In this document: in pieces, positions 1 to 64,000 of the stretch
Layout of the letters: each line of letters starts with the position of its first letter
How positions within the stretch are numbered: the first letter of the stretch is position 1
Translations under genes and position numbers: made by a program
Virus record (IMG/VR): IMGVR_UViG_3300033997_000092
Location: 1 to 64,000 of that record
Strand: one strand, 5' to 3'
DNA length: 64,000 nt
The notes under the pieces: model-generated
Database searches by the model: none
What the model saw: only the letters and a program-made list of their open reading frames with translations
What the model was told of the DNA's origin: nothing

Positions 1-2
1 TT

Positions 3-311
3 GCTACTCCTACAAGCCACTGGTATCCAAAGTATGACAGAAAAGACGAAGTTACTTCGTTGGAAGAAGCATGGCTTTACTGCCTGCATACAAACACAGT
101 CCAAAAAGAACTGATTGATTTGTTACGCAAATATCTGGTACTGGACGCATCGTATTTCAAAGGTACAGTGTTCTACATTATATTCTGTTGGCCTGTTGTG
201 CTGGTGCGTTTCATTTTAGGTGATTTCATATTGCGCCTGAAAGATTACTTCTTCCGTGTATCTGCCCGTTTGATGAATGCAGTATCACAAGCATTTACCT
301 CACGTATGTAA
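3..311 (+). CDS. hypothetical protein, 5'-truncated by the window edge
   Basis: Frame is open from position 3 to the TAA at 311; no start is visible. Confidence 0.6.
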   Translation, partial: ATPTSHWYPKYDRKDEVTSLEEAWLYCLHTNTVQKELIDLLRKYLVLDASYFKGTVFYIIFCWPVVLVRFILGDFILRLKDYFFRVSARLMNAVSQAFTSRM

Positions 312-321
312 GGAACACTGT

Positions 322-993
322 ATGTCAGACAATTCTAAATTTAAGGTCTTCGCTAATACAACTAACCCAGAAGGCTCTGAAAGTGTTGAGCAGTTTCTGG
401 GTTATGTCGATAGCATTAGCGTACCGACATCTGCCGATAAAACAGTAGTTATCGATAGTGTTCCTGATCACTTGTTTCCGCATCAACGCAAAGCTATGGA
501 GTTTTTGCAGAGCGGTAAACAAGTGTACGTGCAGCGTGTACTTCCTGGCGGGCACGCTGTTGTGGATTCAGACGCCGACAAAGAACGCGGTATCACTCTT
601 TGGGGCCCTAAAACACTAATGCTTGATGTGCCTCCCAACATGGGAAAAACACTTTCCCTGTTAGCAGCAAAGGCAATAACGACTCAGGTAATTCACTCGG
701 TAGATGAAGCTCCGTTTTGGCCAAAATCAGACGCAACAGGTGCGTGGCCTAATATAGAAGAATTCAGACTATCTGCTAAAGAAGTCGAAGAACTTCGTGG
801 CTTATCTATGACTGAAGATACATCGCCAAGTTTCCACGTCAAAGATCTTACTAAGCTTGGGTACGGCAAGTTCCCTAATGCTAGTATGCGTCCTGGTGAA
901 AACATTCCTGCAACAAAACCAGTCAGGCACGACAAAGTACGTGCCAGAGCTAAAGCAGCGAAGGTAGCACGTAAACGGAACAGGAGAAAGTAA
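322..993 (+). CDS. hypothetical protein with SF2 helicase-like Q-motif/Walker A fragment and a basic tail
   Basis: ATG at 322 follows AGGA. Contains LFPHQRKA and LDVPPNMGKT but no DExH motif. Confidence 0.7.
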   Translation: MSDNSKFKVFANTTNPEGSESVEQFLGYVDSISVPTSADKTVVIDSVPDHLFPHQRKAMEFLQSGKQVYVQRVLPGGHAVVDSDADKERGITLWGPKTLMLDVPPNMGKTLSLLAAKAITTQVIHSVDEAPFWPKSDATGAWPNIEEFRLSAKEVEELRGLSMTEDTSPSFHVKDLTKLGYGKFPNASMRPGENIPATKPVRHDKVRARAKAAKVARKRNRRK

Positions 994-1676
994 TGGACAT
1001 CAACAAAAAGAAAGCAGAGTTTATTCTACAAAACTACCCAGTGGATATGCTGAATATCAAAATCGGCTCCACTGTCTGGGTATGGACAATGAACAAACTG
1101 TTCCGTATCTATGTGTTAAGTATGGCTCGTCCTGAATACAAACGTGCAAAAATCGCTATCGACAAAGGCGAAGTTCCTACAGCGTTCAGTGTTAAAGGCG
1201 TGGTACTGGATAAGCAGACAGGATTTAAGCAGCCTGAATTGCAGCACACCAGCAGTGTATATGCTGCCCGTCAACTTTATTTCAAAGCTAATCATGTACT
1301 CAGCGCTGAAGGCTTGCGTGTGGTATGCCAGCAAGAAGACAAGCCTGATGAAATACTGACGGAGCTGTTTCCTGATATTGACACTAAGCCAAACCTTGCC
1401 TACCGTAAAGCTTGGTCTACTGTTAGGGAATATGTCAAGCTGCATCCACAGTTCAAGGTATGCGACAGCTATGACCGTCCAGCAATACAGGCACGATTGA
1501 ATCCAACACACACAATCGATGTCGTGTTTTCTTACACCGACAATCAGCACTCATATACAGCGGTACTGTACGAGGACAAGCAAGTCGTACTACAGTCAAA
1601 ACCGCTCCCGTCTATAGAAGCTGCGCTAGTTGAGCTATCGACTGGCTATAAGCAATCTCTGCTATCCGTTGCATAA
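993..1676 (+). CDS. hypothetical protein
   Basis: 227-aa ORF coupled to the upstream stop (TAATG). Confidence 0.75.
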   Translation: MDINKKKAEFILQNYPVDMLNIKIGSTVWVWTMNKLFRIYVLSMARPEYKRAKIAIDKGEVPTAFSVKGVVLDKQTGFKQPELQHTSSVYAARQLYFKANHVLSAEGLRVVCQQEDKPDEILTELFPDIDTKPNLAYRKAWSTVREYVKLHPQFKVCDSYDRPAIQARLNPTHTIDVVFSYTDNQHSYTAVLYEDKQVVLQSKPLPSIEAALVELSTGYKQSLLSVA

Positions 1677-1684
1677 ATAGGCTA

Positions 1685-1714
1685 TTGACAGCAGGCTCAG
1701 TCCTGCTGTATAAT
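1685..1714 (+). promoter_or_regulatory. consensus sigma70 promoter with a dyad across the spacer
   Basis: TTGACA at 1685-1690, 18-bp spacer, TATAAT at 1709-1714; GGAG RBS and ATG at 1743 follow. Confidence 0.85.
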
Positions 1715-1742
1715 ACGCATATCAACTAAACGGAGTAATATC

Positions 1743-2660
1743 ATGCCTAGACAAGAAACTGAATCAATGCGTTATGTACAACGAGTATTACAAGCCATAA
1801 CTGACTTAGAACTCGACTTACTTCCACACAACTTCGACAAGAAGCCAGATTTGGTAATAGACTTGGACATCGAATACGATTCTAAGTTTATAATACAGGC
1901 GCGCAAAAAGATTCACCAGAACTATGCAATGCTTGCCCGAGAATATATTTCTCTGGAAGAAAGCCGTACCGTAGACCTTGAGCTTAACCTGAAGAAAGGC
2001 CCATCCATGACACAAGGAGAGTACAATGTGTATTTGGTTATCTCCCGTGTAGAAAGGAGTTTCTCAGTTCCAACAAGCCAAGATTTAGCAAACTTGTTGA
2101 AGCAGGCGTTTAAAGAAAATAACGGTGAGTTGTTAGGTAATACCATTCTTGCGATGGGTACTTATTACGCGTGGCAACCTCACTTCCGTACAATGTGGGC
2201 GCACTTATCCACTTTACTTAAAGGTCGTGATACACAACAAGCAATCAACACGTTGTTGACTGCTCACGGTCTGACTTGGTCGCAATTCATTTTGTCTTTG
2301 AGCATAATCGACCAGCGTAAATTCATCGAGTATGAAAAGACGTTCGGTCTGGACTTCAATGTATTCGGCTCTAAGCAGATTTCTTACTTGGGTAATGGTG
2401 AAGAATTAGAATGCTGGACGCCGTTGGCTCTGTTGAGTCCTGGCGTGAAAGTGGAGTTTAATGTCAGATACAGCAACGACAAAAAGCCGTACGTCGGAAC
2501 CATTCAGTCCATTAAATCTGAAGGCAAGCGATCTGTTATCGTGTGTTATCCTGAAACACCGGATTCTTATGAACAGAGAATGTTTACTATCCCAATTCAC
2601 GCTGTTAGTGAGCATGAAGATGCCGATGACATCGATGGTGTTTTTGTTCGCGTAGTTTAA
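1743..2660 (+). CDS. hypothetical protein
   Basis: 305-aa ORF with an RBS and its own promoter. Confidence 0.8.
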   Translation: MPRQETESMRYVQRVLQAITDLELDLLPHNFDKKPDLVIDLDIEYDSKFIIQARKKIHQNYAMLAREYISLEESRTVDLELNLKKGPSMTQGEYNVYLVISRVERSFSVPTSQDLANLLKQAFKENNGELLGNTILAMGTYYAWQPHFRTMWAHLSTLLKGRDTQQAINTLLTAHGLTWSQFILSLSIIDQRKFIEYEKTFGLDFNVFGSKQISYLGNGEELECWTPLALLSPGVKVEFNVRYSNDKKPYVGTIQSIKSEGKRSVIVCYPETPDSYEQRMFTIPIHAVSEHEDADDIDGVFVRVV

Positions 2661-2734
2661 GCAGTTTGATAGTGTAGGTACAGTGTTGCCTACACACTTG
2701 AAACTGTTTTGTCTGGCTCTGCAGGCTCAGACGC

Positions 2735-2796
2735 AGGAGCAGTGCTCCTCATTTGTTTTGGAATCACTGATGTTTTGCACTGCTCCTTATTTTATT
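2735..2796 (+). terminator. terminator-like stem within a structured intergenic region
   Basis: AGGAGCAGTGC (2735-2745) pairs perfectly with GCACTGCTCCT (2777-2787), followed by TATTTTATT. Confidence 0.55.
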
Positions 2797-2812
2797 AACC
2801 GAGGGTAACAAT

Positions 2813-3202
2813 ATGACTTACTTAAATGATGTGATTGGTTTGTTCTTGCTGTACCAGTTTTACGTGTATGCAATTGTTGCTGGATTCGTATCAGCATTCT
2901 TACGTGGCTTCCAGAACAAGAACGTGGCAGCCAACATGAAAACACTGTCGTTCGGCACAGGCTGGTTGATGGGTGTTAGCGATGTTGCTATCATGGCACT
3001 TGTTGGGCATGCTGGTGTTGTTATTGGACTGTTCTCTGGCTTTGGTCTTGGTGTAGGTTACGTTGTGTCAATTATCGTACACAAACGCCTAACACGCCGT
3101 GCTGATAAAGCACGTAAACAGAAAAAGCGTTCGCGTCTTGATGCAAAAATCGAAGACATGGTCCACAGAATCTTAGATGAACGGGAGACACCAAATGGCT
3201 GA
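2813..3202 (+). CDS. small multi-TM membrane protein, paralog of 16819..17079
   Basis: Three to four hydrophobic segments, FLRGFQNKNV motif and a basic C-terminus. Confidence 0.75.
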   Translation: MTYLNDVIGLFLLYQFYVYAIVAGFVSAFLRGFQNKNVAANMKTLSFGTGWLMGVSDVAIMALVGHAGVVIGLFSGFGLGVGYVVSIIVHKRLTRRADKARKQKKRSRLDAKIEDMVHRILDERETPNG

Positions 3203-3419
3203 GTTAAAACTGACTGAACTGCAACAGCAGGTAGTTGCTCGGATCCAGCAAGCATCGGTAAGCAGTAAATCTGGATGTGTTAAATTTAAAACGCGCGGTC
3301 TGGATGTAGTGGTGCCTGATGTATTCGCTGCCTTAGAAGCGGCATTTGCAAATTTATCAACTTTCCGGATTGTGTTGACACGCAAGTCAAATATCCGTAT
3401 CCAATACTCAATCGTTTAG
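3195..3419 (+). CDS. hypothetical protein
   Basis: ATG at 3195 after GGAG; fills the gap between neighbours. Confidence 0.65.
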   Translation: MAELKLTELQQQVVARIQQASVSSKSGCVKFKTRGLDVVVPDVFAALEAAFANLSTFRIVLTRKSNIRIQYSIV

Positions 3420-3429
3420 GAGAATCAAC

Positions 3430-4752
3430 ATGGGTAAAATAGCAGCAACAGAGCCAAACAAATCATTTACTGCCGCGCAGTGTCAGACGTTACTCAAGAA
3501 TCGAGTATACGGTTCTAACGGTACAAACTCGTGGGCACTGAGTTTCAATCACCGCGATACTTTAATCGACGAATGTTTGGTGCCTGTACTGAAACTTATC
3601 TGTCCTCCTACAGCAGATATAGAACGAGCGCTACATAGCTTAACTAATACCGATCTAGTCTTGCTTGGAGCGCACTTGGCTCCCAGTAAAGGTCTGGAGC
3701 ATATTATCCGTTTAGGTATTGTATGCCGGACGACCAAGCACCGTATAGCACTATCTATCGAGCAGTTGGTCGAAATACTGACAATGACACCGACGGCTTC
3801 GCATATCTATGTATCGAACTTAGATGATACTTTCCGCGACAAGCTTCCTGATCTGATTGAACATATCAAGAAAATTGATAATGACTACCAGGAAGAAGGC
3901 AAGTCAGTTTATATGTTTGGTAATATCACAGACAAAACTCCCGTCGAACTGGAAACAGTATGCAAAGACATTTATATTCCAGTTGACCAGCGTGTCACTG
4001 TCTCACGCCACACAGAAGGATACGGTGTAGAGATTCTAAGTTTACAGGAAAAGGTACAGTACCTTATAGACAACACTGTTCTGAACTTTTTCCGCAGAAC
4101 AAGTGAGCAGCGCACACCTAAGTTTCTGGAATGGTTTGACCGTGAGACGTACTTGGGCAAATCAAACGCTATGGTATTCTCAATACCTCAGATGTTTGCC
4201 CATATCAAACTGGACAAAAACAAGGTAAATGGTGAAGGCCCTGATTTATCTAAAATAGCCGAGGAAAAAGTTGTGGAAAAAACAATAAATGTGGAAGTTA
4301 ATGCTTCTGAAAGTCAGGATGAATTGTTCCTGAATTTACGTTTAGCTCTGATGGCGACAAACACTTTACCACGCGAACTCCTTGTAAAGGCAGATAATAC
4401 AGCACTGTTACGTCTGGCGGCAGAATCAATAGATCCTTCATCAGCCGACATCACAGGCTTTATGCCGTTTTATACCTATGATAACGTAGGTTACTCGCGC
4501 AGTGCCTGTATTGAAATAGTGCAAACTGAGTTTGGCCTTAGCTTTAAACAGCTTGCTTGTTTGTCGGACTCCGAAATTACCGATTACATGAATCGGCATT
4601 TTGCTGAAGACGATGACGACGACTTCGACCGTGATGAAGCCATCGAAATGTTAGTTGAGTACGGCCATAAAAAAGCCCAACTGAAAAAGATGGACGATGC
4701 GGAGCTGAACGCTTTGCTTGACCGAGAATTATCAGAAGACGATGACGAATAA
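3430..4752 (+). CDS. hypothetical protein with C-terminal helical repeats
   Basis: 440-aa ORF with an AGGAG RBS; its C-terminal domain is shared with the next gene. Confidence 0.8.
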   Translation: MGKIAATEPNKSFTAAQCQTLLKNRVYGSNGTNSWALSFNHRDTLIDECLVPVLKLICPPTADIERALHSLTNTDLVLLGAHLAPSKGLEHIIRLGIVCRTTKHRIALSIEQLVEILTMTPTASHIYVSNLDDTFRDKLPDLIEHIKKIDNDYQEEGKSVYMFGNITDKTPVELETVCKDIYIPVDQRVTVSRHTEGYGVEILSLQEKVQYLIDNTVLNFFRRTSEQRTPKFLEWFDRETYLGKSNAMVFSIPQMFAHIKLDKNKVNGEGPDLSKIAEEKVVEKTINVEVNASESQDELFLNLRLALMATNTLPRELLVKADNTALLRLAAESIDPSSADITGFMPFYTYDNVGYSRSACIEIVQTEFGLSFKQLACLSDSEITDYMNRHFAEDDDDDFDRDEAIEMLVEYGHKKAQLKKMDDAELNALLDRELSEDDDE

Positions 4753-4786
4753 TGTAAGTAGTAATAACCAACAAAAGGAGCCAGTC

Positions 4787-5602
4787 ATGGCAGAGAAAGA
4801 AAGTCAAACACAATTGTCCAAACTGATGTTAAACATTCGTCTGGCACTGATGTCAACTAACAAACACCAGCGCTCTGTTTTGGCAGATGCCTCGGATGAA
4901 CAGTTGCTGGTTATGGCGGCGAACTCTATCGACGGCACTAAGCAGACCTCTGACGTTTACTTCAAATGCGGCTCGATGCAGTATACGCGCGCCGAATGTG
5001 AGAAACTTATTCTGGACACATTCGATATTATGCCTGAAGACGTGGCAGCCTTCGACGAAGGCGAGTTTATGGAATGGGCAATCCATGCTGTCTTTATGGA
5101 TAGTGTGGAAGACACTGAAGTTAGTGAAGCAGACCCAGATCCGTTAGAAGGTAAATCTTCACTTTCTATATCCATTCTACTGGAGAAGTCTTGGACACGC
5201 AAACAAATGGAAGACCACCTGCGTGTATATGCAGCGCTTGACAGTGATGACTGGAAAGAGGTAGATGAACTTGATGATCATGAACTCGCACACTACATAG
5301 CCGATATGTATGATACAGGTGACGAAGACAAAAAAGACGAAGTAGAATCGGTGTCTTACGGTGGTCTGGAAGAAACAAGAGCACGTATGGCAAATATTGA
5401 AAAGTTGAATCGCTACGGCTTCCGTATTTCTTTTGTAGAGTTTACAAACGATCAAATTCGAGACATGGCAACAAACGCTAGACCTCGTGCTGAAATGATG
5501 GAAGCGATTAAAGCAGCGTATCCTGGAAAATCGTTCCGTTCTTTATCGACGCTACGGGTATATAACAAGTACATGGGCATTCTTAAGGCATCTACAGTCT
5601 AA
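4787..5602 (+). CDS. acidic hypothetical protein with helical repeats
   Basis: ATG at 4787 after AAGGAG; the N-terminus is homologous to the C-terminus of the upstream gene. Confidence 0.8.
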   Translation: MAEKESQTQLSKLMLNIRLALMSTNKHQRSVLADASDEQLLVMAANSIDGTKQTSDVYFKCGSMQYTRAECEKLILDTFDIMPEDVAAFDEGEFMEWAIHAVFMDSVEDTEVSEADPDPLEGKSSLSISILLEKSWTRKQMEDHLRVYAALDSDDWKEVDELDDHELAHYIADMYDTGDEDKKDEVESVSYGGLEETRARMANIEKLNRYGFRISFVEFTNDQIRDMATNARPRAEMMEAIKAAYPGKSFRSLSTLRVYNKYMGILKASTV

Positions 5603-5604
5603 TC

Positions 5605-5624
5605 TTGGAGGGTTCGCCCTCCAA
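5605..5624 (+). other. 8-bp UUCG-tetraloop hairpin without a U-tract
   Basis: TTGGAGGG-TTCG-CCCTCCAA directly upstream of an AAGGAG RBS. Confidence 0.65.
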
Positions 5625-5638
5625 CTAAAGGAGTTTGT

Positions 5639-6076
5639 ATGATTGATATGTTTTTAGCAGTTGTCGAAGCTGTGTGGCATTTCACGTTTTATCTTGGAGA
5701 GTACGTTAACCATACACTGGGTAAAGTGCTTGTTGGTATAGGCATTCTGGCGTTTGTCAGTGTGCTACTGTTTATAGCATTGTACCCGTTCGTGTTCTTG
5801 TCTGGTTACATGCTGTGGGTAAAACTACAGTTAGATAAACGGTATCAACAAGCAGGCTATGCTAAGTGGCATGTAATCTCCACTAAGTACAAAGAAATGT
5901 ATCCACGCACTTACCCGTTTATGTACTGCCTGCGTCACTTCACGCATTGGGCAGGCAAAGACTTGCTGTGGGATAAGTTAGTTATGGGTGACGGTACTGT
6001 TATTCGTAACACTGGCTTGATTCCAAAAGTTACGTTTCCTATCATTCAGCCTATTAAGAAGGATGAAAGCAAATGA
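5639..6076 (+). CDS. membrane protein
   Basis: N-terminal hydrophobic segments; RBS present. Confidence 0.7.
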   Translation: MIDMFLAVVEAVWHFTFYLGEYVNHTLGKVLVGIGILAFVSVLLFIALYPFVFLSGYMLWVKLQLDKRYQQAGYAKWHVISTKYKEMYPRTYPFMYCLRHFTHWAGKDLLWDKLVMGDGTVIRNTGLIPKVTFPIIQPIKKDESK

Positions 6077-6828
6077 TGTTATCTTCAGGTTCACCTACAG
6101 ATAGGTCAGAAGAAATTCCTGCACTCTTTTTGCGCTTCTCAAAAGACAACTGGCTCCGTATCACTGACCCTGTTGAGCGGGCTAAGGCATTTATCCGAAG
6201 CAAAAGCTTTGTGTTCGATGCTTCTAATGAAGATGCTATTGTGGCCAAGTTAGTGGCTATTGAAATTGCTTTCAGGACTTTGGTATTAGCTAAACAGGAT
6301 TTGACTAACAGCAAGCTGCTGTCTGTTGCATCTCCTGAGCCTGAACTTCGACAAGATGCAGATAAAGCCATTCGTTATTTCATGGGCATGTCGTCTACCG
6401 ATTTATCTCTGGAAATAGAACACCTGATTCGTGCGATGGCAGCAACTGTAACAGACCCAAGGACATTGCTTAACATAGTCACAGCGTTTGGTATTTTGAA
6501 ATCTGCGTCGTGGTTCGATTTAGATGAAACCCACTACAAAGGTAATATCACGGCGTTACGCCAGTCGATGTCTTCACAGAGTCAGGAGTTGTCACCTGAT
6601 TCGATTTTCGTTGATTTGAACCTGTTGCAGTTGATGCTACATACGTCACCCATAGGCAACGACTTTATCAGTATTGTAGGACGCAGCCGCTGCAAGGATC
6701 ACGATTTTAAAATCATCGTGTTTCCAAGTTCGTTTGACCTTTATGTGCGGCATAAAGCACTGCACACTGTTGAATTCCAAAGCAGTGACAGGATAACTCT
6801 ATACCATCTGAAAAATAAAACAGACTAA
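6073..6828 (+). CDS. hypothetical protein
   Basis: 251-aa ORF with an ATGA overlap to the upstream gene. Confidence 0.75.
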   Translation: MMLSSGSPTDRSEEIPALFLRFSKDNWLRITDPVERAKAFIRSKSFVFDASNEDAIVAKLVAIEIAFRTLVLAKQDLTNSKLLSVASPEPELRQDADKAIRYFMGMSSTDLSLEIEHLIRAMAATVTDPRTLLNIVTAFGILKSASWFDLDETHYKGNITALRQSMSSQSQELSPDSIFVDLNLLQLMLHTSPIGNDFISIVGRSRCKDHDFKIIVFPSSFDLYVRHKALHTVEFQSSDRITLYHLKNKTD

Positions 6829-6854
6829 CTCTGTAAACTAAATAAGGAGAGTGT

Positions 6855-7208
6855 ATGCTTCGGTTACAACAGCAACTAGATATGGACTACAGGAAATGTT
6901 CATGTGGTGCCAAACTGGAACGTGTTGTTATTAGCCAACAACACACGAACGGTCTGTGGAACGAAAAGCAGGAATTCAAATGCGGACGCATTGATGTGTT
7001 TGTTCCCAACTTCCAGGATTTGGTTCCGTGCAAACCTGACTCGACACCGTGCCCGAAAAGCCCAGAAGAAGCAGAGCGTTTAGCTGTTGAACAAAGGCAA
7101 TTGGAAGATGCTCAGACTCAGCTTGAGCGCGATTATCCTCACTTAGGTCCTGTACTTGCAGCAAGTATAGCCAAAACGATTTTAAAAGCAAAGAAGGAAA
7201 AGCAATGA
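6855..7208 (+). CDS. hypothetical Cys-containing protein
   Basis: AAGGAG RBS; CSC...C...C...C pattern. Confidence 0.7.
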   Translation: MLRLQQQLDMDYRKCSCGAKLERVVISQQHTNGLWNEKQEFKCGRIDVFVPNFQDLVPCKPDSTPCPKSPEEAERLAVEQRQLEDAQTQLERDYPHLGPVLAASIAKTILKAKKEKQ

Positions 7209-7690
7209 ACTCTTTTGATTCATCCAAAGCAGCGCGTATTAACCAAATCCGTGATAGCCAGAACAAACTCAAGCGGAGACTGTTTGTAGAACTGGCAGTG
7301 TTCGTTCTAATGGCCGAAGATGAAAACGCTACTAATAGTACAGTAGTGCGGTTACCTCAAATTGAAATGGCTCCACAACTGGAACACGATGTTGCTGGTG
7401 GTAAACTTGTGTTGAGCATAGGAAGTAATGCCTGTCCTGTATTGCGTTTCACCGAAAGCAACGGCCAAGTGTTTATCGAAGGCGGCATCACTAAAGGCGG
7501 TGTACCCTGTTCGTTTAGATTTCCACTGGATTACGTTATTTGTGTGCGCGATCCAGACTCTGGTGAAATTGCTGCGTTTGAGCATTTGATGAATGTTCGT
7601 TTTTCTCAGGACTATCAAGAAGCACAAGCGAACTTCGAGCAGTCCACAGCAAACACCAAAAAGAAACCTCACCTGACAGTAGTAAAATAA
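7205..7690 (+). CDS. sspB: SspB-like ClpXP protease specificity-enhancing factor
   Basis: Core LVLSIG...GGVPCSFRFPLDYVICVRDPDSG resembles SspB IVLNI...GGIPRQVSVPLAAVLAIYARENG. The C-terminus KPHLTVVK matches the ClpX-binding tail RPALRVVK. Confidence 0.8.
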   Translation: MNSFDSSKAARINQIRDSQNKLKRRLFVELAVFVLMAEDENATNSTVVRLPQIEMAPQLEHDVAGGKLVLSIGSNACPVLRFTESNGQVFIEGGITKGGVPCSFRFPLDYVICVRDPDSGEIAAFEHLMNVRFSQDYQEAQANFEQSTANTKKKPHLTVVK

Positions 7691-7700
7691 GGAAGTAATT

Positions 7701-9770
7701 ATGAAGCAGCTTCAATTGTCGCCTGAAGGAAAAATGCACTGGGCTGAATATACACGCAACGCCTGTATTAAGATCGAAGACAATCCTGTCACAAACAGTA
7801 TGCCTACTTTCATTCCTGTTGAAGGCAAGAAAGATTTCTTCGGTATATTGGGTGCGTGTGGTATAACTCCTGACGGAAATAAAGCTCCTGCAGCTACAGC
7901 GGCGAAAGCACTAGAGACGGTTATAGCTAAAACGAAAGGCAAATATCCAGGCGTAGCGACATTGCCTTTTCTAGTCTGGGTTACTTCAGGTGGCGGTGAC
8001 GTCCAACAAAAAGCCAGTATGTATACTGTGCTAAATAAAGCACTGGTCGACACATACATGCCTACTCTGATCAATAGGCTTGCTTTGCCTGAAAACAGAG
8101 AAGACTTTTTGGAAACACTGGAATCCATCAGAGCGGTTGATTCTGCGGCTGTTGACAACGGTGAGGCGGCTTTCGAGCGTGACAATTCATTCCCTTGGTC
8201 ACGAGGAAGACAGTGTGATTTGATTTGGCGCAATAGAACGATTGGTTTAATATCTGACCTGTTGCGTGACTGTACGATAACGGTTAAAGATAGCACTATC
8301 CATCCTTCTACAGAAAATGTGATTGCTGAAAACACATTCATGTTTCTGATGTACTTGGCTATCACTGTGGGTCTGGTGCCTCAACTCGTTGCCTACGCAC
8401 TTACTAATCTAGGTATGCAACGCTACTTACCGAATTTGATAAGCGGTCCATTACGTAAGCTTATGGAAGAACAGATGGTTTTGGTAGACGGCAAACTAAA
8501 CCCAATCATCTACCACTACATAGCCAACGTAATGTACGACAACAACGTGGTGATACGTTATCTACTCAGCGACAAACCAAGCGAAGGAGAGTACAGCCAA
8601 GCCTTGTATCATCTGAAATTGATTGGTAAGAGTATAGATGAACGCCTTGATGCAGTATGTGATGGCAAAACAATTCTGTCTGTATTTGGATTCGACACTG
8701 ATATAGGTACCGAAGTTCCTTCCACAGTAATGCGTATGGAAGAATTCTATGTCAAAGACAGTTTGAATTCCACTGTATCACAAATGAACAACTATATCTC
8801 CTTAGATAAGTTGAACAAAATCGCTACCATCAAGGCAATCTTGGCTCCGTTCCAAGAAGCGCAGATGTCTAGTGCCTTGCGTGTGAAATACTCACGTGGT
8901 ATTAAACTGGTGCTGGCTGACATTATCGAATGTGCCGAAACACTGAACAGCACTCAGGTCCACGTCCAATCGTTGGTAGAAGCACTGTCGATTGCCTCAA
9001 TCACTGAGATGGTCCAGAAACTGGCGGACATTGATAAGAATGTCGATGTCCAAATCCAAGCATTGGATATGTTAGTCAAAGAAGCATTATGGGCAAACGA
9101 AGAAGCCAATGACGTAACTTTGCAACAGGAGCCAGTTGCTGCCAAATCCGAAAGTGAACTTGTTGCAATGTATGAAGATGAAATTCATACTCTAACAGGT
9201 CGTGTGCAGGACTTAACTACACAACTGCAAGATGCACAGCAGAAGTTACAGAAAGCAGGCCAGTTGATTGCCGAACAGCCTACACAAGTAGCTCCTGTTG
9301 TTAAGTGTGACCACAACCTGTTACAACGTGCGTTGAGCGACGACCTGCGTCTGTCAGAAATTCCTGATATTGTCAAAGCTTACTTTAGCCATGTTGTGTT
9401 TTTGCCAGGCAGCACCGACGAGTTGAAGAACTCCATCTACAAGAAGCCTGCTAAAGTATTGGAAGCACTGATTCGTTTGTGTGGTCCGTACTACGAAACA
9501 TTGATGTCAGGTAAGCCTGACTCAGTAGCAATGGAAATCATGGGCAATCTGTACCGTGCTAACGAAAGCGGCTTGACTATGGGTACTCCTGATTTGCGCC
9601 GTCTGCGTGAATTTGAAGTAAACGGCAAACGTGTGGAGTTTGAACAACATTTGGATATTGGTACACGTCACGGCGATGCGTATTGTATGCAAGTACACTT
9701 CCGTATTATCGAAGGTGTTCTTTACATAGGCCGTATGGGCGGTCACCTGCCTGTAAGCAAATTGCGTTAA
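7701..9770 (+). CDS. large protein with a coiled coil and a putative RelE/ParE-like C-terminal domain
   Basis: 689 aa; heptad region near aa 480-525; C-terminal HLDIG...QVHF...YIGRMGGHL. Confidence 0.6.
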   Translation: MKQLQLSPEGKMHWAEYTRNACIKIEDNPVTNSMPTFIPVEGKKDFFGILGACGITPDGNKAPAATAAKALETVIAKTKGKYPGVATLPFLVWVTSGGGDVQQKASMYTVLNKALVDTYMPTLINRLALPENREDFLETLESIRAVDSAAVDNGEAAFERDNSFPWSRGRQCDLIWRNRTIGLISDLLRDCTITVKDSTIHPSTENVIAENTFMFLMYLAITVGLVPQLVAYALTNLGMQRYLPNLISGPLRKLMEEQMVLVDGKLNPIIYHYIANVMYDNNVVIRYLLSDKPSEGEYSQALYHLKLIGKSIDERLDAVCDGKTILSVFGFDTDIGTEVPSTVMRMEEFYVKDSLNSTVSQMNNYISLDKLNKIATIKAILAPFQEAQMSSALRVKYSRGIKLVLADIIECAETLNSTQVHVQSLVEALSIASITEMVQKLADIDKNVDVQIQALDMLVKEALWANEEANDVTLQQEPVAAKSESELVAMYEDEIHTLTGRVQDLTTQLQDAQQKLQKAGQLIAEQPTQVAPVVKCDHNLLQRALSDDLRLSEIPDIVKAYFSHVVFLPGSTDELKNSIYKKPAKVLEALIRLCGPYYETLMSGKPDSVAMEIMGNLYRANESGLTMGTPDLRRLREFEVNGKRVEFEQHLDIGTRHGDAYCMQVHFRIIEGVLYIGRMGGHLPVSKLR

Positions 9771-9778
9771 TCCTTACT

Positions 9779-9808
9779 GGGTAGAGGGCAAGCGTTCTCT
9801 ACCCTTTA
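9779..9808 (+). terminator. hairpin, possible intrinsic terminator
   Basis: GGGTAGAGGGC-AAGC-GTTCTCTACCC followed by a short TTT. Confidence 0.5.
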
Positions 9809-9848
9809 GTGTAAATGTATAAGTATAACAGCTATCTGGAGAAGAAAG

Positions 9849-10418
9849 ATGCAAGAAGCTATACAGAGGGTCAAAGCAGAGTTACTAAAAGAAGGCATAG
9901 AGGCAGGTTTGATTGTATTCAGCCATGACCTTCCTTGGGCAGATGTAGTTATCGATTTGGATGTACGCGGCTACAAACACCGTGTGTCGAAGATAATGCC
10001 CACAAGTTGGTTCGATGCTGAGTCAATGCAGTCAATTGGTTATATTGTGAATTCTATAATCAAATGCTACGCTGCGTTACGCAACCAAACGAATGCACGT
10101 GGCATATCAAACACCGCATACTCACTGTCGGATTCAATGTTCTTTTTAGGCAAACTCTCAATCACTGATGGGTATATTTTGTCAAAAAACTTCGGCCGTA
10201 TGATTATGGATGCTCCTCCACGCGACGAAGTTATTTTGGTAGAACGATTGGCTGTTCCTAACGGATTGCTATTTCAAAAGAAATCCGTTCCACTTTCAGA
10301 GCATTCGTATCTGCTTATCAGGTCGCATTGGGAAGACTTTGTTAATCCAATTCGTGAAGACAGTGTGCTTATCTGCAACCAACACAAGGTATTGTTGTCG
10401 TCAACTACAGGGAATTAG
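9849..10418 (+). CDS. hypothetical protein
   Basis: 189-aa ORF with a GGAG RBS. Confidence 0.75.
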   Translation: MQEAIQRVKAELLKEGIEAGLIVFSHDLPWADVVIDLDVRGYKHRVSKIMPTSWFDAESMQSIGYIVNSIIKCYAALRNQTNARGISNTAYSLSDSMFFLGKLSITDGYILSKNFGRMIMDAPPRDEVILVERLAVPNGLLFQKKSVPLSEHSYLLIRSHWEDFVNPIREDSVLICNQHKVLLSSTTGN

Positions 10419-10419
10419 T

Positions 10420-10734
10420 ATGATGGATTTATTAAGCGCGTACCGCTTACTTAATGTGAGTTTGGCATTAGTAAGTACAGCTACCGCTGCGTGGGTTCTT
10501 ATATCAGGAATGATTGTAGGTCGCATGGACAGTATCACAGTCTCTTTATTGGACTATGTTACTAATGCAGCAATAGCTATCTTGGTATTGTATATGGCTC
10601 ATATTCCTTTCTATAAAGCCATACAAAAATCCGCATTACGTGCCTATATAAGCGCCGAAGTATCGTATGGACTGATAGCAAGCGCTTTGGTTATAGTTGT
10701 GTTGACTTCATTCAGGATTACTCAATATGGATAA
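10420..10734 (+). CDS. small 3-TM membrane protein
   Basis: ATG at 10420 right after the upstream stop; three hydrophobic helices. Confidence 0.65.
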   Translation: MMDLLSAYRLLNVSLALVSTATAAWVLISGMIVGRMDSITVSLLDYVTNAAIAILVLYMAHIPFYKAIQKSALRAYISAEVSYGLIASALVIVVLTSFRITQYG

Positions 10735-11053
10735 CAGGGAAAAAGCAAAGCTTATGCTGGATGTTGTTGCTGTCGTTGCTGGACTGAGTATCATAACTGT
10801 TATGGTTGCTAAAGACCCGGCTATTCATTTCGACATCGACAGAACTATCCGTATGTGGGTACAAACAATACTGTGTTCCTTGTTCATGTTTGTAACGTAT
10901 GTGTCCTACGTAACAGCGGACCTCGAAGAATGCCATAGTGTTAGCCTGGTAGAAAGTATTAAAGCCAGCACAGCATTGGCCTCATTTGTAGTTGGTGTCT
11001 TTTTAACAATGACACTATACGAAGCTGTTCCAATAGTCTGGAGTATCTTATGA
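10727..11053 (+). CDS. small 3-TM membrane protein
   Basis: Three hydrophobic helices; overlaps both neighbours. Confidence 0.7.
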   Translation: MDNREKAKLMLDVVAVVAGLSIITVMVAKDPAIHFDIDRTIRMWVQTILCSLFMFVTYVSYVTADLEECHSVSLVESIKASTALASFVVGVFLTMTLYEAVPIVWSIL

Positions 11054-11478
11054 GAAAGTATGAAACGTCTTTTAACGATTTCAGATCGATGTTCGATGAA
11101 GCTCTGGCCCGTGCCAAGCTATTAGGTAAATTCGGCTATGAAATAAATCGCTATGTAATCTTCGGTTGCGTTGATTTTTACATGCGTGTAGGTACCGACA
11201 TGAAGACAGGTGTACTTTATGCGAAAGTAACAACTGTCACAAGTACCAATCCAGGATCTGGAGTATTCAAAGAGGTACTTCCTGAGCTACACAAAGTCGC
11301 TGTCGAATGTGGTGCCGACACTTTTAAATTTGATTGCGTACTATCTGAGCGCCTGTTCGATTTACTTAAAAACATGGGTTACTCTGTGGTAACTCAAATA
11401 GATGAACCTCGTGGTGTATCTGGTACACTGCATTTCAATTTACTGGAGAACGAAAATGTCACAACCTGCAATGCTTAA
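11050..11478 (+). CDS. putative GNAT-fold acetyltransferase
   Basis: PGSGVFKEVLPELHKVA (motif A-like) and LFDLLKNMGY (motif B-like). Confidence 0.55.
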   Translation: MRKYETSFNDFRSMFDEALARAKLLGKFGYEINRYVIFGCVDFYMRVGTDMKTGVLYAKVTTVTSTNPGSGVFKEVLPELHKVAVECGADTFKFDCVLSERLFDLLKNMGYSVVTQIDEPRGVSGTLHFNLLENENVTTCNA

Positions 11479-11989
11479 CAAAGTCGAATCACAACCTACG
11501 GTAGAACACTTCCCACTTACAATGAGTAAGATTGGATTCAATGGTGTTTATCAATCCAAAGAACCTGGTTCTGTGGAAGTGTCACGTTATTTCAGTGTGT
11601 CGGTGTATGAGCAAGATAACGTGCGTCTGATGGCTGTCCGTATACACAGTGAAGTAAAAGTTCCGAAGTTGGAAGGCATTTTATCTGGTGCTACCCCAGT
11701 GACCGATTACATCAAAAATGCAATCGACTACACTGTAACTACTGAAGGTCATACTGTGCTGCGCTTCATCGCCGACACTACAGCTCCGGAAGAAACAGAT
11801 ATTGTGGCAGCGTACAACGATGTTCAGGTTCCTGTTATGCAGTGGGATATCCTGGACATTACTATGCGCGTTATGGCAGATTTGGGTTTTGATTTAATGA
11901 CCCAGTATGCTGTTCGGGCATTAGTAAATCGCAGCACCGATGCGTTGCTGTTAGGCAATAATGTAGCCAGCGAAGAAACAGGTGAATAG
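11456..11989 (+). CDS. hypothetical protein
   Basis: ATG at 11456 after GGAG. Confidence 0.7.
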   Translation: MSQPAMLNKVESQPTVEHFPLTMSKIGFNGVYQSKEPGSVEVSRYFSVSVYEQDNVRLMAVRIHSEVKVPKLEGILSGATPVTDYIKNAIDYTVTTEGHTVLRFIADTTAPEETDIVAAYNDVQVPVMQWDILDITMRVMADLGFDLMTQYAVRALVNRSTDALLLGNNVASEETGE

Positions 11990-12539
11990 CATGAGCGACA
12001 ACATCTTAGCTTTGGAAAAACTGGACGAATCGTCAGCGCGTATCGTCTTGATGTTAAACGTGCCTATGTGTTTCAGCCTGAGACATGATCTGTCCCAGGA
12101 CCTTCAGGACACACTGTTTGATTTCCTGAACGATTTAGGTATAGCGTTCGACTTCAAACCGTTCTTAGATAAACCTGATACACCAGACGGTCCTTACGAC
12201 TCCGTTGATCCTAACGAACCGTCTACTGCCGTATATGACGAAGACGATGAAGAAGACGAGATTGATACTGAATCATGGAACGACTTCAGTGATCACTGCT
12301 ACGCACTTTTCCGTGCTGGAAAACTTCCGTATTTGTTTATCGGTGTTGCTGATGTTCCTGTTCCCTTCGACGTCCGTAAAGATGCTGAAGGTAACATCGA
12401 AAGCTACAGCAGCAATGAATTCGGCATGTATCGTTCGTACCTCATCAAAGGTAACAACATGAGCGAGATGGCAGATTGTATTCTGGAGATTGAGAATAAT
12501 CTTCTGGAAGAAGTCTGGAAAAAAGAACAACAAAACTAA
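11982..12539 (+). CDS. acidic hypothetical protein
   Basis: 185-aa ORF overlapping the upstream stop. Confidence 0.75.
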   Translation: MNSMSDNILALEKLDESSARIVLMLNVPMCFSLRHDLSQDLQDTLFDFLNDLGIAFDFKPFLDKPDTPDGPYDSVDPNEPSTAVYDEDDEEDEIDTESWNDFSDHCYALFRAGKLPYLFIGVADVPVPFDVRKDAEGNIESYSSNEFGMYRSYLIKGNNMSEMADCILEIENNLLEEVWKKEQQN

Positions 12540-12562
12540 TCAAATCATTGGGGAAATGAACC

Positions 12563-13273
12563 ATGAAAGTAATGCAGTGGATTGAGAAAAACAACTCTAA
12601 GTTTATGCGTTCGGTTATTGTACTGGCGTTACTGTTAACTGTTGGCGTATGGGCACACGTACTGATTACGTTGGACGGAATCAAACAAAGCTTTGAAGAA
12701 TTAAAGACGTCACAGGTATCGTATGTAACTGACACCGAACAGAACTTACCTGAAGTAGCATCTATGCAAATAGATTCAATCGACCAGAAGCTGGCTACTA
12801 ACGAAGGTGATGAACGTGTTACTAAGCACGGGCTTGATACGATGTCACCAGAACAATTGGACAGGCTTGTAGAAATTTACGCATACGCTGATCGTGTTAG
12901 TGAATATGGATTGACATTGACAGCTATTGCGTGGAAAGAAAGCAGAGGCTCGCGTTATCCTGTAAACTTGGACGACCCGTCGTGTGGTCCATTTCACACA
13001 AAAGTTAGCAACGTCCTAACACGCGAAAAGATTGAAGTGACACCGTTCAACAAAAACGTAGTGTGTGCTAAACTGATGCGGGACTTACCTTTCGCTGTGA
13101 AACACGCAAACATGGAACTCAATGTGTGGCGTACAAAGCACAAAGGTAACTGGCGCAAGATGGTCGAGTCCTACAACTCAGGACACGGCAAAAACAAATC
13201 TTATGCAGAAGATATTGCGGAGATTGTAGATATTCTCCGTACGTCCAACATAGATCGTTTATCTGAATTGTGA
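12563..13273 (+). CDS. membrane-anchored lytic transglycosylase (SLT/lysozyme-like)
   Basis: N-terminal TM helix, catalytic AIAWKES motif and C-terminal SYNSG (AYNAG-like) motif. Confidence 0.75.
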   Translation: MKVMQWIEKNNSKFMRSVIVLALLLTVGVWAHVLITLDGIKQSFEELKTSQVSYVTDTEQNLPEVASMQIDSIDQKLATNEGDERVTKHGLDTMSPEQLDRLVEIYAYADRVSEYGLTLTAIAWKESRGSRYPVNLDDPSCGPFHTKVSNVLTREKIEVTPFNKNVVCAKLMRDLPFAVKHANMELNVWRTKHKGNWRKMVESYNSGHGKNKSYAEDIAEIVDILRTSNIDRLSEL

Positions 13274-13281
13274 GGTGACGT

Positions 13282-14205
13282 ATGTCCGGCCAATCTCAAC
13301 AATGTTTGTTTTTGCAACTAGCGCAAGGTCGTGCATTGGAACTTTTGAAGTCAGTGAACTTCGACCAACAAAAAATCAGTGCTATGCTTTTGGACATGCA
13401 GGACATAGAGGCTATCAGGAAGCAAGCTTCTATTACGTTTGGTGATATTGTGCTGGACACAAAGGACTTAGAAGTGTTCGGTAAGTTGATTCGTGAAAAT
13501 TTACGAATACTCAAAAAGCCAAACGTCAACCTCATGGACCCACTACGAAAAGCTGTCATGCGTGTTTGCTCTACTCCAGCATTAGATTTGTTTGATGCAC
13601 ACTTAGACGAGCATGTAGGTTCAGGTAAGTCTGTTGGTGTTAGCTTGCGTACAGTATATCCTGATTTAGTCACTCTTACTGAAACCAGCGACCTCACGTT
13701 CGGTGATATAAATATCAAAGTTCGCCGTGATTTGATGTATGATGGCCACGGAGCAAGTGTTGGATATTTCTATTATGTACGTGTGTCAGGTCGTAGGCAT
13801 GTGAGTAATTCTTTCTGTGGTAAAGTTTCCGGTATGTATTACGAAGAAGGCCCAATAATGCCTGTGCTAGTCGGCGCTCTTGGACTGTTATTAGTACACG
13901 CCAAATTGGTCAATATAGGCCTTACAGGCCAGTACAAGAAACCTGATCAAATACTGTCGTTGAATAATCCATGTGAAGAGGTGCTACGCATTGGAATAGG
14001 ATCGAGACAAGTTGATCAGATATTTATGCAAGATATGAAGCTCGGTGAGATTTTATTTAACGAGTTTGCTGATTATCCGGGCATATCATTCTTTGAGAGT
14101 GTCGCACATTACCAAAAGTCAGAAGAAGTTATTAAGCTTCTGGACAGTGTGCGTGACTGCAACAGCATTCTCCGTAAAGCAATCTTGATTGAAGGACTAT
14201 TGTAA
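13282..14205 (+). CDS. hypothetical protein
   Basis: 307-aa ORF with a GAGG RBS. Confidence 0.75.
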   Translation: MSGQSQQCLFLQLAQGRALELLKSVNFDQQKISAMLLDMQDIEAIRKQASITFGDIVLDTKDLEVFGKLIRENLRILKKPNVNLMDPLRKAVMRVCSTPALDLFDAHLDEHVGSGKSVGVSLRTVYPDLVTLTETSDLTFGDINIKVRRDLMYDGHGASVGYFYYVRVSGRRHVSNSFCGKVSGMYYEEGPIMPVLVGALGLLLVHAKLVNIGLTGQYKKPDQILSLNNPCEEVLRIGIGSRQVDQIFMQDMKLGEILFNEFADYPGISFFESVAHYQKSEEVIKLLDSVRDCNSILRKAILIEGLL

Positions 14206-14639
14206 TGGGATTTCGCACAACTGTTAAACGTACAATGTATTTTGTTGGAGTGCGTTGGTATAAGTTCTACACAGCGTTATTGTTGTGGATAACATCGCTG
14301 CGCTGGGAAGACGGCCGACAGAACTCAGGCTACAAAAAGTTTAAGCTGTGGTCGTTCTTGAGTTCCGACGGCTGGATTATCTGGTACCCGAAAGGCAGTA
14401 GTGTTCCTGTACACCGTGATGGTACATTCAAAGGTAAACGACATCGACGGTTGAATATAGTGCTGTACAACTCCAGCGATAGTTGTTTTAAGCACAATGC
14501 TCAGGCACCTTACTTGGTAACAGAATGGTTCTTCAACAGAATAGTGCTGTTCTATGCCAGTGAAGTAGATCACTGGGTCGATGAAGTTGACGGCACTCGC
14601 GTAGTGTTATCTTTTGGCTGGCTGGAGAACGCAAAATGA
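14205..14639 (+). CDS. 2OG-Fe(II) oxygenase
   Basis: YPKGSSVPVHRD (HxD), distal H in DHWV and R in TRVVLSFGW. Confidence 0.8.
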   Translation: MGFRTTVKRTMYFVGVRWYKFYTALLLWITSLRWEDGRQNSGYKKFKLWSFLSSDGWIIWYPKGSSVPVHRDGTFKGKRHRRLNIVLYNSSDSCFKHNAQAPYLVTEWFFNRIVLFYASEVDHWVDEVDGTRVVLSFGWLENAK

Positions 14640-14914
14640 AACAGTGGATCGCAGTAGGCGTTGTGACTGCTTTAGGTTGGATAGTTTACTTTTCATTAAA
14701 CGCTGTGCCATTAGATAAAGTCGCGCCTACAGTAATAGTTCCTGTCCAGGTTAAAGAGGACCAGATTGAAGTAGTCGGGCGTTACTGCATAGATGGAATT
14801 CGCGTTGTTCATTACAAAGTAAAGCGATGGTCAGATCGTTACGAATTCTACAACTACGTTCAGGCTCATGATGGAGCAATAACTGAATTCAATATTAACT
14901 ACGGCTACTGTTAG
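14636..14914 (+). CDS. small protein with an N-terminal TM/signal segment
   Basis: Hydrophobic N-terminus; ATGA overlap. Confidence 0.65.
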   Translation: MKQWIAVGVVTALGWIVYFSLNAVPLDKVAPTVIVPVQVKEDQIEVVGRYCIDGIRVVHYKVKRWSDRYEFYNYVQAHDGAITEFNINYGYC

Positions 14915-14916
14915 GA

Positions 14917-15279
14917 GTGCTTATGGCAGGACCGTTTCGTGACCCAGAGCATATAAACAATATGCTCAAGAAAGACCCGAAGCTTGGATTAGGTGATTCG
15001 CCAGAGCTAGATATAAATGAATGCTACTGGTTTTCGATTCTGGCCCGTGTAGAAGAATGTCCTGCACTTGCCAGAAATGTAAATCTTAATTCAATGCTTC
15101 GTAGAGTTGAATCAGAACTGGGCTACAGATATGCTGCCCGTGTTGCTTCAAGGTTCTCCTGCTTACGCGGAGACGCTGGTGCTTTATTTTTGCGTACTGT
15201 ACAGCAAGCAAAGATGGGCGTAAAATTTATGAAAGAGTTTGATAGGCATAGTGCCATATACCGAACTTGTAAATGTTGA
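14917..15279 (+). CDS. hypothetical protein
   Basis: 120-aa ORF with an AGGAG RBS. Confidence 0.7.
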   Translation: MLMAGPFRDPEHINNMLKKDPKLGLGDSPELDINECYWFSILARVEECPALARNVNLNSMLRRVESELGYRYAARVASRFSCLRGDAGALFLRTVQQAKMGVKFMKEFDRHSAIYRTCKC

Positions 15280-15291
15280 GTATAGCTCAAC

Positions 15292-16299
15292 TTGGAGTTG
15301 TGTATGTTGAATACAATGCGTGGTTTAGGTACCTATATCTTAGATGCTTATGTGGCTGCTCAGCGTAGCCACGTGACTCGTAAGAAAATGGGTAGTGTGA
15401 TGGTCGGCCGCCGTGCAGATACAAACGTATGGCATATTATTGCCGACGGTTGCAACGGCGTTCCTCCTGGAAGTGACCACGACTTCGAGCGTGACGGTGT
15501 TACATTGCCTACAGTAATCCATTCTGAAAAGAACGTGATTACTAAGATCCACAGCATAAGTGAAGGCATAGATACGAAAGCTTTTGTACAGCAATTCGAT
15601 TTGTTTGTACTGATTGTAATGTCCAGCCCATGCGCGTCATGTGCAAACTCTATCATCGGTAGCTTCGGCCCCGAAGGCAGTTCTGCGATAAAGCTGGACG
15701 CTGTGGTCTATCTGGAATCTTACCGTGATCAAACAGGTGTACAACACTTGTTGAACGCAGGTATCAAATGCCATAAAATCACTACCGAAGAAATAGAGCA
15801 CCTGGTCCATGTTAGCCAGAATGTGACATTCGAGCTTCAGGTAGCTGCGTTAATTGGCAACAAGCTGCTGGAATCTATCTGTTCATTGACAATCTCCACG
15901 CGTATGGAAAATGAAGCGGAGTTTGAACGTAACCTGATTGACTTTGCGGCATATATGAATGATGAATTCATGGTACTTCGTGCTGAAGGCCTGGACAGAT
16001 TACGTAGTGTTCGCTATGGTCTTTTATCTGTAGGCGAAAACATGCGTACTCTTGTCGAAGGTATTCGGGTTCACAACATGAGCGTAGAAGGTTCCAATCT
16101 GGAAGACTTCGCCTCTATTGTTGATCGTGGTCCAGGCCAAACAGGTGATGCTCCGAAGTTCAATCGTGTATTTGACTTCAGTACAGGTAAAGTCGGTGTG
16201 AGTGTTGGCTTACTTCAAAATGAAGCCACGAAATCCTGGCGTCCTTACATAGTGGCGTTCCGCGGTAAATCTTTTGAGTTTGCTGAACATCTAAACTAA
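15292..16299 (+). CDS. dCMP deaminase with a C-terminal extension
   Basis: Zn-deaminase motifs IHSEKN and SPCASCA; GCNG; about 160 extra aa. Confidence 0.8.
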   Translation: MELCMLNTMRGLGTYILDAYVAAQRSHVTRKKMGSVMVGRRADTNVWHIIADGCNGVPPGSDHDFERDGVTLPTVIHSEKNVITKIHSISEGIDTKAFVQQFDLFVLIVMSSPCASCANSIIGSFGPEGSSAIKLDAVVYLESYRDQTGVQHLLNAGIKCHKITTEEIEHLVHVSQNVTFELQVAALIGNKLLESICSLTISTRMENEAEFERNLIDFAAYMNDEFMVLRAEGLDRLRSVRYGLLSVGENMRTLVEGIRVHNMSVEGSNLEDFASIVDRGPGQTGDAPKFNRVFDFSTGKVGVSVGLLQNEATKSWRPYIVAFRGKSFEFAEHLN

Positions 16300-16622
16300 T
16301 GGCTAAACTGTTTATTGGTGAAGAAAGTAAAGTTCCTGAGCTCCTGTCTCAGGTTCTTTCGTTTCAGGACTCAATGGAGATTTACTTTGATTCCTACGAT
16401 AAAAGTGATTGCTACGAAACAGTAGTCACTTGTTCTTCTGAGGCAGATGAAAAAGTCGCCGCTAAGTTTTTAATGTCACCTTATACGTTCTTGGCGTGCG
16501 TAAGTGACAACAAAACAACATTCCATAATGTCTTGGTAACAGGACTGTATGGAAACAAAGTCAGCTTATCTGTTAGCAGATCGATAGAGGCAACAATATG
16601 GGAAAACAATCTATTGCGTTAA
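16299..16622 (+). CDS. hypothetical protein
   Basis: TAATG coupling to the upstream gene. Confidence 0.7.
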   Translation: MAKLFIGEESKVPELLSQVLSFQDSMEIYFDSYDKSDCYETVVTCSSEADEKVAAKFLMSPYTFLACVSDNKTTFHNVLVTGLYGNKVSLSVSRSIEATIWENNLLR

Positions 16623-16627
16623 GCTCT

Positions 16628-16816
16628 ATGATTCCTACGACCAAACAAGAGGCAGAGAAGTTTCCTGAAGGACATTATCTGGTTCGTTTCAGGTCAGCGG
16701 AAGACAGCGAGTTACGCCTGGGTGTACTGGATGCCCACGAGAACTTTGCACGTATTGGTATGTATTTTATATTCGACGTACACTCCGTAGAATTCTACCT
16801 TCCAATAGAGGCATAG
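16628..16816 (+). CDS. hypothetical protein
   Basis: ATG at 16628; fills the gap between neighbours. Confidence 0.55.
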   Translation: MIPTTKQEAEKFPEGHYLVRFRSAEDSELRLGVLDAHENFARIGMYFIFDVHSVEFYLPIEA

Positions 16817-16818
16817 TT

Positions 16819-17079
16819 ATGCTTTACTTAATGGGATTTTGTATGTGTTTTGCCACAGTGTTTTTGAAAGGGTGGCAGCACAACAATGTTATCAAACAAC
16901 TGTACGTAAATACATTCGTAACGTCTTACCTGATGAATTTCCTAGATGTAATGTTGATTGGACTTATAGTAAAAGCGTCAACGTGGGAAATAGCTGTGTT
17001 CACTGGAGCAGGAGCTGCATTGGGTATGGTAAGTTCTATGTATCTACACAACATCATCTATGGCAAAAAGATAGGTTAA
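16819..17079 (+). CDS. small 3-TM membrane protein, paralog of 2813..3202
   Basis: FLKGWQHNNV motif and a GAGAALG helix. Confidence 0.75.
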   Translation: MLYLMGFCMCFATVFLKGWQHNNVIKQLYVNTFVTSYLMNFLDVMLIGLIVKASTWEIAVFTGAGAALGMVSSMYLHNIIYGKKIG

Positions 17080-17085
17080 CGGAGA

Positions 17086-18345
17086 TTGTCCATGTCAATA
17101 ATGTTACTTCACGCTGTATTCAATTCTATGGAAGTTCACCTGCCTCACATAGCAAAGTCTAGTGTTAAACCTGGCACAGAATACTTTAGTGCTAGGATGC
17201 GTTCGATGCCTGCAGGTTTTCTAATTAGCCGTAATCTGGAAGATACTATCAAATCCGGAAAAGAACTGGATTATGACAAAGGTTTTCAGCGGCCTCAGAT
17301 GTTCTTACACAATCTGCAGGACCATGTAACACGTACAATCAAACGTATCGTAAACAAAACATCAGTGACAGGAAATCCGCCTATGTTTTTGCGGTCTGTA
17401 GATCTTACTGATTATCTACAAGCCGTAGATGTACGTGGCGGTCCTGGCTCTCTTAAATTCGGCAGACATGGTGAAATACATAACGCGGACAGCTATGTGC
17501 AAAAGCATATCCGTATCCAGGCCGCTGTTATGGCAGAACACACCTCAGCTTTACGTGAACTGTTATTGTTTGCAGGCCACAGCTTTGACAATGCACAGTA
17601 TAGCCAAACAAACGATGCCGAAGCGCATGGAATTATAGCTTACACCGTTATGACTATAGCTTTGAATCTGATTCGCAACTCAGAGACAATCAAATTTCTG
17701 AATCCGGAAGTGGCAGCAAATGTGAAGTCCATGTGCAGCAGAATTGAATCAGGTTTTGGCCAATTCGCAAATATGTATGCCGCTTTTGGCTACAATATGC
17801 GACGTATGACACCGACAGATGCGTGGGCGTGGACAGGATACTTAACAAGTTCGGAAATCTTTTTATCGAATGCGTATAAGTCCATGATGGAGTACGCAGA
17901 CTCCGCACAATTCAAAACATTGAAGATTGCTTTAGGTAGCCAACTGGAACAGTTCCTGATGTTAGTGAGTGTGGATGCAATGGCACCGCAAACACTACAT
18001 AAGACAACAGAGCAATTGTTGGAAAAACAATTCAATGCTATACACGTTAAGCTCTTGGACGCACAGCTAAAACACAATCTCGTCAACGGCTGGCGTATGC
18101 CTAGCGCGAAGAATTTAGCTAAGTCTGGTGATGGCCGTTTCTTCACAGATGCTAAAACGTGTGCTATTGCATTGGTGCACCACATGCACAAAGGTGACTT
18201 GCAAGACATAATCATCTATTCTATGTACTTGCAGGAGTTGCTTGCCGAAGAAGGTAAATCGCTGTCTGATGTTATAGAAAAATGTAATACCCGTACACCA
18301 AAAGGTAGTAAGGTATCTGATATAAAATGGCGTGTAAAGGAGTAG
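17086..18345 (+). CDS. hypothetical protein with a possible all-alpha NTP-pyrophosphatase-like C-terminal domain
   Basis: 419 aa; C-terminal AQLKH...GW...HHMHKGDLQDIIIY pattern. Confidence 0.6.
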   Translation: MSMSIMLLHAVFNSMEVHLPHIAKSSVKPGTEYFSARMRSMPAGFLISRNLEDTIKSGKELDYDKGFQRPQMFLHNLQDHVTRTIKRIVNKTSVTGNPPMFLRSVDLTDYLQAVDVRGGPGSLKFGRHGEIHNADSYVQKHIRIQAAVMAEHTSALRELLLFAGHSFDNAQYSQTNDAEAHGIIAYTVMTIALNLIRNSETIKFLNPEVAANVKSMCSRIESGFGQFANMYAAFGYNMRRMTPTDAWAWTGYLTSSEIFLSNAYKSMMEYADSAQFKTLKIALGSQLEQFLMLVSVDAMAPQTLHKTTEQLLEKQFNAIHVKLLDAQLKHNLVNGWRMPSAKNLAKSGDGRFFTDAKTCAIALVHHMHKGDLQDIIIYSMYLQELLAEEGKSLSDVIEKCNTRTPKGSKVSDIKWRVKE

Positions 18346-18348
18346 TAC

Positions 18349-18765
18349 ATGGCGCGCAATACAAATATGTTTAAGTTTCTAATGGCCACATCAGTATACA
18401 CAGCTACGAAAATTGGCTGGGTAGGTAAAAATGACCGTAAGCATATTCGTTTCGTGCGTACTGAGTTTGCTAAAAACCACATTAAGAAGGACGGTGTTGT
18501 TGTCAAAGATTCAGGCGTACTGAAATTGAACAACGGCCGTCCTCTTATGTGGATGGATGTACTACGCTATCTTGAACATGGAACAGTCTCAGCTATGATG
18601 TGGGCATTCTTTGCCGACTTGTATCAAAGGCTGTTGCTGTCAGGTGACTATTCACGGGACCAAATACTGTTTAACACAGACGGCTATACTTTGAGCATGG
18701 CAGACATTATAGATTTTGCCAATTACTATAGCTTCGATTTACTCAGTGAGGTACCAGAACTGTGA
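18349..18765 (+). CDS. hypothetical protein
   Basis: AAGGAG RBS. Confidence 0.75.
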   Translation: MARNTNMFKFLMATSVYTATKIGWVGKNDRKHIRFVRTEFAKNHIKKDGVVVKDSGVLKLNNGRPLMWMDVLRYLEHGTVSAMMWAFFADLYQRLLLSGDYSRDQILFNTDGYTLSMADIIDFANYYSFDLLSEVPEL

Positions 18766-19616
18766 CAGTACGCAGCCCGTTAGCATATCAGGGATCAAAG
18801 TGGTCCCTGATACCTTCACTGTTAGCCGAATTTGATAGTGTTAGAAACTTGTATGATGTGTTCGGTGGTTCGGCTACAGTATCTATAAATGCAGTAGGAC
18901 ATGCAAAGCGCGTGTACTATAATGACCACGATGAAAGAGTCGTGGATATCCTAATTACCTTAAGTGATATGGGGCCGAAGAAAGTAATATCTAGGCTTGA
19001 TGCAGTTATTAAGAAGCACGGTCTAGGTAGAACTAAAGCACACAGGTCAGCATACTTCGCTTTCCGTGATTACTACAACCGTAAGCCAAATCCATTCTTG
19101 CTGTGGGTATTGAGCAAACACAGCTTCTCCAGTTTGATTCGTTTTTCAAGCAAAGGTTTCAATTTGCCTTTTGGCAAACGAAGTCCTGGGAAATCTGAAC
19201 AACGCGATAGAGAACTGACCGAATCTATATCACGATTGCAATTGGTCAATTTATCATGCTGTACTTACTTGCAGTTTGTGAAGCGATATTACAAACGGGC
19301 CAAGCCCAATGACTTGTTCTATTTTGACCCTCCATATTTGGCAAGTGGGGATAACGTGTATAAGGGCACCTGGACGGAACAAGACGATCTCAAACTAATG
19401 CAGCTATTAGATTTCCTTGACAGTAAAGGCTTGCGCTGGATGTTGAGCAATGTGACGGAACACAGAGGCAGAATCAACAAGCCGTTAAAGAAGTGGATGA
19501 AGAAATACAACGTAAAATATCCTACGTTTAACAGGTCAGGTGAAGGCTATATACTGAATAGGGCAACAACGTCAGATCCAAATAAGACTGTTGAAGTTTT
19601 GATAACCAACTACTGA
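18762..19616 (+). CDS. dam: Dam-family (D12 class) DNA adenine methyltransferase
   Basis: SPLAYQGSK, DVFGGSATV (SAM binding) and YFDPPY (catalytic). The target sequence was not determined. Confidence 0.88.
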   Translation: MTVRSPLAYQGSKWSLIPSLLAEFDSVRNLYDVFGGSATVSINAVGHAKRVYYNDHDERVVDILITLSDMGPKKVISRLDAVIKKHGLGRTKAHRSAYFAFRDYYNRKPNPFLLWVLSKHSFSSLIRFSSKGFNLPFGKRSPGKSEQRDRELTESISRLQLVNLSCCTYLQFVKRYYKRAKPNDLFYFDPPYLASGDNVYKGTWTEQDDLKLMQLLDFLDSKGLRWMLSNVTEHRGRINKPLKKWMKKYNVKYPTFNRSGEGYILNRATTSDPNKTVEVLITNY

Positions 19617-19623
19617 GAATAGT

Positions 19624-20109
19624 ATGGACATAAAACTATATGAAAAAGATGATGTGTACTATGCAGCAAAGCTGGCATTGAAACACAGACTGTATGTTCC
19701 TAAAAATGAGTGGCAACTGCAAACACTGTTGAGAACAATAGTTCAACAGCGATACCGCCTTGAAGACAGCAAGATTTTCATAGCGTTAGCTTTTGAAAAC
19801 GAAGTTCCTGTAGGTGTTTGCTTGCTTTACAGGCAGCAAAGAAAGTCAGTTACCTTTTACGAAATTTCTGTATTCGTCCGTAAGACATTGAGAGGTAAAG
19901 GAATAGGCAAGGCACTTGTCGATACTGCACTGACCAAGTGCCCGAAGTCGTATAGAGTGTATGCAACAAGTGGCATAGATGGAAGTGTAAACTTCTTCAA
20001 GAAAGCCTCGCAACGTATAGGAGTGTACACGTATGTCACAACACAAAACGCTAGATATGTTAAAAACGCAGAAACAATTCCATCTAAAGCGGCTGGCAGC
20101 GTTTCGTGA
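19624..20109 (+). CDS. GNAT acetyltransferase
   Basis: SVFVRKTLRGKGIGKALV acetyl-CoA motif A. Confidence 0.85.
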   Translation: MDIKLYEKDDVYYAAKLALKHRLYVPKNEWQLQTLLRTIVQQRYRLEDSKIFIALAFENEVPVGVCLLYRQQRKSVTFYEISVFVRKTLRGKGIGKALVDTALTKCPKSYRVYATSGIDGSVNFFKKASQRIGVYTYVTTQNARYVKNAETIPSKAAGSVS

Positions 20110-20542
20110 GAAGTTCCCACAAGTATCTGAAGAAGGTAAGGTACTTGTAACAGGTACCAATCGCCAAGAAGACCTTATCCAACAGGCCTTGATAAATTTC
20201 AATATAACCAGAAAGCAAATCCTGTTCCGTGATATAGAGTCTGGCTTCTTCATCAGAGGTTACACTTTTCCTGTTGAAGGTAATGAGCAAATTGAGATTG
20301 ATTTCGGACTCAATATAGGGCCTGGTCGTTATGCTTATATGCAGTCACACGGCTCGTATCATGAAGGCCTCGTTTACATCCAACGCTATTCTAAAGCTGG
20401 CCATCACGATTTAGGCAATGTGCAGATAGGAACAAGGAATGATTTTGTTTCCTGTGTGTATGTGGATATCAATACAATGGTACATGAAGATGTGTTCCAG
20501 ATGATATTCGATTTTGACCAACTTGAAATACTGAGCTATTGA
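20057..20542 (+). CDS. hypothetical protein
   Basis: ORF between the GNAT and the phosphoesterase; start uncertain. Confidence 0.65.
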   Translation: MLKTQKQFHLKRLAAFREKFPQVSEEGKVLVTGTNRQEDLIQQALINFNITRKQILFRDIESGFFIRGYTFPVEGNEQIEIDFGLNIGPGRYAYMQSHGSYHEGLVYIQRYSKAGHHDLGNVQIGTRNDFVSCVYVDINTMVHEDVFQMIFDFDQLEILSY

Positions 20543-20543
20543 A

Positions 20544-21086
20544 ATGCTGACATTATTCGCAGGTGATTTACATCTAGGCTCCAACAATGTAGTTAAATTC
20601 CGCAATCAGTTCAAAACAGTCGAAGAACACGACCAGACTATCGTAAATAACATCATGGAGTGTTTGAATAAACGATCACTTTTGTACCTTTTAGGCGATG
20701 TCTGTATGTCAGCAGAAGCACTGGCTTACATAGATATGTTCCGTTCTACTGGTGCCCGTGTTGTATTGATTGGCGGTAACCACTGCACTGACAAAGTATC
20801 TATGCAGATGTTGAGTAGTGCATTCGATGATGTCCTGTTCTACAAAAACAAATACGGCATGACAATGAGCCACATGCCTATTCACCCACAACAGCTACGA
20901 GGTAAGTTAAACCTTCATGCACATACACACGATTCCATAATTACTGATTCACGGTATCTATGTGTAAGCTTGGAGCAAATAAACTACAAGCCTATTTCAA
21001 TAGAGCAGGTGCGTGAAGTATTCTTGGCCAGAATGCGTGTCCATCTATTATCGCCTGATTATGCTCAACAGTTACGTCTGGAGTAG
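20544..21086 (+). CDS. calcineurin-like metallophosphoesterase
   Basis: DLHLG, LGDV, GGNH, HMP and HAHTH motifs. Confidence 0.88.
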   Translation: MLTLFAGDLHLGSNNVVKFRNQFKTVEEHDQTIVNNIMECLNKRSLLYLLGDVCMSAEALAYIDMFRSTGARVVLIGGNHCTDKVSMQMLSSAFDDVLFYKNKYGMTMSHMPIHPQQLRGKLNLHAHTHDSIITDSRYLCVSLEQINYKPISIEQVREVFLARMRVHLLSPDYAQQLRLE

Positions 21087-21088
21087 TT

Positions 21089-22009
21089 ATGTATTGGACA
21101 GGAATAGGGAGCAGAGAGACTCCTAAAAATATCCAAAAGTGGATGCAAGCAATTGCGTATATCATAAGCAAACAGGGCCACACATTGCGTTCTGGAAAAG
21201 CTGAAGGTGCAGACTTGGCTTTCCAACGCGGCCTTGAACTTGCCTACTTTGAAACAAAACAAGGAAAGGGCGAGATTTATTTACCTTTTGACAACTGGCA
21301 CCGTCAATATTGTTGTCTATGGGATGTGTATGTCAGATCTCCCAACAGTACACAAAAAGCTTTGAAGATTGCTTCTGAAATCCACGGAGCATGGAACAAA
21401 GTAAGAAACATATACAGACCTTACCACATCAGGAACGTATTCCAGATAATGGGTCCCAGAGTAGCAGAAGATGAATTGAGTTCTTTCGTGCTGTTTTGGG
21501 CCCCAGAAGTAAACGATGTTGTTAGCGGAGGTACTGCAACAGCCGTACACTTAGCTAGGTCGCTGAATATACCAACATTCAATATGTCTGGGTCTGGACC
21601 ACGCAGGCTATGCGCTTTCTTGCAAAGATTCAGAATCGATATTGACGAATCCAGTCTCAAGCGTGTTGTAGAAACTTTTGAATCGCTTTGGGATAAACAC
21701 TACGACAGCTATGTTGCCCATGGATATTATGATCTTGGAAGTGTTAGCGGTCGATACCAATTCAATTCAGATTGTCTGGCTGCCGTTGGTGCACAGCGTT
21801 TACCAGGACAACAATATCTAGGTAAAACAGATATTGAGCCAGTGGAATTGTTTGAACATTGGAAGAATCATAAACACCTCCACAAAGAAACCTATTCTCA
21901 ACAACTAACGCGCGCGGCTGTACGTACACTTGATTCCTATAAAGTTGTGCGTAGGAAAAGCGAGTATATGTTACGTGACACTATTCAAGACAGATTAATA
22001 GGAAGCTGA
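21089..22009 (+). CDS. SLOG (DprA/YspA-like) domain protein with a C-terminal extension
   Basis: TGIGSRETP, LRSGKAEGADLAF and GGTATAV motifs. Confidence 0.75.
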   Translation: MYWTGIGSRETPKNIQKWMQAIAYIISKQGHTLRSGKAEGADLAFQRGLELAYFETKQGKGEIYLPFDNWHRQYCCLWDVYVRSPNSTQKALKIASEIHGAWNKVRNIYRPYHIRNVFQIMGPRVAEDELSSFVLFWAPEVNDVVSGGTATAVHLARSLNIPTFNMSGSGPRRLCAFLQRFRIDIDESSLKRVVETFESLWDKHYDSYVAHGYYDLGSVSGRYQFNSDCLAAVGAQRLPGQQYLGKTDIEPVELFEHWKNHKHLHKETYSQQLTRAAVRTLDSYKVVRRKSEYMLRDTIQDRLIGS

Positions 22010-22010
22010 C

Positions 22011-22358
22011 ATGGCAAGTTCACAAACAAATAAATTCTGGTCAGGCAAAGCTTCATTGATTTCGACAACAGAAAAAGTGTCCTACTCAATGATTGTTCCT
22101 ACTAGGCTTCAGGTAGACTTTAAAAACCATTTCAACTCACATGACTATCCAAAGAACAATGTAATTCTTGGCAGCCATGAATGTATTCGTTGTGTTATCG
22201 CCAGCTTCACAGTAGAGTTTTGGTATCGCCCAGATGCGAAGCCTGGACCTTACCAAGTAAGAATAGGTGCCTTGAATGAGCGTAGTGGTGACTTGGAAAC
22301 TTTCACCGACGCAATCAAATGGTTAGAAGACGCGATACACTATTTCAGAAATTCGTGA
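22011..22358 (+). CDS. hypothetical protein
   Basis: 115-aa ORF in operon context. Confidence 0.7.
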   Translation: MASSQTNKFWSGKASLISTTEKVSYSMIVPTRLQVDFKNHFNSHDYPKNNVILGSHECIRCVIASFTVEFWYRPDAKPGPYQVRIGALNERSGDLETFTDAIKWLEDAIHYFRNS

Positions 22359-22365
22359 GGTAACT

Positions 22366-22944
22366 ATGGAAAGATATTTAGAATTGTTGAAGAAGTTGGA
22401 CCTGCGCCGTGATTATGGAACAGCAGGCTGCTTCATGGTAATGATAGCAGATTGCGACAAAGAATCGTTTGAAGCAGTTGCGGATGGTCAAATTGTTATC
22501 ATGCACAGACGCGAAAATGTGGATGATATGCTGCGTGGTATGTCAGGAATCAATTTGCTTGCTGTGTTTTCAGATAAGGGCGATGACCTATCTAAAGAAC
22601 AATATAAGCAGATAGAAGACCTGTCGGTAGAAGCCCGAAAACATCTGTTGCCTTTTTCTTTCTTCGGTGACAAAGACGAGTTGGGTATCTATATGTTTGA
22701 CATAAGCTATTTCCTGAAGAAGGAACCCGACTTTATTGATGTTGATGGTCATGAAGTCAGTGTTTCTGATGTTGTGAATATCGGCCAGTATATGTATGCA
22801 CCAACTGTTGTATTTGAAGCGTACAGTAAGGCTGACAGGTGCGAGTCACTTGGTATCTACAGTCTACCTTTACCTAGTTTCTTAGAGAAGGTAAATCGTA
22901 GTATTGTTCCTGATACTTCTGAATGCTATGTCGTTAATGTTTAG
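22366..22944 (+). CDS. acidic hypothetical protein
   Basis: GAGG RBS; 192 aa. Confidence 0.75.
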   Translation: MERYLELLKKLDLRRDYGTAGCFMVMIADCDKESFEAVADGQIVIMHRRENVDDMLRGMSGINLLAVFSDKGDDLSKEQYKQIEDLSVEARKHLLPFSFFGDKDELGIYMFDISYFLKKEPDFIDVDGHEVSVSDVVNIGQYMYAPTVVFEAYSKADRCESLGIYSLPLPSFLEKVNRSIVPDTSECYVVNV

Positions 22945-22953
22945 GAGCCTGAA

Positions 22954-23229
22954 ATGCTTTCAATCCTTAGTTTGATAACCCTGTGTGAAATGTTGAATGT
23001 TCGCTATAAGCAGCATTACTGCAATGCAAAAGCAACGGCGGCCATCATACCAAAGCCTGACGATTTGAATAAAGGAGGCAGCTTCTGCATTTGCCTTCCA
23101 TTTAGGTCAACCAGCCCTCTTGTACAAAGAGGCACTTTGGTATTCGATCATGAGGACCTTAATAAATCATTGGATGAAGTGTTTAATGAGATTAAAGGCG
23201 TCCTCGATCCACTTGTCGAAAATACATAA
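22954..23229 (+). CDS. hypothetical protein
   Basis: AGGAG RBS. Confidence 0.65.
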   Translation: MLSILSLITLCEMLNVRYKQHYCNAKATAAIIPKPDDLNKGGSFCICLPFRSTSPLVQRGTLVFDHEDLNKSLDEVFNEIKGVLDPLVENT

Positions 23230-23246
23230 CCGAGTAATAAAACCTC

Positions 23247-23280
23247 AAGGCTTAGAGTGATTTCTAAGCCTTTTCTGTTT
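23247..23280 (+). terminator. intrinsic terminator
   Basis: AAGGCTTAGA-GTGATT-TCTAAGCCTT followed by TTCTGTTT. Confidence 0.75.
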
Positions 23281-23324
23281 CTGTAAATCCTATGTTATAA
23301 GAGCATCAACAAGGAAATATAACT

Positions 23325-23984
23325 ATGCTACGTGCAATCAAAGGCAGCATTATTCGGCCATTGCCATCAGACCTACCCGCCCAAACATTCAAAGTGGAGA
23401 AGCGTCCGGAGTACGTGGCATTCCTGTTAGATGAAGCTGAGTTCCGCAAAACGAAAGGAATCATGCGTCACCACGGAACAGTGTTCTTGCTTGATCAAGG
23501 CCACGACTGGTTCTTTGATGAAAAAGCCAATACTATTCGTGTGTATATGGACCAAGAAAATCCACTGCCTGTATTAGTTGGCTACAAAGTTAAACGCACT
23601 GAACTACAAAATCATCCTATTGTAATAGATGGTGATAGATTCATCGATGACTTTACGCCAAGCAAAGAACTGAAATCGTTGGAAGCCGAGTGGTCACGCA
23701 ATACTTCACTGTGGTTCAGTACAGACATAGTAGTCAAAGCTGTTGTCACTACGCTGTTTGGACGGCCTGTCTCAACAGGTAAAATCGACAGTGTGCTGTT
23801 TCCACACAAAAAGATCTGCAAGAAACGAATCAAGTCTTCTGGAACGCTGGAGAATTGTGTTGAGACAATACACAGTGCTGTTGCCGAACTGGACATAGAG
23901 TATATGTCCGTTCCTGAGATTAACTTCAGTAGCAATAAAGGCAAGTTCCGTGCGGAGGTTGTAATTGAATACATTACTAGGTAG
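23325..23984 (+). CDS. hypothetical protein
   Basis: AAGGA RBS; 219 aa. Confidence 0.75.
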   Translation: MLRAIKGSIIRPLPSDLPAQTFKVEKRPEYVAFLLDEAEFRKTKGIMRHHGTVFLLDQGHDWFFDEKANTIRVYMDQENPLPVLVGYKVKRTELQNHPIVIDGDRFIDDFTPSKELKSLEAEWSRNTSLWFSTDIVVKAVVTTLFGRPVSTGKIDSVLFPHKKICKKRIKSSGTLENCVETIHSAVAELDIEYMSVPEINFSSNKGKFRAEVVIEYITR

Positions 23985-24576
23985 CTACGAGCGTATCCTA
24001 TTCCTTGATATTTGTGATGTATTGAATACACACGGAACTTTCTTGCAGCAAACCAACGTATGTCTAGGTAAGTTGAAAGGCGATGTCATTGATAGGAACC
24101 GTGGACTAGCACTGTCACGTATTCTACGACATGCCGAACGCACAGGTAATCCTGTCCACGTAATCGGTGTATCTTCCTGGTTTTCATCATCACAGGAAAT
24201 GACTGAGCAAGACAAAGAATTCTTAAAGCGGTTTGACAATGAGTTAGGTCTGAAAATCAGCGAACTTAGTTGTATGACAGGAGGCGGTACAAGCAGGACA
24301 AAAGGAATACTTGACTTGCTTGTAAAGCATAAGCCAAAATACTGGTGTATATTAGATGACCAAGATCACTGGAATCAGCCAAGCCATCCATTCTATGATA
24401 GCAAACCGTACTATGATATTGGCTTACATCATGTTCAGCCGCAACGCTTTGCAATGAACGATAATCACTTTGAGCAACTTGTTGAAGTGCTTGCGTTGGT
24501 CCAATCCAACTATCAAAAGCGTAATGTGTTTACGTACCATTATGACTACAGCAAAAGGAAAGAATCAGATGAATAG
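23965..24576 (+). CDS. HAD-superfamily protein (HAD_SAK_2-like)
   Basis: ILFLDICDVLN, VIGVSSW and WCILDD motifs; TTG start after GGAGG. Confidence 0.72.
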   Translation: MNTLLGSYERILFLDICDVLNTHGTFLQQTNVCLGKLKGDVIDRNRGLALSRILRHAERTGNPVHVIGVSSWFSSSQEMTEQDKEFLKRFDNELGLKISELSCMTGGGTSRTKGILDLLVKHKPKYWCILDDQDHWNQPSHPFYDSKPYYDIGLHHVQPQRFAMNDNHFEQLVEVLALVQSNYQKRNVFTYHYDYSKRKESDE

Positions 24577-24997
24577 CTACCATTGTACTGGAAAAAGAGT
24601 AGTTAACGAAGACGGCACTGTAACAATGCGGTTCGGCGTTGAGAACTACAAAGGTGAGATTGTTGAACGCACAAAAGATTCACACCCATACAACTATGAT
24701 GGTTTTCTGATCTGGAAGACTATGGACCACAAACTGTGTACAGGTAGTGTGTATACAGACCGCTTGTTTCAGTGGGACTACAGACTTACCACCGATCTTA
24801 TACAAAAGCACTTCAATACAAGCTCGCAGTATTTTGATAAGTACAGTCCAAAGCAGTTGCAGGAATTCTTGCGTGAAAGGCTAGATATGCCCAATCTGGA
24901 AGTCGTATTCTTGCAGGAAGAATGCAATCAGGCATCAGGATATCCATTGTGGTACATTGGCTATAGAAACGTCGAAGTTGAAGGAGAGCAAGCATGA
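24569..24997 (+). CDS. hypothetical phage protein
   Basis: ATG at 24569 after AAGGA; ends with ECNQASGYPLWY. Confidence 0.75.
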   Translation: MNSYHCTGKRVVNEDGTVTMRFGVENYKGEIVERTKDSHPYNYDGFLIWKTMDHKLCTGSVYTDRLFQWDYRLTTDLIQKHFNTSSQYFDKYSPKQLQEFLRERLDMPNLEVVFLQEECNQASGYPLWYIGYRNVEVEGEQA

Positions 24998-26190
24998 ACA
25001 AAAAACAAATATTCGTAGTGTATCACGCAAAATGTACTGACGGACTGTTTGCTGCTGCTTCGGTGAAAATGTACTTAGATCCGTTTTATGAAAACAAGGC
25101 AGACATCAAGTACATTCCCATGGACTACGACGAATCGGAAAATTTTGTGGCAAACGGCGCTATCGTCATTGCTGTCGATTTCAGTTTCAGCCCAAACAAG
25201 GTCCGTGTGTTGTTAGACAACAATAACTCGTTGTTGATTATCGATCACCATAAGTCTGCCTTTGAAAAACTGATTCCTGTTGCCAAAGAACTGGACATTG
25301 ATGTTGTTGAAGATATAGATTCGTTCTGCAATAAAGTCAATTGGTTCTCCGAAGACAAAGATTCCCTGAAAGGCGATGCGGCCTGGCTATTAGAAGATTT
25401 GCCTAAGTACAACCTGTTTGTTTTTAACAAAGAACATTCAGGTGCCACGTTAGCATTCAGGATATTCAGAGCATTGAGTTATAACACGCATGATGTTCCT
25501 GAAGAACGACGCGAGAAGGAAATTCCATTAGCTTTGCAGTACGTGGAAGATCGTGACCTGTGGAGAAAGCAATTACCTGACACCGACGCGGTATCAGCTT
25601 ATTTAAAATCAGAAGTAAACTCTATCAATGACGCATACTCTTTGATACTCAGACCTGCAATAGGTTCAGGCTGGTTTAAAGACGCAGTTTCTAAAGGTGA
25701 GTACATTCTGAAAGGTTTAGACTCGGTTACTGAAAGCCAGCTGGAATCCAGTCTGCATTGTGTTATGTTCTCATTCACCGAAGCGTACATACGTTCACTG
25801 TCTCCGTTCTTACTCACAACATTCCTTGACCTGAAGAAAGAGTACGGCAGGAAAGCAACACTGATTGATGATAATGTAGAAGGCATTGTTATTCCAGCCT
25901 GTATGATGCCTGGATTACTTGCATCCGATGCCTGTGTTGAGATTATGCAGTTTACTGGTACTAACCTCTCTGCTACATACAACATTGAAAGTTCAGGCTC
26001 TATAAAGTGGAGTTTCAGGTCGCGCAATACTGGACAAGGCAAAGCATATGCCTTAGCTTCTATTTTGGGAGGCGGCGGTCATTTGAATTCAGGAGGTGCC
26101 TACACGCGCTTAGGAAAACAAGCTGAGACCTCTTTTTTCTTCGGTACAAAGTCATTGCGTCTGGTGCAGATATTCAGAATAGGTGAATAG
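24994..26190 (+). CDS. DHH/DHHA1 phosphoesterase (NrnB/oligoribonuclease-like)
   Basis: YHAKCTDG, VDFS, IIDHH, DRDLW, SFRS and GGGGH motifs. Confidence 0.85.
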   Translation: MNKKQIFVVYHAKCTDGLFAAASVKMYLDPFYENKADIKYIPMDYDESENFVANGAIVIAVDFSFSPNKVRVLLDNNNSLLIIDHHKSAFEKLIPVAKELDIDVVEDIDSFCNKVNWFSEDKDSLKGDAAWLLEDLPKYNLFVFNKEHSGATLAFRIFRALSYNTHDVPEERREKEIPLALQYVEDRDLWRKQLPDTDAVSAYLKSEVNSINDAYSLILRPAIGSGWFKDAVSKGEYILKGLDSVTESQLESSLHCVMFSFTEAYIRSLSPFLLTTFLDLKKEYGRKATLIDDNVEGIVIPACMMPGLLASDACVEIMQFTGTNLSATYNIESSGSIKWSFRSRNTGQGKAYALASILGGGGHLNSGGAYTRLGKQAETSFFFGTKSLRLVQIFRIGE

Positions 26191-26191
26191 A

Positions 26192-26725
26192 ATGGCAAAG
26201 AAATATCATGGACGTGCTTTTCTGTGTCCTTCTCCTAGCACTAACAGCGTGTCGTGGGAAACTTATATCAAAGATTTTCCTGATACTGTTGGCCAAGCGT
26301 TTTATGGCAAACTAACTATCTGCTGGTCAGGTAAATTGATAGGCTTCCATAGTTATTCCGAAGATGGTGTACGTGGATTCGAGAACTTCTTGGATAAATT
26401 GCGTCAGATAGATACTGCACTGTGTCATTACCGTAGTTTGATTGAGACTGGATTTCACGGTAGAAGTTTGGTCGACTTGAATGAAAATACAAACAACCAT
26501 TTCTCTGGTACTGTATTCATCAACAGGTCGAAAGTTCCTTCTACAGGAGAGTTATTGTCGATTCTTGAATTTGCTTCGTGCAAGGAAAAGATCCGTATTC
26601 ACAGCGGTGACGACGAAAAAGCAATGCTTAAAACATTGGATATTTTACGGCGTGAACTCAGTCGCTTAACAGGCGCGTGTAGCCAAGTACAATACCAGTA
26701 CAAGAAATTAAAGGGTGTGTTATGA
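26192..26725 (+). CDS. hypothetical protein
   Basis: ATG right after the upstream stop. Confidence 0.7.
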   Translation: MAKKYHGRAFLCPSPSTNSVSWETYIKDFPDTVGQAFYGKLTICWSGKLIGFHSYSEDGVRGFENFLDKLRQIDTALCHYRSLIETGFHGRSLVDLNENTNNHFSGTVFINRSKVPSTGELLSILEFASCKEKIRIHSGDDEKAMLKTLDILRRELSRLTGACSQVQYQYKKLKGVL

Positions 26726-27591
26726 GCAATCCAATAGCAAAAAATGTGAAAGAAGGTACACGTTGGCGACACCATAACGGCTGTGAATACACAGTGAAGT
26801 GCCTAGCGAACGTCACATCGACTCGGCCTGAATACCCAGTGACCGTTGTTTATGAAGGCGATAATGGACTGACTTGGACAAAGAAGCTCGAAGACTTCCT
26901 TGCTAAGATGACACCAATCGATGAAATATCGAAAAAGTGCAGGGCGTTAGGTTTAAGTAAAGACTTTTTTGAAAGCATGTCAGGAAATCAAGTCGCTGAA
27001 AAAGGCAGTCGTATTGGTCTGAGTTCTTCCTTTGAGAAAGACATGGTTGAATTCGTGGAGCACTTTGATGATAGCAGTTATGGTGCTTTGAACGCAAACA
27101 CTCACGGTGATATTAAACTAAGTCCAACACAGTTGCTTTCGTCGCGTATGTTATCTGTCTCTCTACACAGGTATGACCCGTACGGGTTTGTTGAGTTGTA
27201 CTTACTGAAAACACTGCAAACCATAACAGAAAGCTGGCGCGATTATGTGACACTAGGCTTGAAAAGTCGGGTCATGGTAATAGCTCCTGAAGAATTCGAT
27301 TCGCTGAAATCTGAAATCACAGGCGGCTTTCCTCTGACCTATATGGCAAAAATGGACTGGTTCACTTATACAGAAGTTGAATCTCCTGCCCATGTACTGG
27401 AACTGTCAGCAAACATCCGTTCTACTCTTGTTGATAGTGGCAAAGAATACGCGCTTGTTATTATTGTCGGCTTAGCTGACCGTTTTGCAAATACTTTGCT
27501 TGGCTATTTGTCCAGCGACTTAGTAGAGTTTACCAAAGCAAGTGATGGGTCAACTTTCATATTGAATGTGGCGCGAGGTTACCGTGCATAA
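26722..27591 (+). CDS. DUF1653-like N-terminal domain fused to an unknown domain
   Basis: RWRHHNGCEYTVKCLA...VVYEG...WTKKLEDF pattern. Confidence 0.65.
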   Translation: MSNPIAKNVKEGTRWRHHNGCEYTVKCLANVTSTRPEYPVTVVYEGDNGLTWTKKLEDFLAKMTPIDEISKKCRALGLSKDFFESMSGNQVAEKGSRIGLSSSFEKDMVEFVEHFDDSSYGALNANTHGDIKLSPTQLLSSRMLSVSLHRYDPYGFVELYLLKTLQTITESWRDYVTLGLKSRVMVIAPEEFDSLKSEITGGFPLTYMAKMDWFTYTEVESPAHVLELSANIRSTLVDSGKEYALVIIVGLADRFANTLLGYLSSDLVEFTKASDGSTFILNVARGYRA

Positions 27592-27781
27592 GAATACAGT
27601 AGTTTACCAGCATCCTGTTGTTGGTGAAATATGGATAGCTCCAGGATCGACATCGTTTGAAACATATAACGAAATGTCAAAAGCAAAGAACCCAACAACA
27701 AAGCAAGCACTGAAGGTTGTGTTGGACAAAGAAATAGCTGAATCGTATACCAAATCAGGTATGCGTAACCCAATGAGGTAA
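27584..27781 (+). CDS. hypothetical protein
   Basis: GTG start after GAGG. Confidence 0.55.
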   Translation: MHKNTVVYQHPVVGEIWIAPGSTSFETYNEMSKAKNPTTKQALKVVLDKEIAESYTKSGMRNPMR

Positions 27782-27783
27782 TT

Positions 27784-28653
27784 ATGGATATTGTAAAATT
27801 CGGTTTGATAGTTATGTCGGTTCTGGCCGTAATGTTTGCGTTCGGTTATTTTCGCATGAAAGACCGTTACGAGGTCATATCAGCAGATTACAAACAATCT
27901 TGTTCTGATCACGAACGCAAGTGTATTATCCTGAAAAATGCTGAACGAAATGCAGTCAGTGCAAAAACACGTTTGGAAAAAATGTGTAATAAACATGGCA
28001 TATGCACTGTATGTGGCTCAATGTTTTCACACGACATAGATGAACCATTTGCTTCATGTAAATGTGGTACGTCTGAATGGTACACAATGACTCCGTATAT
28101 GATTCTGGAGCAGAAGATCTACAACTTGCGTAAGTACATTGCAGCGCTAAACGCCAGTTTCAAATATGGTAGTAACGATCAGATTGTTGAAGGTATTGTA
28201 AAACACAATGCAAATCTGGCATGGCGCAAAACAAACAACACAAACAGTATGGGTCAGACTGGGTATGAGCCTATTCTTACACTGAACGGCATACCGTGCC
28301 CAGCGCTGTTAAATATTCACCTGCTGTACGATGTACCTGAAGACTGCCAGGAGTTTGCTAGTCCTAAACAGGAAACAGAAGACGTTGGTACAAGTGGGCA
28401 AACTATTGAGCTTGAAGGTTTAAAAGGTCCTGCAGGTGGAAATTATCCGTATTTAGATGGCGGTCCTGGTCCTACAGGTGCACCATCAACACACGACGAC
28501 AATGCCAAATCTTTCTTCGATAATCAGGAGTTTAGCAGGACGGTACGTGTAGACACACCTACAGTACATTCGGATCCTGCTCCGTCTCCGTCTCCAGCAC
28601 CTGATTACTCAGCATCGTCGTCTAGCAGCGGAGGAACAAGTGGTTGCGATTAA
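27784..28653 (+). CDS. membrane-anchored protein with a Zn ribbon and Pro/Ser-rich tail
   Basis: N-terminal TM helix, CTVC...CKC and C-terminal PAPSPSPAPDYSASSSSSGG. Confidence 0.7.
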   Translation: MDIVKFGLIVMSVLAVMFAFGYFRMKDRYEVISADYKQSCSDHERKCIILKNAERNAVSAKTRLEKMCNKHGICTVCGSMFSHDIDEPFASCKCGTSEWYTMTPYMILEQKIYNLRKYIAALNASFKYGSNDQIVEGIVKHNANLAWRKTNNTNSMGQTGYEPILTLNGIPCPALLNIHLLYDVPEDCQEFASPKQETEDVGTSGQTIELEGLKGPAGGNYPYLDGGPGPTGAPSTHDDNAKSFFDNQEFSRTVRVDTPTVHSDPAPSPSPAPDYSASSSSSGGTSGCD

Positions 28654-28822
28654 TGTAGTAAGTGCTATAGTGATCCTTACTGTCGTCATTGGGTACTTAT
28701 GTACCCTGATGTCGGCACGTAAGACACCAGCCGTCCGTAAGACTGTAGCTGTAGTAATCGGTCTAAGTTCATTATATGTGATAACGCATTTGGCAGTATC
28801 ACTAACTAAAGGTGCTGTATGA
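28640..28822 (+). CDS. small 2-TM membrane protein
   Basis: Two hydrophobic helices; fills the gap between neighbours. Confidence 0.55.
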   Translation: MVAINVVSAIVILTVVIGYLCTLMSARKTPAVRKTVAVVIGLSSLYVITHLAVSLTKGAV

Positions 28823-29253
28823 GTACAAATGCGCTGATCGAATTTCGATATTCTGACGGTCCTCCAATTACGCGCTTCTATATCCACAGCAACGCCAGCC
28901 GTAAGATGATACAGGAAGCCTTAACTAAACACATTGAGGCAACAAAACAAAGTCGCCTTATCGAGCGCGGTGGACCTGACCTTCAATCAATAGTAACACG
29001 CATGGTACGTGATTTGATTGATGTGTCTGGATTCAAATCTCGTATCTGGAATACGAATGGCGACTTCAAACAACGCAGTGTAGTTTATGCTTACACGGTC
29101 CAGGCAAGTCCTGACTGGGACTCGTCTGACCCAAGCAAGTACGATGACCACTTAATCGTGACTAGCTTCGATAGCCGTGACAACGTAGAGTTTACTTGCC
29201 CACTAAGTAAACTTGCTGATTTCAATGATGAAAATGAAGAGGAAATGACATGA
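28819..29253 (+). CDS. hypothetical protein
   Basis: ATGA overlap with the upstream gene. Confidence 0.7.
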   Translation: MSTNALIEFRYSDGPPITRFYIHSNASRKMIQEALTKHIEATKQSRLIERGGPDLQSIVTRMVRDLIDVSGFKSRIWNTNGDFKQRSVVYAYTVQASPDWDSSDPSKYDDHLIVTSFDSRDNVEFTCPLSKLADFNDENEEEMT

Positions 29254-29768
29254 AACCTATTTTCATAATTGGCTATACCGAGTGCCTTGGCCGTCTAAGA
29301 ATAGTAAACTGGAGCAAGAAGCATCCAGATCCTGATGACACGTACCGTTACGCAGCCAAAGCAAAATCTGCAACTATTCAGGACTTTTTGAAGTCGGAAG
29401 TGAAGTTTGCTTTCCGTGTGCAAGACACAGTAGTACCACGTCCTACGACTTTGGAAGAAACTGATCATAACGGTCTTGATGTTAAACTGCACAGGTATCA
29501 GAATATCACTGTGCAACTTGAAGATCTGGCTGTGGTTGTCGTTAAAGTACACGAAGACGACACAGGTATTTACTATGCTGTTGGTGAAACAAATGAACGT
29601 ACCCATATAAAGCGTGTCAACAAGTCCAAAGCTTGGGTCATCTATGAGCTGTTGACAGTTCACCAATGTACCGACGTAAATAATCCAATTGAAGTCAAAT
29701 TGAATCCAATCTTAAAAGACTTCTTCGACACAAATGAAACAATGCTGCTGGATTTATTGAAGCAGTAA
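29250..29768 (+). CDS. hypothetical protein
   Basis: ATGA overlap with the upstream gene. Confidence 0.7.
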   Translation: MKPIFIIGYTECLGRLRIVNWSKKHPDPDDTYRYAAKAKSATIQDFLKSEVKFAFRVQDTVVPRPTTLEETDHNGLDVKLHRYQNITVQLEDLAVVVVKVHEDDTGIYYAVGETNERTHIKRVNKSKAWVIYELLTVHQCTDVNNPIEVKLNPILKDFFDTNETMLLDLLKQ

Positions 29769-29781
29769 GCAGGAGGCCGTT

Positions 29782-30435
29782 ATGCCTAGAAATTTTCCAG
29801 ATATTGACAGTTTGAAAAACAATGCTGCGTGGCGTGGCTTTCGTCAACCTCAAGAAGGAGAAACAGAAGCACAGTATCGAGAAGACTTTTACAACTTCAT
29901 GCTGTATGTTGACTCAGTTGAAGCCGGCGAGATACGTGCAGGTGTAGGTTGGGACAAACAATCACCTCTATCGATACTCAGTGCGTTTGTTGATCAAAGC
30001 AATGCACCTAAGTATGTTTGGCAACTGGGTCTTTTACAAGACGACCCTGCGTTCTTCACAAATTTACGGACGTCTGTTAATGGACGGGGACGTACAGTGA
30101 TAGAAGTGGACTACGTTGACCCAAGTATCAAAGAAAAATACTCTGAGGAATACGTTAAGCAATACACAGCCAAATTTACTATCAAACACGTTATGGCTGA
30201 ACCAAAAGGTTTTGAATGTGTGGCGAGCCTTGATATGTGCGGTGAGACCATCAGTATGTTGAAACACAAACAAACAGGTGAAGTGTATACTGTCGTATCG
30301 GCAGCTACATTTGCTATAGCGCAACCGAAAGACATTTGTTTCCAATGTACAGATACACAGGATACTGTAACCGGATCTTCGGTACCTGAAGAAATGCTGT
30401 GCAAGTACCTGGACAAAAGCGTTAAAGTACAGTGA
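29782..30435 (+). CDS. hypothetical protein
   Basis: AGGAGG RBS. Confidence 0.75.
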   Translation: MPRNFPDIDSLKNNAAWRGFRQPQEGETEAQYREDFYNFMLYVDSVEAGEIRAGVGWDKQSPLSILSAFVDQSNAPKYVWQLGLLQDDPAFFTNLRTSVNGRGRTVIEVDYVDPSIKEKYSEEYVKQYTAKFTIKHVMAEPKGFECVASLDMCGETISMLKHKQTGEVYTVVSAATFAIAQPKDICFQCTDTQDTVTGSSVPEEMLCKYLDKSVKVQ

Positions 30436-30438
30436 TAT

Positions 30439-30464
30439 AGGACCTTCGGGTCCTTTTCATTTTG
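30439..30464 (+). terminator. intrinsic terminator with a C(UUCG)G tetraloop
   Basis: AGGACC-TTCG-GGTCCT followed by TTTCATTTT. Confidence 0.8.
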
Positions 30465-30472
30465 AGGTAGAT

Positions 30473-31087
30473 ATGGCAATATTCGTTTGTGACGTATGTG
30501 ATTGCGTCGAGAATTCAACTGAAGGTAACTGGTGGTTCCGTAGTAAGGACGCTGGTGTGGCCAAGTGTAGTTTCTGCTCTAAAGGCCAGTGGCATAAATG
30601 TTTTCCACGTCAACGATGGGACCAAAAACGGCGTGTAGAGAATAGGCAAGTTGTCGATGGACCTTATCCAGAGTATCTATACGAAAAAGATAGTTGGATG
30701 CAGGACTCTGTCGAATTAAAATATCCAGTGTACGAAGGTGAACGCAACCTGTATATCCAACGTGATGGATTCTATTTGTTCTTTCACCTGCCTTCAGGTA
30801 TAGGTCATGAGAAAACAATCGGATATGTCACTGTGATACGCAGTAAAGAACTCCTGAGTAACATCCAGTCTGATATTATCCTTAACCCACGCAAATACGC
30901 AAGGATTCGATTAGATATTCTTGCTGCTCTGAAAATTGCCGATAAAATGTTTGGGAAAGATTTTGACAGGTCATGTGTTGTTGCAGGAGGCTTGTTTGAA
31001 GCAATTGAATCAGAGATACTGGGACTGGAAAGCTTGTTATCCACAGGCTTAACTCTGGCAGAAAAAGCGCACAGTAACCTTGCCTAG
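30473..31087 (+). CDS. hypothetical protein with an N-terminal Zn ribbon
   Basis: CDVC...CSFC; GAGG RBS. Confidence 0.75.
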   Translation: MAIFVCDVCDCVENSTEGNWWFRSKDAGVAKCSFCSKGQWHKCFPRQRWDQKRRVENRQVVDGPYPEYLYEKDSWMQDSVELKYPVYEGERNLYIQRDGFYLFFHLPSGIGHEKTIGYVTVIRSKELLSNIQSDIILNPRKYARIRLDILAALKIADKMFGKDFDRSCVVAGGLFEAIESEILGLESLLSTGLTLAEKAHSNLA

Positions 31088-31116
31088 GCTTTAGCTGTAT
31101 TTTCGGAGAAAATTAA

Positions 31117-31707
31117 ATGAATATTTCCGCCAAAATCGATTTGGATAATTACCCAAACAGCTACTTTAAATATGTGATTTCGCATACAATATTTTATTTG
31201 AAAGGCATTAAATTTAAGAGGGCATCTACAGGCATATCAGCCCACTCAACTAAAGGGCAATCCGGACTTGATGCCACAGGATTAAGTTTTATTGTTCCAT
31301 TCATTCAAACCTTATCTGACATCCAACTGGAAGCTATGAACAAGTGCAGCTCACTGATGGGATGTTTTGGCCAAAAGGATTTAAATCCTAAGATACTTGA
31401 GTTAAAATACCTAACAGGAATAGAACATAAATCCGGTGAGGATAAAACAAACACAAATATCTACGTGATACATGCAAACGCTAATGCAGAAGTGTCCGCC
31501 ATCAAAGACGCGAATTCGCGTATCAACTTAAAACGTGGAAGTATTATCGTGGCCGAAGTTACCGATCCATCAGATACCGTGTCATTACTCCCTGAACTTA
31601 TTCCAAAGTTGCAATTCCTGTCCAAACGTGATTTCTTTTTAAAGCAGGGATGGGAAATAGTATCAGAGACAGACAATATTTTGCGTATGAAAAGAACAGT
31701 TTCATAG
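31117..31707 (+). CDS. hypothetical protein
   Basis: GGAG RBS. Confidence 0.7.
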   Translation: MNISAKIDLDNYPNSYFKYVISHTIFYLKGIKFKRASTGISAHSTKGQSGLDATGLSFIVPFIQTLSDIQLEAMNKCSSLMGCFGQKDLNPKILELKYLTGIEHKSGEDKTNTNIYVIHANANAEVSAIKDANSRINLKRGSIIVAEVTDPSDTVSLLPELIPKLQFLSKRDFFLKQGWEIVSETDNILRMKRTVS

Positions 31708-31732
31708 TTTTAAGTTATAAGAAGGAAATAAG

Positions 31733-32434
31733 ATGTATATCAGCGCAGAGGTAAGAAAGGAACTGTCAGAAGAAGACCTATTGGCAGTTGACGCATACAG
31801 AGACCAGCTATCTATATCGCTCCAGTTCAAGGCCATTATGGCAGAACTCATGCGTGAGTTTAGTGGGTCATTTATCGATTTCCATTTAAAAGCGCGTATA
31901 GAGGAACGCCTACATCAAGCAGCCGCTACTTTGAAAGAAGGAATACAGATATTAAAATCCTTTACGCCTATGGAAAAGCACAATCTGGTATTTTGCTTGA
32001 AGTGTGACAGCATTCAAGACTCGGTGACTGTTTATCCAACAGAGCCCTTAAATTCTATACTGGAATGTACATACGGACATGCAGTAAGGTATAGCCTAGT
32101 AGCCGCTAAAATCAAGCGAATTGAAGATATACAATACAGGAAGAAGCAGGAAGAACACAACAGACTACATTATATTGGAACGCATGTTAAACGGTCTGAA
32201 TATCCATGTAATGACGAAACAAGCATGTCGCCTGCAGAAATGCGTGAAAGAGGATACATTCCTAAAGGGTACGAATTAGTTCCTATGGAAGTGCTTGCTC
32301 TACTCATTGAAGCTGGAAGGGACCCGTATTCCCTGGCCGTAGGAGGCGAAACTAACGCCCAAATGATACGCCAGGCGTCCCGTGCGGCACAGAATTTAGT
32401 TGACCGTAGACAAACAGCAGGCAAAAAGAAATGA
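31733..32434 (+). CDS. hypothetical protein
   Basis: AAGGA RBS; last gene of the + strand block. Confidence 0.75.
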   Translation: MYISAEVRKELSEEDLLAVDAYRDQLSISLQFKAIMAELMREFSGSFIDFHLKARIEERLHQAAATLKEGIQILKSFTPMEKHNLVFCLKCDSIQDSVTVYPTEPLNSILECTYGHAVRYSLVAAKIKRIEDIQYRKKQEEHNRLHYIGTHVKRSEYPCNDETSMSPAEMRERGYIPKGYELVPMEVLALLIEAGRDPYSLAVGGETNAQMIRQASRAAQNLVDRRQTAGKKK

Positions 32435-32458
32435 AAAAGGCACCGGTTAGGGTGCCTT
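32432..32458 (-). terminator. terminator at the convergence of the two gene blocks
   Basis: On the minus strand: AAGGCACC-CTAACC-GGTGCCTT followed by TTTCA. Confidence 0.75.
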
Positions 32459-32779
32459 CACAAATACAATTCCTATCTTTTTACTTGGTCTAGCTGTAGA
32501 TATAAGCGTTACTTTGTCCTTGTCTACGTGGACAGCAAACTTCTCCATATCCTCATTAAACTTCTGCTTTACAATAGGACCAAGCAATTCAACTACTTTC
32601 TTGTAGATACGTAATTCACGTATATCCAGAGACTCTAGTTGTTGCTTGGCACTTTTAGGAACCTTAGCTCCTCGCCTAATATCGTCTGCCACTAAAACAC
32701 TTTGTCCAAAGAAGCGTTTTGATACTTCCCAGTACAACTGGAATAAACGCAGATGTCTTGCCTTCAGATAAATCTTCAT
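32447..32779 (-). CDS. hypothetical protein
   Basis: 110 aa; coupled to the upstream gene. Confidence 0.65.
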   Translation of the reverse strand: MKIYLKARHLRLFQLYWEVSKRFFGQSVLVADDIRRGAKVPKSAKQQLESLDIRELRIYKKVVELLGPIVKQKFNEDMEKFAVHVDKDKVTLISTARPSKKIGIVFVKAP

Positions 32780-33099
32780 ATAAAACTTCCTGTCTTATCA
32801 TCAGACACAGAGTATTGCATGTTTATGCCGTCAGGTCCACACGAATTTAATAGGCCTTCCCTGAATGAAGAACCATACATCAGGTTTAACTGCTCAGGTA
32901 CAACAACGCGCAGACAATGCAGTGTTATTGATTCCCGGACTGATTTGTCACGTGGACAAACATCGATGATCAATGTGCTAAGAAATCCAGTTGAAGCAGT
33001 TGGAGCAAACTCTGCTTTGAGTTCACCCGCTGCTAACTTACTGAATATAGGAAGGCACATTAGCTTATCAGTGACATTGATATAGTTCTGTCCCCACAT
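32776..33099 (-). CDS. hypothetical protein
   Basis: 107-aa ORF in the minus-strand operon. Confidence 0.55.
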   Translation of the reverse strand: MWGQNYINVTDKLMCLPIFSKLAAGELKAEFAPTASTGFLSTLIIDVCPRDKSVRESITLHCLRVVVPEQLNLMYGSSFREGLLNSCGPDGINMQYSVSDDKTGSFI

Positions 33100-33112
33100 A
33101 CATGCTCCCGTA

Positions 33113-33952
33113 CTACTTGATTTTCACAATCTTGAAGATGTGCTTAGGCAAAAGTTGAATCTTATCAACAATAGATTCCTCTTCTACCAAAGTACCAGGC
33201 TCATATGAGTAAGAGTCCCCTCCAGGCAGCGCACCAAGTTCAGCCAACTTAATCAAATCGGAGTTCTTTTGCACGAACGTATGGATATCAAGCATTACCT
33301 TTTGGTCGGTCAGTTGGAATATAATTCCATAACTTGAGCCATCTATACGATCAAGGCTAGTCCCAGCTCGCCCAGTGGCATATATACGGGCTTTCTTCGG
33401 ATTAAGAGTCCAGCTCGTTGGATTTGTCAACGTGAGTCCGTTACGTTTAATCTCCTTGAGTTGATCCGCAGAGACCCGCATACCACGATACAATACAGGA
33501 ACTTTATCGGCATAAGGCTTGAGTAAATTGCCGTACCGTAGAATCTTCTGCAACGCTTCTTGGTTGTTTGGAGTTGTTGTCCAGCTCATTATATCAACGA
33601 GAAGACGCGCACGTACTTTGATAGATTTATCGCTAAGTAGTGGTTTGATTGCCGTTAACTCTTTGGTTATGTTTACAAACTTTCTGGGTGTAAAAGGCAG
33701 ATTAGCTTTCTTCCAACTACCCAAAACATTAGCGTTGTGGTTAAACACACCATCAGGCATAACACGCAACATAACGTAAGGCAGCTTCTCTACCGAAATA
33801 TGGTAAAAGTGTTTCGATCCTAAATTACGCTTTGACACGGAAGGCTTGAAACCGGCAGCTTTAATCGCATCAGTAATTAAACTCAACGCCGTAAGCATGT
33901 CTTGGTCTGACAGTCCTTTTTTAGGTTCATCTAACGATAGTTGAATTTTCAT
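33113..33952 (-). CDS. putative ADP-ribosyltransferase (R-S-E clade)
   Basis: VLYRGM, PTSWT and LVEEESIV appear in canonical order. Confidence 0.68.
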   Translation of the reverse strand: MKIQLSLDEPKKGLSDQDMLTALSLITDAIKAAGFKPSVSKRNLGSKHFYHISVEKLPYVMLRVMPDGVFNHNANVLGSWKKANLPFTPRKFVNITKELTAIKPLLSDKSIKVRARLLVDIMSWTTTPNNQEALQKILRYGNLLKPYADKVPVLYRGMRVSADQLKEIKRNGLTLTNPTSWTLNPKKARIYATGRAGTSLDRIDGSSYGIIFQLTDQKVMLDIHTFVQKNSDLIKLAELGALPGGDSYSYEPGTLVEEESIVDKIQLLPKHIFKIVKIK

Positions 33953-33955
33953 ACA

Positions 33956-35605
33956 CTACTCCGTATCTTTAGAAGCTTTATCTATGGCTGTCTGGATAGC
34001 ATTGTTAGGGCGCACACCCAGCTCACGGAAAAACTCTTTCAACAGGCCCGGATCGATATAGTTTTGGATTGCTGTTGTAGCAGTCACTTTATCACCGTTC
34101 ATATGTCCCAGCTTCTCACCTACCTTCTTCAATGCTTCCAATACCCATTTGTTTACAGCAGCATCGGTTGCATTGCGCCCTTTACCAAATGGGTGCTTGG
34201 CAAGGATTTCCTTAGTAAGGATTGTACCACGTGCATGGCGGAAGTTGTGGGCAGTGACTCCATCAGGAGCACCAATACGCTTCAGGTAGTCGTTGACTTT
34301 TGAACCAGTAACACGGCTTTGACGAGGACCATACGTCATTAAAAAGTCGCCGCTATTTTTCCCATCAGCTAGTTGTCGGAGCAAACCACGCAACAGACCA
34401 GTTATGTGCGTATTGGAAGGTATAGTGTGTTTTTGTGCAATACCTTTCTTGCCAATATACTTCAATGTGAAGCTATTTGCCGCCTTATCCAAGAACTCTT
34501 TCACTTTCAGGCTACTAATACCTGTAGCGCCAGTTGCACTACCTATACGGCCTGACGTTATATAGATGGTTTCTATGATAACAGCGCATACTGTGTCCAG
34601 TGAGTTTATATCACCAGACAGATCACGGCGCCAGCGTTTTTGTAGTTTCGGAAGGCTATCAATCAGTTCTTTAACAGTGTCGAATTTGCCCACTGTCGCA
34701 GACTTCTTATAGTTGATAGTGTAGATGCGTTGGGGCTGACCATTACCAAACAAAGGATAATGGAGGAAGACATAAGTGTCGTCTTTAACTGGGTCATATT
34801 TCGTATTCAACTCTATTCGGCCTGTAACAGCACCGTTGATTTTAACTTTAGCAGAAGTGTACAATGCGCCTGCTTCATCCAGATACCCGTCAAACATAGG
34901 CAGCTTATGTTTTATGTTCAACTTAGCCATGTGTCTGTGGACGTCTTTCAAATGGACAAGCTTTGCGCCTGAACCACGCACTAACCGCAATATTTCGGAT
35001 TTGACTACAGCACCTATATCACGATTAAGTTTCAGGAACTGTTTGTATACTTCGGCATTTTTAGCACGTAAGGCTTCTTTCTGTTCGACAGTAACGCTGT
35101 CAGAATTCACACCAAAATGCTTCTTAGAAAAGACCTGCAAGTCTTTAATTAGGGCACTCTGGTCATTTGTTTCAGTGTGATTGAACATACCACTCAGTGT
35201 AGTGTCTCCAAGCAATGACACGTTTTTGGTCATTTGTTTCTTGGCAGTTTCACTGTCCCGAAGCACGATAGATACAAAGTTATTGATAAGGCCGAGTTGA
35301 GCTTTACTCAAATCAGTTTCTTTTTCAAGTAAAGCACGTTTGGCTTTCAGTGCCTCAGCCAGATCAATGATGTCTTCTGTATCTTCACCTTTCAATGTAT
35401 CAGCAAGTACACGGGCCAAAATAGGCTTCCGTAACTTGAACCGCTCCATGAATTCGTCAGTTTGTTTGTGCCAAGTAACGGCATCTTTCATTGCTTGTTT
35501 GTCCATCTGCCTTTCAAACACATGGACAGCTATAAACAAAGTGATTAGCTTTAAGAAGCTGTGGGCTGTAGTAGAAGATACAGCCGATTGTGATAAAAGA
35601 GTCAT
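33956..35605 (-). CDS. type IB DNA topoisomerase-like tyrosine transesterase
   Basis: SGRIG (R), YIGKKG (K), HNFRH (R), KLGH (H) and AIQNYIDP (Y). Confidence 0.82.
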   Translation of the reverse strand: MTLLSQSAVSSTTAHSFLKLITLFIAVHVFERQMDKQAMKDAVTWHKQTDEFMERFKLRKPILARVLADTLKGEDTEDIIDLAEALKAKRALLEKETDLSKAQLGLINNFVSIVLRDSETAKKQMTKNVSLLGDTTLSGMFNHTETNDQSALIKDLQVFSKKHFGVNSDSVTVEQKEALRAKNAEVYKQFLKLNRDIGAVVKSEILRLVRGSGAKLVHLKDVHRHMAKLNIKHKLPMFDGYLDEAGALYTSAKVKINGAVTGRIELNTKYDPVKDDTYVFLHYPLFGNGQPQRIYTINYKKSATVGKFDTVKELIDSLPKLQKRWRRDLSGDINSLDTVCAVIIETIYITSGRIGSATGATGISSLKVKEFLDKAANSFTLKYIGKKGIAQKHTIPSNTHITGLLRGLLRQLADGKNSGDFLMTYGPRQSRVTGSKVNDYLKRIGAPDGVTAHNFRHARGTILTKEILAKHPFGKGRNATDAAVNKWVLEALKKVGEKLGHMNGDKVTATTAIQNYIDPGLLKEFFRELGVRPNNAIQTAIDKASKDTE

Positions 35606-36393
35606 TCAAAAATCTCCTTCATAGAATCCGCGAATATTTTTATTTCTGGCGAATCCAATTTTAATCCTTCTTCCAGTAAAAAGTTGCTATAGATGTCAGG
35701 TAGCCCTTGTATAGCTGCTTTACTTGCAGCAACAAATGCCGCAGCAGTTACAGTTCCATTGACATCGTATTCTACGGCTTTCACTGCTTCCTCTAAGAAG
35801 ACAGTATCCATATCCCAAGATTTCAACACTGCCCTTGTAAGTGTCTTTACAAGGTTCGGATTGATCATGCTCAAATCTAAGTCATCAATACCGTTAGCAT
35901 CAGCTTCAGCAATAATAGGCAAATAACCTATGTTGCTTATCATGCCATGTAACATCAGATCATCCGAGCTACATGCGTTGGGAAAGCGTGAATGGTAATG
36001 CAGTGAAAGTGCCATACAGGCAACATCACACGATTCTTTGTATAGGTTACGTATCAATGTTTTATTCTTGCCGTGACGACCAACAAAGACTTGTTCCAAT
36101 GCAATAGCACTGACAATGTTTTTAATCCGACCAATGCCAATACGGATAACGGCTGCCTTCAGGTCTGTAATACGAACAGGAGAAGATAGAAGGGCACTAT
36201 TCGATATTTTCAAGATGCGTAATGACATCGACGGGTCTTGAATCAGTATATTTGCTATCTGGTGTGCTGTAGCCAGTTCATTGTCGAATGCCCGTAGCAC
36301 TTTAATAGCAATCTCAGGAAGCGTAGGCAACACTAAATAGCCTGTGGATAGTTTACTTCGCACAGTAGATGCAAGCATACTTAGTTTAGACAT
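35602..36393 (-). CDS. HDOD-domain protein
   Basis: LPTLPEIAIKV, QDPSMSLRILKISNS, LKAAVIRIG and ISNIG (degenerate HD); ATG at 36393 after GGAG. Confidence 0.85.
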   Translation of the reverse strand: MSKLSMLASTVRSKLSTGYLVLPTLPEIAIKVLRAFDNELATAHQIANILIQDPSMSLRILKISNSALLSSPVRITDLKAAVIRIGIGRIKNIVSAIALEQVFVGRHGKNKTLIRNLYKESCDVACMALSLHYHSRFPNACSSDDLMLHGMISNIGYLPIIAEADANGIDDLDLSMINPNLVKTLTRAVLKSWDMDTVFLEEAVKAVEYDVNGTVTAAAFVAASKAAIQGLPDIYSNFLLEEGLKLDSPEIKIFADSMKEIFE

Positions 36394-36411
36394 ATGAAAC
36401 TCCATACAAGA

Positions 36412-36440
36412 TAAAGAAAAGGGAGCACTTTGGCTCCCTT
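36412..36440 (-). terminator. intrinsic terminator
   Basis: On the minus strand: AAGGGAGC-CAAAGT-GCTCCCTT followed by TTCTTTA. Confidence 0.8.
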
Positions 36441-36451
36441 CAAAGATACAC

Positions 36452-39046
36452 TTAAATTATCTTGCGTCCGCCGCCATAGATCCAAAGATCAGAAACAACT
36501 TCTTTATCTTTGTTACCACCACGAACTTGACGCACTGTTAAAGTACCGTCATGGATATTGTAATCGACTACTTCAACAGTCAACCACACTTTACCCTTTT
36601 TGATACTGTAGACAGGTGCATTCATAATAAGCGCATCGCTGGTCAGTGCCTCTGTCAGAGCATTAGCTAATTTGGCTTGGCGATCAATCAGAGTACCAAG
36701 TTTAACAGCGTCAGGAGAACCTGGAGAGGCACCCTGTGCTTTAGCTGTGGCATCTTTGATTTGCTGTGTCAAGCGATTCAGTTCTTCAACTGAGGCTTTA
36801 ACATCGCCAATCTTATCCATGTTCTGTACCATAGTGTGAATCAGACGACTACGTTCAATAGCCTTAGGCTCACGTTCTGGTAATATCAGACCAAGAATAA
36901 CCAATGTATATTCTTTACCTTCACTAATACGCTCTGTTACTTTACCGCGGAAGAAGTTACCATATGCACGGCGAATACGGTCGATTGTATTCTTAGCTTC
37001 TTGTACGAAAAGTGGGCTGTTGTTAGGAGCTGCCAGCACAATACGTGGAGGATTGTTGATAACAACATGCTCAGCACCAGCAGGCAACAATTTACTATCT
37101 TTGATATAGTAGGGCTTAAACTCAGCAGAGAAGAAACCTTCGTTGATTGCTTTAGCTAATTCCAACAACACAGATGTTTCGTTACCTGTATAGATTGGTT
37201 GCTTCAGCTTGTACCCAGTAGCAGGCTGCTTAGGACGAACAGTGAATTTCTCCATTGCTTGCGTAAGCATTACTGACTTGGCCTGGTTCTTGTTGGCAAT
37301 ACTATCACCAACAGCTTTAGCCAGAACTGGATATTGTTGCTTCTGGGAATTAACTACTAATGAGTCGTTGCCTTTCAGCACGAATGTTTTGTACATTGGA
37401 ACAGCAGTTGATTTTTTACGTACCAGCTCTGCTTTAACCAATACATCAAGTTCTTTCTGCGTTGTAGCCAAAAGTACACTGTATTCATCGACGAATGCTG
37501 ATGTCTGAACAAGTCCAACATGGACAGGAGAAGTTTTACCGAAGATTTGAAGCTTCTTAACTTCTTTTGCTTTCTGTCGTAAATCTTTATTGGAATCTTT
37601 TACAGTACCGAAACGCTTGGTTTCAACAGCCTCGCGTAGCTCCTGTTGTTTAGGAGACTCAGGTACCTTACGTTTTGTTTCTGCCTTAACTGCAATAGAC
37701 AGTTCTTTAGCAGGTGATGTTACCTTGATGCCTGCAGGTACTTTGCCTTTGTAAGGAACACAAGACTTCAGTAGCAGGTCAAGTTCACGTTCTGTCAGCT
37801 TGAATTCTACCTTTGGTTCTTGTAAGTCAATTACATACATTACGTTGCGTATGCCACGGCGGTAACCAAACACTTCATTGGCTTCTAAGCTCATTTCATA
37901 TTTGGCATGGTGATTACGCAAATGCTTTGCACGACCGTTAGCTGGCTTGTAACGTACTACAGTGTATTCTTTATCAGCAGCAGACTGAGACACTATGACG
38001 TTGTGTTGGCGATGTTCACCGGTACGTGGACCGCCACGATTGAAATTGGCAGCAGGTTTGCGTGTTACCAAATGCTGCTTATGCTCACCGCTACGAACTC
38101 CGTACGGATAACCTGACACGTTTGCAAAGTGCGATGTCTTAGTTTGGGTAGACTCTGACTCAGGAACAGGAGAAGGCTTATCACCTTCATTTGAAGCAGG
38201 TACAGTCGCTTCTAAACAAAGTTCATGTTCAACGCCTTCAGCAACTACGTCATTACATTTGTTGTCTGATATTGTACCAAACCGAGTAGATAAATCCTTT
38301 ATCTCAGTTGTGATACGAGGCGTATTGCCATATATCTCAGATACTGGAACATTCACAGGACCATCGGTACCACAATGTTTTGCAATGACAGCATCTACAA
38401 CGTGTTTGATTTTCTCAATTTCCATAGCGTTACACAACAGGAACATTGCTTTCTTCAAACGCATTGTATCACGCATAGATACCATGCTGTTCATACGGCT
38501 GTATTCTTCTGCATCCGATTCGGTCAAAGCAGACATAAAGCCTTCGAAGCCCCAGCACAGCCACAGACCCAATTTGTAACTGAAACCAAAAGAACATACT
38601 GTGTGGATAGGCTGTCCTGTTTCACGGTCGTGTACTACGCGTGGAGCGCGTACATCTAAATCATGGAGAATCTGAGCAACAGGGTAGCGTCCAATCAACT
38701 GACCAAACGAGTTGCAGAAAATCAATTCTTCTGCAGGCAAGCCTTGATCTACTACACAAGATGATACACCAACTCGCCAGTTAAAATCTGGACCGCACAC
38801 TTTAGATGCTAACTCAGTTCCGGGTAAACTATCACACTCTGGCTCAGATGGCTTAACTATGATAGCGGCTGTTGACTCAAGTTCATTTGCCTGTAGCCGC
38901 TGTGTTTTGCCGAATAACGGCATAGGTTTACCATTACCGAAACTGATAGTGCCGTTCCCATAATCAGCACTGATAGATATATGCAGATCGTCTTGGGCTA
39001 AGTGTAACCAAACTCTATCAGTCTGGGGAATCATAGATTTGTCCAT
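36452..39046 (-). CDS. large multi-domain putative virion/internal protein
   Basis: 864 aa in the late block; shares a domain with 54240..54929. Confidence 0.7.
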   Translation of the reverse strand: MDKSMIPQTDRVWLHLAQDDLHISISADYGNGTISFGNGKPMPLFGKTQRLQANELESTAAIIVKPSEPECDSLPGTELASKVCGPDFNWRVGVSSCVVDQGLPAEELIFCNSFGQLIGRYPVAQILHDLDVRAPRVVHDRETGQPIHTVCSFGFSYKLGLWLCWGFEGFMSALTESDAEEYSRMNSMVSMRDTMRLKKAMFLLCNAMEIEKIKHVVDAVIAKHCGTDGPVNVPVSEIYGNTPRITTEIKDLSTRFGTISDNKCNDVVAEGVEHELCLEATVPASNEGDKPSPVPESESTQTKTSHFANVSGYPYGVRSGEHKQHLVTRKPAANFNRGGPRTGEHRQHNVIVSQSAADKEYTVVRYKPANGRAKHLRNHHAKYEMSLEANEVFGYRRGIRNVMYVIDLQEPKVEFKLTERELDLLLKSCVPYKGKVPAGIKVTSPAKELSIAVKAETKRKVPESPKQQELREAVETKRFGTVKDSNKDLRQKAKEVKKLQIFGKTSPVHVGLVQTSAFVDEYSVLLATTQKELDVLVKAELVRKKSTAVPMYKTFVLKGNDSLVVNSQKQQYPVLAKAVGDSIANKNQAKSVMLTQAMEKFTVRPKQPATGYKLKQPIYTGNETSVLLELAKAINEGFFSAEFKPYYIKDSKLLPAGAEHVVINNPPRIVLAAPNNSPLFVQEAKNTIDRIRRAYGNFFRGKVTERISEGKEYTLVILGLILPEREPKAIERSRLIHTMVQNMDKIGDVKASVEELNRLTQQIKDATAKAQGASPGSPDAVKLGTLIDRQAKLANALTEALTSDALIMNAPVYSIKKGKVWLTVEVVDYNIHDGTLTVRQVRGGNKDKEVVSDLWIYGGGRKII

Positions 39047-39048
39047 TG

Positions 39049-39687
39049 TTATCCCTCTAAATCTACTGGAGTAGACGGTCTGTACTCAGGCCAATCAACC
39101 CACGATAGTGTTAATAATTCGTTCACTGAATTCGCTGCTAAGATACGGCGCTTCAATATCCTACGCTGGCCTTCAACCTGACCGAAATAATCCTTCAGGC
39201 TGTCGTTTGACCCAAGATAGTTTTGGATAATCGAAATGCACAGTTCATAAGGGTCTTGATTGACCACATCACTTTCATTTTTGATTATCGTAGGAACCGT
39301 TACCTGAGCAACATCTTCATTTTTAACTTGGGCTTCTTCGTAATCTTTTACATAAGCACAGGCCTCATCGTACTTTATTTTGTAGATGTCTGCCTGAATC
39401 TGAGTTGTCGTTTTTGAAATCGTATGATAGCTTGTGGCTTGTTGCTGCAAAGTATTTGCCTGCTCAAACGATCTTTCTATATACAGGAATTTTGAATATT
39501 CCAATTGCACACGTTCAGCTTCATACTCAGATATGGAATGGTGTGACGTAATTACCAAATCGTTGAATGTTGTACCAGAAGCATAACACTCAAGTCCTGG
39601 TATGGCCCAAGTCAAAGCAGATACAAATGAAGGTATGTTCGGTCTTCCGTCAGGATTAGAGCCTGCCGAACTGGGAGGTACAATCAT
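39049..39687 (-). CDS. hypothetical protein, possible tail-fibre assembly chaperone
   Basis: C-terminal ILAANSVNELLTLSW resembles fibre-chaperone ends (recollection). Confidence 0.5.
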   Translation of the reverse strand: MIVPPSSAGSNPDGRPNIPSFVSALTWAIPGLECYASGTTFNDLVITSHHSISEYEAERVQLEYSKFLYIERSFEQANTLQQQATSYHTISKTTTQIQADIYKIKYDEACAYVKDYEEAQVKNEDVAQVTVPTIIKNESDVVNQDPYELCISIIQNYLGSNDSLKDYFGQVEGQRRILKRRILAANSVNELLTLSWVDWPEYRPSTPVDLEG

Positions 39688-40181
39688 AATGAAATCCTCT
39701 CAATAAACAAAGAGCAACCTTCTGGCAATAAATTTATAGTTCCAGGAGAATTCAACCTGCGTACTCCAATTTGGACATAATCGCCTTTGTTGAGAACTAC
39801 ATTAGGTAAAGCAAACTCTAATGTCTGTGTTCCTTGATTACCCAACTGATAAGCGTTACCGTACGAAACACTTCTGGCCAGTCCTTCACCATTAACAGCA
39901 ATAAACACTTGCACTATATCACCTGCACGGGCAGCGTTAGCTCCTCCTGTGCTATATCCTTCTATAGATACAGTACACCTGTACTTGATGCTGTATGTAG
40001 ATCTTTCAGTTACACGGATTCTATCTTTCTCTGTGCCCTGACTATACAATCTAACATCATACCCTTGAACAAGTGTTATAGGAATTGCTACTGCCTGTGA
40101 CGAACTAAGTGTAAGTCCCGACGGAGATACTGCTAAGGCAGATTGTGCTTTTTGTTGGACCAACTGGCCATTCATATTCAT
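39684..40181 (-). CDS. beta-rich putative virion protein (fibre-tip/C1q-like)
   Basis: Alternating beta-strand pattern, for example VLNKGDYVQIGVR. Confidence 0.5.
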   Translation of the reverse strand: MNMNGQLVQQKAQSALAVSPSGLTLSSSQAVAIPITLVQGYDVRLYSQGTEKDRIRVTERSTYSIKYRCTVSIEGYSTGGANAARAGDIVQVFIAVNGEGLARSVSYGNAYQLGNQGTQTLEFALPNVVLNKGDYVQIGVRRLNSPGTINLLPEGCSLFIERISL

Positions 40182-40747
40182 TATTCAATCCACACTAAGG
40201 AAGCGTCAAATTCCACTACCCGTGTTGGCATGTTGTGTTCATCAAACATGGCTACCTTAGCTCTAGTGCCTGCCCAATTCAAACCTACCATAATTCCTTG
40301 TTGTTCACGATTTGGTCCTACCAATACGGGAGTGTTCATCGCACGATGTTCACGGGAATACGTGATGTTCTTCACGTTTATGTTCAGCATCTTCTTGCCT
40401 TCAAAGGCTTTTACTTGGTCTGCTACAAACTTACGGCAAGTAACAACCAAGTCTTCTTTAAGTCTGCGTATGTCAGCATTCATAAAGAAGGTCATACATG
40501 CTTCCCTTACATCCTTATATGGGTAACTCACAAGCGGAGTTTTAGGTGCTTTGTTTTCAACCATGAAAGCATCTTTACCAAGTTTGATAAGCTTGGTTTG
40601 CACGTTGGTCATTTTGTTTGTCCACGTCAGTGAATAAACATTACCAATCTTATCAAACTTGACTTCTATTTGTACAGGGCCGTATGTTTCTCGCCGAAGT
40701 GCTGCACTGGCTGTGGCAGCCAAACTGATGAATACAAGCATTGTCAA
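40181..40747 (-). CDS. hypothetical putative virion protein
   Basis: 188 aa; N-terminal FISLAA motif. Confidence 0.7.
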   Translation of the reverse strand: MTMLVFISLAATASAALRRETYGPVQIEVKFDKIGNVYSLTWTNKMTNVQTKLIKLGKDAFMVENKAPKTPLVSYPYKDVREACMTFFMNADIRRLKEDLVVTCRKFVADQVKAFEGKKMLNINVKNITYSREHRAMNTPVLVGPNREQQGIMVGLNWAGTRAKVAMFDEHNMPTRVVEFDASLVWIE

Positions 40748-41244
40748 TTCCTTAATGATATTAGTAAGCCACAGCGGAACATTAAATCGCGCTCTGTAGG
40801 AAGCAGAGTGCCGCGGCTAGAACCTTCAATGAAAGTTCCTGTGAATACACCGACATAGACAAAGCTGTTAGGCTTTACTGAAGCCAAGCAATCAGAGAAG
40901 TTTTTGAAGCACACAGGACCTACTTTAATATCTGGAGCCAGCGATGTTTCTCCAGTTAAGGCAGACCTGTACAGTTCTGGGTCCCTGTCTTGCAGCAACC
41001 GTCTATCGTATTTTATGAATGAAGGCAGTTTCTGCCATTGATTGTAAATGCGTGAGCGTTCAGCATTTGTTATACTTGGGTGAAGCAACGACATAAATGC
41101 AACGCGCTTAACATCTAGTGCCAGACTCTCACCGTCAGGCAAAGCAACAATCTTTGCATCAAACATCTTAGTTTTGTTTGGTGAGGCTTTACGCAGTAGA
41201 TTGTTCAAGTTGTTTTGTACTGTCAGATCTACAGGATTAATCAT
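40744..41244 (-). CDS. hypothetical protein
   Basis: ATGA-type coupling on both sides. Confidence 0.7.
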   Translation of the reverse strand: MINPVDLTVQNNLNNLLRKASPNKTKMFDAKIVALPDGESLALDVKRVAFMSLLHPSITNAERSRIYNQWQKLPSFIKYDRRLLQDRDPELYRSALTGETSLAPDIKVGPVCFKNFSDCLASVKPNSFVYVGVFTGTFIEGSSRGTLLPTERDLMFRCGLLISLRN

Positions 41245-41600
41245 TCGCGTTTACCTCTGTGTCCAAAAACAGCAACGCCTGTGAGTATGGAACCTATTGC
41301 AAGATAAAACATACCGACACCATCAGACAATGTTAAAGGTTTCCAGACTCTTGTGTTGTACTCGATTATCATATGACGACTTTTATCATCAAGGTCTTTA
41401 ACAAGGATAGCCAGTTCGTCGGCAGGAACTCTTGTCTTTCCTATGTATGCTGGCGCAATGGCAAAATCGAATAAGATGATAATGCAGAATACTGTGGCTA
41501 ACAATGGCTTCCATGCATGGCGCATAAAATCACGCTTATCGGATGCCTTCTGCCTCATATTTATAATGCGCCTCTGTAGCCTGAATGTAAGAGGAGTCAT
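41241..41600 (-). CDS. holin-like membrane protein
   Basis: WKPLLATVFCIIILFDFAIAP and a second TM helix; resembles the 3TM GTA-holin family. Confidence 0.5.
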   Translation of the reverse strand: MTPLTFRLQRRIINMRQKASDKRDFMRHAWKPLLATVFCIIILFDFAIAPAYIGKTRVPADELAILVKDLDDKSRHMIIEYNTRVWKPLTLSDGVGMFYLAIGSILTGVAVFGHRGKRE

Positions 41601-41609
41601 TCAAGTACC

Positions 41610-42242
41610 TCACGAATAAGGGTCAGAGTTCAGTAGTGGATAGGCTAAGTAGCGCTTATATCCACAGCGTGGGTGTTTAGATAAGTAAGAGCTACGGTCA
41701 GCTTTACACAGACCTAAGAATTGAATCAAGCTGAGGTCTTGCATAGGTGTGGATTTTGTTGAACAGTCAAATCTCATTGACCTATCAATAGTAGCTTTAC
41801 TGAAGCCTCCACGCCATGCAAGTTTTGTCAACAACCAGCGCCTTGTCTTACCTGGTACTTTGCGGCGTTTAGCATTAACTAAAGCGCGTACACCGCCTTC
41901 CGAATCCACGACAAGAATGCCAGCACCATGTTCTTTGGCACGCTTCTTAATATACTCGCCTTGTTTGGATTCAAACAGTTCGATTGTTATTAAGAAGTAC
42001 ATCTTGTTGCAATACTCCAGATAGCTTTCCCATTTGGTATCTGTAACAAAGTCACGCCAGCTCGACTTAATCTCAGTGATTATCAAATCGCCTTTCATGT
42101 TGAAGGCAAGTATATCTGCACGTAGATTGGACCTGTGCTTACTTGCCTTTAACCCTACCTCATCATAAACACTAAAACCCTTATCTACGAAGTAGTAAGT
42201 GGCTACTCTCCGCAGTCTAAGGGTTGTTTCTTTCCTACTCAT
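41610..42242 (-). CDS. mmcB: MmcB-family PD-(D/E)XK nuclease
   Basis: RADILAF...TEIKSSWRDFVTDTKWESYLEYCNKMYF. Confidence 0.82.
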   Translation of the reverse strand: MSRKETTLRLRRVATYYFVDKGFSVYDEVGLKASKHRSNLRADILAFNMKGDLIITEIKSSWRDFVTDTKWESYLEYCNKMYFLITIELFESKQGEYIKKRAKEHGAGILVVDSEGGVRALVNAKRRKVPGKTRRWLLTKLAWRGGFSKATIDRSMRFDCSTKSTPMQDLSLIQFLGLCKADRSSYLSKHPRCGYKRYLAYPLLNSDPYS

Positions 42243-42244
42243 TA

Positions 42245-42697
42245 TTAATCGTCCTTCAATGGCTCGATTACTTCTTGGTCAAACCACAACACTATCTGAG
42301 GCATTTGGGACAAAGCATTACGCACTGATTGCAGGTATAGTTCAGCATCATCACCATACGCAAGGCTCAAGTGAGGCTTGAATGACGGATAGCTGTGCTT
42401 GTAACCAGAATAAATGAAGTAGTTCCAGCGGCGAGTAAGAGAAGGGGCCTTAAGCTTCAACACTACTGCACGCCATTTGCCTTCACCCATAACTTCAGCG
42501 CCCACTACCTCAACACGGTGCTGTGTGTTGCTTGGACTCAGATTACCAATAGGTGTATCTTTATCGTACAAAATAGTCGAGTGAAGTTTGTTTCCGGGAA
42601 TACAGACATTGTTAGGAATGCCTGCTTTGTTCATAATGCGTTTGATAATGTCAACAGACTCACGGGTCGGCTTAACACATACATAGGTACCTGGCAT
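42245..42697 (-). CDS. acb1: 2H phosphoesterase, Acb1/T4 gp57B-like
   Basis: GTYVCVK, LHSTILY and FKPHLSLAY parallel T4 57B GLYVAAK, IHSTICY and YTPHITLSY. Confidence 0.78.
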   Translation of the reverse strand: MPGTYVCVKPTRESVDIIKRIMNKAGIPNNVCIPGNKLHSTILYDKDTPIGNLSPSNTQHRVEVVGAEVMGEGKWRAVVLKLKAPSLTRRWNYFIYSGYKHSYPSFKPHLSLAYGDDAELYLQSVRNALSQMPQIVLWFDQEVIEPLKDD

Positions 42698-42707
42698 ATC
42701 AATCTCC

Positions 42708-43664
42708 TTACGAGGAGATCGAATCTATCAGATCTCCTACTTTAAAAATGCCCAGAACACGAAGCGACATTGGGTTCTTCAAAACGATGCCTTGAGATTT
42801 AATATCAATCAGTGAGGCATACAGGAACTTAGTGTTCTGGTCTATTGTTATTGGTCTTAAAAGTTCTTCATCGTCATCACGGTCAAAAACTTTCTTGTTT
42901 GTTTGATCTAAGATAATGCTGTGGACTGTGTAGTCCTCATTTGGAGAACCAAGTATGCAAATCTTAAATTGTCTCAGTATGGGGTCCTTACGTTTGAATT
43001 CATCGTACAGGAACTTAGCTGAGTGGCCGTGACATAAACCAACATTACCCATCGATTTGTATATGTTGGAAATATCATAGCCTCCTCTTTGTTTCAAAGC
43101 ACCGAGCAGTATCTTGGTAGCAAAGAACACCGGAGGTTTGTTTAAATCTGAAGCAACTGCTTTAAGTGATTTTGCTCCGCCATTTTCACGAACCAAATTC
43201 TTTAGATCTTGGTAGGTATAGCGTGTTACCAAACGGACACGTACAAGCTTTTCAGCAGCTTTGTATGTGTATGCAGGTTGAAGCAATTTATCTTTACGCA
43301 GGTAACGGCCTTCATTTGACCGTATGTGCTGGGCTGGGTCCATAACAACCACAAGTCCCTCACTGACAATACAGTGGAAGCGTCCACCGTTATCAGTGTA
43401 GATATTAAGCATCAGATTCTTTGGATTATCTTGCATTGCTATGTGGAGAAAAGAAGCCACAGGTGCATACGCAAACAAACCTGAACTGTTTAAAGCACTA
43501 CGGAAGAATTCATTACCACGTGCGTTGCTGCGGTAGTAGGGCATGTCTTTCAAAGCCCTTTTGCTATCGATAGCTCCGAACAGATTTCTGGCTATCTTGG
43601 CGGCCTCGTCATAGTCACGACTACACGAAATGAATCGCCGCTTTAGTTTAACCTTGATTTTCAT
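42708..43664 (-). CDS. hypothetical protein with a possible C-terminal papain/transglutaminase-like domain
   Basis: GLCHGHS...VHSIILD gives a Cys-His-Asp pattern. Confidence 0.55.
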   Translation of the reverse strand: MKIKVKLKRRFISCSRDYDEAAKIARNLFGAIDSKRALKDMPYYRSNARGNEFFRSALNSSGLFAYAPVASFLHIAMQDNPKNLMLNIYTDNGGRFHCIVSEGLVVVMDPAQHIRSNEGRYLRKDKLLQPAYTYKAAEKLVRVRLVTRYTYQDLKNLVRENGGAKSLKAVASDLNKPPVFFATKILLGALKQRGGYDISNIYKSMGNVGLCHGHSAKFLYDEFKRKDPILRQFKICILGSPNEDYTVHSIILDQTNKKVFDRDDDEELLRPITIDQNTKFLYASLIDIKSQGIVLKNPMSLRVLGIFKVGDLIDSISS

Positions 43665-43717
43665 AAAATCCTACCATTCTTCAAGTATGCTAATAAATTA
43701 GTAAGGTCCTAGCGATA

Positions 43718-44110
43718 CTACCTGGTCAAGAATGCTCTTTCTGCGCCGGTCATAATCTTATCTATGTGAATAGGGCAGAATCTATGCACAAAAGTACCAA
43801 GCCTAGTCATGGCTTCATTAAATGAAGCTGCCTGGTCAAATGACATTGAACCATAAGGGGCTTCTTCATCACAGAACGCAAGTTCCTCGTCATCGCCCTC
43901 AGATATAACGTAAAGGGCTGTCTCGAAGCAACTGCCTATCTTCTTCAAATGGAAGCCAAAATCCGGGTGTACTAAATTGAATGATTTGTATGTGGTGCAA
44001 TCTGAGGTCGCTTTAACCGTCACGAAAAACGACAGTTCAGGACTCAATGATGTGACTGCCTGGGGAGACGAGTTATACTGCGAATCCCCATCAGAGTTTC
44101 TGATAAGCAT
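43718..44110 (-). CDS. hypothetical protein
   Basis: GGAG RBS. Confidence 0.7.
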   Translation of the reverse strand: MLIRNSDGDSQYNSSPQAVTSLSPELSFFVTVKATSDCTTYKSFNLVHPDFGFHLKKIGSCFETALYVISEGDDEELAFCDEEAPYGSMSFDQAASFNEAMTRLGTFVHRFCPIHIDKIMTGAERAFLTR

Positions 44111-44158
44111 GGTTGCTATCTCCCAGTTGATTTACAAGGAGAAATTAGCGTCTGCTTT

Positions 44159-44503
44159 TTATGGAAGGTCGGGGTGGATAAATTTCACCCGTTTTACATT
44201 AGGGTAGCTTTCTTTAAGCCTTGATTTAATCTTAGGCCTATCACGAGGAGAAGCAACAACAATCAGATATTCGACAGATTCTGCAACTTGCTTATGAGAT
44301 TTAGCCCATACTAAGCCAGCAAACTTAGTGAAACGGAACTGGTGTTCCACAACATCTATGTTTATGTCTTCCCGGAATATATTGACTCTGCCTCCTCCCC
44401 AGAACGCTCCTTCCTTTTTAATAGCAGCATCTACCAAGACAGGTAGATTCTCCAATCCATGCTTACCGTAAGAGATTACTCCTACATCCACATACTTACT
44501 CAT
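44159..44503 (-). CDS. hypothetical protein
   Basis: GAGG RBS. Confidence 0.7.
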   Translation of the reverse strand: MSKYVDVGVISYGKHGLENLPVLVDAAIKKEGAFWGGGRVNIFREDINIDVVEHQFRFTKFAGLVWAKSHKQVAESVEYLIVVASPRDRPKIKSRLKESYPNVKRVKFIHPDLP

Positions 44504-44510
44504 AGGTACC

Positions 44511-45272
44511 TCAGTTCATTTTTGTACGCAGCAACTGAGCATTGTACTCATACACAGCATAAGCCAGGCCTATGTGGTTAGTAAACATATCCATACCAGA
44601 GTCACCTATAGGCAGCTCAACTACATCAGGATAGTTTATATGCAGGCAAAGTTCCTCGACGTCATCTGGGTTATTTAAATCGTAAGAACTTTGATTGAAT
44701 GTGGCTTTGGGAGACAGATAGTAGCACAGGTTACGCAGTGCGCGTTCGGCACCTGTTACACCAATCATATCTTCTACAAATTGCCAGACAAGGCCATCCG
44801 CAACAATCTGCACAAACTCAGGTTTGAAGTTGAGTTCATAGATTGTGCAAGTTTTGTTATCAGGTGACCTGCATACAATCGATACGTTAGTCGGACGGCA
44901 CAGTGTTGTGTCCGTGATTTTCAACACTGGATTGTGTTTATGTTCCATACGCATCAAAACACTGTTGATTAGATCGGTGTCCGATTCTACCAACACGTAT
45001 TGCGTAAGGTCATTCAGTGTTTCGTAAAATTTACGTACCCAATTAGCAGCAAACACATAGGAGTCGCAGTTTATTGCTACTTTGCTATCAGACGGAGACC
45101 CTTCCATTAGATATAACGGGTAAACCACACGATGCGCCAGAGAAGAAGCGCTACGACAATTGAATGTGCCTGCCCTGGAGTACGCTGTTGTTCCAAGATA
45201 ATCACTGTCTTCGTTCTGTACTATGGACATACGGAACTTGTTTGGAATTAATTCCTGTGTAATCATAGTCAT
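44511..45272 (-). CDS. hypothetical protein
   Basis: 253 aa, downstream of the spike gene. Confidence 0.75.
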   Translation of the reverse strand: MTMITQELIPNKFRMSIVQNEDSDYLGTTAYSRAGTFNCRSASSLAHRVVYPLYLMEGSPSDSKVAINCDSYVFAANWVRKFYETLNDLTQYVLVESDTDLINSVLMRMEHKHNPVLKITDTTLCRPTNVSIVCRSPDNKTCTIYELNFKPEFVQIVADGLVWQFVEDMIGVTGAERALRNLCYYLSPKATFNQSSYDLNNPDDVEELCLHINYPDVVELPIGDSGMDMFTNHIGLAYAVYEYNAQLLRTKMN

Positions 45273-45281
45273 TAACCTGTA

Positions 45282-46088
45282 TTAAGCTATATCAACACGC
45301 TGGCCATCGATTGTAGTAGAGCCACCTGAAGATATGTCTGTGTTAGAACCAGCTTTGACTTTAACATTTCGTGCTATGTCAAAATCTGAAGATCCACCAA
45401 CTGTAGCAGTCCAGTCGCCTTCTACTTCAAAGTGCAGGTTTCCTGATTCTTTATCCATCCTTCCTTGAAACGGGACGCGCTTCTGTTGGTTCTTCGTTAG
45501 CTTCTCGTATAAGTCACTAACAGAATCTTTCAGATAGCTAGGAATACCAGGATCGTCTTTCTTAACTGTTAGCTGCATGTTACCTACAACACGCTGGTGA
45601 ACATCACCATAAACGGTCATATGAGTATCACCAGGAACAGTAAGAAACAATTCTCCCGTCTTGTCATCGTAGACGAAGAAGAAACCGCTTGGAAGAATCT
45701 CTCCTAAGCGATTTGGGTAGTTTTCAAGAAATTCTGGAGGAATCGTCTGCTTGTCGAAAGGCAATCTATGTGAGTATGATGGTAACTGAGGGTCACCACC
45801 ATGCTTAAAATAGACTGAAACGCGGTTGCCTTTCTTAGGCACACCAAGAAGCGTAGCAGCACGACCCAAGCCTGAGCCTTTCAGACCACGATTGTGAGTA
45901 TTGTCTTCCGGTATAGCCCAGGGCAAATCTTCGTCTTTGATGCCATCGAACAACAAAGGTATGCGAATTTGAACACGACACATTTGCTCAGGGTCCATGT
46001 CATCAACAACAATACCTATATGGGGCTTCTGTGGATCGATTCCCTTCTTGGAAATCATTTCCATAACATTGACAGCCGTCTTTGCCAT
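45282..46088 (-). CDS. baseplate central spike (gp5/gpV/VgrG-like), no lysozyme domain
   Basis: GIVVDDMDPEQMCRVQIRIP...LPWAIP...PKKGNRVSVYF OB-fold, then beta-helix repeats. Confidence 0.85.
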   Translation of the reverse strand: MAKTAVNVMEMISKKGIDPQKPHIGIVVDDMDPEQMCRVQIRIPLLFDGIKDEDLPWAIPEDNTHNRGLKGSGLGRAATLLGVPKKGNRVSVYFKHGGDPQLPSYSHRLPFDKQTIPPEFLENYPNRLGEILPSGFFFVYDDKTGELFLTVPGDTHMTVYGDVHQRVVGNMQLTVKKDDPGIPSYLKDSVSDLYEKLTKNQQKRVPFQGRMDKESGNLHFEVEGDWTATVGGSSDFDIARNVKVKAGSNTDISSGGSTTIDGQRVDIA

Positions 46089-46089
46089 A

Positions 46090-48018
46090 CTATGTTCCTA
46101 TCAAGCATAATATGTCACGTAAGAATCTGTTGAGTAATCTACGTAACCTATCAAGTCTGGTATTAGGGGACCTTAAACGATCAAGCGAATAGTTGTCCAG
46201 ACATTTATCTGGAAAGCGTTCTGCTATAGCAGCGTTTAAGTGGTCTGTCTTAAATTGTTTACAGTTAGTGAACAGGCTAGGAGCAGTTAAATAGCCTCCA
46301 TTGATGTCACCACTTGCAACAAGAGCGTTGAGTGCCGCCAAAAGCAAAGCAGATAAACCTTCAACTTTGCCGAGCCTGCTCTCTATCATGCGTAACAGTG
46401 GTCCTAAGTTTAAGCGAACAAAGTCCAACGCAAACTTTTGTAGTGGAAGTAACTTACCGCACTGTTCCAGAGTAGACTTGGCTGAAGCAAACTCCAGCAT
46501 AACAGCAGCAAGCATATCGTAAGAGTTTCCGTACTTAGAACGTAAATCATCTAAGCCAAGTGTACCACTCTCAGCAAGAAATTCTTGTTCCAATCTATCA
46601 ATCTTAGACATGCTATCACTTACATAAGTATCTAGCACTGACTGGTTGTTTGTGTCCAATGGATTGAACGTATCAAGGAACGGACGATTGTTGAGACTAC
46701 TAACAGCAGCCTTTAAATTTGTGTTCTGTTGGCTTGCTATTGATTTGGTGTTATCAATATCAGAGAACTGAGCAACACTATCACGGGCACCTTCGAATTC
46801 AGGCTTACCTGAACTAGGCTTCTGGTTCTTTGAGCCCAGTGTCGGTGTGTTACCACTCTCAGTAACATGGTGACGGTATAAGGTGTAGAGTTCGCTGTAG
46901 TGGGGTCCGTTAGATACAAGTGTTACGTTACCAACTACATAAACGCCAGAGTCTGCCTGATTGAGAACTAAGTCAGTTCCAAGCATACGCATTGCTTTAA
47001 ACTCAACTGTGGAAAACACAGGAATCGACACCTGCGTATCAATTTGCACACGAATAGCTTGATTGAACAAAGCTAACATGCGTTGGTTGCGGTATTTAGC
47101 TTCGTAATATTTCTTGTGTCCATTACTAGCACCAATATCACCCACACCAGAATCAAAATAAGCACTGCTGGACATGCGGGCATATTTAAAGCTCTCATGC
47201 TTTTCCTGATTGACTGCTACACCATCTTCCATTATTGGAGCAGTAATCTTGTCGTATGTGTCTAAATCGCCTGACATACGTGTCTGCACAGTAGCAGTGC
47301 CATAGTTGGCTAAGGCGTTTAGTAGTCCTGTTGGAGCCATCGGCTGATAAGCAACGGCTAAGAATGTTTTGCTGTCCGATGTACGTGACTCTCCGACTAC
47401 ACCGTCGAATATAGTGTACTCAGGTTCTTGTGTAGCTGCTTTCATCATATCGACATAGTGGAATGTTTTGTCCACATCCACGATAGCGGCCATAACACTT
47501 TCATCGTTTTTGTATGAGTAAGCGGCAATCTTTGCAGCAAACTGGGCACGGCTTACACCTACACCAATCCACTTCATCTTATCATCTGTTGATTCTTCGC
47601 TCTCAAACTTCAATCCTGCTTTAGAGCAAAGTTCACGCAAAGCATCTACGGATGTCCCATTGAATACCTCTGACTGTGCACCAAAAGAATATTTAGGCAC
47701 AGACAGTAAGCAAGTACACTGGAAAATAACACCTGTTGAAGAAGGCTGTGTGTTCTTATTCAAAAACTCAAGCTCTACCTTCTTGTTGAAATCGCGCTTA
47801 CCAAAGGACAGTGTTATTCTTGTGCCATCGGTAAGAGCGAGTTTTCCAGTGAGTATGTTCTTTGTGTCATTCAACGTGAGTACAGCAGCAGGAATAGGAA
47901 ATCCAAACCCATAATAGATTCGCATACCAGCAAACAGGTTTTCTGCGTACGGTATCGGCTCGTCGTTGATCAGTATTGATACGGACAGTACGTCCTTTAT
48001 TGCTGATTGATTTGTCAT
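46090..48018 (-). CDS. baseplate hub protein (gp27-like) with a C-terminal extension
   Basis: Position next to the spike; size; hub-like domain succession. Confidence 0.6.
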   Translation of the reverse strand: MTNQSAIKDVLSVSILINDEPIPYAENLFAGMRIYYGFGFPIPAAVLTLNDTKNILTGKLALTDGTRITLSFGKRDFNKKVELEFLNKNTQPSSTGVIFQCTCLLSVPKYSFGAQSEVFNGTSVDALRELCSKAGLKFESEESTDDKMKWIGVGVSRAQFAAKIAAYSYKNDESVMAAIVDVDKTFHYVDMMKAATQEPEYTIFDGVVGESRTSDSKTFLAVAYQPMAPTGLLNALANYGTATVQTRMSGDLDTYDKITAPIMEDGVAVNQEKHESFKYARMSSSAYFDSGVGDIGASNGHKKYYEAKYRNQRMLALFNQAIRVQIDTQVSIPVFSTVEFKAMRMLGTDLVLNQADSGVYVVGNVTLVSNGPHYSELYTLYRHHVTESGNTPTLGSKNQKPSSGKPEFEGARDSVAQFSDIDNTKSIASQQNTNLKAAVSSLNNRPFLDTFNPLDTNNQSVLDTYVSDSMSKIDRLEQEFLAESGTLGLDDLRSKYGNSYDMLAAVMLEFASAKSTLEQCGKLLPLQKFALDFVRLNLGPLLRMIESRLGKVEGLSALLLAALNALVASGDINGGYLTAPSLFTNCKQFKTDHLNAAIAERFPDKCLDNYSLDRLRSPNTRLDRLRRLLNRFLRDILCLIGT

Positions 48019-48335
48019 ATGGTAATAGTTCCTACTACGCCACGTGAAGATCGTGTTGGATTCAATATCAATTTGACTGTAGCTGCATTAGGTATTTGAA
48101 TCTTAGTTCCTTCGACAAAAGCAAAAGAGTCTCCAATGCCGTTATAAAACAAGATTACCCAATAAAGCTCGACACTACCTAAACGGTCATGTGCGAGAAG
48201 TTGAGGGTTACCACTATACTTAGCAGTAACCGTAAATGGCGATGAATCTGATATAGCAAGGATTCTATCGATAATATCGGTAGCAATAGGATCTTGCCCA
48301 AATTCATCAAACGCTAGAGCTGATCTTCTTGTCAT
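48015..48335 (-). CDS. baseplate wedge protein (gp53/LysM-like)
   Basis: LLAHDRLGSVELYWVILFYN...GTKIQIP pattern. Confidence 0.72.
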   Translation of the reverse strand: MTRRSALAFDEFGQDPIATDIIDRILAISDSSPFTVTAKYSGNPQLLAHDRLGSVELYWVILFYNGIGDSFAFVEGTKIQIPNAATVKLILNPTRSSRGVVGTITI

Positions 48336-48347
48336 ATCAAAGCTTCC

Positions 48348-49058
48348 TTAAGAACCAAATCCACCTTTCAACCAAGCACGTATGTCATCTTTGGTAACAG
48401 CAAAATAACTACGCAACTCTACGTTAAGGTCTATTGTCATTGGATTACCAGTCTCATGCTCAGGCTGAGAAGACACAGCGGCGGTAACACTTGTTACAAT
48501 GCACGGAGTCATCCGGAACCATTTACCGAGCTGACAAACTATCAATTGGTCTTCATTGATTGGAATATCAATGCCCATTTGACTTGCCACTTCAGCTATA
48601 GGCACAGGACCAGGAGGAACAAGTACACCAGCGGGTGATAAGTCAGGAGTAACAAACAACGATATGTCTTCCAATTTTTGAATAACTTCGTCCTTTGTGC
48701 TACGTAAAGCAATCAAGTGTATAGGAAGGCTTAACTCAAGATAAGCTGGGCCTTCCCACATTTGAGCGCTAAGCATCTTCATCTTAGATGATGCACCAGC
48801 AGCACCAGCAGCACGTTCAAGCATGGCGCCCTGTTGGCCAGCAACAGTTTCAGCTACAGACATAGTGGGAAACATAGGTCCCCACTGTGACTGCAATGTT
48901 ATCTGAAAGTCAGCAGGAACATATCCCTGAAACGATAAGCTACCAGATTGGTTGTATATGTGGGTCTTATGAATGGCATCTACATGGATACCACTAGACT
49001 GTTGAGGACTAGCGGCAGGAACTGTAATACCTGATACATTACGTTTCAAATAGTTCAT
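48348..49058 (-). CDS. baseplate tail-tube cap/initiator-like protein
   Basis: Position after the tape measure; tube-fold-like pattern (CIVTSVT...P..IDLNVEL). Confidence 0.55.
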   Translation of the reverse strand: MNYLKRNVSGITVPAASPQQSSGIHVDAIHKTHIYNQSGSLSFQGYVPADFQITLQSQWGPMFPTMSVAETVAGQQGAMLERAAGAAGASSKMKMLSAQMWEGPAYLELSLPIHLIALRSTKDEVIQKLEDISLFVTPDLSPAGVLVPPGPVPIAEVASQMGIDIPINEDQLIVCQLGKWFRMTPCIVTSVTAAVSSQPEHETGNPMTIDLNVELRSYFAVTKDDIRAWLKGGFGS

Positions 49059-51463
49059 TACACTTGTCCCAGATTTAATAACTGAAGTACAGGGTCATCA
49101 ATATGCAGAGGAACCGTAGCCAGTGTAGGCTTGGTACTAGCTGCAACTTGATTAGAGCGTTCCTGTGCTTTACCTTGATGTCCGTGAACAACTTTAGCAG
49201 TCGCTTTTGGTTTCGATTCTTTTGGTTTCGATCCCGCTGCAACAGCAGCTTCCAGACGAGAAGTAGCAGCGTCACGGTCTTCCTGCTCATATACATAAAC
49301 AGGACTGCGTGGCACTATTATCTGGTCTGAGTCTTGCCCTTCGCGATACATCTTATCGAATTCAGCATCAGAGTAACGAGGACCTGAGCCATATTCAACT
49401 GTGCTGGAGGTTTCAGTAATCTTTTTCTTAGGAGGATTACTTGCTGTGTTTGGTATACCAGGATTAACTGTTGGTTTGGGAGCAGGAGAGTCGGAGTCAC
49501 GGCTAAACTTGTTGAACATAGAGGAAAAGAATCCTCCACCTTCTTCAACTTCACGCTCGGTAGTATCTATCATCTTAGTGATGCGTTCGGTTGAATCAAG
49601 TTGACTATCTTGAATCTCCCTAGATACTTCTCCAAGTTCTTCCTGTTGATCTGCTCCAAACTTAAAGAAGTTTTCAATGGAGTTTTGTGTAGTGGTAGAA
49701 TCATCTAACACATCAGCACCCACATCGTAAATCTTTTCAGCAGCTTTCTCACCAAGATCAGCAAGACCTAATTCTTCAGCAGCAAAATATCCTGCAACGC
49801 TACCAAGCAATCCACCTATAGCCGTACCGACCAGTGGAACTACACTTCCTATAGCTGCCCCAGCTGCGGCACCTGCCAATGCTCCAGATTGTTTTCCTGC
49901 AAATCTGCCTAATAAACCAGCAGTGCCTTTATCACGCTCTTCCTCTGTAGCGTATTCTTGTTCACGCTGGGCAACAACGTCTTGATACAAAAACACACTA
50001 TCTAAGGCTGAACCAACAAGGCCACCAGCACGTACAGACTTTAAGCCGCCTAATTTTGAATCAACAGGTAGCTTAGTTTTAACATCAGGTGTTACCGTAG
50101 GCTTTATACCAGGAGCCGCTGCGTTGGGAGCAGAAACAGTATCAGGTACAGCAGGAGTACTGGGTGACATTACTTTAGCAGCAGCGTAGCCAGCTCCAGC
50201 TAGGCCTGCTGTAGCAAGCAATGTTCCTGTTGTTAGAAATGAAGAATCTTCCTCAACAGGTTCAGCTTTAGCTTTTTGTTGTGCCAGTTTACGTTCGCGG
50301 CTTTCAAGTCTGATTTGACCTAAACGCTTTTCATCGTAATCATCTTCGGATAATGCCTCTAGTCTCTCACGCTCAACACGGATTTCATCTTCTTCAGCAG
50401 CAATCTGTTCAGGACTTAAAGTGTTCCCGCCAAACGCACCGGATAAACCCCCCATACCATACTTAGTAAGAGCGCTATCAGCGATAAGAGCTCCTGTACC
50501 AGCGAGTAATGTGCCGCCTGCGATAGTAGCTAAGTTGTCACGTATGCCATTGTACACCCAACCAGCAGCACGTCCAAATTTACCGCCTGCTTTTGCTTTT
50601 GGTGCGTCAGAAGTATTGTCAGGAAAGTCTGCATCTATACGTGTAGGAAGATTGATTTCATCTACAACAGTCGGTAAATTCATACGACGAGAAGGTTTAG
50701 CATCTACGTCGGGACCAACTGTGCGTTTACGTTGTTTACCGTATTCGCGTACATCAGCATTAGTTTCTTTCTTAGGCTTACGGCGCTGCTCTGCTTCAGG
50801 CTCTACAGTGCGTTTACGTCTGCGGCTAGGAATATCGTCGTCAACATCAGGCATACGTCTTGACGAACGACGGCGTTTAGCATCAACATCAGTGTCACCT
50901 TTGCCCTTACCACGGCGGCGCTTCTTGCGTTTGCCAGGCATATCGAAGCCAATAAGATCATCGAGGAGTCCTAGTAAACCATCGCCCATGTCAGTTTGTT
51001 GGTTCAACAGGTTCTGCTGGTTTGCTTTGCTTTGGATAGCCATGTTGGCTTCTTTACGCAACGCATCTTTCCTACGTTGTTTCTCGGCTGCCTTGTACTG
51101 CTTGTCCAAAACATCGTACATGCTCTCAAGTAATTCAGTTTGTTTTTCTGATTGTGCATGTATAGCAAGTAATCCGCCTTCAAGCATATCCAAGTCGATG
51201 TCAACAATTTCCTTGTCATCATCTGATTTAGATACAGTAACATTTATCTCTGGAGGCAGACCAGCATCGACTTCAATAGCGGGTTTATACTCACCCTGAC
51301 GCCGATTGATCATGTCTGTACCAGGAGTAACTACATCAACAAGTTCCTGCATATCATCATGTAGGAGTTCTGCTTGATCTAGCATAGCGCCGAAGAAATC
51401 GATAGAGTTATCCAACAAGTCATGGACATTACTATCGATTTGCGTGAGTTGGATTTCCATCAA
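49058..51463 (-). CDS. tape measure protein
   Basis: 801 aa, coiled-coil, Gly/Ala-rich hydrophobic zippers; lies between chaperones and baseplate genes. Confidence 0.7.
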   Translation of the reverse strand: MMEIQLTQIDSNVHDLLDNSIDFFGAMLDQAELLHDDMQELVDVVTPGTDMINRRQGEYKPAIEVDAGLPPEINVTVSKSDDDKEIVDIDLDMLEGGLLAIHAQSEKQTELLESMYDVLDKQYKAAEKQRRKDALRKEANMAIQSKANQQNLLNQQTDMGDGLLGLLDDLIGFDMPGKRKKRRRGKGKGDTDVDAKRRRSSRRMPDVDDDIPSRRRKRTVEPEAEQRRKPKKETNADVREYGKQRKRTVGPDVDAKPSRRMNLPTVVDEINLPTRIDADFPDNTSDAPKAKAGGKFGRAAGWVYNGIRDNLATIAGGTLLAGTGALIADSALTKYGMGGLSGAFGGNTLSPEQIAAEEDEIRVERERLEALSEDDYDEKRLGQIRLESRERKLAQQKAKAEPVEEDSSFLTTGTLLATAGLAGAGYAAAKVMSPSTPAVPDTVSAPNAAAPGIKPTVTPDVKTKLPVDSKLGGLKSVRAGGLVGSALDSVFLYQDVVAQREQEYATEEERDKGTAGLLGRFAGKQSGALAGAAAGAAIGSVVPLVGTAIGGLLGSVAGYFAAEELGLADLGEKAAEKIYDVGADVLDDSTTTQNSIENFFKFGADQQEELGEVSREIQDSQLDSTERITKMIDTTEREVEEGGGFFSSMFNKFSRDSDSPAPKPTVNPGIPNTASNPPKKKITETSSTVEYGSGPRYSDAEFDKMYREGQDSDQIIVPRSPVYVYEQEDRDAATSRLEAAVAAGSKPKESKPKATAKVVHGHQGKAQERSNQVAASTKPTLATVPLHIDDPVLQLLNLGQV

Positions 51464-52431
51464 TCACCTCTCGGTCGTCGTTGCGCCTTCTTCATACGGG
51501 CAGCAGCAATTTTATCTTGTTTATCTTTCTGATAAGCGCTGTGCCAATACAACAATTTCTGCAAAGGTGTATCTTCACCTAGAGTGCAGTGCAATTTACC
51601 CATCAATGTGTACTGCATATTCATAACGCTGTCGCTTGATACAACAGGCAGCGAGTTGAACCCATCAAGCTCTTTTGTAACTGTAGGACTGTGACCGCAA
51701 TCACCACATAAAAGTTTGTAGGATAACGAAACCGAATGCTTGTATTTATCACGCAACGCAAATGAGTATGCGTTTTCTTCTGCTATAGATTCACCTAGTG
51801 ATTTGAACTGATCCAGTTTCTCTTGTACTGTCTTACCGTTTAACCACAACAGCAGATTGCGGAATTGAGAAAGCGAAGGCCATTCATTCAAATCTTCCAT
51901 GTCGTCAAGGACTATAGCATCGTGCAATGTTGGAAGTGAATATGTGGTGCCTACATCGGTATAGTAAGATGACCAGTCAACACTGGGAATGATATAGCTG
52001 TACATATATGGATAGAGAAGTTGTGTGTTCTTCCTACCACAAGTGCGCCGTTCCAAGTTTTGGGCAGCTAGTTCCTGCTTTCCTAATTCAAACTTACCTA
52101 GAACTATATTGCGCGGGTCATCTATGTCAGAAATGACTTGAGCCAGACAGTCCCACGTAGAAGTTATTGGCGCATCGGTGTAGCTAAGCTTCCTGATATA
52201 CGAGAATACGTAGCCAATCTCGTCCAGTGTTATGCTCAGTATATCACTGTCATCCAATCCAACACAAACATTACGAAGTAACAAGAACACATCACTTGGT
52301 CTGTGCATGTTCCTGATGGCTTCTATCATAGGCATATCTGCTAAACAAAGCTGCCTTATATAGAGGCTGGAAAAACGATAAAAGCGGTAACCCGTAGGTA
52401 AACCGCCTATAAAATGTACTGGTAGTGTCAT
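51460..52431 (-). CDS. baseplate hub/tail assembly chaperone (gp26/gp51-like)
   Basis: Zn-ribbon Cys pairs; position upstream of the tape measure. Confidence 0.55.
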   Translation of the reverse strand: MTLPVHFIGGLPTGYRFYRFSSLYIRQLCLADMPMIEAIRNMHRPSDVFLLLRNVCVGLDDSDILSITLDEIGYVFSYIRKLSYTDAPITSTWDCLAQVISDIDDPRNIVLGKFELGKQELAAQNLERRTCGRKNTQLLYPYMYSYIIPSVDWSSYYTDVGTTYSLPTLHDAIVLDDMEDLNEWPSLSQFRNLLLWLNGKTVQEKLDQFKSLGESIAEENAYSFALRDKYKHSVSLSYKLLCGDCGHSPTVTKELDGFNSLPVVSSDSVMNMQYTLMGKLHCTLGEDTPLQKLLYWHSAYQKDKQDKIAAARMKKAQRRPRGD

Positions 52432-53285
52432 CTGAAGAAAGAGTGCGCTGATACACTGTAAGTACGTGAGTCCGTCTGCGCCTTACATAAATCACAAGGA
52501 GGACACTGTAACTCATGCACTATACCGTGGGTGGTAGACACATAGAACTTAGAAGCATCATCTATCAATTCAACGGCATTTTCCAACCCACGCAACGTAT
52601 TTATTCTGTCCGTAAGTGTGTGGCCATATTTTAATGGATTTAGGCAGCTGGCCATAGGCAGAAGTTTACGCAGTCGTGGTTGCTCTGCATACAGCTTTTT
52701 GTATTCTGGTATTGTGTCCACACGTGGAATAATGAAATCTTCCGTTTCTTGTTGTGTTTCATCTATATAGCGCAAGTTGGCTATGATAGTTGGAACATCA
52801 ATTGACTTGCGATTGTTGTGGCCGCAGTCCTGCAAACTTCCACGATAGTGATTTTCGTAGTTGTTCTGCATGTGTGTGACAATGCGATTTATTTTACCAG
52901 GACTGAGATTGGTAAACATAAAGTTCTGTGGATCTATACGCATAGCAGATGCCAACATATCATCGTCAGGAACAGCTCCAGTGAAAGCAATTTGAAGATT
53001 TGTACCTGAACACGTCCACAGCCATTCAATAGGTGATTTTGGAAAAGTAAGAACACGGATAATTGATGCAAACGCATAGAAGTCGCCAGATGTCATAAGG
53101 TCGTTTAAACCACTGGCAGCCTGCACAGCTTTGACAAAAAGAGTTTCATCTTCAGTTTCTACGCTGGCACTGCACATCATCATTTCTTCTACACCAAATG
53201 CCCGGACAGTAATCTGGTCAGGCGTATTCGGGTACAATATTCCACGAGAAGCTAAATCAGTTTTATTCATAACATGGGTATTCAT
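52428..53285 (-). CDS. baseplate hub/tail assembly chaperone (gp26/gp51-like)
   Basis: LASRGILYP...ITVRAFGVEE start typical of this class; CDLC motif. Confidence 0.6.
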   Translation of the reverse strand: MNTHVMNKTDLASRGILYPNTPDQITVRAFGVEEMMMCSASVETEDETLFVKAVQAASGLNDLMTSGDFYAFASIIRVLTFPKSPIEWLWTCSGTNLQIAFTGAVPDDDMLASAMRIDPQNFMFTNLSPGKINRIVTHMQNNYENHYRGSLQDCGHNNRKSIDVPTIIANLRYIDETQQETEDFIIPRVDTIPEYKKLYAEQPRLRKLLPMASCLNPLKYGHTLTDRINTLRGLENAVELIDDASKFYVSTTHGIVHELQCPPCDLCKAQTDSRTYSVSAHSFFR

Positions 53286-53310
53286 AACGATCTCCGTCGG
53301 CTCTTTGTTC

Positions 53311-53850
53311 TTATGTATTTACAGATGATCCCTGACCTACTCTAAGGATTTGAGCCGTACAAGCCATCTGAATATTCAATCTCACCCGGTTGTTTTCTTG
53401 GTTGAGTGCTAGAGTTGATATAGATATTGGCCACACATTGTAAACTGTAGACGTACCTATATCTTCGTTTTTGGTATTCATCAGAGTAACAGGTAAGTTT
53501 CTCCAATAAACAGCAGGAACATTGTATCCACCGGACAGTGGATTCTGGACAAGGTGCTTCCAAGTAAGGAAGTAATCCATAGCGCTTAACTTCTGGTCTT
53601 CGTAAACAGTAAGCTCGAAACTATCGATGCTAGATGTTCCTGGTAAAGACAGAGTTGTAGCTGCTATTTCCTTAGTGTTCTGGTTGAACTGAGCAAAGGG
53701 CAATCCAACTTCCTCACAATAAGATGTAGGAAGTGTTTTACCTGCTATGTCTGGAAACGCACGTAAGTACCATTTCCAAGCAAGCAACGGCTCACCAGCG
53801 CCACTATGCACCTGCCTCAACTTATTGATGTCGAGCAGTTCTTTTCCCAT
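53311..53850 (-). CDS. tail tube-like paralog (tube initiator, gp54-like)
   Basis: Tube fold pattern LTVYED...YFLTW...VWPISI. Confidence 0.65.
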   Translation of the reverse strand: MGKELLDINKLRQVHSGAGEPLLAWKWYLRAFPDIAGKTLPTSYCEEVGLPFAQFNQNTKEIAATTLSLPGTSSIDSFELTVYEDQKLSAMDYFLTWKHLVQNPLSGGYNVPAVYWRNLPVTLMNTKNEDIGTSTVYNVWPISISTLALNQENNRVRLNIQMACTAQILRVGQGSSVNT

Positions 53851-54230
53851 TAACCGACCGTCATATCAAATGTATCGAATAGGGTACGAGCGGCATTGGA
53901 TTCTATTGTCGACCAGAAAGCATCAGGCAACTTCTTGTTATCTGGTTTACGAGAAGACATAACTTCATCGTACCAACTATCTACCATAGCAACAAAAGAC
54001 GACTTAATGTTTTGTATTGCACGAAGTACATCTTGGTTACGGAAAGCAAGAGCAGCTAGCAGGCTGGAAGCATGTTTAGCATGTGTCTTTGACCGTTGGC
54101 CGATAGTAACAAGTTTCTCGCATAAGTCTTCTGGAACCTGAGCGGCTTTAAGATTCTGCTTGATAGTAGGCAACGACACGAAAAGAGTTCCTTGCCTCAT
54201 TACAGTAGGTGACGCATGTGTTTTAATCAT
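53850..54230 (-). CDS. hypothetical protein
   Basis: AAGGA RBS; TAATG coupling. Confidence 0.7.
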   Translation of the reverse strand: MIKTHASPTVMRQGTLFVSLPTIKQNLKAAQVPEDLCEKLVTIGQRSKTHAKHASSLLAALAFRNQDVLRAIQNIKSSFVAMVDSWYDEVMSSRKPDNKKLPDAFWSTIESNAARTLFDTFDMTVG

Positions 54231-54239
54231 TGTCTTTCC

Positions 54240-54929
54240 TTATAATATCACGGACATCAGATGGTAAAGCTTGCCATCAATACGAGCAGAGCCAAATTCT
54301 ACATCAACTGTTCTATCCAGTTTTTCAACAGCGCGTTCACTGTCGTCTTCCCACTTACCGTAAGCTAATGGCTGGAGCCCTTTCTTGTCTTGATATTGAC
54401 GCAGTACAGGTTCAGCATCATAGTAATAGTAGACTTCCCCAGGAAGCATTTCTTGGGCGAACAAAAACTTAATCTTGTTCATACCAGGAACTTTGATTTT
54501 TTGCAGCTTAGCAGTAACCAATTTGTCTTCGCGTATTTGCGATTTGAACGGGCTAGTTCCTGTAGGAGCAGCCGCTTTTGGTTGAGCGTCAGGCTTGCTT
54601 ACTTTAACGAGTGTGTCGAGTTGTTCAGGGCCAGGCAACACAGGTCTGCCATTTACCTTACCTTTATAAGGCTTTGACGCATCCAGTAGACGTTTAAGCA
54701 CTTTAGGCTCAAACTTAAACTGTATAGATACATCACTTTCGTGGACAACTACAACTTTTGATTTAGTTGCCAGTACACCAAATCTGTCATTCTGATCGAA
54801 GTCAAGATCATACGCACGGTGGACGTTCTTGAACATCAGAGGCTTTTTACCTGTGTACTTGTACCACTTGTAATCTGCTTCTGTTTTCTTAGAGGCAGAT
54901 AGAGATAACATCAGGAGCTTTATACTCAT
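54240..54929 (-). CDS. putative virion/internal protein
   Basis: N-terminal LSLSA motif; domain shared with 36452..39046. Confidence 0.72.
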   Translation of the reverse strand: MSIKLLMLSLSASKKTEADYKWYKYTGKKPLMFKNVHRAYDLDFDQNDRFGVLATKSKVVVVHESDVSIQFKFEPKVLKRLLDASKPYKGKVNGRPVLPGPEQLDTLVKVSKPDAQPKAAAPTGTSPFKSQIREDKLVTAKLQKIKVPGMNKIKFLFAQEMLPGEVYYYYDAEPVLRQYQDKKGLQPLAYGKWEDDSERAVEKLDRTVDVEFGSARIDGKLYHLMSVIL

Positions 54930-55240
54930 CCTTTACCTGCCTTTTGAATGTTTACAATGGTTTGAATACGGCGTACAAGGTTGTTGTACTCCATTTTAAG
55001 GCGCATGGCCTCTGCACGTTTCTTAGCGTGTTTCACAGGGTCACCGCGACGCAGATGAATACTATCCAGCCTAGAGATTATCTTGGCACGAATATTCTTC
55101 AAACGCTTACGGAGTTGCTGTAGCTGAGTACGTGTTAAGTGTTTGCGTCTTGGACCAAAACGGCGCTTACGAGGACCACGATAGATATAAGGCTTTGTCG
55201 TGTTTACGTCTGCATAAGAAACCGATACTGATATAAGCAT
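54926..55240 (-). CDS. very basic small protein, possibly DNA-binding/internal
   Basis: ATG at 55240 after GGAG; ISVSVS N-terminus; Arg/Lys-rich. Confidence 0.7.
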   Translation of the reverse strand: MLISVSVSYADVNTTKPYIYRGPRKRRFGPRRKHLTRTQLQQLRKRLKNIRAKIISRLDSIHLRRGDPVKHAKKRAEAMRLKMEYNNLVRRIQTIVNIQKAGKG

Positions 55241-55249
55241 AATACACTC

Positions 55250-55277
55250 CAGAAACAAAGAAGGGGCCGTAGCCCCT
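55250..55277 (-). terminator. intrinsic terminator after the tail tube gene
   Basis: On the minus strand: AGGGGC-TACG-GCCCCT followed by TCTTTGTTT. Confidence 0.78.
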
Positions 55278-55285
55278 GTCTTTTA

Positions 55286-55840
55286 TTATGCACCAGCAAT
55301 AATACCAGCAGGGCGCGCCATTGGGTTTTGAACGCGGGTGTAGTCATCGAACGCGAACTCTACGTTACAAGGCAAAGCTGTAGCCATACCGTCGAACGTA
55401 AGGTCTTGTACTGCTTTAACCCAGAAGCCGTGAATTTCATATGACTCTTTGGTAGCACCTTTAGCATCAAAGATGTTTAAGGTTGCAGTAACGGCGTATT
55501 CAGATTTGAACAAGCCACGTTGTTCTTCTGTAGTACGTTCAATGTTTGCCCAGTCTTCACAGATTTTGTGAATACGCATGTCAGCGTTTTCCACGAACTC
55601 AGCACTGATAGTACCAGAGAAAGTTTTACGGCCTGCATAACGCAGCGTGTGACCGTGAGCTTCCTGTAATACTTCTTCAATTGTCTGACCGGGTTTGATG
55701 AACGTCTTACATTGCAGACGGAACGCACGGCCACCGTCTGAAGGAAGTCCTGGCGGCAATGCTGGGATAACTAACTCAAAGCTATCTGACAGCAAAGGAT
55801 CGCCTACGGACTTAAATTCACTTAATGTTACCTTAGCCAT
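55286..55840 (-). CDS. tail tube protein (gp19-like)
   Basis: Directly downstream of the sheath; RYAGRKTFSGTISAEFVE pattern. Confidence 0.85.
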   Translation of the reverse strand: MAKVTLSEFKSVGDPLLSDSFELVIPALPPGLPSDGGRAFRLQCKTFIKPGQTIEEVLQEAHGHTLRYAGRKTFSGTISAEFVENADMRIHKICEDWANIERTTEEQRGLFKSEYAVTATLNIFDAKGATKESYEIHGFWVKAVQDLTFDGMATALPCNVEFAFDDYTRVQNPMARPAGIIAGA

Positions 55841-55852
55841 TATCTCGCTCCA

Positions 55853-57475
55853 TTAACTGCGATCAACTAAACTTTCAGCAAAACGGATAGCACCACGTTT
55901 AGGAACAATCGCGTTAAGATGAATACGTTTCGTGTACCGTGTTGGATCGAGGAACACGTCACACACCAGGTCACCATTAGCAACCCATTCGTTTGGATTG
56001 TTGCGGCTGTCGCACACAACGTCATACCAATCCAGACCACGGTCAACACGGATAGGCTCAAGCATATCACGCATCTGACGGTTAATCTGAGACTGAAGGA
56101 AACTGTCGTTCGGCTGGAACACAGAAGACAGTTGACCGAAACGTACAATACGATGCAGTATTGCTAACAAGCGGCGCACACCGATGTCGTTCAGTGGAGA
56201 CTCAACACCGTACAGTGTATCTGCGTTCCAAATCACGTTACCATAGCCGCTCATGTTGCGGATATAGTTGATTTGGTTCTCAGTCAGTGCATTGCGGTCA
56301 CCTTGATCGTAGTCATAGCCAAGTGCTTCAACACCGGACAACACACCACGATTTGTACCAGCAGGAGCAAACCAAGATTTGGCTACACGGTCTGTACGTG
56401 CAAACACACCACCAACTTTACCACTCGGAGGAACAAAGTAACTGCGAGAGTTATCATCATCAAACAGTTTGAGATAAGGAGCATACAATGCAGCCGTAGA
56501 GCTGTTCATGTTCAATGTGTTACGACGGAAGTTGATTGCACGGTCAGGACGTACTAAGTTTTCTGGTAAGTCCAACACAGCTATACAGTCAAGGCGATTA
56601 GCAGCAATCTCATTGATTTTGTGCAGTATTGCCTCATTGGTATAGCCAGCACTCATTAAGATGTCCACGTCTACTTCTTCGTAGTCACGGTACAGGTCCC
56701 ACGCACGGAGATAGTCACCGATTGTTGGGTCAACACCGTTATCACCACCGAAGAACTGGCCGTTGTTAACACCAGTAAGAGCATCAGAAGGACCACCAAT
56801 GATTGCATTAATCAACACAGGCTCGTCAGTCTGTTGGAACTCAGGATGGTTCCAGTTGAAACGTACACGAATGCGGTCACTGAAAGTATTAACCACATCT
56901 TCTACGAATAACTGTTTACCGTCTTCTGATTTTTTGTAGAAAGTAGTACAGGCATACTTCTCAACAGGTACGCTTGAATCGCCTTCATACACTTCGATAA
57001 AAAACTGCTGGTAGTCTGGATCGTTTACATCTGGGTACATCACTACGTACAGGTCATCGCCCCACTTGCCGGGATTCTCTGCACTGATTAACATGATGTC
57101 GTTACCAGTTAAAGCAGCTTGTGCTGGGTCAGTCATACCTTGTGCCAGTTTAATAGGCGCACAGAAATTGCTTACTGTACGAATCATAATACCAGCGAAC
57201 TTGGCATCCCGAGCAACACGGGTATAGAACAGGCTGTTACTTTCCGTCAGGAAATGCTCAGCACAGTGAATACCGTAGCTTGTCTTTGGATCTTTTTTAC
57301 CGAACAGCGACTTCAATCGTCCAGTGTCAGTTAATTTCACACGTTGCATGACAGGACCGCGATGGCTAGCAGCACAAATTACACCTGTTGATACAGAGAA
57401 TGTACGCTGGCCTACGGCACGATCAATTTCACTTGTGTAAACACCTGCACTGGGATTATTAGGCCGTATGGACAT
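55853..57475 (-). CDS. tail sheath protein
   Basis: PSAGVYTSEID, WFAPAGTNRG, VRRLL, VVCDSRNN motifs. Confidence 0.95.
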   Translation of the reverse strand: MSIRPNNPSAGVYTSEIDRAVGQRTFSVSTGVICAASHRGPVMQRVKLTDTGRLKSLFGKKDPKTSYGIHCAEHFLTESNSLFYTRVARDAKFAGIMIRTVSNFCAPIKLAQGMTDPAQAALTGNDIMLISAENPGKWGDDLYVVMYPDVNDPDYQQFFIEVYEGDSSVPVEKYACTTFYKKSEDGKQLFVEDVVNTFSDRIRVRFNWNHPEFQQTDEPVLINAIIGGPSDALTGVNNGQFFGGDNGVDPTIGDYLRAWDLYRDYEEVDVDILMSAGYTNEAILHKINEIAANRLDCIAVLDLPENLVRPDRAINFRRNTLNMNSSTAALYAPYLKLFDDDNSRSYFVPPSGKVGGVFARTDRVAKSWFAPAGTNRGVLSGVEALGYDYDQGDRNALTENQINYIRNMSGYGNVIWNADTLYGVESPLNDIGVRRLLAILHRIVRFGQLSSVFQPNDSFLQSQINRQMRDMLEPIRVDRGLDWYDVVCDSRNNPNEWVANGDLVCDVFLDPTRYTKRIHLNAIVPKRGAIRFAESLVDRS

Positions 57476-57507
57476 AAGTGTTCTCCAGTTGTGTCTTCAT
57501 CAATAAA

Positions 57508-57906
57508 TTATGAATACTGTATGGTACAGCGAATAGGATCTTCATATTCACCGACTACAGTAAGCTCGCCCAATATAGGTCCCATCATAATAAACATCTT
57601 ATCAGGAACAGCGAATAATATTGGGTCAGTCATACCAGGAAGCTTGTACATGAGCCGGAATTTGTGTGCGGCTGTAATACTGATGAAGCGGGTAATTTTA
57701 CCTTCCTCGATGACGTGGGCAGAAGTCAAGGACACAGCGGTGTCCAAGCTAGTTATAGCAGCATCAGGCCCAATGCGTACACTGGACGAATTGTGCAAGA
57801 TAGATTCACGGGTATGTTGCGTAGTACAGACACCTTGCACACTGAAAGTAAGTGTTTTTCCAGATTGCCTGTAGCGATTTATACGCATATCTTTGACTGA
57901 CATCAA
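57508..57906 (-). CDS. putative head closure/neck protein
   Basis: Position between capsid and sheath genes; beta-rich. Confidence 0.5.
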   Translation of the reverse strand: MMSVKDMRINRYRQSGKTLTFSVQGVCTTQHTRESILHNSSSVRIGPDAAITSLDTAVSLTSAHVIEEGKITRFISITAAHKFRLMYKLPGMTDPILFAVPDKMFIMMGPILGELTVVGEYEDPIRCTIQYS

Positions 57907-58586
57907 GGCACCTCCACTGCAGGGCTGTTACCAGCAACAATATTAGTTGTCACACGTCCTTCGTTATTAATCTTAGGAACGGCTTTGTATTCACCGAATT
58001 GACTACGCATTTCCAGTGAATGGTTTATTTTGTAAACGCGAGGTCCGTCAGTAGCTTCATTACTCGAAGTAGGGAACGCAACTGATCTTGCACCTTGAAC
58101 TATTACGTTCCAGGAATCAGTACCACCCTCATCATCTGCCTCTATAGTAACGCCAGTGTACAGTGCTTTTGTACAGCAAGCTATACTAAGACGTTCAACA
58201 AGCTTACAGGCTGATTGAAGGCTATTTGTTCTTATCTCAAGCTCACAGTTAATGTTTGACCAGAACTTATAATGCTTGAGTATGTAAGTGTTATCCATGT
58301 CGCCAGATATAGAAAGTCCTGAGCCTGAACGCGCTGTCACACGTGGATTAGGAGCATCATCTGAAACGCCAGCGGATGATATTTTGATTATTGCAAACGG
58401 ATATAAATCAGTGTCGTCATTTTCAACGCCACGGGCATCCTTTCTATGCTTTCTTATAGCTTCAATTACCGTCTCTTCATCGGTTATCCAAATAATATCG
58501 ATACCGAATAGTTTACGGAATTTCATCATAAAAGCATTGATGGTAATCTCTATTCCAGATTCATCGCCAGTTATGTTTGCTGCCAT
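57903..58586 (-). CDS. putative tail completion/neck protein
   Basis: Position; YPFAIIKI pattern; ATG at 58586 (RBS weak). Confidence 0.55.
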   Translation of the reverse strand: MAANITGDESGIEITINAFMMKFRKLFGIDIIWITDEETVIEAIRKHRKDARGVENDDTDLYPFAIIKISSAGVSDDAPNPRVTARSGSGLSISGDMDNTYILKHYKFWSNINCELEIRTNSLQSACKLVERLSIACCTKALYTGVTIEADDEGGTDSWNVIVQGARSVAFPTSSNEATDGPRVYKINHSLEMRSQFGEYKAVPKINNEGRVTTNIVAGNSPAVEVP

Positions 58587-58600
58587 TTCGGGAACCCAAA

Positions 58601-58638
58601 GCAAAAAACCCAGAGCAAAGTCACCTCGGCTCTGGGTT
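58601..58638 (-). terminator. intrinsic terminator closing the head operon
   Basis: On the minus strand: AACCCAGAGC, 12-nt loop, GCTCTGGGTT followed by TTTTGC. Confidence 0.75.
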
Positions 58639-58712
58639 CAGTTTTAAACGAGACTTAGTAGGTTGTGTTTTGCTAGGTGAAGGTGAGAGGGCATCACCTG
58701 CATAGCACAACA

Positions 58713-59015
58713 TTACGTTTCGCTGTCTGCCCCTTCCGATGTATCAGCACAGGTGCGTTCTGCTTCCATACTGATTGAGATTTGACGCGAAAGTGAAGCC
58801 AAGCTTTCAAGTTCAACATCGTGGCCTAAATCACCAAAGTCACTGCTTGTAACGGAGAGGTCGGGTGCACTAGATTGCAGCAAGAAACGTACAGCTTCTT
58901 CGCTATCAGGCAGAGCCATTGAGTTCACAAACAGTTGACCGGCTTCTTCCACGTTGCCGTTCCTTAAACTTACTGCGGCTAGCGCTACTAATGCCAACGC
59001 AGAACATCTTGCCAT
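58713..59015 (-). CDS. small head-associated hypothetical protein
   Basis: AGGAG RBS; directly after the MCP. Confidence 0.7.
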   Translation of the reverse strand: MARCSALALVALAAVSLRNGNVEEAGQLFVNSMALPDSEEAVRFLLQSSAPDLSVTSSDFGDLGHDVELESLASLSRQISISMEAERTCADTSEGADSET

Positions 59016-59058
59016 AGCGGTCTCCTACTTGGAGAAGTTGGGGACTAAGCCCCAACTA

Positions 59059-60156
59059 TTAACGCTTGGCTTTTGCTACTGAGCGTGGGTTGGCCAGAAC
59101 GAAAGACATGATTTCGTTCAGTAACCAGCCCTTAGTAGTTTCACCCTGATTCTCGCCAGAAGTCGGACGAGAAGTGATACCACCACGCACGTTCATTACA
59201 CCGTGGTTCTCACGGTCAGAAACAACATAGATGTCACCACGATCCAGAACACGTTGGTTCTCAGGACGGTAACCGTCTGTCATCAGTTCCAGGCCGTACA
59301 GTGTACCAACTTTACCAGTCATTACCAGTTCATACTGGGCAACTGGAGTCAGAGCATCAGCCCACTGAGGTTCAGCGATGATGTCTTCCCAGAAGTTGTT
59401 GGCGATCAGAGCTTTAGTAGCCGGCAGGTTCCAGTCAGTAACCTGAGTACGCAGTGCACCGATAACAGCAGGAGTTAAACGGCCTGAAATCAGAGTGATG
59501 TTGTTAGCAACACCGACAGTCATATCAGCAGCACGTTTCCAAATGCGGTCGCGGCCAGTAACCATTGCTTCCAGAGCTTGACCGTAAGCGTGGTCCAGCA
59601 AATCGTGAGTAGCCTGACCCAGGTCTAACTCAGATACACGGACGTTTGCTTTCAGTTCAAATTCCTGAGGGAAGAAGTAACGGTCTTTGATCAGCTGGTA
59701 ACCCATTTGAGTCGGGCTAGTAGCCACAACAGCTTGAACATCGTGACGAGGCATTGGCACACGTGGCGCTTCACCTTGACGCAGTTCGTTGATCATTACC
59801 AGGCTTGACATGAAGCCTTGACGGGTTTGCTGTTCACGGACGTCTTCAGAAATGGTAGCACCTAAAGATGCCCACAAATCAGCGTCAGCGTGTGCCGCTT
59901 GCAGAATGTCGCGCTTATCAGCGTTTGACATTGAAGCGAAAGTTTTCTGACCTTCGTTAACAGCAACAATTTGACCGCTGGCTAAAGCCATCATCAAAGC
60001 TTGTTGTTGTTGCAACAGGTCTTTAAAACCAGAAGCGTTGATTTCACCAGTTGAGCTGCTAAGGGCTTTCATACCCTGACCAGGCAACACCAGATCCGCT
60101 AAATCGCCGCCGTTGGCCAGACGAAATGTTACACCCTGCTTAGGTAAGTTCTTCAT
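59059..60156 (-). CDS. major capsid protein (HK97 fold)
   Basis: About 365 aa, strongly biased codon use, HK97-like pattern (FELKANVRVS..., GKVGTLYGLELMTD); ATG at 60156. Confidence 0.85.
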   Translation of the reverse strand: MKNLPKQGVTFRLANGGDLADLVLPGQGMKALSSSTGEINASGFKDLLQQQQALMMALASGQIVAVNEGQKTFASMSNADKRDILQAAHADADLWASLGATISEDVREQQTRQGFMSSLVMINELRQGEAPRVPMPRHDVQAVVATSPTQMGYQLIKDRYFFPQEFELKANVRVSELDLGQATHDLLDHAYGQALEAMVTGRDRIWKRAADMTVGVANNITLISGRLTPAVIGALRTQVTDWNLPATKALIANNFWEDIIAEPQWADALTPVAQYELVMTGKVGTLYGLELMTDGYRPENQRVLDRGDIYVVSDRENHGVMNVRGGITSRPTSGENQGETTKGWLLNEIMSFVLANPRSVAKAKR

Positions 60157-60200
60157 ACCTTGTATCTCCAAAATTGTTCAACCGAGAACTCAGCGCCTAA

Positions 60201-60893
60201 TTAGGCGCGGATTTCCAGACGTAAGAAAGACGATTCAGCAGACGGGCTGCCTAACACAACTACGTTGGTCAGCAGAGTACCGTTGCCGCCAACTGTGAAC
60301 ATACCGTTCTGGCCCAGTTTCGGGTGAACAACAGAAGTCCAGTCAACAGACGCATCAAACATAGAAGTTTCGATAGTACCACGCTGAACAACACCAGTAG
60401 AACCGAACTCAGCAGAAGCTGTGTTGACACCGCCCAGGTGATCACCAGTGAATTGCTTAGCTTCAGAAGCCAGCAGTTCGTAGTGGTACTGAACAAATAC
60501 TGATTTACCTACGTCAGCGGTATTGAAGAATACGTCTTTACCGTTAACAGTAGCAGTGCCTGCATCACCGGCAGAAGTACCTGCGCTGATAGTTGCTTTA
60601 GTGCCAGCAACTTTAACCAGCAACTGGCCAGTAACAGGAACGCGGTTCAGACTGATTTTGCCGCCAGTAGGAATTACGTGTTCTTCGACCATAGTCGCAC
60701 GTGAAGGAGGCAGGTTAACGCTCATGTTCAGACCAGCGAAAGTTTCACCTTCAACGCCAGTAGAAGTAGATACGTAGGTCTTACCGTCTTCTTTGACGTA
60801 AACCAGAGCATAACCTTCTTCGTTCAGCGCCAGGCCAGGAAGGATATCGAACGGGTTGGTCTCGAAGAACTGTGATTGCTTGTAGTTCAACAT
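60201..60893 (-). CDS. putative head decoration/structural protein
   Basis: Between scaffold and MCP; beta-rich; highly expressed-type codon bias. Confidence 0.6.
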   Translation of the reverse strand: MLNYKQSQFFETNPFDILPGLALNEEGYALVYVKEDGKTYVSTSTGVEGETFAGLNMSVNLPPSRATMVEEHVIPTGGKISLNRVPVTGQLLVKVAGTKATISAGTSAGDAGTATVNGKDVFFNTADVGKSVFVQYHYELLASEAKQFTGDHLGGVNTASAEFGSTGVVQRGTIETSMFDASVDWTSVVHPKLGQNGMFTVGGNGTLLTNVVVLGSPSAESSFLRLEIRA

Positions 60894-60958
60894 AACTGTT
60901 TTCTCCAGAATTATTTAAGCTAAGTATCTAAGCACCGTGTGCCTTGAAACTTAATGAC

Positions 60959-63061
60959 TTAGTTTTTGCGTGCCGCGGCAGCCAATAAATTACCCCAACC
61001 GGTACCAGCCTTGCCTTTAGCACTCGCAACAGCTTCTAACTGTTGTGGTTCTTGCTGGACAGACTGTTGCTGATTGGATTTCTTCACATCCCAGTCACTC
61101 AGACGTTGTTCAACATCCTTGTGGCCGGCTGCCTGATAGGAAGCTTGCGCTACCATATCGGCGTATGAGTTCTGTACTTCAAGCGGCTGAGACAACAAGT
61201 TCATAGCTGCTTCAACAACCATCTGGCTGGCTTGGTCGCCAGTGTCCTGGAAGGCTGTGTGTACAATCTGCTCTGCATTACCAACACCAGCAGCACTTAA
61301 CGCCGCAATCAAACGATTAATCGTTGGGTTAGTTTTGCCTTTAAACACACCACGGTTGATACCCATGCTGGCAGTAGCCAATGCAGCCATCAAACGAGTT
61401 TTAGTTTCTTCACGCTCAGCGTCTACCTGTTGCAGAGTTTCCTGAACACGGGCTTCGGCTTTAGCCATGATTGCATGTTCAACAACTGCTTGAACATCGA
61501 TATCTGGATTGATACGGGCGAAGCCGTAATCAGTCAGAGCCTGTTCAATACCATCAGCGTTAGCAGTAGCAATAACTGCGTCACGGAAAGTAGGAGTTGA
61601 GAAGATGCGTTTCAGTTCAGCATTACCGTCGACGGCAGAGGCAGTAGCTACTGCAACTGGAGTACGGTCATAGAATGCTGTCCAGGTGATTTCGCCACCG
61701 ATTACACCACAGTTCGCAACAGCAAACAGCTTAGCATCGAGGTTACCGCCAGTAGAAGCTGCTATTGCAGTCAACATATCAACGTCCAGTTCATCAACAG
61801 GTTCACCTGTATGAGTACCAGCAGATGATTCAGATTCCAACTCACCGTCTTCATCTTCATCGCCTGTATAGGCATCGTCATCCAAGTCTTCATCCAGGTC
61901 TTCATCGTCAGATGATTCAGATTCCAGTTCGCCGTCTTCGTCTTCGTCGTCGGCATCCAGATCGTCTAAGTCGAGGTCAAGATCGAGGTCTTCGTCTTCA
62001 TCAGACTCCTCTTCTTCCTCGTCTTCGTCTTCTTCATCACCGTCAGAAGCCTGAGCTTCTAAACGTGCCAATTCGGCATCAAGATCAAAGTCGTCTTCGT
62101 CGGATGATTCAGATTCCAACTCACCGTCTTCATCTTCGTCTTCATCCAACTCCAGGCCTTCGAGGTCTTCATCATCACCATCGAGATCCAGGTCAGCGTC
62201 TTCGTCGTCACCGTCTTCATCATCAGATGAAACTGAGAAAAGTTCTTCCAGTTTATCCATTTCAGCAGACAGAGAATGTAAGCAACCTGAGTCCTGTGGA
62301 TCTAACAGGCCGCCGCCACATGAAGGACATACAGTCACATCAGAACTGGTACTTACGATAACATTACCGCAAGTGTCTGAATGAGAACATAAGTACAGGT
62401 GGGCTTCAACTTGTTTACCATCAGAGGCTTCTGCTTGGAACGGAGTCTCTGACTCAACTTGTTCCAGGTCGTCCATACCTTCAACTGGGTCAACATTAAA
62501 ATGTACCGAGTTGTGGCTAATGAAAGTACCGCTCTCTGAGGTCAGAGTAACAGTGTCTTCACCGCGACAGGCAGCAGCAAAAGAGTCACGCGCTTCTTCA
62601 GCAGTAGGAGCAGCTACGATTACGATTGGCTGGTCGGTAGTACCGGCACCAGTTTCACCTTCATCAGAGCTGAGTGCTTCAATTTCAGAATCGCTTAATT
62701 CAGGGATTTGGGTGCTGCACTGTGGACAATATTCTAAGTCAGAAGACTCAGAAAGTAAGTGGGCACCGCAACCATCAGCACAGATGGTGTAATTAACTGT
62801 CACTTTGTCACCAACAGAGGCTAATGCTTGGAACGGCATATTACCTGTGTAAGGGGTCAAGTCATTCTGACCTGTAAGCGGGTTGTACGGCTCTGTAGCA
62901 GAGGCGTGTGTCACGAAAGTGCGTTTATCGCTGTCTTGAAAAACAGCTACACTACCTTCCTGTGCATACGCTACTGCGGCAAACAGGGCCTGCGCTTCAT
63001 GTTTAGAACGACCAGCGACAACGATACCAGAGTTACCTGGTTCCTTTTTACGCTTGATCAT
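60959..63061 (-). CDS. putative prohead scaffold/core protein with two Zn-ribbon modules and a long acidic tract
   Basis: First gene of the head operon; about 140-aa D/E tract; coiled-coil C-terminal half. Confidence 0.6.
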   Translation of the reverse strand: MIKRKKEPGNSGIVVAGRSKHEAQALFAAVAYAQEGSVAVFQDSDKRTFVTHASATEPYNPLTGQNDLTPYTGNMPFQALASVGDKVTVNYTICADGCGAHLLSESSDLEYCPQCSTQIPELSDSEIEALSSDEGETGAGTTDQPIVIVAAPTAEEARDSFAAACRGEDTVTLTSESGTFISHNSVHFNVDPVEGMDDLEQVESETPFQAEASDGKQVEAHLYLCSHSDTCGNVIVSTSSDVTVCPSCGGGLLDPQDSGCLHSLSAEMDKLEELFSVSSDDEDGDDEDADLDLDGDDEDLEGLELDEDEDEDGELESESSDEDDFDLDAELARLEAQASDGDEEDEDEEEEESDEDEDLDLDLDLDDLDADDEDEDGELESESSDDEDLDEDLDDDAYTGDEDEDGELESESSAGTHTGEPVDELDVDMLTAIAASTGGNLDAKLFAVANCGVIGGEITWTAFYDRTPVAVATASAVDGNAELKRIFSTPTFRDAVIATANADGIEQALTDYGFARINPDIDVQAVVEHAIMAKAEARVQETLQQVDAEREETKTRLMAALATASMGINRGVFKGKTNPTINRLIAALSAAGVGNAEQIVHTAFQDTGDQASQMVVEAAMNLLSQPLEVQNSYADMVAQASYQAAGHKDVEQRLSDWDVKKSNQQQSVQQEPQQLEAVASAKGKAGTGWGNLLAAAARKN
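61824..62137 (-). repeat. three intragenic repeats encoding EDEDGELESESS
   Basis: Copies start at 61824, 61911 and 62103; the first and third are identical over 35 bp. Confidence 0.85.
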
Positions 63062-63151
63062 CGGTTTCTCCTTTCGGATTGTTTAGAACACCACACAGAG
63101 TCTTCTGATTCTGCATATATTAAAATTAAGTTTCGCAGAAAAATATCTACG

Positions 63152-63203
63152 AAAATACCGGTATTTTTAGCAAATAATTTACCGGTATTTTTCAGCGAAT
63201 TTT
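63152..63203. repeat. palindromic tandem repeat (TACCGGTA core, 24-bp period)
   Basis: Perfect palindrome AAAATACCGGTATTTT at 63152-63167; TACCGGTATTTTT occurs at 63156 and 63180. Confidence 0.8.
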
Positions 63204-63226
63204 CGAGACATTACAGCGTAAAATCA

Positions 63227-63697
63227 TCAGTAAGTTTCGATTGATTTGTAGAATTTTTCAAGTCCTTTTAGATTAGGAGAATATCCATGATCTCCGACCA
63301 TCTTGAAGAACTCTGCATTTTTCAAATCCTTCAAAGGATTGTTTTCGCGTAGCTCACCTTTGGGATGAATATAATCAGCGACGAACGTATCCCAATCGAC
63401 ACCATACGACCGCATTTCTTGAGCAAATATAAAGAACTTTTGCCATTGAGCTTGATCGTCTCCGTTCAGGTCAGTCAACGAATAGTGTTGAATGTCTGAA
63501 TCGGATAGTGGTTTAGGATAAACTACGATGCCGAACCTGTAGCGACTCTCAGGAAGTTTCCTTGTTATCGATTCAGGTATATCAGCAGGAGCTATAAAAC
63601 GTGAGTGACCTTTCGGCTGCGTTCCTAAGCTGAAGGGACGCAAACGCATCCCATACAGGTATTCTTTAGCTTTAGCAATACTGACTAATACGCGCAT
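63227..63697 (-). CDS. DarA C-terminal-like domain protein
   Basis: YLYGMRLRPFSLGTQPKG...FGIVVYPKPLSDSDIQHYSL matches my recollection of the DarA_C pattern. Confidence 0.6.
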   Translation of the reverse strand: MRVLVSIAKAKEYLYGMRLRPFSLGTQPKGHSRFIAPADIPESITRKLPESRYRFGIVVYPKPLSDSDIQHYSLTDLNGDDQAQWQKFFIFAQEMRSYGVDWDTFVADYIHPKGELRENNPLKDLKNAEFFKMVGDHGYSPNLKGLEKFYKSIETY

Positions 63698-63999
63698 TAG
63701 ATTTTATTCGCTATAGTCTTTTTGCGGGCTTTAGAGGCAGCAGCGTCTTTGATTGCTGTTTTAGGATCTGCCTTCAATGCAGCTCTGGCTTTACCTGCTT
63801 CACGTAACTTTTTACTGAAAGCCTTCAACGTACCGAAATTGATTTTAACTGCTTTACCCATAATAGAGCGCATCAGTTTAATCAAACTGTTTTTATGTTT
63901 GATAGGAACTTCTTTACCTGCTATCATTGCTTTCAGAGTATCTTTATCTTGTTTCGTTGCTTCAGGTGCTGCTTTATCTTCAGCAGCAGCTTTGGCGGC
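63697..63999 (-). CDS. Lys/Ala-rich protein, C-terminal part only (extends beyond the window)
   Basis: Frame is open from 63999 through the listed 63927 ATG to the stop at 63697. Confidence 0.7.
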   Translation of the reverse strand, partial: AAKAAAEDKAAPEATKQDKDTLKAMIAGKEVPIKHKNSLIKLMRSIMGKAVKINFGTLKAFSKKLREAGKARAALKADPKTAIKDAAASKARKKTIANKI

Positions 64000-64000
64000 T

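What the first reader, a model, noticed from the sequence alone, without database searches (positions are those of the whole stretch)
7205..7690. Phage-encoded SspB-like ClpXP adaptor with an intact ClpX-docking tail
Seen: an SspB-like core and C-terminal KKKPHLTVVK. Established: SspB binds ssrA-tagged and RseA substrates and tethers them to the ClpX N-domain through its LRVVK tail. The N-terminal region and the substrate groove look divergent. Inference: the phage redirects host ClpXP to new substrates (defence proteins, regulators, antitoxins) or competes with host adaptors.
Basis: partly seen in the sequence, partly recalled or inferred. Interest (0 to 1): 0.65.

Follow-up and report, generated by a model that had tools for sequence, protein, structure and literature searches.

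The report
Divergent phage SspB-like ClpX-docking protein
An uncultivated jumbo phage encodes a strongly diverged relative of the bacterial SspB adaptor that keeps the short tail used to dock on the host ClpX unfoldase but has lost most of the residues that cellular SspBs conserve, so it probably hijacks or blocks host ClpXP; phage SspB-like genes are already annotated elsewhere, though I found no study that tested one.

Summary
Window 7205-7690 (+) is a real 161-aa gene (dN/dS 0.06) in a 261-kb jumbo phage and ends in KKKPHLTVVK.

It is a true but remote SspB homolog:
- Profile-profile probability is 97.7% (E 1.4e-12).
- The AlphaFold model covers all 106 residues of the SspB substrate-binding domain (Z 13.3).
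- An independent single-sequence Atlas model agrees.

It fails Pfam and NCBIfam SspB thresholds. It keeps only 9 of 27 core positions conserved in cellular SspBs.

The tail is the most conserved segment of the 13-member, phage-only family. It matches the cellular ClpX-binding consensus except for Thr in place of Arg/Lys after the Leu. RAY gp39 and phiKZ gp232 have the same Thr.

Phage SspB-like genes are already annotated in 78 phage records and PHROG 8945, so the concept is not new. I found no functional study of one.

Most likely the protein docks on the host ClpX N-domain, then either delivers a non-ssrA cargo or blocks host adaptors. Binding itself is untested.

Verdict: new variant of a known kind, moderate interest.

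The parts
7193..7199 (+). Ribosome-binding site GAAGGAA, 5 nt upstream of the ATG
   Evidence: Read directly from the sequence.
7205..7690 (+). SspB-like gene, 161 codons plus TAA stop
   Evidence: ORF list and sequence. dN/dS 0.06 against L139. 13-member family.
7205..7600 (+). SspB-type substrate-binding-domain fold, residues 1-132: N-terminal helix 3-21 followed by a beta-sandwich. It has insertions relative to cellular SspB (about residues 37-47 and 85-88).
   Evidence: AlphaFold2 model pLDDT 81.6, core above 90. Z 13.3, rmsd 2.7 A, 106/106 residues of 1ou8_A. Foldseek top 19 hits are all SspB. The Atlas's own model gives TM 0.56/0.64 to the SspB cluster. hhalign 97.7%.
7601..7657 (+). Variable low-confidence linker, residues 133-151
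   Evidence: pLDDT about 55. Highest column entropy and most gaps in the family. Core-to-tail spacing is 31 residues here, 19-31 in the family and 30-67 in cellular SspBs.
7658..7687 (+). C-terminal tail KKKPHLTVVK (residues 152-161), aligned with the cellular SspB ClpX-binding (XB) tail such as GGRPALRVVK
   Evidence: Alignments. L157 and V160 are invariant. Mean entropy of the last five residues is 0.58 bits against 2.07 in the linker. Cellular tails are listed.
6855..7208 (+). Upstream 117-aa Cys-rich ORF whose stop overlaps the SspB-like start (ATGA). It is conserved next to the SspB-like gene in the close relatives.
   Evidence: tblastn gives 97% (partial) identity in L139 and 66% in L140. 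No family hit.
7701..9770 (+). Downstream 689-aa ORF, 10 nt after the SspB-like stop and conserved in that position in the close relatives. Its C-terminal ~130 residues resemble PADLOC models NsnC and HEC-07.
   Evidence: 84% and 58% identity in L139 and L140. PADLOC NsnC E 1.1e-7 and HEC-07 E 4e-6.
9779..9804 (+). Terminator-like hairpin (11-bp stem) that would close the transcription unit
   Evidence: Consensus scan. This is a pattern match only.

Best explanation
The gene encodes a fast-evolved, phage-lineage member of the SspB superfamily. It has an SspB-type domain (N-terminal helix plus beta-sandwich), a short flexible linker, and a C-terminal XB-type peptide (KKKPHLTVVK).

By analogy with SspB, the tail docks on the zinc-binding N-domain of the host's ClpX. 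The phage encodes no ClpX or ClpP of its own. Because the sites that cellular SspBs conserve are mostly replaced, the folded domain most likely no longer holds the ssrA tag in the canonical way. Instead it would tether some other cargo (phage or host protein) to host ClpXP for degradation.

Any such tail-bearing protein made in quantity will also compete with host adaptors for the same docking site.

Shown: homology, fold, tail conservation, loss of the cellular conserved sites, purifying selection, phage-only distribution.

Inferred: ClpX docking (I put it at about 0.7), dimerisation, and delivery of a non-ssrA cargo.
For: - Homology to SspB: hhalign 94.6% against E. coli SspB alone and 97.7%, E 1.4e-12 against a 19-sequence cellular profile, with the alignment running into the tail. 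The reverse search with the family profile picks out the cellular sspB loci in 18 of 401 proteobacterial genomes (same coordinates as).
- Fold: Z 13.3 over all 106 residues of SspB structures, next unrelated hit Z 4.7. An alignment-free Atlas model agrees.
- Tail: the most conserved segment across members that are only 22-30% identical. No non-synonymous change against the 93% relative.
- Same tail architecture as cellular gamma/beta SspBs, [KR][KR]P-x-L-x-V-V-K at the extreme C-terminus. The tail resembles the published ZBD-binding consensus L-K-x-h at the Leu and the small hydrophobic position, but has Thr at the K position (PMC7226468).
- XB peptides recruit ClpXP even when fused to other proteins (PMC12373786).
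- Changed specificity: cellular SspB conservation is concentrated in the dimer interface and the ssrA groove (PMC9963277). Only 9 of 27 such positions are kept here, against 25-27 in pf16 and FLC4-3B phage SspBs.
- No ClpP or ClpX ZBD in the phage genome.
- The core is under strong purifying selection (dN/dS 0.044), which argues that the folded domain does something.
Against: - No binding data of any kind.
- The residue after the Leu is Thr, whereas all 19 sampled cellular SspBs have Arg/Lys and the published ZBD consensus has Lys there.
- The family's invariant residues are mostly hydrophobic or structural (F4, G66, L68, L70, A76, P78, L80, G93, F104, P107, F125), with only R25 and C77 polar. 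So there is no clear conserved polar ligand site, which fits a scaffold-only role as well as a cargo-binding one.
- The linker is short.
- The host is unknown (metagenomic phage), so its ClpX and ssrA tag cannot be inspected.
- The better AlphaFold model used an alignment containing cellular SspBs, which biases it towards that fold. The phage-only alignment gave pLDDT 41.
Confidence: 0.4

Rival explanations
1. Docking-site blocker. The protein binds the ClpX N-domain through its tails (as a dimer, for avidity) but carries no cargo. Its role would be to shut out host adaptors and N-domain-dependent substrates (SspB-ssrA, RssB-sigmaS and similar), which protects phage proteins from ClpXP or rewires host proteolysis.
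For: - SspB and the isolated XBR peptide competitively inhibit RssB-mediated sigmaS turnover (PMC7226468).
- The tail is the best-conserved part of the family, while the cellular groove and dimer positions are largely lost.
- Family-invariant residues are almost all structural.
- The short linker (19-31 residues) fits a role in which nothing needs to be positioned at the pore.
Against: - A peptide would be enough to block. Yet the whole 130-residue domain is kept under strong purifying selection (dN/dS 0.044 in the core) and across members only 22-30% identical.
- A blocker and an adaptor are not mutually exclusive.
Confidence: 0.3
2. Ordinary SspB function. The phage copy still binds the host's ssrA tag and boosts ClpXP clearance of tmRNA-tagged proteins during infection, for example to recycle amino acids or cope with ribosome stalling.
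For: - Same fold and same tail architecture.
- Some phage SspBs are nearly cellular in sequence: pf16 gp18 keeps 25/27 and FLC4-3B gp94 keeps 27/27 conserved positions, and both pass an NCBIfam equivalog cut-off. They probably do this.
- SspB orthologs can recognise tags through diverged grooves, as the alpha-type SspB shows. That point is from my own knowledge; the structures 2qas and 2qaz appear.
Against: - Only 9 of 27 cellular conserved core positions are kept. N54, F72, R75, F76, Y94, E97 and G101 are all replaced.
- There is no Pfam hit, and NCBIfam gives 17 bits against cut-offs of 135-198.
- The phage has no tmRNA of its own.
- The family forms a separate long-branched clade.
Confidence: 0.12
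3. SspB fold reused for something unrelated to ClpX, with the tail serving another partner or acting as a degron for the protein itself.
For: - The Thr variant of the tail is untested.
- The gene is tightly linked to two genes of unknown function in the close clade and to a phrog_600 gene in the distant clade, so it could work with those.
Against: - The tail matches the cellular XB pattern at L, V, V and K and in the preceding basic-Pro stretch, at the exact C-terminus, in every family member.
- The same tail is kept in independently annotated phage SspB-likes.
Confidence: 0.1

Closest known systems
Cellular gamma/beta-proteobacterial SspB (E. coli SspB; PDB 1ox9, 1ou8, 8et3; Pfam PF04386)
   Same: - Fold of the whole substrate-binding domain, including the N-terminal helix (Z 13.3, 106/106 residues).
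- Domain-linker-tail architecture.
- C-terminal basic-Pro-x-L-x-V-V-K tail at the extreme C-terminus.
   Different: - About 16-20% identity.
- Not detected by Pfam, and far below NCBIfam cut-offs.
- The invariant cellular N-terminal motif RPYLLRAxYEW..DN..TPH is absent.
- 18 of 27 conserved core positions are replaced.
- Thr instead of Arg/Lys after the tail Leu.
- The linker is about half the typical length and not acidic.
- Encoded by a phage, and not found as such in 401 bacterial genomes searched.
Erwinia phage RAY gp39 and relatives (Ea35-70 group), annotated 'putative SspB-like ClpXP adaptor'; PHROG 8945
   Same: - Jumbo-phage gene of about 150 aa.
- SspB-like domain and an identical last five residues, LTVVK.
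- The window protein hits PHROG 8945 weakly (E 1.6e-4) and matches gp39 by hhalign at 93%.
- gp39 is cytoplasmic during infection and its function is untested (PMC10299810).
   Different: - RAY gp39 is recognisable by tblastn with E. coli SspB (30% identity) and keeps 15/27 conserved positions, including Y94, E97, R75, F76 and N54.
- RAY is a nucleus-forming chimallivirus. The window's phage is related by capsid protein to the Lu11/PaBG/NCTB group.
- In the tree, gp39 falls with the cellular gamma/beta clade, not with this family (gp39 is a long branch, so this is uncertain).
phiKZ gp232 (PHIKZ232) and its homologs in Pseudomonas phiKZ-like phages
   Same: N-terminal SspB-like domain, and an L-T-V-I-K motif near the C-terminus preceded by Pro-Lys.
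   Different: - 302 aa with a roughly 170-residue extension.
- The motif is followed by GGKK rather than ending the protein.
- No function reported. It was only listed among shell-enriched candidates, most of which localised diffusely outside the shell (PMC10449902).
Near-cellular phage SspBs (Pseudomonas phage pf16 gp18, Ralstonia phage FLC4-3B gp94)
   Same: Phage-encoded, with short linkers and XB-type tails (RKKPTLRVVK and KGFLSVVK).
   Different: - They keep 25-27 of 27 conserved positions and pass an NCBIfam SspB cut-off.
- FLC4-3B gp94 is sister to a single cellular sequence (100/98), so it looks like a recent capture from a host.
- The window family is an old or fast-evolving separate clade.

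Membership tests
SspB (Pfam PF04386; NCBIfam 'ClpXP protease specificity-enhancing factor' equivalogs) | Sequence match above the curated family threshold | tested here: not met
   No Pfam SspB hit at E<=1 for the protein or in the six-frame genome search. The best NCBIfam hit is NF008764 at 17.3 bits against a cut-off of 191, and the other two SspB hits score 15.0 and 13.3 bits against cut-offs of 198 and 135.
SspB superfamily (remote homology) | Significant profile-profile similarity to the SspB substrate-binding domain | tested here: met
   hhalign gives 97.7%, E 1.4e-12 over 91 columns, and 94.6% against E. coli SspB alone. The family profile finds cellular sspB loci in the reverse direction.
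SspB superfamily | SspB fold: N-terminal helix packed on a small beta-sandwich | tested here: met
   Z 13.3, rmsd 2.7 A, all 106 residues of 1ou8_A, with a drop to Z 4.7 for non-SspB chains. The Atlas single-sequence model gives TM 0.56/0.64 to the SspB cluster. Caveat: my model's alignment included cellular SspBs.
SspB (gamma/beta type) | C-terminal ClpX-binding (XB) motif L-[RK]-[VI]-[VI]-K at the extreme C-terminus, preceded by a basic/Pro stretch | tested here: inconclusive
   The protein ends KKKPHLTVVK. L, V, V, K and the basic-Pro stretch match. The position after L is Thr, whereas it is R/K in 19/19 sampled cellular SspBs. Published mutational data for that position could not be retrieved.
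SspB (gamma/beta type) | Flexible linker between the domain and the tail | tested here: met
   Low-confidence, gap-rich, variable segment at residues 133-151. It is short: spacing 31 against a cellular median of 52 (range 30-67).
SspB (functional ssrA adaptor) | [quoted passage not shown] | tested here: not met
   9 of 27 positions that are at least 90% conserved are kept. N54S, F72G, R75T, F76K, Y94R, A95D, E97D and G101I are replaced, and the N-terminal W20/P28 motif is absent. Alignment of the first ~45 residues is uncertain.
SspB (functional adaptor) | Homodimer; binds the ClpX N-domain; binds ssrA or RseA peptide; lowers KM for ClpXP degradation | not testable with these tools
   These are biochemical properties and no usable computational verdict was obtained.
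Alpha-proteobacterial SspB (SspB-alpha) | Alpha-type tail (...VVSLDAFRKK) and clade membership | tested here: not met
   Alpha tails differ. The alpha clade is separated from the family at 100/100.
PHROG 8945 'stringent starvation protein SspB-like' | Match to the PHROG profile | tested here: met
   E 1.6e-4, 22.5 bits, residues 32-161 against profile positions 17-149 of 149. The match is weak.

The most novel reading that the evidence does not exclude
The protein is a natural phage 'degrader'. Its remodelled SspB domain grips a host defence or regulatory protein, or the co-transcribed 689-aa protein with a Menshen-NsnC-like C-terminal effector domain. The Thr-variant XB tail then hands that cargo to host ClpXP. 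The recurring L-T-V-V-K tail of phage SspB-likes (this family, RAY gp39, phiKZ gp232) would be a phage-specific tuning of ClpX docking.
Probability: 0.15. Interest if true: 0.75.

Novelty: new variant of a known kind. Interest (0 to 1): 0.4.

Why it matters
Phage-encoded SspB-like genes are widespread in jumbo phages, including phiKZ, the RAY/Ea35-70 group, pf16, Ralstonia and Xanthomonas phages, and several virus-rich metagenomic clusters. Yet in the literature I could search, none has a demonstrated function.

This family is an informative extreme. The ClpX-docking tail is kept almost unchanged while the sites that cellular SspBs conserve are mostly replaced. That is the pattern expected if the tail is the selected function and the cargo has changed or been dropped.

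A demonstration either way would show how large phages take over host proteolysis. It would also provide natural templates for ClpXP-recruiting degraders of the kind now being engineered from the XB peptide (PMC12373786).

Tried and rejected
- **Complex prediction.** I ran the tail (residues 126-161) with two copies of E. coli ClpX residues 1-61 plus zinc. It gave no verdict (score 0.07, mark 0.34, controls not run). This is neither support nor evidence against binding.
- **First AlphaFold run.** With only the four close homologs it gave pLDDT 41 and was not used for fold searches. Its secondary-structure order matched the later model.
- **Sequence searches of PDB.** Searches with the protein and with the 4-sequence profile found nothing meaningful.
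- **Phage record searches.** Megablast and tblastn against 50,697 phage records with the window region, the window protein and distant member P0008 gave no match. The divergent family is therefore not in cultured or deposited phages at BLAST sensitivity.
- **Deep profile search.** Over 1.84 billion representatives it gave only 7 hits, one of them a repeat artefact (P0009) that I discarded.
- **Picking SspB ORFs with phmmer.** Using E. coli SspB this worked poorly, so I chose ORFs by position and strand instead. L131 was dropped as mis-stranded.
- **Published mutational data on the XB tail.** Thibault 2006, Park 2007 and Wah 2003 were not held, so the effect of R/K to T is unknown to me.
- **Promoter scan.** It found fewer sigma-70-like sites than in shuffles, so no promoter is claimed.
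- **Read laying.** Not used. The RNA-labelled holders are wastewater metagenome contigs, which cannot show expression.
- **PADLOC.** No hit for the SspB-like protein itself.

Full report
**What is there**

Window 7205-7690 (+) is an ATG-to-TAA ORF of 161 codons that ends ...NTKKKPHLTVVK.
- A GAAGGAA ribosome-binding site lies 5 nt upstream.
- The ATG overlaps the stop of the preceding 117-codon ORF (ATGA).
- The next ORF (689 codons) starts 10 nt after the stop.
- A strong terminator-like hairpin follows that ORF at 9779-9804.

The window is the first 64 kb of a 261,032-bp virus record with direct terminal repeats.
- It carries a tail sheath, major head protein and tape-measure-like genes.
- Its capsid protein is 45-51% identical to those of Lu11, PaBG, NCTB and the Erwinia/Dickeya jumbo myoviruses.
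- Near-identical DNA occurs in subsurface (probably the source), wastewater and biofilm metagenomes from several studies.
- The host is unknown.

**Is it a real gene?**

Yes. A relative on another contig is 93% identical in protein and 88.6% in DNA. It gives dS 0.55, dN 0.034 and dN/dS 0.06, with no non-synonymous change in the last ten codons. Two further relatives at about 60% identity and nine at 22-30% begin at the same Met and end with the same kind of tail.

**Is it SspB-like?**

Standard family models say no.
- Pfam PF04386 does not hit the protein or the genome.
- Its only NCBIfam hits are three SspB equivalog models, at 13-17 bits against cut-offs of 135-198.
- PHROG 8945 ('SspB-like') hits weakly (E 1.6e-4).

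Remote-homology and structural tests say yes.
- The 9-sequence family profile matches E. coli SspB at 94.6%.
- The 13-sequence profile matches a profile of 19 diverse gamma/beta-proteobacterial SspBs, taken from reference genomes, at 97.7%, E 1.4e-12. That alignment runs from residue 64 to the last residue.
- In the reverse direction, the family profile picks out weak matches in 18 of 401 proteobacterial genomes. All five hits in genomes shared with the Pfam search lie at the sspB loci found there. It finds no family-level match in any of the 401.
- An AlphaFold2 model built on the combined alignment has pLDDT 81.6, above 90 across most of residues 11-30 and 51-120.
- Its top 19 Foldseek hits are all SspB structures.
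- Realignment gives Z 13.3, rmsd 2.7 A, over all 106 residues of the SspB substrate-binding domain, N-terminal helix included. The next unrelated chain scores Z 4.7.
- That alignment contained cellular SspBs, so the model is biased. The independent check is the ESM Atlas's own single-sequence model of this exact protein (pTM 0.65). It matches the bacterial SspB cluster over residues 1-130 at TM 0.56/0.64.

**The tail**

Sampled cellular gamma/beta SspBs end in [GK][RK]P-x-L-[RK]-[VIR]-[VI]-K. Examples are GGRPALRVVK, KKKPTLRVVK and KRPHLRVVK. The window protein ends KKKPHLTVVK.

Across the phage family the last five residues are the most conserved part of the protein.
- Mean column entropy is 0.58 bits, against 1.49 in the core and 2.07 in the linker.
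- L157 and V160 are invariant.

Such a C-terminus occurs once among 1,769 open frames of the phage genome, with 0.3 expected. The motif alone is therefore weak evidence. The motif on an SspB core, conserved through deep divergence, is strong evidence of a selected function.

The one systematic difference is the residue after the Leu.
- It is Arg/Lys in 19 of 19 cellular sequences.
- It is Thr or Ser in 12 of 13 family members.
- The published consensus for ClpX zinc-binding-domain ligands is L-K-x-h (PMC7226468).
- I could not retrieve mutational data for this position.
- The same Thr occurs in RAY gp39 (...KKPTLTVVK) and phiKZ gp232 (...PKLTVIKGGKK). Ralstonia phage FLC4-3B has Ser.

**What has changed**

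Cellular SspB conservation is concentrated in the dimer interface and the ssrA groove (PMC9963277). I counted how many of the 27 core positions that are at least 90% conserved in the 19 cellular sequences survive in each phage protein:

| Protein | Positions kept (of 27) |
|---|---|
| FLC4-3B gp94 | 27 |
| pf16 gp18 | 25 |
| RAY gp39 | 15 |
| Window protein | 9 |

- The window protein has replaced N54, F72, R75, F76, Y94, A95, E97 and G101.
- The RPYLLRAxYEW..DN..TPH N-terminal motif is absent, although alignment of the first ~45 residues is uncertain.
- The family's own invariant residues (F4, R25, G66, L68, L70, A76, C77, P78, L80, G93, F104, P107, F125) are mostly structural.
- Core-to-tail spacing is 19-31 residues (31 here), against 30-67 in cellular SspBs. 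The linker is also not acidic.

**Evolution and distribution**

In a maximum-likelihood tree:
- The family is one group (94/91).
- It is sister to a clade (97/91) holding the cellular gamma/beta SspBs and all three annotated phage SspBs.
- Both are separated from alpha-type SspBs at 100/100.
- The annotated phage copies nest among cellular ones at separate places. FLC4-3B gp94 pairs with one cellular sequence at 100/98.
- Long branches make the deep placement uncertain.

All family members with context sit in phage-like runs of small unannotated ORFs, one of them on a 286-kb contig. The phage has no ClpP, no ClpX zinc-binding domain and no tmRNA.

**What is already known**

E. coli SspB finds homologs by tblastn in 78 deposited phage records. 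These are phiKZ-like Pseudomonas phages, the Ea35-70/RAY Erwinia group, pf16, and Ralstonia and Xanthomonas jumbo phages. Many are annotated 'SspB-like'.
- A comparative survey of jumbo phages mentions phage ClpP, ClpS and ClpX, and 'SspB' does not occur in its text (PMC7824862).
- I found no functional study of any phage SspB-like protein.
- The Atlas search shows several virus-rich clusters of 71-215 members near this protein, a minority of which carry Pfam SspB.

The kind is known and common. This family is its most diverged documented form.

**Mechanism**

The best-supported reading is a protein that docks on the host ClpX N-domain through its tail. I put docking at about 0.7. It may dimerise through the N-terminal helix as SspB does, but I did not test this. 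What follows from docking is open:
- Delivery of a non-ssrA cargo: 0.4. Strong purifying selection on the whole domain favours this.
- Pure blocking of the docking site: 0.3. The lack of conserved polar surface residues and the short linker favour this. Adaptor competition at this site is established (PMC7226468).
- Canonical ssrA delivery: 0.12.
- A ClpX-independent role: 0.1.

The complex prediction I ran gave no verdict and is listed only under things tried.

**Verdict**

This is a new variant of a known kind and of moderate interest.

Noticed in passing
window 7701-9770 (+): The 689-aa ORF directly downstream has a C-terminal ~130 residues matching PADLOC models NsnC (E 1.1e-7, profile 193-313 of 316) and HEC-07 (E 4e-6). 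NsnC is the effector of the Menshen antiphage system, and its C-terminal part is a polymorphic, mostly RNase-type effector domain (PMC12065111). The ORF stays next to the SspB-like gene in relatives at 93% and 59% identity (L139, L140). Its nearest Atlas clusters are bacterial 'hypothetical proteins'.
   Followed up: partly
window 6855-7208 (+): A 117-aa Cys-rich ORF (C15, C17, C43, C59, C66) whose stop overlaps the SspB-like start (ATGA). It is conserved in that position in L139 and L140, and present elsewhere in L004. It has no family hit.
   Followed up: partly
window 12563-13273 (+) and 2813-3202 (+); L003, L004, L141, L142: In the distant family members, the SspB-like gene lies next to, or one gene from, a homolog (41-55% identity) of window ORF 12563-13273 (phrog_600, weak SLT transglycosylase match). 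In L004 it is followed by a homolog of window ORF 2813-3202 (phrog_30210, holin-like phrog_7045). In the window these genes are about 5 kb away on either side.
   Followed up: partly
L136:2501-2953 (RAY gp39); L143:571-1479 (phiKZ gp232); L138:1501-1908 (FLC4-3B gp94): Phage SspB-likes repeatedly have Thr or Ser after the tail Leu (LTVVK, LTVIK, LSVVK), where all 19 sampled cellular SspBs have Arg/Lys. phiKZ gp232 is a 302-aa protein with an SspB-like N-domain, a long extension, and the motif followed by GGKK.
   Followed up: partly
L144:595-1134 (Xanthomonas phage RTH11); L145:553-1119 (LucasX): The Xanthomonas jumbo-phage SspB-likes end in ...DFRAPRKPKS and ...DFRARRKPSS. These resemble the alpha-type tail (...LDAFRKK) rather than L-x-V-V-K.
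   Followed up: no
L146 (Acinetobacter phage MD-2021a contig); hits H16/H17: Some 'phage' records with near-cellular sspB look like host DNA. The Acinetobacter record has sspB directly after sspA, as in bacterial chromosomes. One hit is a Salmonella enterica chromosome scaffold filed in the phage collection.
   Followed up: no
window 15292-16299 (+): A 335-aa ORF with a dCMP/cytidine deaminase zinc-binding domain (PF00383 E 2e-6; phrog_174 dCMP deaminase) and weak AID/APOBEC-like matches.
   Followed up: no
window about 32500-33100; genome C1:147711-147787: Gene orientation and GC skew switch sign near 32.5-33 kb. Upstream are + strand small accessory genes, and downstream are - strand structural genes: tail sheath 55853-57475, major head protein 59059-60171, tape-measure-like 49058-51463. 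The whole genome has a single tRNA-Met and no tmRNA.
   Followed up: no

What the first reader, a model, noticed from the sequence alone, without database searches (positions are those of the whole stretch)
33113..63697. Shared N-terminal hydrophobic-S-x-S/A motif on unrelated late proteins: candidate capsid-cargo or prohead-protease signal
Seen: at least nine unrelated late-strand proteins carry a similar motif near the N-terminus. These are MLSLSA (54240), LISVSVS (54926), VFISLAA (40181), VLVSIAK (63227, DarA_C-like), LLSQSA (33956, TopIB), LHISISA (36452), RFISCS (42708) and IQLSLD (33113, ART), plus QISISM internally in 58713. Related sites recur in the scaffold (FQALAS, FQAEAS, LHSLSA, LESESS x3, LEAVAS), near the MCP N-terminus (KALSS) and at an internal domain border of the 864-aa protein (VIVSQSAA). 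The + strand accessory genes do not obviously start this way. Established: T4 gp21 and phiKZ gp175 cleave internal head proteins at short motifs, and T4 has a capsid-targeting sequence. Inference: this phage tags a set of enzymes (topoisomerase, ART, DarA-like, possible protease, basic DNA binder) for packaging or maturation and injection, using a Ser/Ala-based motif rather than a Glu-based one.
Basis: partly seen in the sequence, partly recalled or inferred. Interest (0 to 1): 0.8.

Follow-up and report, generated by a model that had tools for sequence, protein, structure and literature searches.

The report
Shared head-targeting leader on phage cargo
A jumbo phage puts the same short N-terminal peptide (about M-K-I-x-V-F-V-S-x-S|A) on many unrelated proteins, and the same Ser/Ala motif recurs in its capsid protein, acidic core protein and head protease, so it is most likely an address-and-cut tag for loading enzymes into the phage head.

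Summary
The window is the first 64 kb of a 261-kb jumbo myovirus of the PaBG/Lu11/NCTB group.

- **Enrichment:** hydrophobic-hydrophobic-S-x-[S/A] occurs in the first 20 residues of 8 of 37 late-strand proteins and 0 of 50 early-strand proteins (about 1-1.6 expected).
- **Peptide-level signal:** Ser codons are mixed.
- **Conservation:** orthologues in seven related phages keep the motif while the flanks diverge.
- **Modularity:** just past the window end, tandem genes share only the leader MKIKVFVSES[A/S].
- **Other substrates:** the motif recurs 16 times (1.2 expected) in the acidic protein upstream of the capsid gene, at two conserved capsid-protein positions, before every KMPT-N domain, and at the end of the variable N-terminal extension of the putative head protease in 48 homologues.

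That last result gives the register Phi-x-[S/A]-x-[S/A]|.

Best explanation: a T4-like capsid-targeting and propeptide system with a new Ser/Ala specificity and a divergent, Pfam-less protease. Published PaBG data show virion-protein processing, but no sites are mapped. Cleavage and packaging remain unproven. I rate it a new variant of a known kind.

The parts
63674..63697 (-). Leader MRVLVSIA|K of the DarA_C-like 156-aa protein (gene 63227-63697)
   Evidence: The NCTB orthologue starts MLISIS|LGKK.
63697..63927 (-). 3' part of the first of four tandem cargo-type genes (251 aa, contig 63697-64452). Its leader MKIKVFVSES|A lies just outside the window.
   Evidence: The tandem genes share only the leader.
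60959..63061 (-). 700-aa acidic (pI 4.1) core or scaffold-like protein with two Zn-ribbon modules and 16 copies of Phi-x-[SA]-x-[SA]-[SA] (FQALAS, FQAEAS, LESESS x3, LEAQAS, LEAVAS, LHSLSA and others)
   Evidence: 16 observed against 1.2 in composition-preserving shuffles. Four orthologues show 8-12 against 1.5-1.9. A PSSM built from protease N-termini gives 6 hits against 0.7 expected.
60058..60075 (-). MCP candidate site 1, GMKALS|S (aa 33-38), just before the conserved GEINA
   Evidence: Conserved in 5 aligned MCPs. Recovered by the independent PSSM.
59980..59997 (-). MCP candidate site 2, LMMALA|SG (aa 59-64)
   Evidence: Conserved in 5 MCPs. Its position fits the ~20% mass loss of the PaBG MCP on maturation (PMC7412058).
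58797..58814 (-). Conserved internal site ELESLA|S (aa 68-73) in the 100-aa acidic protein downstream of the MCP gene
Evidence: Orthologue alignment.
55223..55240 (-). Leader MLISVS|VSYAD of a very basic protein (pI 11.9) of about 104 aa. The probable start is the ATG at 55240.
   Evidence: GGAG lies 7 nt upstream of the internal ATG. The NCTB orthologue has IPSES|V at the same place. PSSM hit. pI.
54897..54929 (-). Leader MSIKLLMLSLS|A directly before the KMPT-N domain of the 229-aa protein
   Evidence: Pfam KMPT-N, E 1.6e-9. Orthologues start MLISLS|A (NCTB), MLLLLSTS|A (Yersinia phage) and MLIVVGLSLS|A (L019).
43620..43664 (-). Leader MKIKVKLKRRFISCS|R of a basic 318-aa protein of unknown function
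   Evidence: It has no orthologue in NCTB, where a different tagged gene (MLISIS|LTKS) occupies the equivalent position.
40718..40741 (-). Leader MLVFISLA|A of a basic 186/188-aa protein. The probable start is the ATG at 40741.
   Evidence: AAGGA lies 7 nt upstream. The NCTB orthologue has SFVSES|E near its N-terminus.
38969..38986 (-). N-proximal site LHISIS|A (aa 21-26) of the 864-aa protein
37982..37999 (-). Internal site VIVSQS|A (aa 350-355) of the 864-aa protein, directly before its KMPT-N domain
   Evidence: The NCTB 837-aa orthologue has SLLSES|A at aa 347, also directly before KMPT-N.
35585..35605 (-). Leader MTLLSQS|A of the type IB topoisomerase (549 aa)
   Evidence: Pfam Topoisom_I. 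Orthologues start MLITLS|R (NCTB) and MHTSLS|A (PaBG).
33932..33952 (-). Degenerate leader MKIQLSL|D of a 279-aa protein whose C-terminal half looks like an ADP-ribosyltransferase
   Evidence: Atlas feature scores 0.92 and 0.91 to ART clusters, TM 0.61 on aa 123-278. No Pfam or PHROG hit. The motif lacks S/A at P1.

Best explanation
The motif is a modular N-terminal leader. Its consensus over 46 instances in 8 phages is M-K-I-x-V-[F/L]-[I/V]-S-x-S|A, and the predicted cut falls at a median of residue 8-9.

I propose it does two jobs, as the T4 internal-protein capsid-targeting sequence does:
1. Its hydrophobic part directs mostly basic cargo proteins into the assembling prohead, probably onto the acidic 700-aa core protein. 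The cargo includes type IB topoisomerase, a DarA_C-like protein, KMPT-N proteins, NUDIX, a probable ADP-ribosyltransferase, very basic small proteins and a run of unknowns.
2. Its end is the recognition site Phi-x-[S/A]-x-[S/A]| of the phage's own head-maturation protease.

The putative protease is a 264-aa protein encoded 5.6 kb beyond the window (contig 69573-70367). The same protease would trim its own N-terminal extension, cut the capsid protein's N-terminal propeptide, and chop the acidic core protein at about 16 sites so that it can leave the head.

Shown here: the motif is real, acts at the peptide level, is conserved and modular, and is shared by cargo, MCP, core protein and protease.

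Inferred: cleavage, the exact scissile bond, packaging and injection.
For: (1) Enrichment at late-strand N-termini: 8/37 against 0/50, shuffle p<0.0002. An unbiased pattern scan agrees.
(2) Ser codons mix TCN and AGY, and upstream DNA is not conserved, so selection acts on the peptide.
(3) Orthologues of TopIB, DarA_C, KMPT-N proteins, NUDIX and the 443-aa protein keep the tag in NCTB, PaBG, Yersinia fHe-Yen9-02 and four metagenomic relatives at only 25-45% overall identity.
(4) Tandem genes next to the protease share only the leader; with 14 aa removed, all within-genome BLASTP E-values exceed 0.3. The locus content differs between phages.
(5) The acidic protein has 16 sites against 1.2 expected, replicated in four orthologues.
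(6) The MCP has two conserved sites, and the PaBG MCP loses ~20% of its mass. PaBG virion proteins are processed, and gp83, encoded beside the acidic protein, is virion-associated (PMC7412058).
(7) In 48 protease homologues the variable 5-24-aa N-terminal extension ends with P5 hydrophobic 40/48, P3 S/A 44/48 and P1 S/A 42/48, directly before the conserved FD. Residues 1-18 of the model are disordered.
(8) A matrix built only from those protease N-termini scores late N-termini above early ones (Mann-Whitney p=0.005, or 0.0006 with the upstream 15 kb). The core rule is met by 24/52 against 5/50 proteins (Fisher p=4e-5).
(9) Protease identity: phrog_18299 'head maturation protease', E 1e-86. The AF2 model (pLDDT 85.8) matches predicted prohead serine protease, COG3740 and XkdF structures at E 1e-7 to 1e-4. 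His131 and Ser188 are invariant.
(10) 15/17 tagged proteins are basic, with median pI 9.7 against 6.9 for all window proteins; the core protein has pI 4.1.
(11) An internal copy precedes the KMPT-N domain in the 864-aa protein and its NCTB orthologue. An internal site argues for cutting, not merely an N-terminal address.
Against: No mass-spectrometric or N-terminal sequence evidence for cleavage at this motif exists for any family member that I could find.

The protease assignment is not supported by Pfam, by PDB sequence or profile searches, by Foldseek against the PDB (best E 0.78), or by hhalign against T4 gp21 or HK97 gp4.

At a strict threshold the protease-derived PSSM recovers only one cargo leader. 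Cargo leaders have hydrophobic P4 and P2 where the protease and core-protein sites have polar residues. The two classes may therefore not be recognised identically.

TopIB and the other enzymes were not among the PaBG virion bands I could read (rows 1-12 of 14; Coomassie-level detection only).

The NCTB genome-wide signal is modest (11/164 against 2/138, p=0.02).
Confidence: 0.7

Rival explanations
1. The motif is only a protease recognition site, that is, a propeptide boundary. The leader carries no targeting information, and cargo enters the prohead through other determinants such as charge complementarity with the acidic core or specific domains like DarA_C and KMPT-N.
For: The same skeleton occurs at internal sites that cannot be addresses: the acidic protein, the MCP and the 864-aa protein. 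Tagged proteins are basic and the core protein is acidic. In P1, DarB targeting needs more than 9 and at most 30 residues (PMC9024508), and some leaders here are only 5-6 residues long.
Against: Cargo leaders have extra conserved features that the internal sites lack: Lys at residue 2, hydrophobic P6 and P4, and Ala at P1'. That suggests a second function beyond recognition by the protease. Four unrelated tandem genes keep an identical 10-residue leader.
Confidence: 0.13
2. The motif is a binding or assembly tag that is not cleaved. For example, it could be a beta-strand that docks onto the core protein, portal or capsid interior, as encapsulin cargo-loading peptides dock onto HK97-fold shells.
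For: The leader is short, hydrophobic and strand-like and sits on unrelated proteins. No cleavage data exist.
Against: The motif ends the variable N-terminal extension of the protease in 48 homologues. It is about 10-fold over-represented in an acidic protein in the scaffold position. It flanks a domain border inside a polyprotein-like 864-aa protein. PaBG virion proteins are known to be processed.
Confidence: 0.08
3. The leaders are export or membrane signals, such as miniature Sec signal peptides cut by host signal peptidase I. That enzyme also follows a small-residue -3/-1 rule.
For: [S/A]-x-[S/A]| matches the -3/-1 rule (my own knowledge). Several leaders read like n-, h- and c-regions, for example MLVFISLAATASA.
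Against: The hydrophobic runs are only 3-5 residues long. The motif is most abundant inside a highly acidic cytoplasmic-type protein and in the MCP and protease. The tagged proteins are DNA enzymes such as TopIB and NUDIX.
Confidence: 0.03
4. The motif is a chance or compositional artefact, or a translation-initiation (nucleotide-level) signal of late genes.
For: The motif was defined after inspecting the data. Loose versions of it are common: Phi-x-[SA]-x-[SA] is expected in about 7-8 of 37 N-termini by chance.
Against: Shuffle, Fisher and unbiased-scan statistics. Replication in independent genomes. Mixed Ser codons, synonymous variation and non-conserved upstream DNA. Internal copies far from any start codon.
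Confidence: 0.02

Closest known systems
T4 internal proteins (IPI-III, Alt) with the capsid-targeting sequence, cleaved by gp21
   Same: A short N-terminal leader of about 10 residues is shared by otherwise unrelated, mostly basic proteins encoded in a variable locus. The leader ends in the prohead protease's cleavage motif. The same motif is used in the MCP and in an acidic scaffold core that is degraded. An ADP-ribosyltransferase is among the cargo (T4 Alt). This comparison rests on my own knowledge plus PMC9024508.
   Different: The motif here is Phi-x-[S/A]-x-[S/A]|, not [L/I]-x-E|. The putative protease shows no detectable sequence relation to gp21. The cargo set differs (TopIB, NUDIX, KMPT-N, DarA_C). 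Packaging is unproven here.
phiKZ / 201phi2-1 / SPN3US propeptide processing (gp175 / gp245; S/A/G-x-E|)
   Same: These are jumbo myoviruses in which many head and ejection proteins and the MCP are trimmed at one short motif with a small residue at P3 (PMC5694885 and PMC10052503, listed; motif from my own knowledge).
   Different: P1 is Glu in those phages and Ser/Ala here. Their propeptides are usually long and their cargo forms paralogue families, whereas here a very short shared leader sits on non-homologous proteins. The phage lineage is different (PaBG/Lu11 group).
P1 Dar system (DarA, DarB N-terminal capsid-targeting signal, Pro protease)
   Same: A DarA_C domain protein and PmgG are present. 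In P1, the N-terminal 30 residues of DarB suffice to target a reporter to the capsid, and both DarA and the MCP are processed (PMC9024508).
   Different: The P1 MCP is cut at E120|S121. The P1 signal is longer than 9 residues and is not reported as a leader shared among unrelated proteins.
Herpesvirus assemblin and HK97-type prohead serine proteases
   Same: The predicted fold resembles predicted prohead serine protease, COG3740 and XkdF models. His and Ser are invariant. The preference for small residues around the scissile bond recalls the assemblin consensus (V/L)-x-A|S (my own knowledge).
   Different: There is no Pfam, PDB-sequence, PDB-fold or hhalign match. The protein has an invariant Cys3-His cluster that is not, to my knowledge, typical of these proteases.
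Encapsulin cargo-loading peptides; the Staphylococcus phage 80alpha leader cut by host Prp
   Same: Short terminal peptides direct, or are removed from, proteins destined for an HK97-fold shell (my own knowledge).
   Different: The sequences, the position (mostly C-terminal in encapsulins) and the enzymes (host Prp) differ. These are functional analogies only.

Membership tests
T4-type capsid-targeting sequence / internal-protein system | A short N-terminal leader shared by otherwise unrelated proteins | tested here: met
   Tandem genes share only the first ~10 aa; BLASTP E exceeds 0.3 after removing 14 aa. 46 leaders in 8 phages.
T4-type capsid-targeting sequence / internal-protein system | The leader ends in the prohead-protease cleavage motif, which is also used in the MCP and scaffold core | tested here: met
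   The same Phi-x-[SA]-x-[SA] skeleton occurs in the MCP (2 conserved sites), the acidic core protein (16 against 1.2 expected) and the protease N-terminus (44/48 at P3, 42/48 at P1). This is sequence inference only.
T4-type capsid-targeting sequence / internal-protein system | The cleavage motif is [L/I]-x-E| | tested here: not met
   P1 is Ser in 40/46 and Ala in 6/46 leaders.
T4-type capsid-targeting sequence / internal-protein system | Tagged proteins are inside the mature head, and the leader suffices for targeting | not testable with these tools
   Only indirect support: PaBG gp83, encoded beside the acidic protein, is virion-associated, and PaBG virion proteins are processed.
T4 gp21 protease family (Pfam Peptidase_S77) | Sequence homology to gp21 | tested here: not met
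   No Pfam hit at E<=0.1. hhalign probability 0.9%.
HK97 gp4 / COG3740 / assemblin-like prohead serine proteases | Shared fold | tested here: inconclusive
   Foldseek against BFVD finds many annotated prohead proteases at E 1e-7 to 1e-4, TM 0.4-0.56. Foldseek against the PDB finds nothing (best E 0.78). hhalign against HK97 gp4 gives probability 0.4%.
HK97 gp4 / COG3740 / assemblin-like prohead serine proteases | Catalytic His and Ser conserved | tested here: inconclusive
   His131 and Ser188 are invariant in 48 homologues, with D168, H215 and E241 also conserved. Their equivalence to known catalytic residues and their spatial proximity were not tested.
phiKZ-type head processing (S/A/G-x-E|) | Glu at P1 | tested here: not met
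Sec signal peptide / signal peptidase I substrate | A hydrophobic core of about 7 or more residues followed by small residues at -3 and -1 | tested here: not met
   The -3/-1 rule is met, but the hydrophobic runs are 3-5 residues and the median cut position is residue 8.5. The motif also abounds inside an acidic protein.
P1 Dar anti-restriction cargo | DarA C-terminal domain | tested here: met
   Pfam DarA_C, E 2.8e-12, on the 63227-63697 product. Other Dar components were not sought.

The most novel reading that the evidence does not exclude
A whole clade of jumbo phages (PaBG / Lu11 / NCTB / Erwinia-Dickeya-Yersinia 260-kb phages and many uncultured relatives) uses one portable leader of about 8-10 residues to load a fast-changing toolkit into the capsid for injection. 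The toolkit includes type IB topoisomerase, NUDIX, an ADP-ribosyltransferase, DarA-like and KMPT-N proteins, and very basic DNA binders. The leader is removed by a previously uncharacterised prohead protease family that probably binds zinc and has an assemblin-like small-residue specificity. If so, the leader alone would predict the injected proteome of any member from its sequence, and it could serve as a protein-delivery tag.
Probability: 0.5. Interest if true: 0.75.

Novelty: new variant of a known kind. Interest (0 to 1): 0.62.

Why it matters
If correct, this defines the cleavage specificity and the capsid-targeting tag of a large and poorly studied jumbo-phage lineage. The only published statement I found is that PaBG virion proteins are 'subject to proteolytic processing', with no sites mapped.

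It turns dozens of 'hypothetical proteins' into predicted head cargo. It predicts that a topoisomerase IB and other DNA or nucleotide enzymes are delivered with the genome, as in poxvirus virions. It assigns a function to a Pfam-less protein family that some records annotate as 'endolysin'. It also offers a very short candidate tag for loading foreign proteins into phage heads.

All of this can be tested directly by virion N-terminomics on cultivable relatives.

Tried and rejected
- Megablast of the head region against the phage collection found nothing. Only protein-level relatives exist.
- The putative protease gave no hit in Pfam, by PDB sequence or profile search, by Foldseek against the PDB, or by hhalign against T4 gp21 and HK97 gp4. 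Only PHROGs and the viral predicted-structure library link it to prohead proteases.
- A strict PSSM built from protease N-termini recovered the MCP and acidic-protein sites but only one cargo leader. I therefore do not claim that cargo leaders and internal sites are identical signals.
- A nucleotide-level signal (promoter, RBS or downstream box) is rejected on mixed Ser codons and non-conserved upstream DNA.
- Paralogy as the reason for shared leaders is rejected.
- The Sec signal peptide reading is rejected on hydrophobic-run length and the internal sites.
- The PHROG and RefSeq 'ATPase' label for the 700-aa protein has no support in Pfam. The Atlas link to scaffold families is only 0.74-0.76, so it is a lead.
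- Literature searches for mapped cleavage sites or N-terminal sequencing in PaBG, Lu11, phiRSL1 and the Erwinia, Dickeya and Yersinia relatives found none in the searchable library. The phiRSL1 primary papers are not held.
- I did not fetch the remaining ~180 kb of this contig, so the genome-wide test was done on NCTB instead.

Full report
**What the window is.** The 64-kb window is the first 64 kb of a 261,032-bp IMG/VR contig. It has a + strand block of about 50 genes (1-32.4 kb) and a - strand block of 37 genes (32.4-64 kb). The - strand block encodes the MCP, sheath, two tube paralogues, tape measure, baseplate, PmgG and further late-type proteins. The MCP is 45-51% identical to those of NCTB, Lu11, PaBG, HRDY3, Yersinia fHe-Yen9-02 and the ~260-kb Erwinia and Dickeya phages. 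There is no nucleotide-level relative in the phage collection. The window therefore comes from a new, distant member of the PaBG/Lu11 ('Lupandier') jumbo-myovirus group.

The pattern hydrophobic-hydrophobic-S-x-[S/A] occurs in the first 30 residues of 8/37 late-strand proteins and 0/50 early-strand proteins. Its density is 0.72 per 100 aa at late N-termini against 0.07 in protein interiors. Shuffling whole proteins or only their first 30 residues gives 1.0-1.6 expected (p<0.0002).

All eight hits lie in the first 20 residues. Widening the window to 60 residues, to allow for wrongly chosen start codons, adds only one early-strand hit. Because the motif was defined after looking at the data, I also ran an unbiased scan of 3,888 reduced-alphabet patterns. 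The top pattern for late N-termini is Phi-x-Phi-[S/A]-Phi (7.3-fold, 10 proteins, Bonferroni p=0.002), and nothing related is significant on the early strand. Serines in the motif use TCT, TCA, TCG, TCC, AGT and AGC, so the signal is in the peptide and not in the DNA or RNA.

**Replication in other genomes.** I assembled the whole NCTB genome and used it as an independent test set. Orthologues there begin MLISLS|A (KMPT-N protein), MLISIS|L (DarA_C-like) and MLITLS|R (TopIB). Further NCTB proteins begin MKIVSIS|A, MKIISIS|A, MLKLNLLSIS|A, MLISIS|LTKS and MNILISLS|S. Hits number 11/164 on the minus-strand blocks against 2/138 on the plus-strand blocks, and 7 of 13 lie within the 26 kb around the head genes.

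The same holds in the other relatives:
- PaBG: TopIB starts MHTSLS|A.
- Yersinia fHe-Yen9-02: MHSLS|A, MEIMISLS|A, MLLLLSTS|A.
- Four metagenomic relatives found through the protease: L015, L017, L018 and L019, with protease identity of 77, 62, 56 and 46%.

Over 46 leaders from 8 phages, the positions my selection pattern did not constrain are also biased. P4 is I/V/L in 37/46, P1' is A/S in 36/46, P6 is hydrophobic in 30/46 and residue 2 is Lys in 21/46. The predicted cut is at a median of residue 8.5.

**The strongest instances lie just outside the window.** Loci L001 and L011 extend the contig to 79.5 kb. Directly upstream of the DarA_C-like gene there are four tandem genes beginning MKIKVFVSES[A/S]. 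The first is the gene whose 3' end is the 76-aa ORF at 63697-63927. Then come MKINVMISES|A and MKVLVSLNSA|A, and further on MLRFVALS|A (KMPT-N), MKLVLNLKTLESTS|A (NUDIX) and MRITLDLVSLS|Q.

With the first 14 residues removed, these proteins show no similarity to one another (all within-genome E>0.3). Their upstream DNA is unrelated, and the leader codons vary synonymously. The tandem genes have no NCTB homologues, and NCTB carries different tagged genes at the same place. L017 has about nine tagged genes in a row. This is the architecture of the T4 internal-protein locus: a fast-changing set of cargo genes sharing only a leader.

**The same skeleton in the assembly proteins.** The 700-aa protein upstream of the MCP (pI 4.1, 23% Asp+Glu, two Zn-ribbon modules) carries 16 copies of Phi-x-[SA]-x-[SA]-[SA] against 1.2 in composition-preserving shuffles. 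Its orthologues carry 12, 11, 12 and 8 against 1.5-1.9 expected (p<=0.0003).

Aligned MCPs show two conserved sites, GMKALS|S just before the conserved GEINA (aa 33-38) and LMMALA|SG (aa 59-64). Every KMPT-N domain in these phages is directly preceded by the motif, including internally in the 864-aa protein (VIVSQS|A, aa 350-355) and its NCTB orthologue (SLLSES|A, aa 347).

**The protease and the register of the motif.** A 264-aa protein at contig 69573-70367, 5.6 kb beyond the window, belongs to phrog_18299 'head maturation protease' (E 1e-86). It is 46% identical to the protein so annotated in fHe-Yen9-02. It has 86 homologues, none with a Pfam domain. His131, Ser188 and Asp168 are invariant, together with a Cys198/Cys201/Cys213/His215 cluster.

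An AlphaFold model from 48 sequences is confident (pLDDT 85.8, pTM 0.84) except for residues 1-18 and the C-terminal tail. Against the viral predicted-structure library it matches, beyond its own family (PaBG, phiRSL1, Bacillus phage G), many proteins annotated as prohead serine protease, COG3740, XkdF or DUF2213 at E 1e-7 to 1e-4 and TM 0.4-0.56.

Against the PDB it matches nothing, by fold (best E 0.78) or by sequence. hhalign against T4 gp21 and HK97 gp4 is not significant. I therefore call it a probable, divergent prohead protease and not a demonstrated one.

In the 48 homologues the N-terminal extension varies from 5 to 24 residues and in sequence. It nevertheless ends, directly before the conserved FD, with P5 hydrophobic (40/48), P3 Ser/Ala (44/48) and P1 Ser/Ala (42/48). 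That is the signature of an autoprocessed propeptide, and it gives a register, Phi-x-[S/A]-x-[S/A]|, independently of the cargo proteins.

**A non-circular test, and its limits.** A matrix built only from those protease N-termini, leaving out this phage's own, was scanned at a 0.1% false-positive rate. It recovers the MCP site 1 and six sites in the acidic protein (0.7 expected), but only one cargo leader. Cargo leaders have hydrophobic P4 and P2 where the protease and core sites have polar residues.

Without a threshold, late N-termini still score higher than early ones (Mann-Whitney p=0.005, or 0.0006 including the upstream 15 kb). The three-position core rule is met by 24/52 late-strand against 5/50 early-strand proteins (Fisher p=4e-5). 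I read this as two flavours of one skeleton: plain processing sites, and N-terminal leaders with added hydrophobic features that may carry the targeting information.

**Properties of the tagged proteins.** They include:
- TopIB;
- a DarA_C-like protein and KMPT-N proteins;
- NUDIX;
- a 279-aa protein whose C-terminal half resembles ADP-ribosyltransferases at lead level only (with no Pfam or PHROG hit);
- a pI 11.9 protein of about 104 aa;
- several proteins of unknown function.

Fifteen of 17 are basic, with median pI 9.7 against 6.9 for all window proteins. This matches the pairing in T4 of basic internal proteins with an acidic scaffold core. From my own knowledge, DarA_C and KMPT-N were described as modules of injected 'polyvalent' phage proteins.

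**Published evidence.** For PaBG, 14 virion proteins were identified by MALDI-TOF. The authors state that some virion proteins are proteolytically processed, that the MCP loses about 20% of its mass on maturation, and that gp80 (MCP), gp81 and others appear in several bands. gp83, encoded beside the acidic protein and beginning MLIKINLLEAVA|A, is a virion protein (PMC7412058). A 20% loss fits MCP site 2 better than site 1. No sites were mapped and no protease is mentioned.

For P1, the MCP is cut at E120|S121 and the first 30 residues of DarB target a reporter to the capsid (PMC9024508). I found no paper describing this leader or this specificity.

**Conclusion.** The best-supported explanation is a T4-like capsid-targeting and propeptide system with a new Ser/Ala specificity, used by a whole jumbo-phage lineage (confidence about 0.7).
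- Shown: a real, peptide-level, conserved, modular motif shared by cargo, MCP, core protein and protease.
- Inferred: cleavage, the exact bond, packaging and injection.

The rivals are protease site without targeting, uncleaved docking tag, Sec-like signal, and artefact, in decreasing order of likelihood. It does not belong to the T4 or phiKZ systems by motif or by protease sequence, but it works like them. I rate it a new variant of a known kind, with interest 0.62.

Noticed in passing
Contig 69573-70367 (outside the window; L011:9206-10000): The putative head protease family has an invariant Cys198/Cys201/Cys213/His215 cluster that looks like a zinc site, and it has no Pfam model. Its orthologues are annotated 'Phage endolysin' in NCTB (BN7874_230) and 'putative endolysin' in Erwinia phage Yoloswag, which is probably a misannotation.
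   Followed up: partly
window 60959-63061 (-): The acidic 700-aa protein contains two duplicated modules. Each has a motif site (PFQALAS or PFQAEAS) followed by a Cys-rich Zn-ribbon (CxxxC...CxxC near aa 94-115, and a second ending CxxC at aa 245). The PHROG and RefSeq label 'ATPase' has no support.
   Followed up: partly
window 33956-35605 (-): A phage-encoded type IB topoisomerase carries the leader in three phages, so it is predicted to be a virion-packaged enzyme, as in poxviruses.
   Followed up: partly
window 35602-36405 (-): An HDOD-domain protein (Pfam E 3e-25) is encoded in a phage. Its NCTB orthologue sits on the opposite-strand (early-type) block. Its role is unknown.
   Followed up: no
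window 55853-57475, 55286-55840 and 53311-53850 (-): There are two tail-tube paralogues in the window. NCTB has a second sheath paralogue elsewhere (210039-211679). This fits the duplicated sheath reported for the PaBG group.
   Followed up: no
NCTB 9071-9514 (+), locus L005: An FHA-domain protein on the early-type strand starts MNILISLSS. It is therefore a tagged protein outside the late block, possibly a packaged regulator.
   Followed up: no
window 54926-55258 and 40181-40747 (-): The longest-ORF TTG starts are probably wrong. Internal ATGs at 55240 and 40741 have GGAG or AAGGA 7 nt upstream and put the leader at the very N-terminus.
   Followed up: yes
window 60201-60893 (-): The 230-aa protein between the acidic protein and the MCP (phrog_16710) is the orthologue of PaBG gp81, a virion protein seen in several gel bands. 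It is probably a head accessory or decoration protein, not the protease or scaffold.
   Followed up: partly
window 41610-42242 (-) and contig 74254-74733: MmcB-like nuclease-fold and NUDIX genes sit among the late-strand genes. The NUDIX protein carries the leader in four phages.
   Followed up: partly
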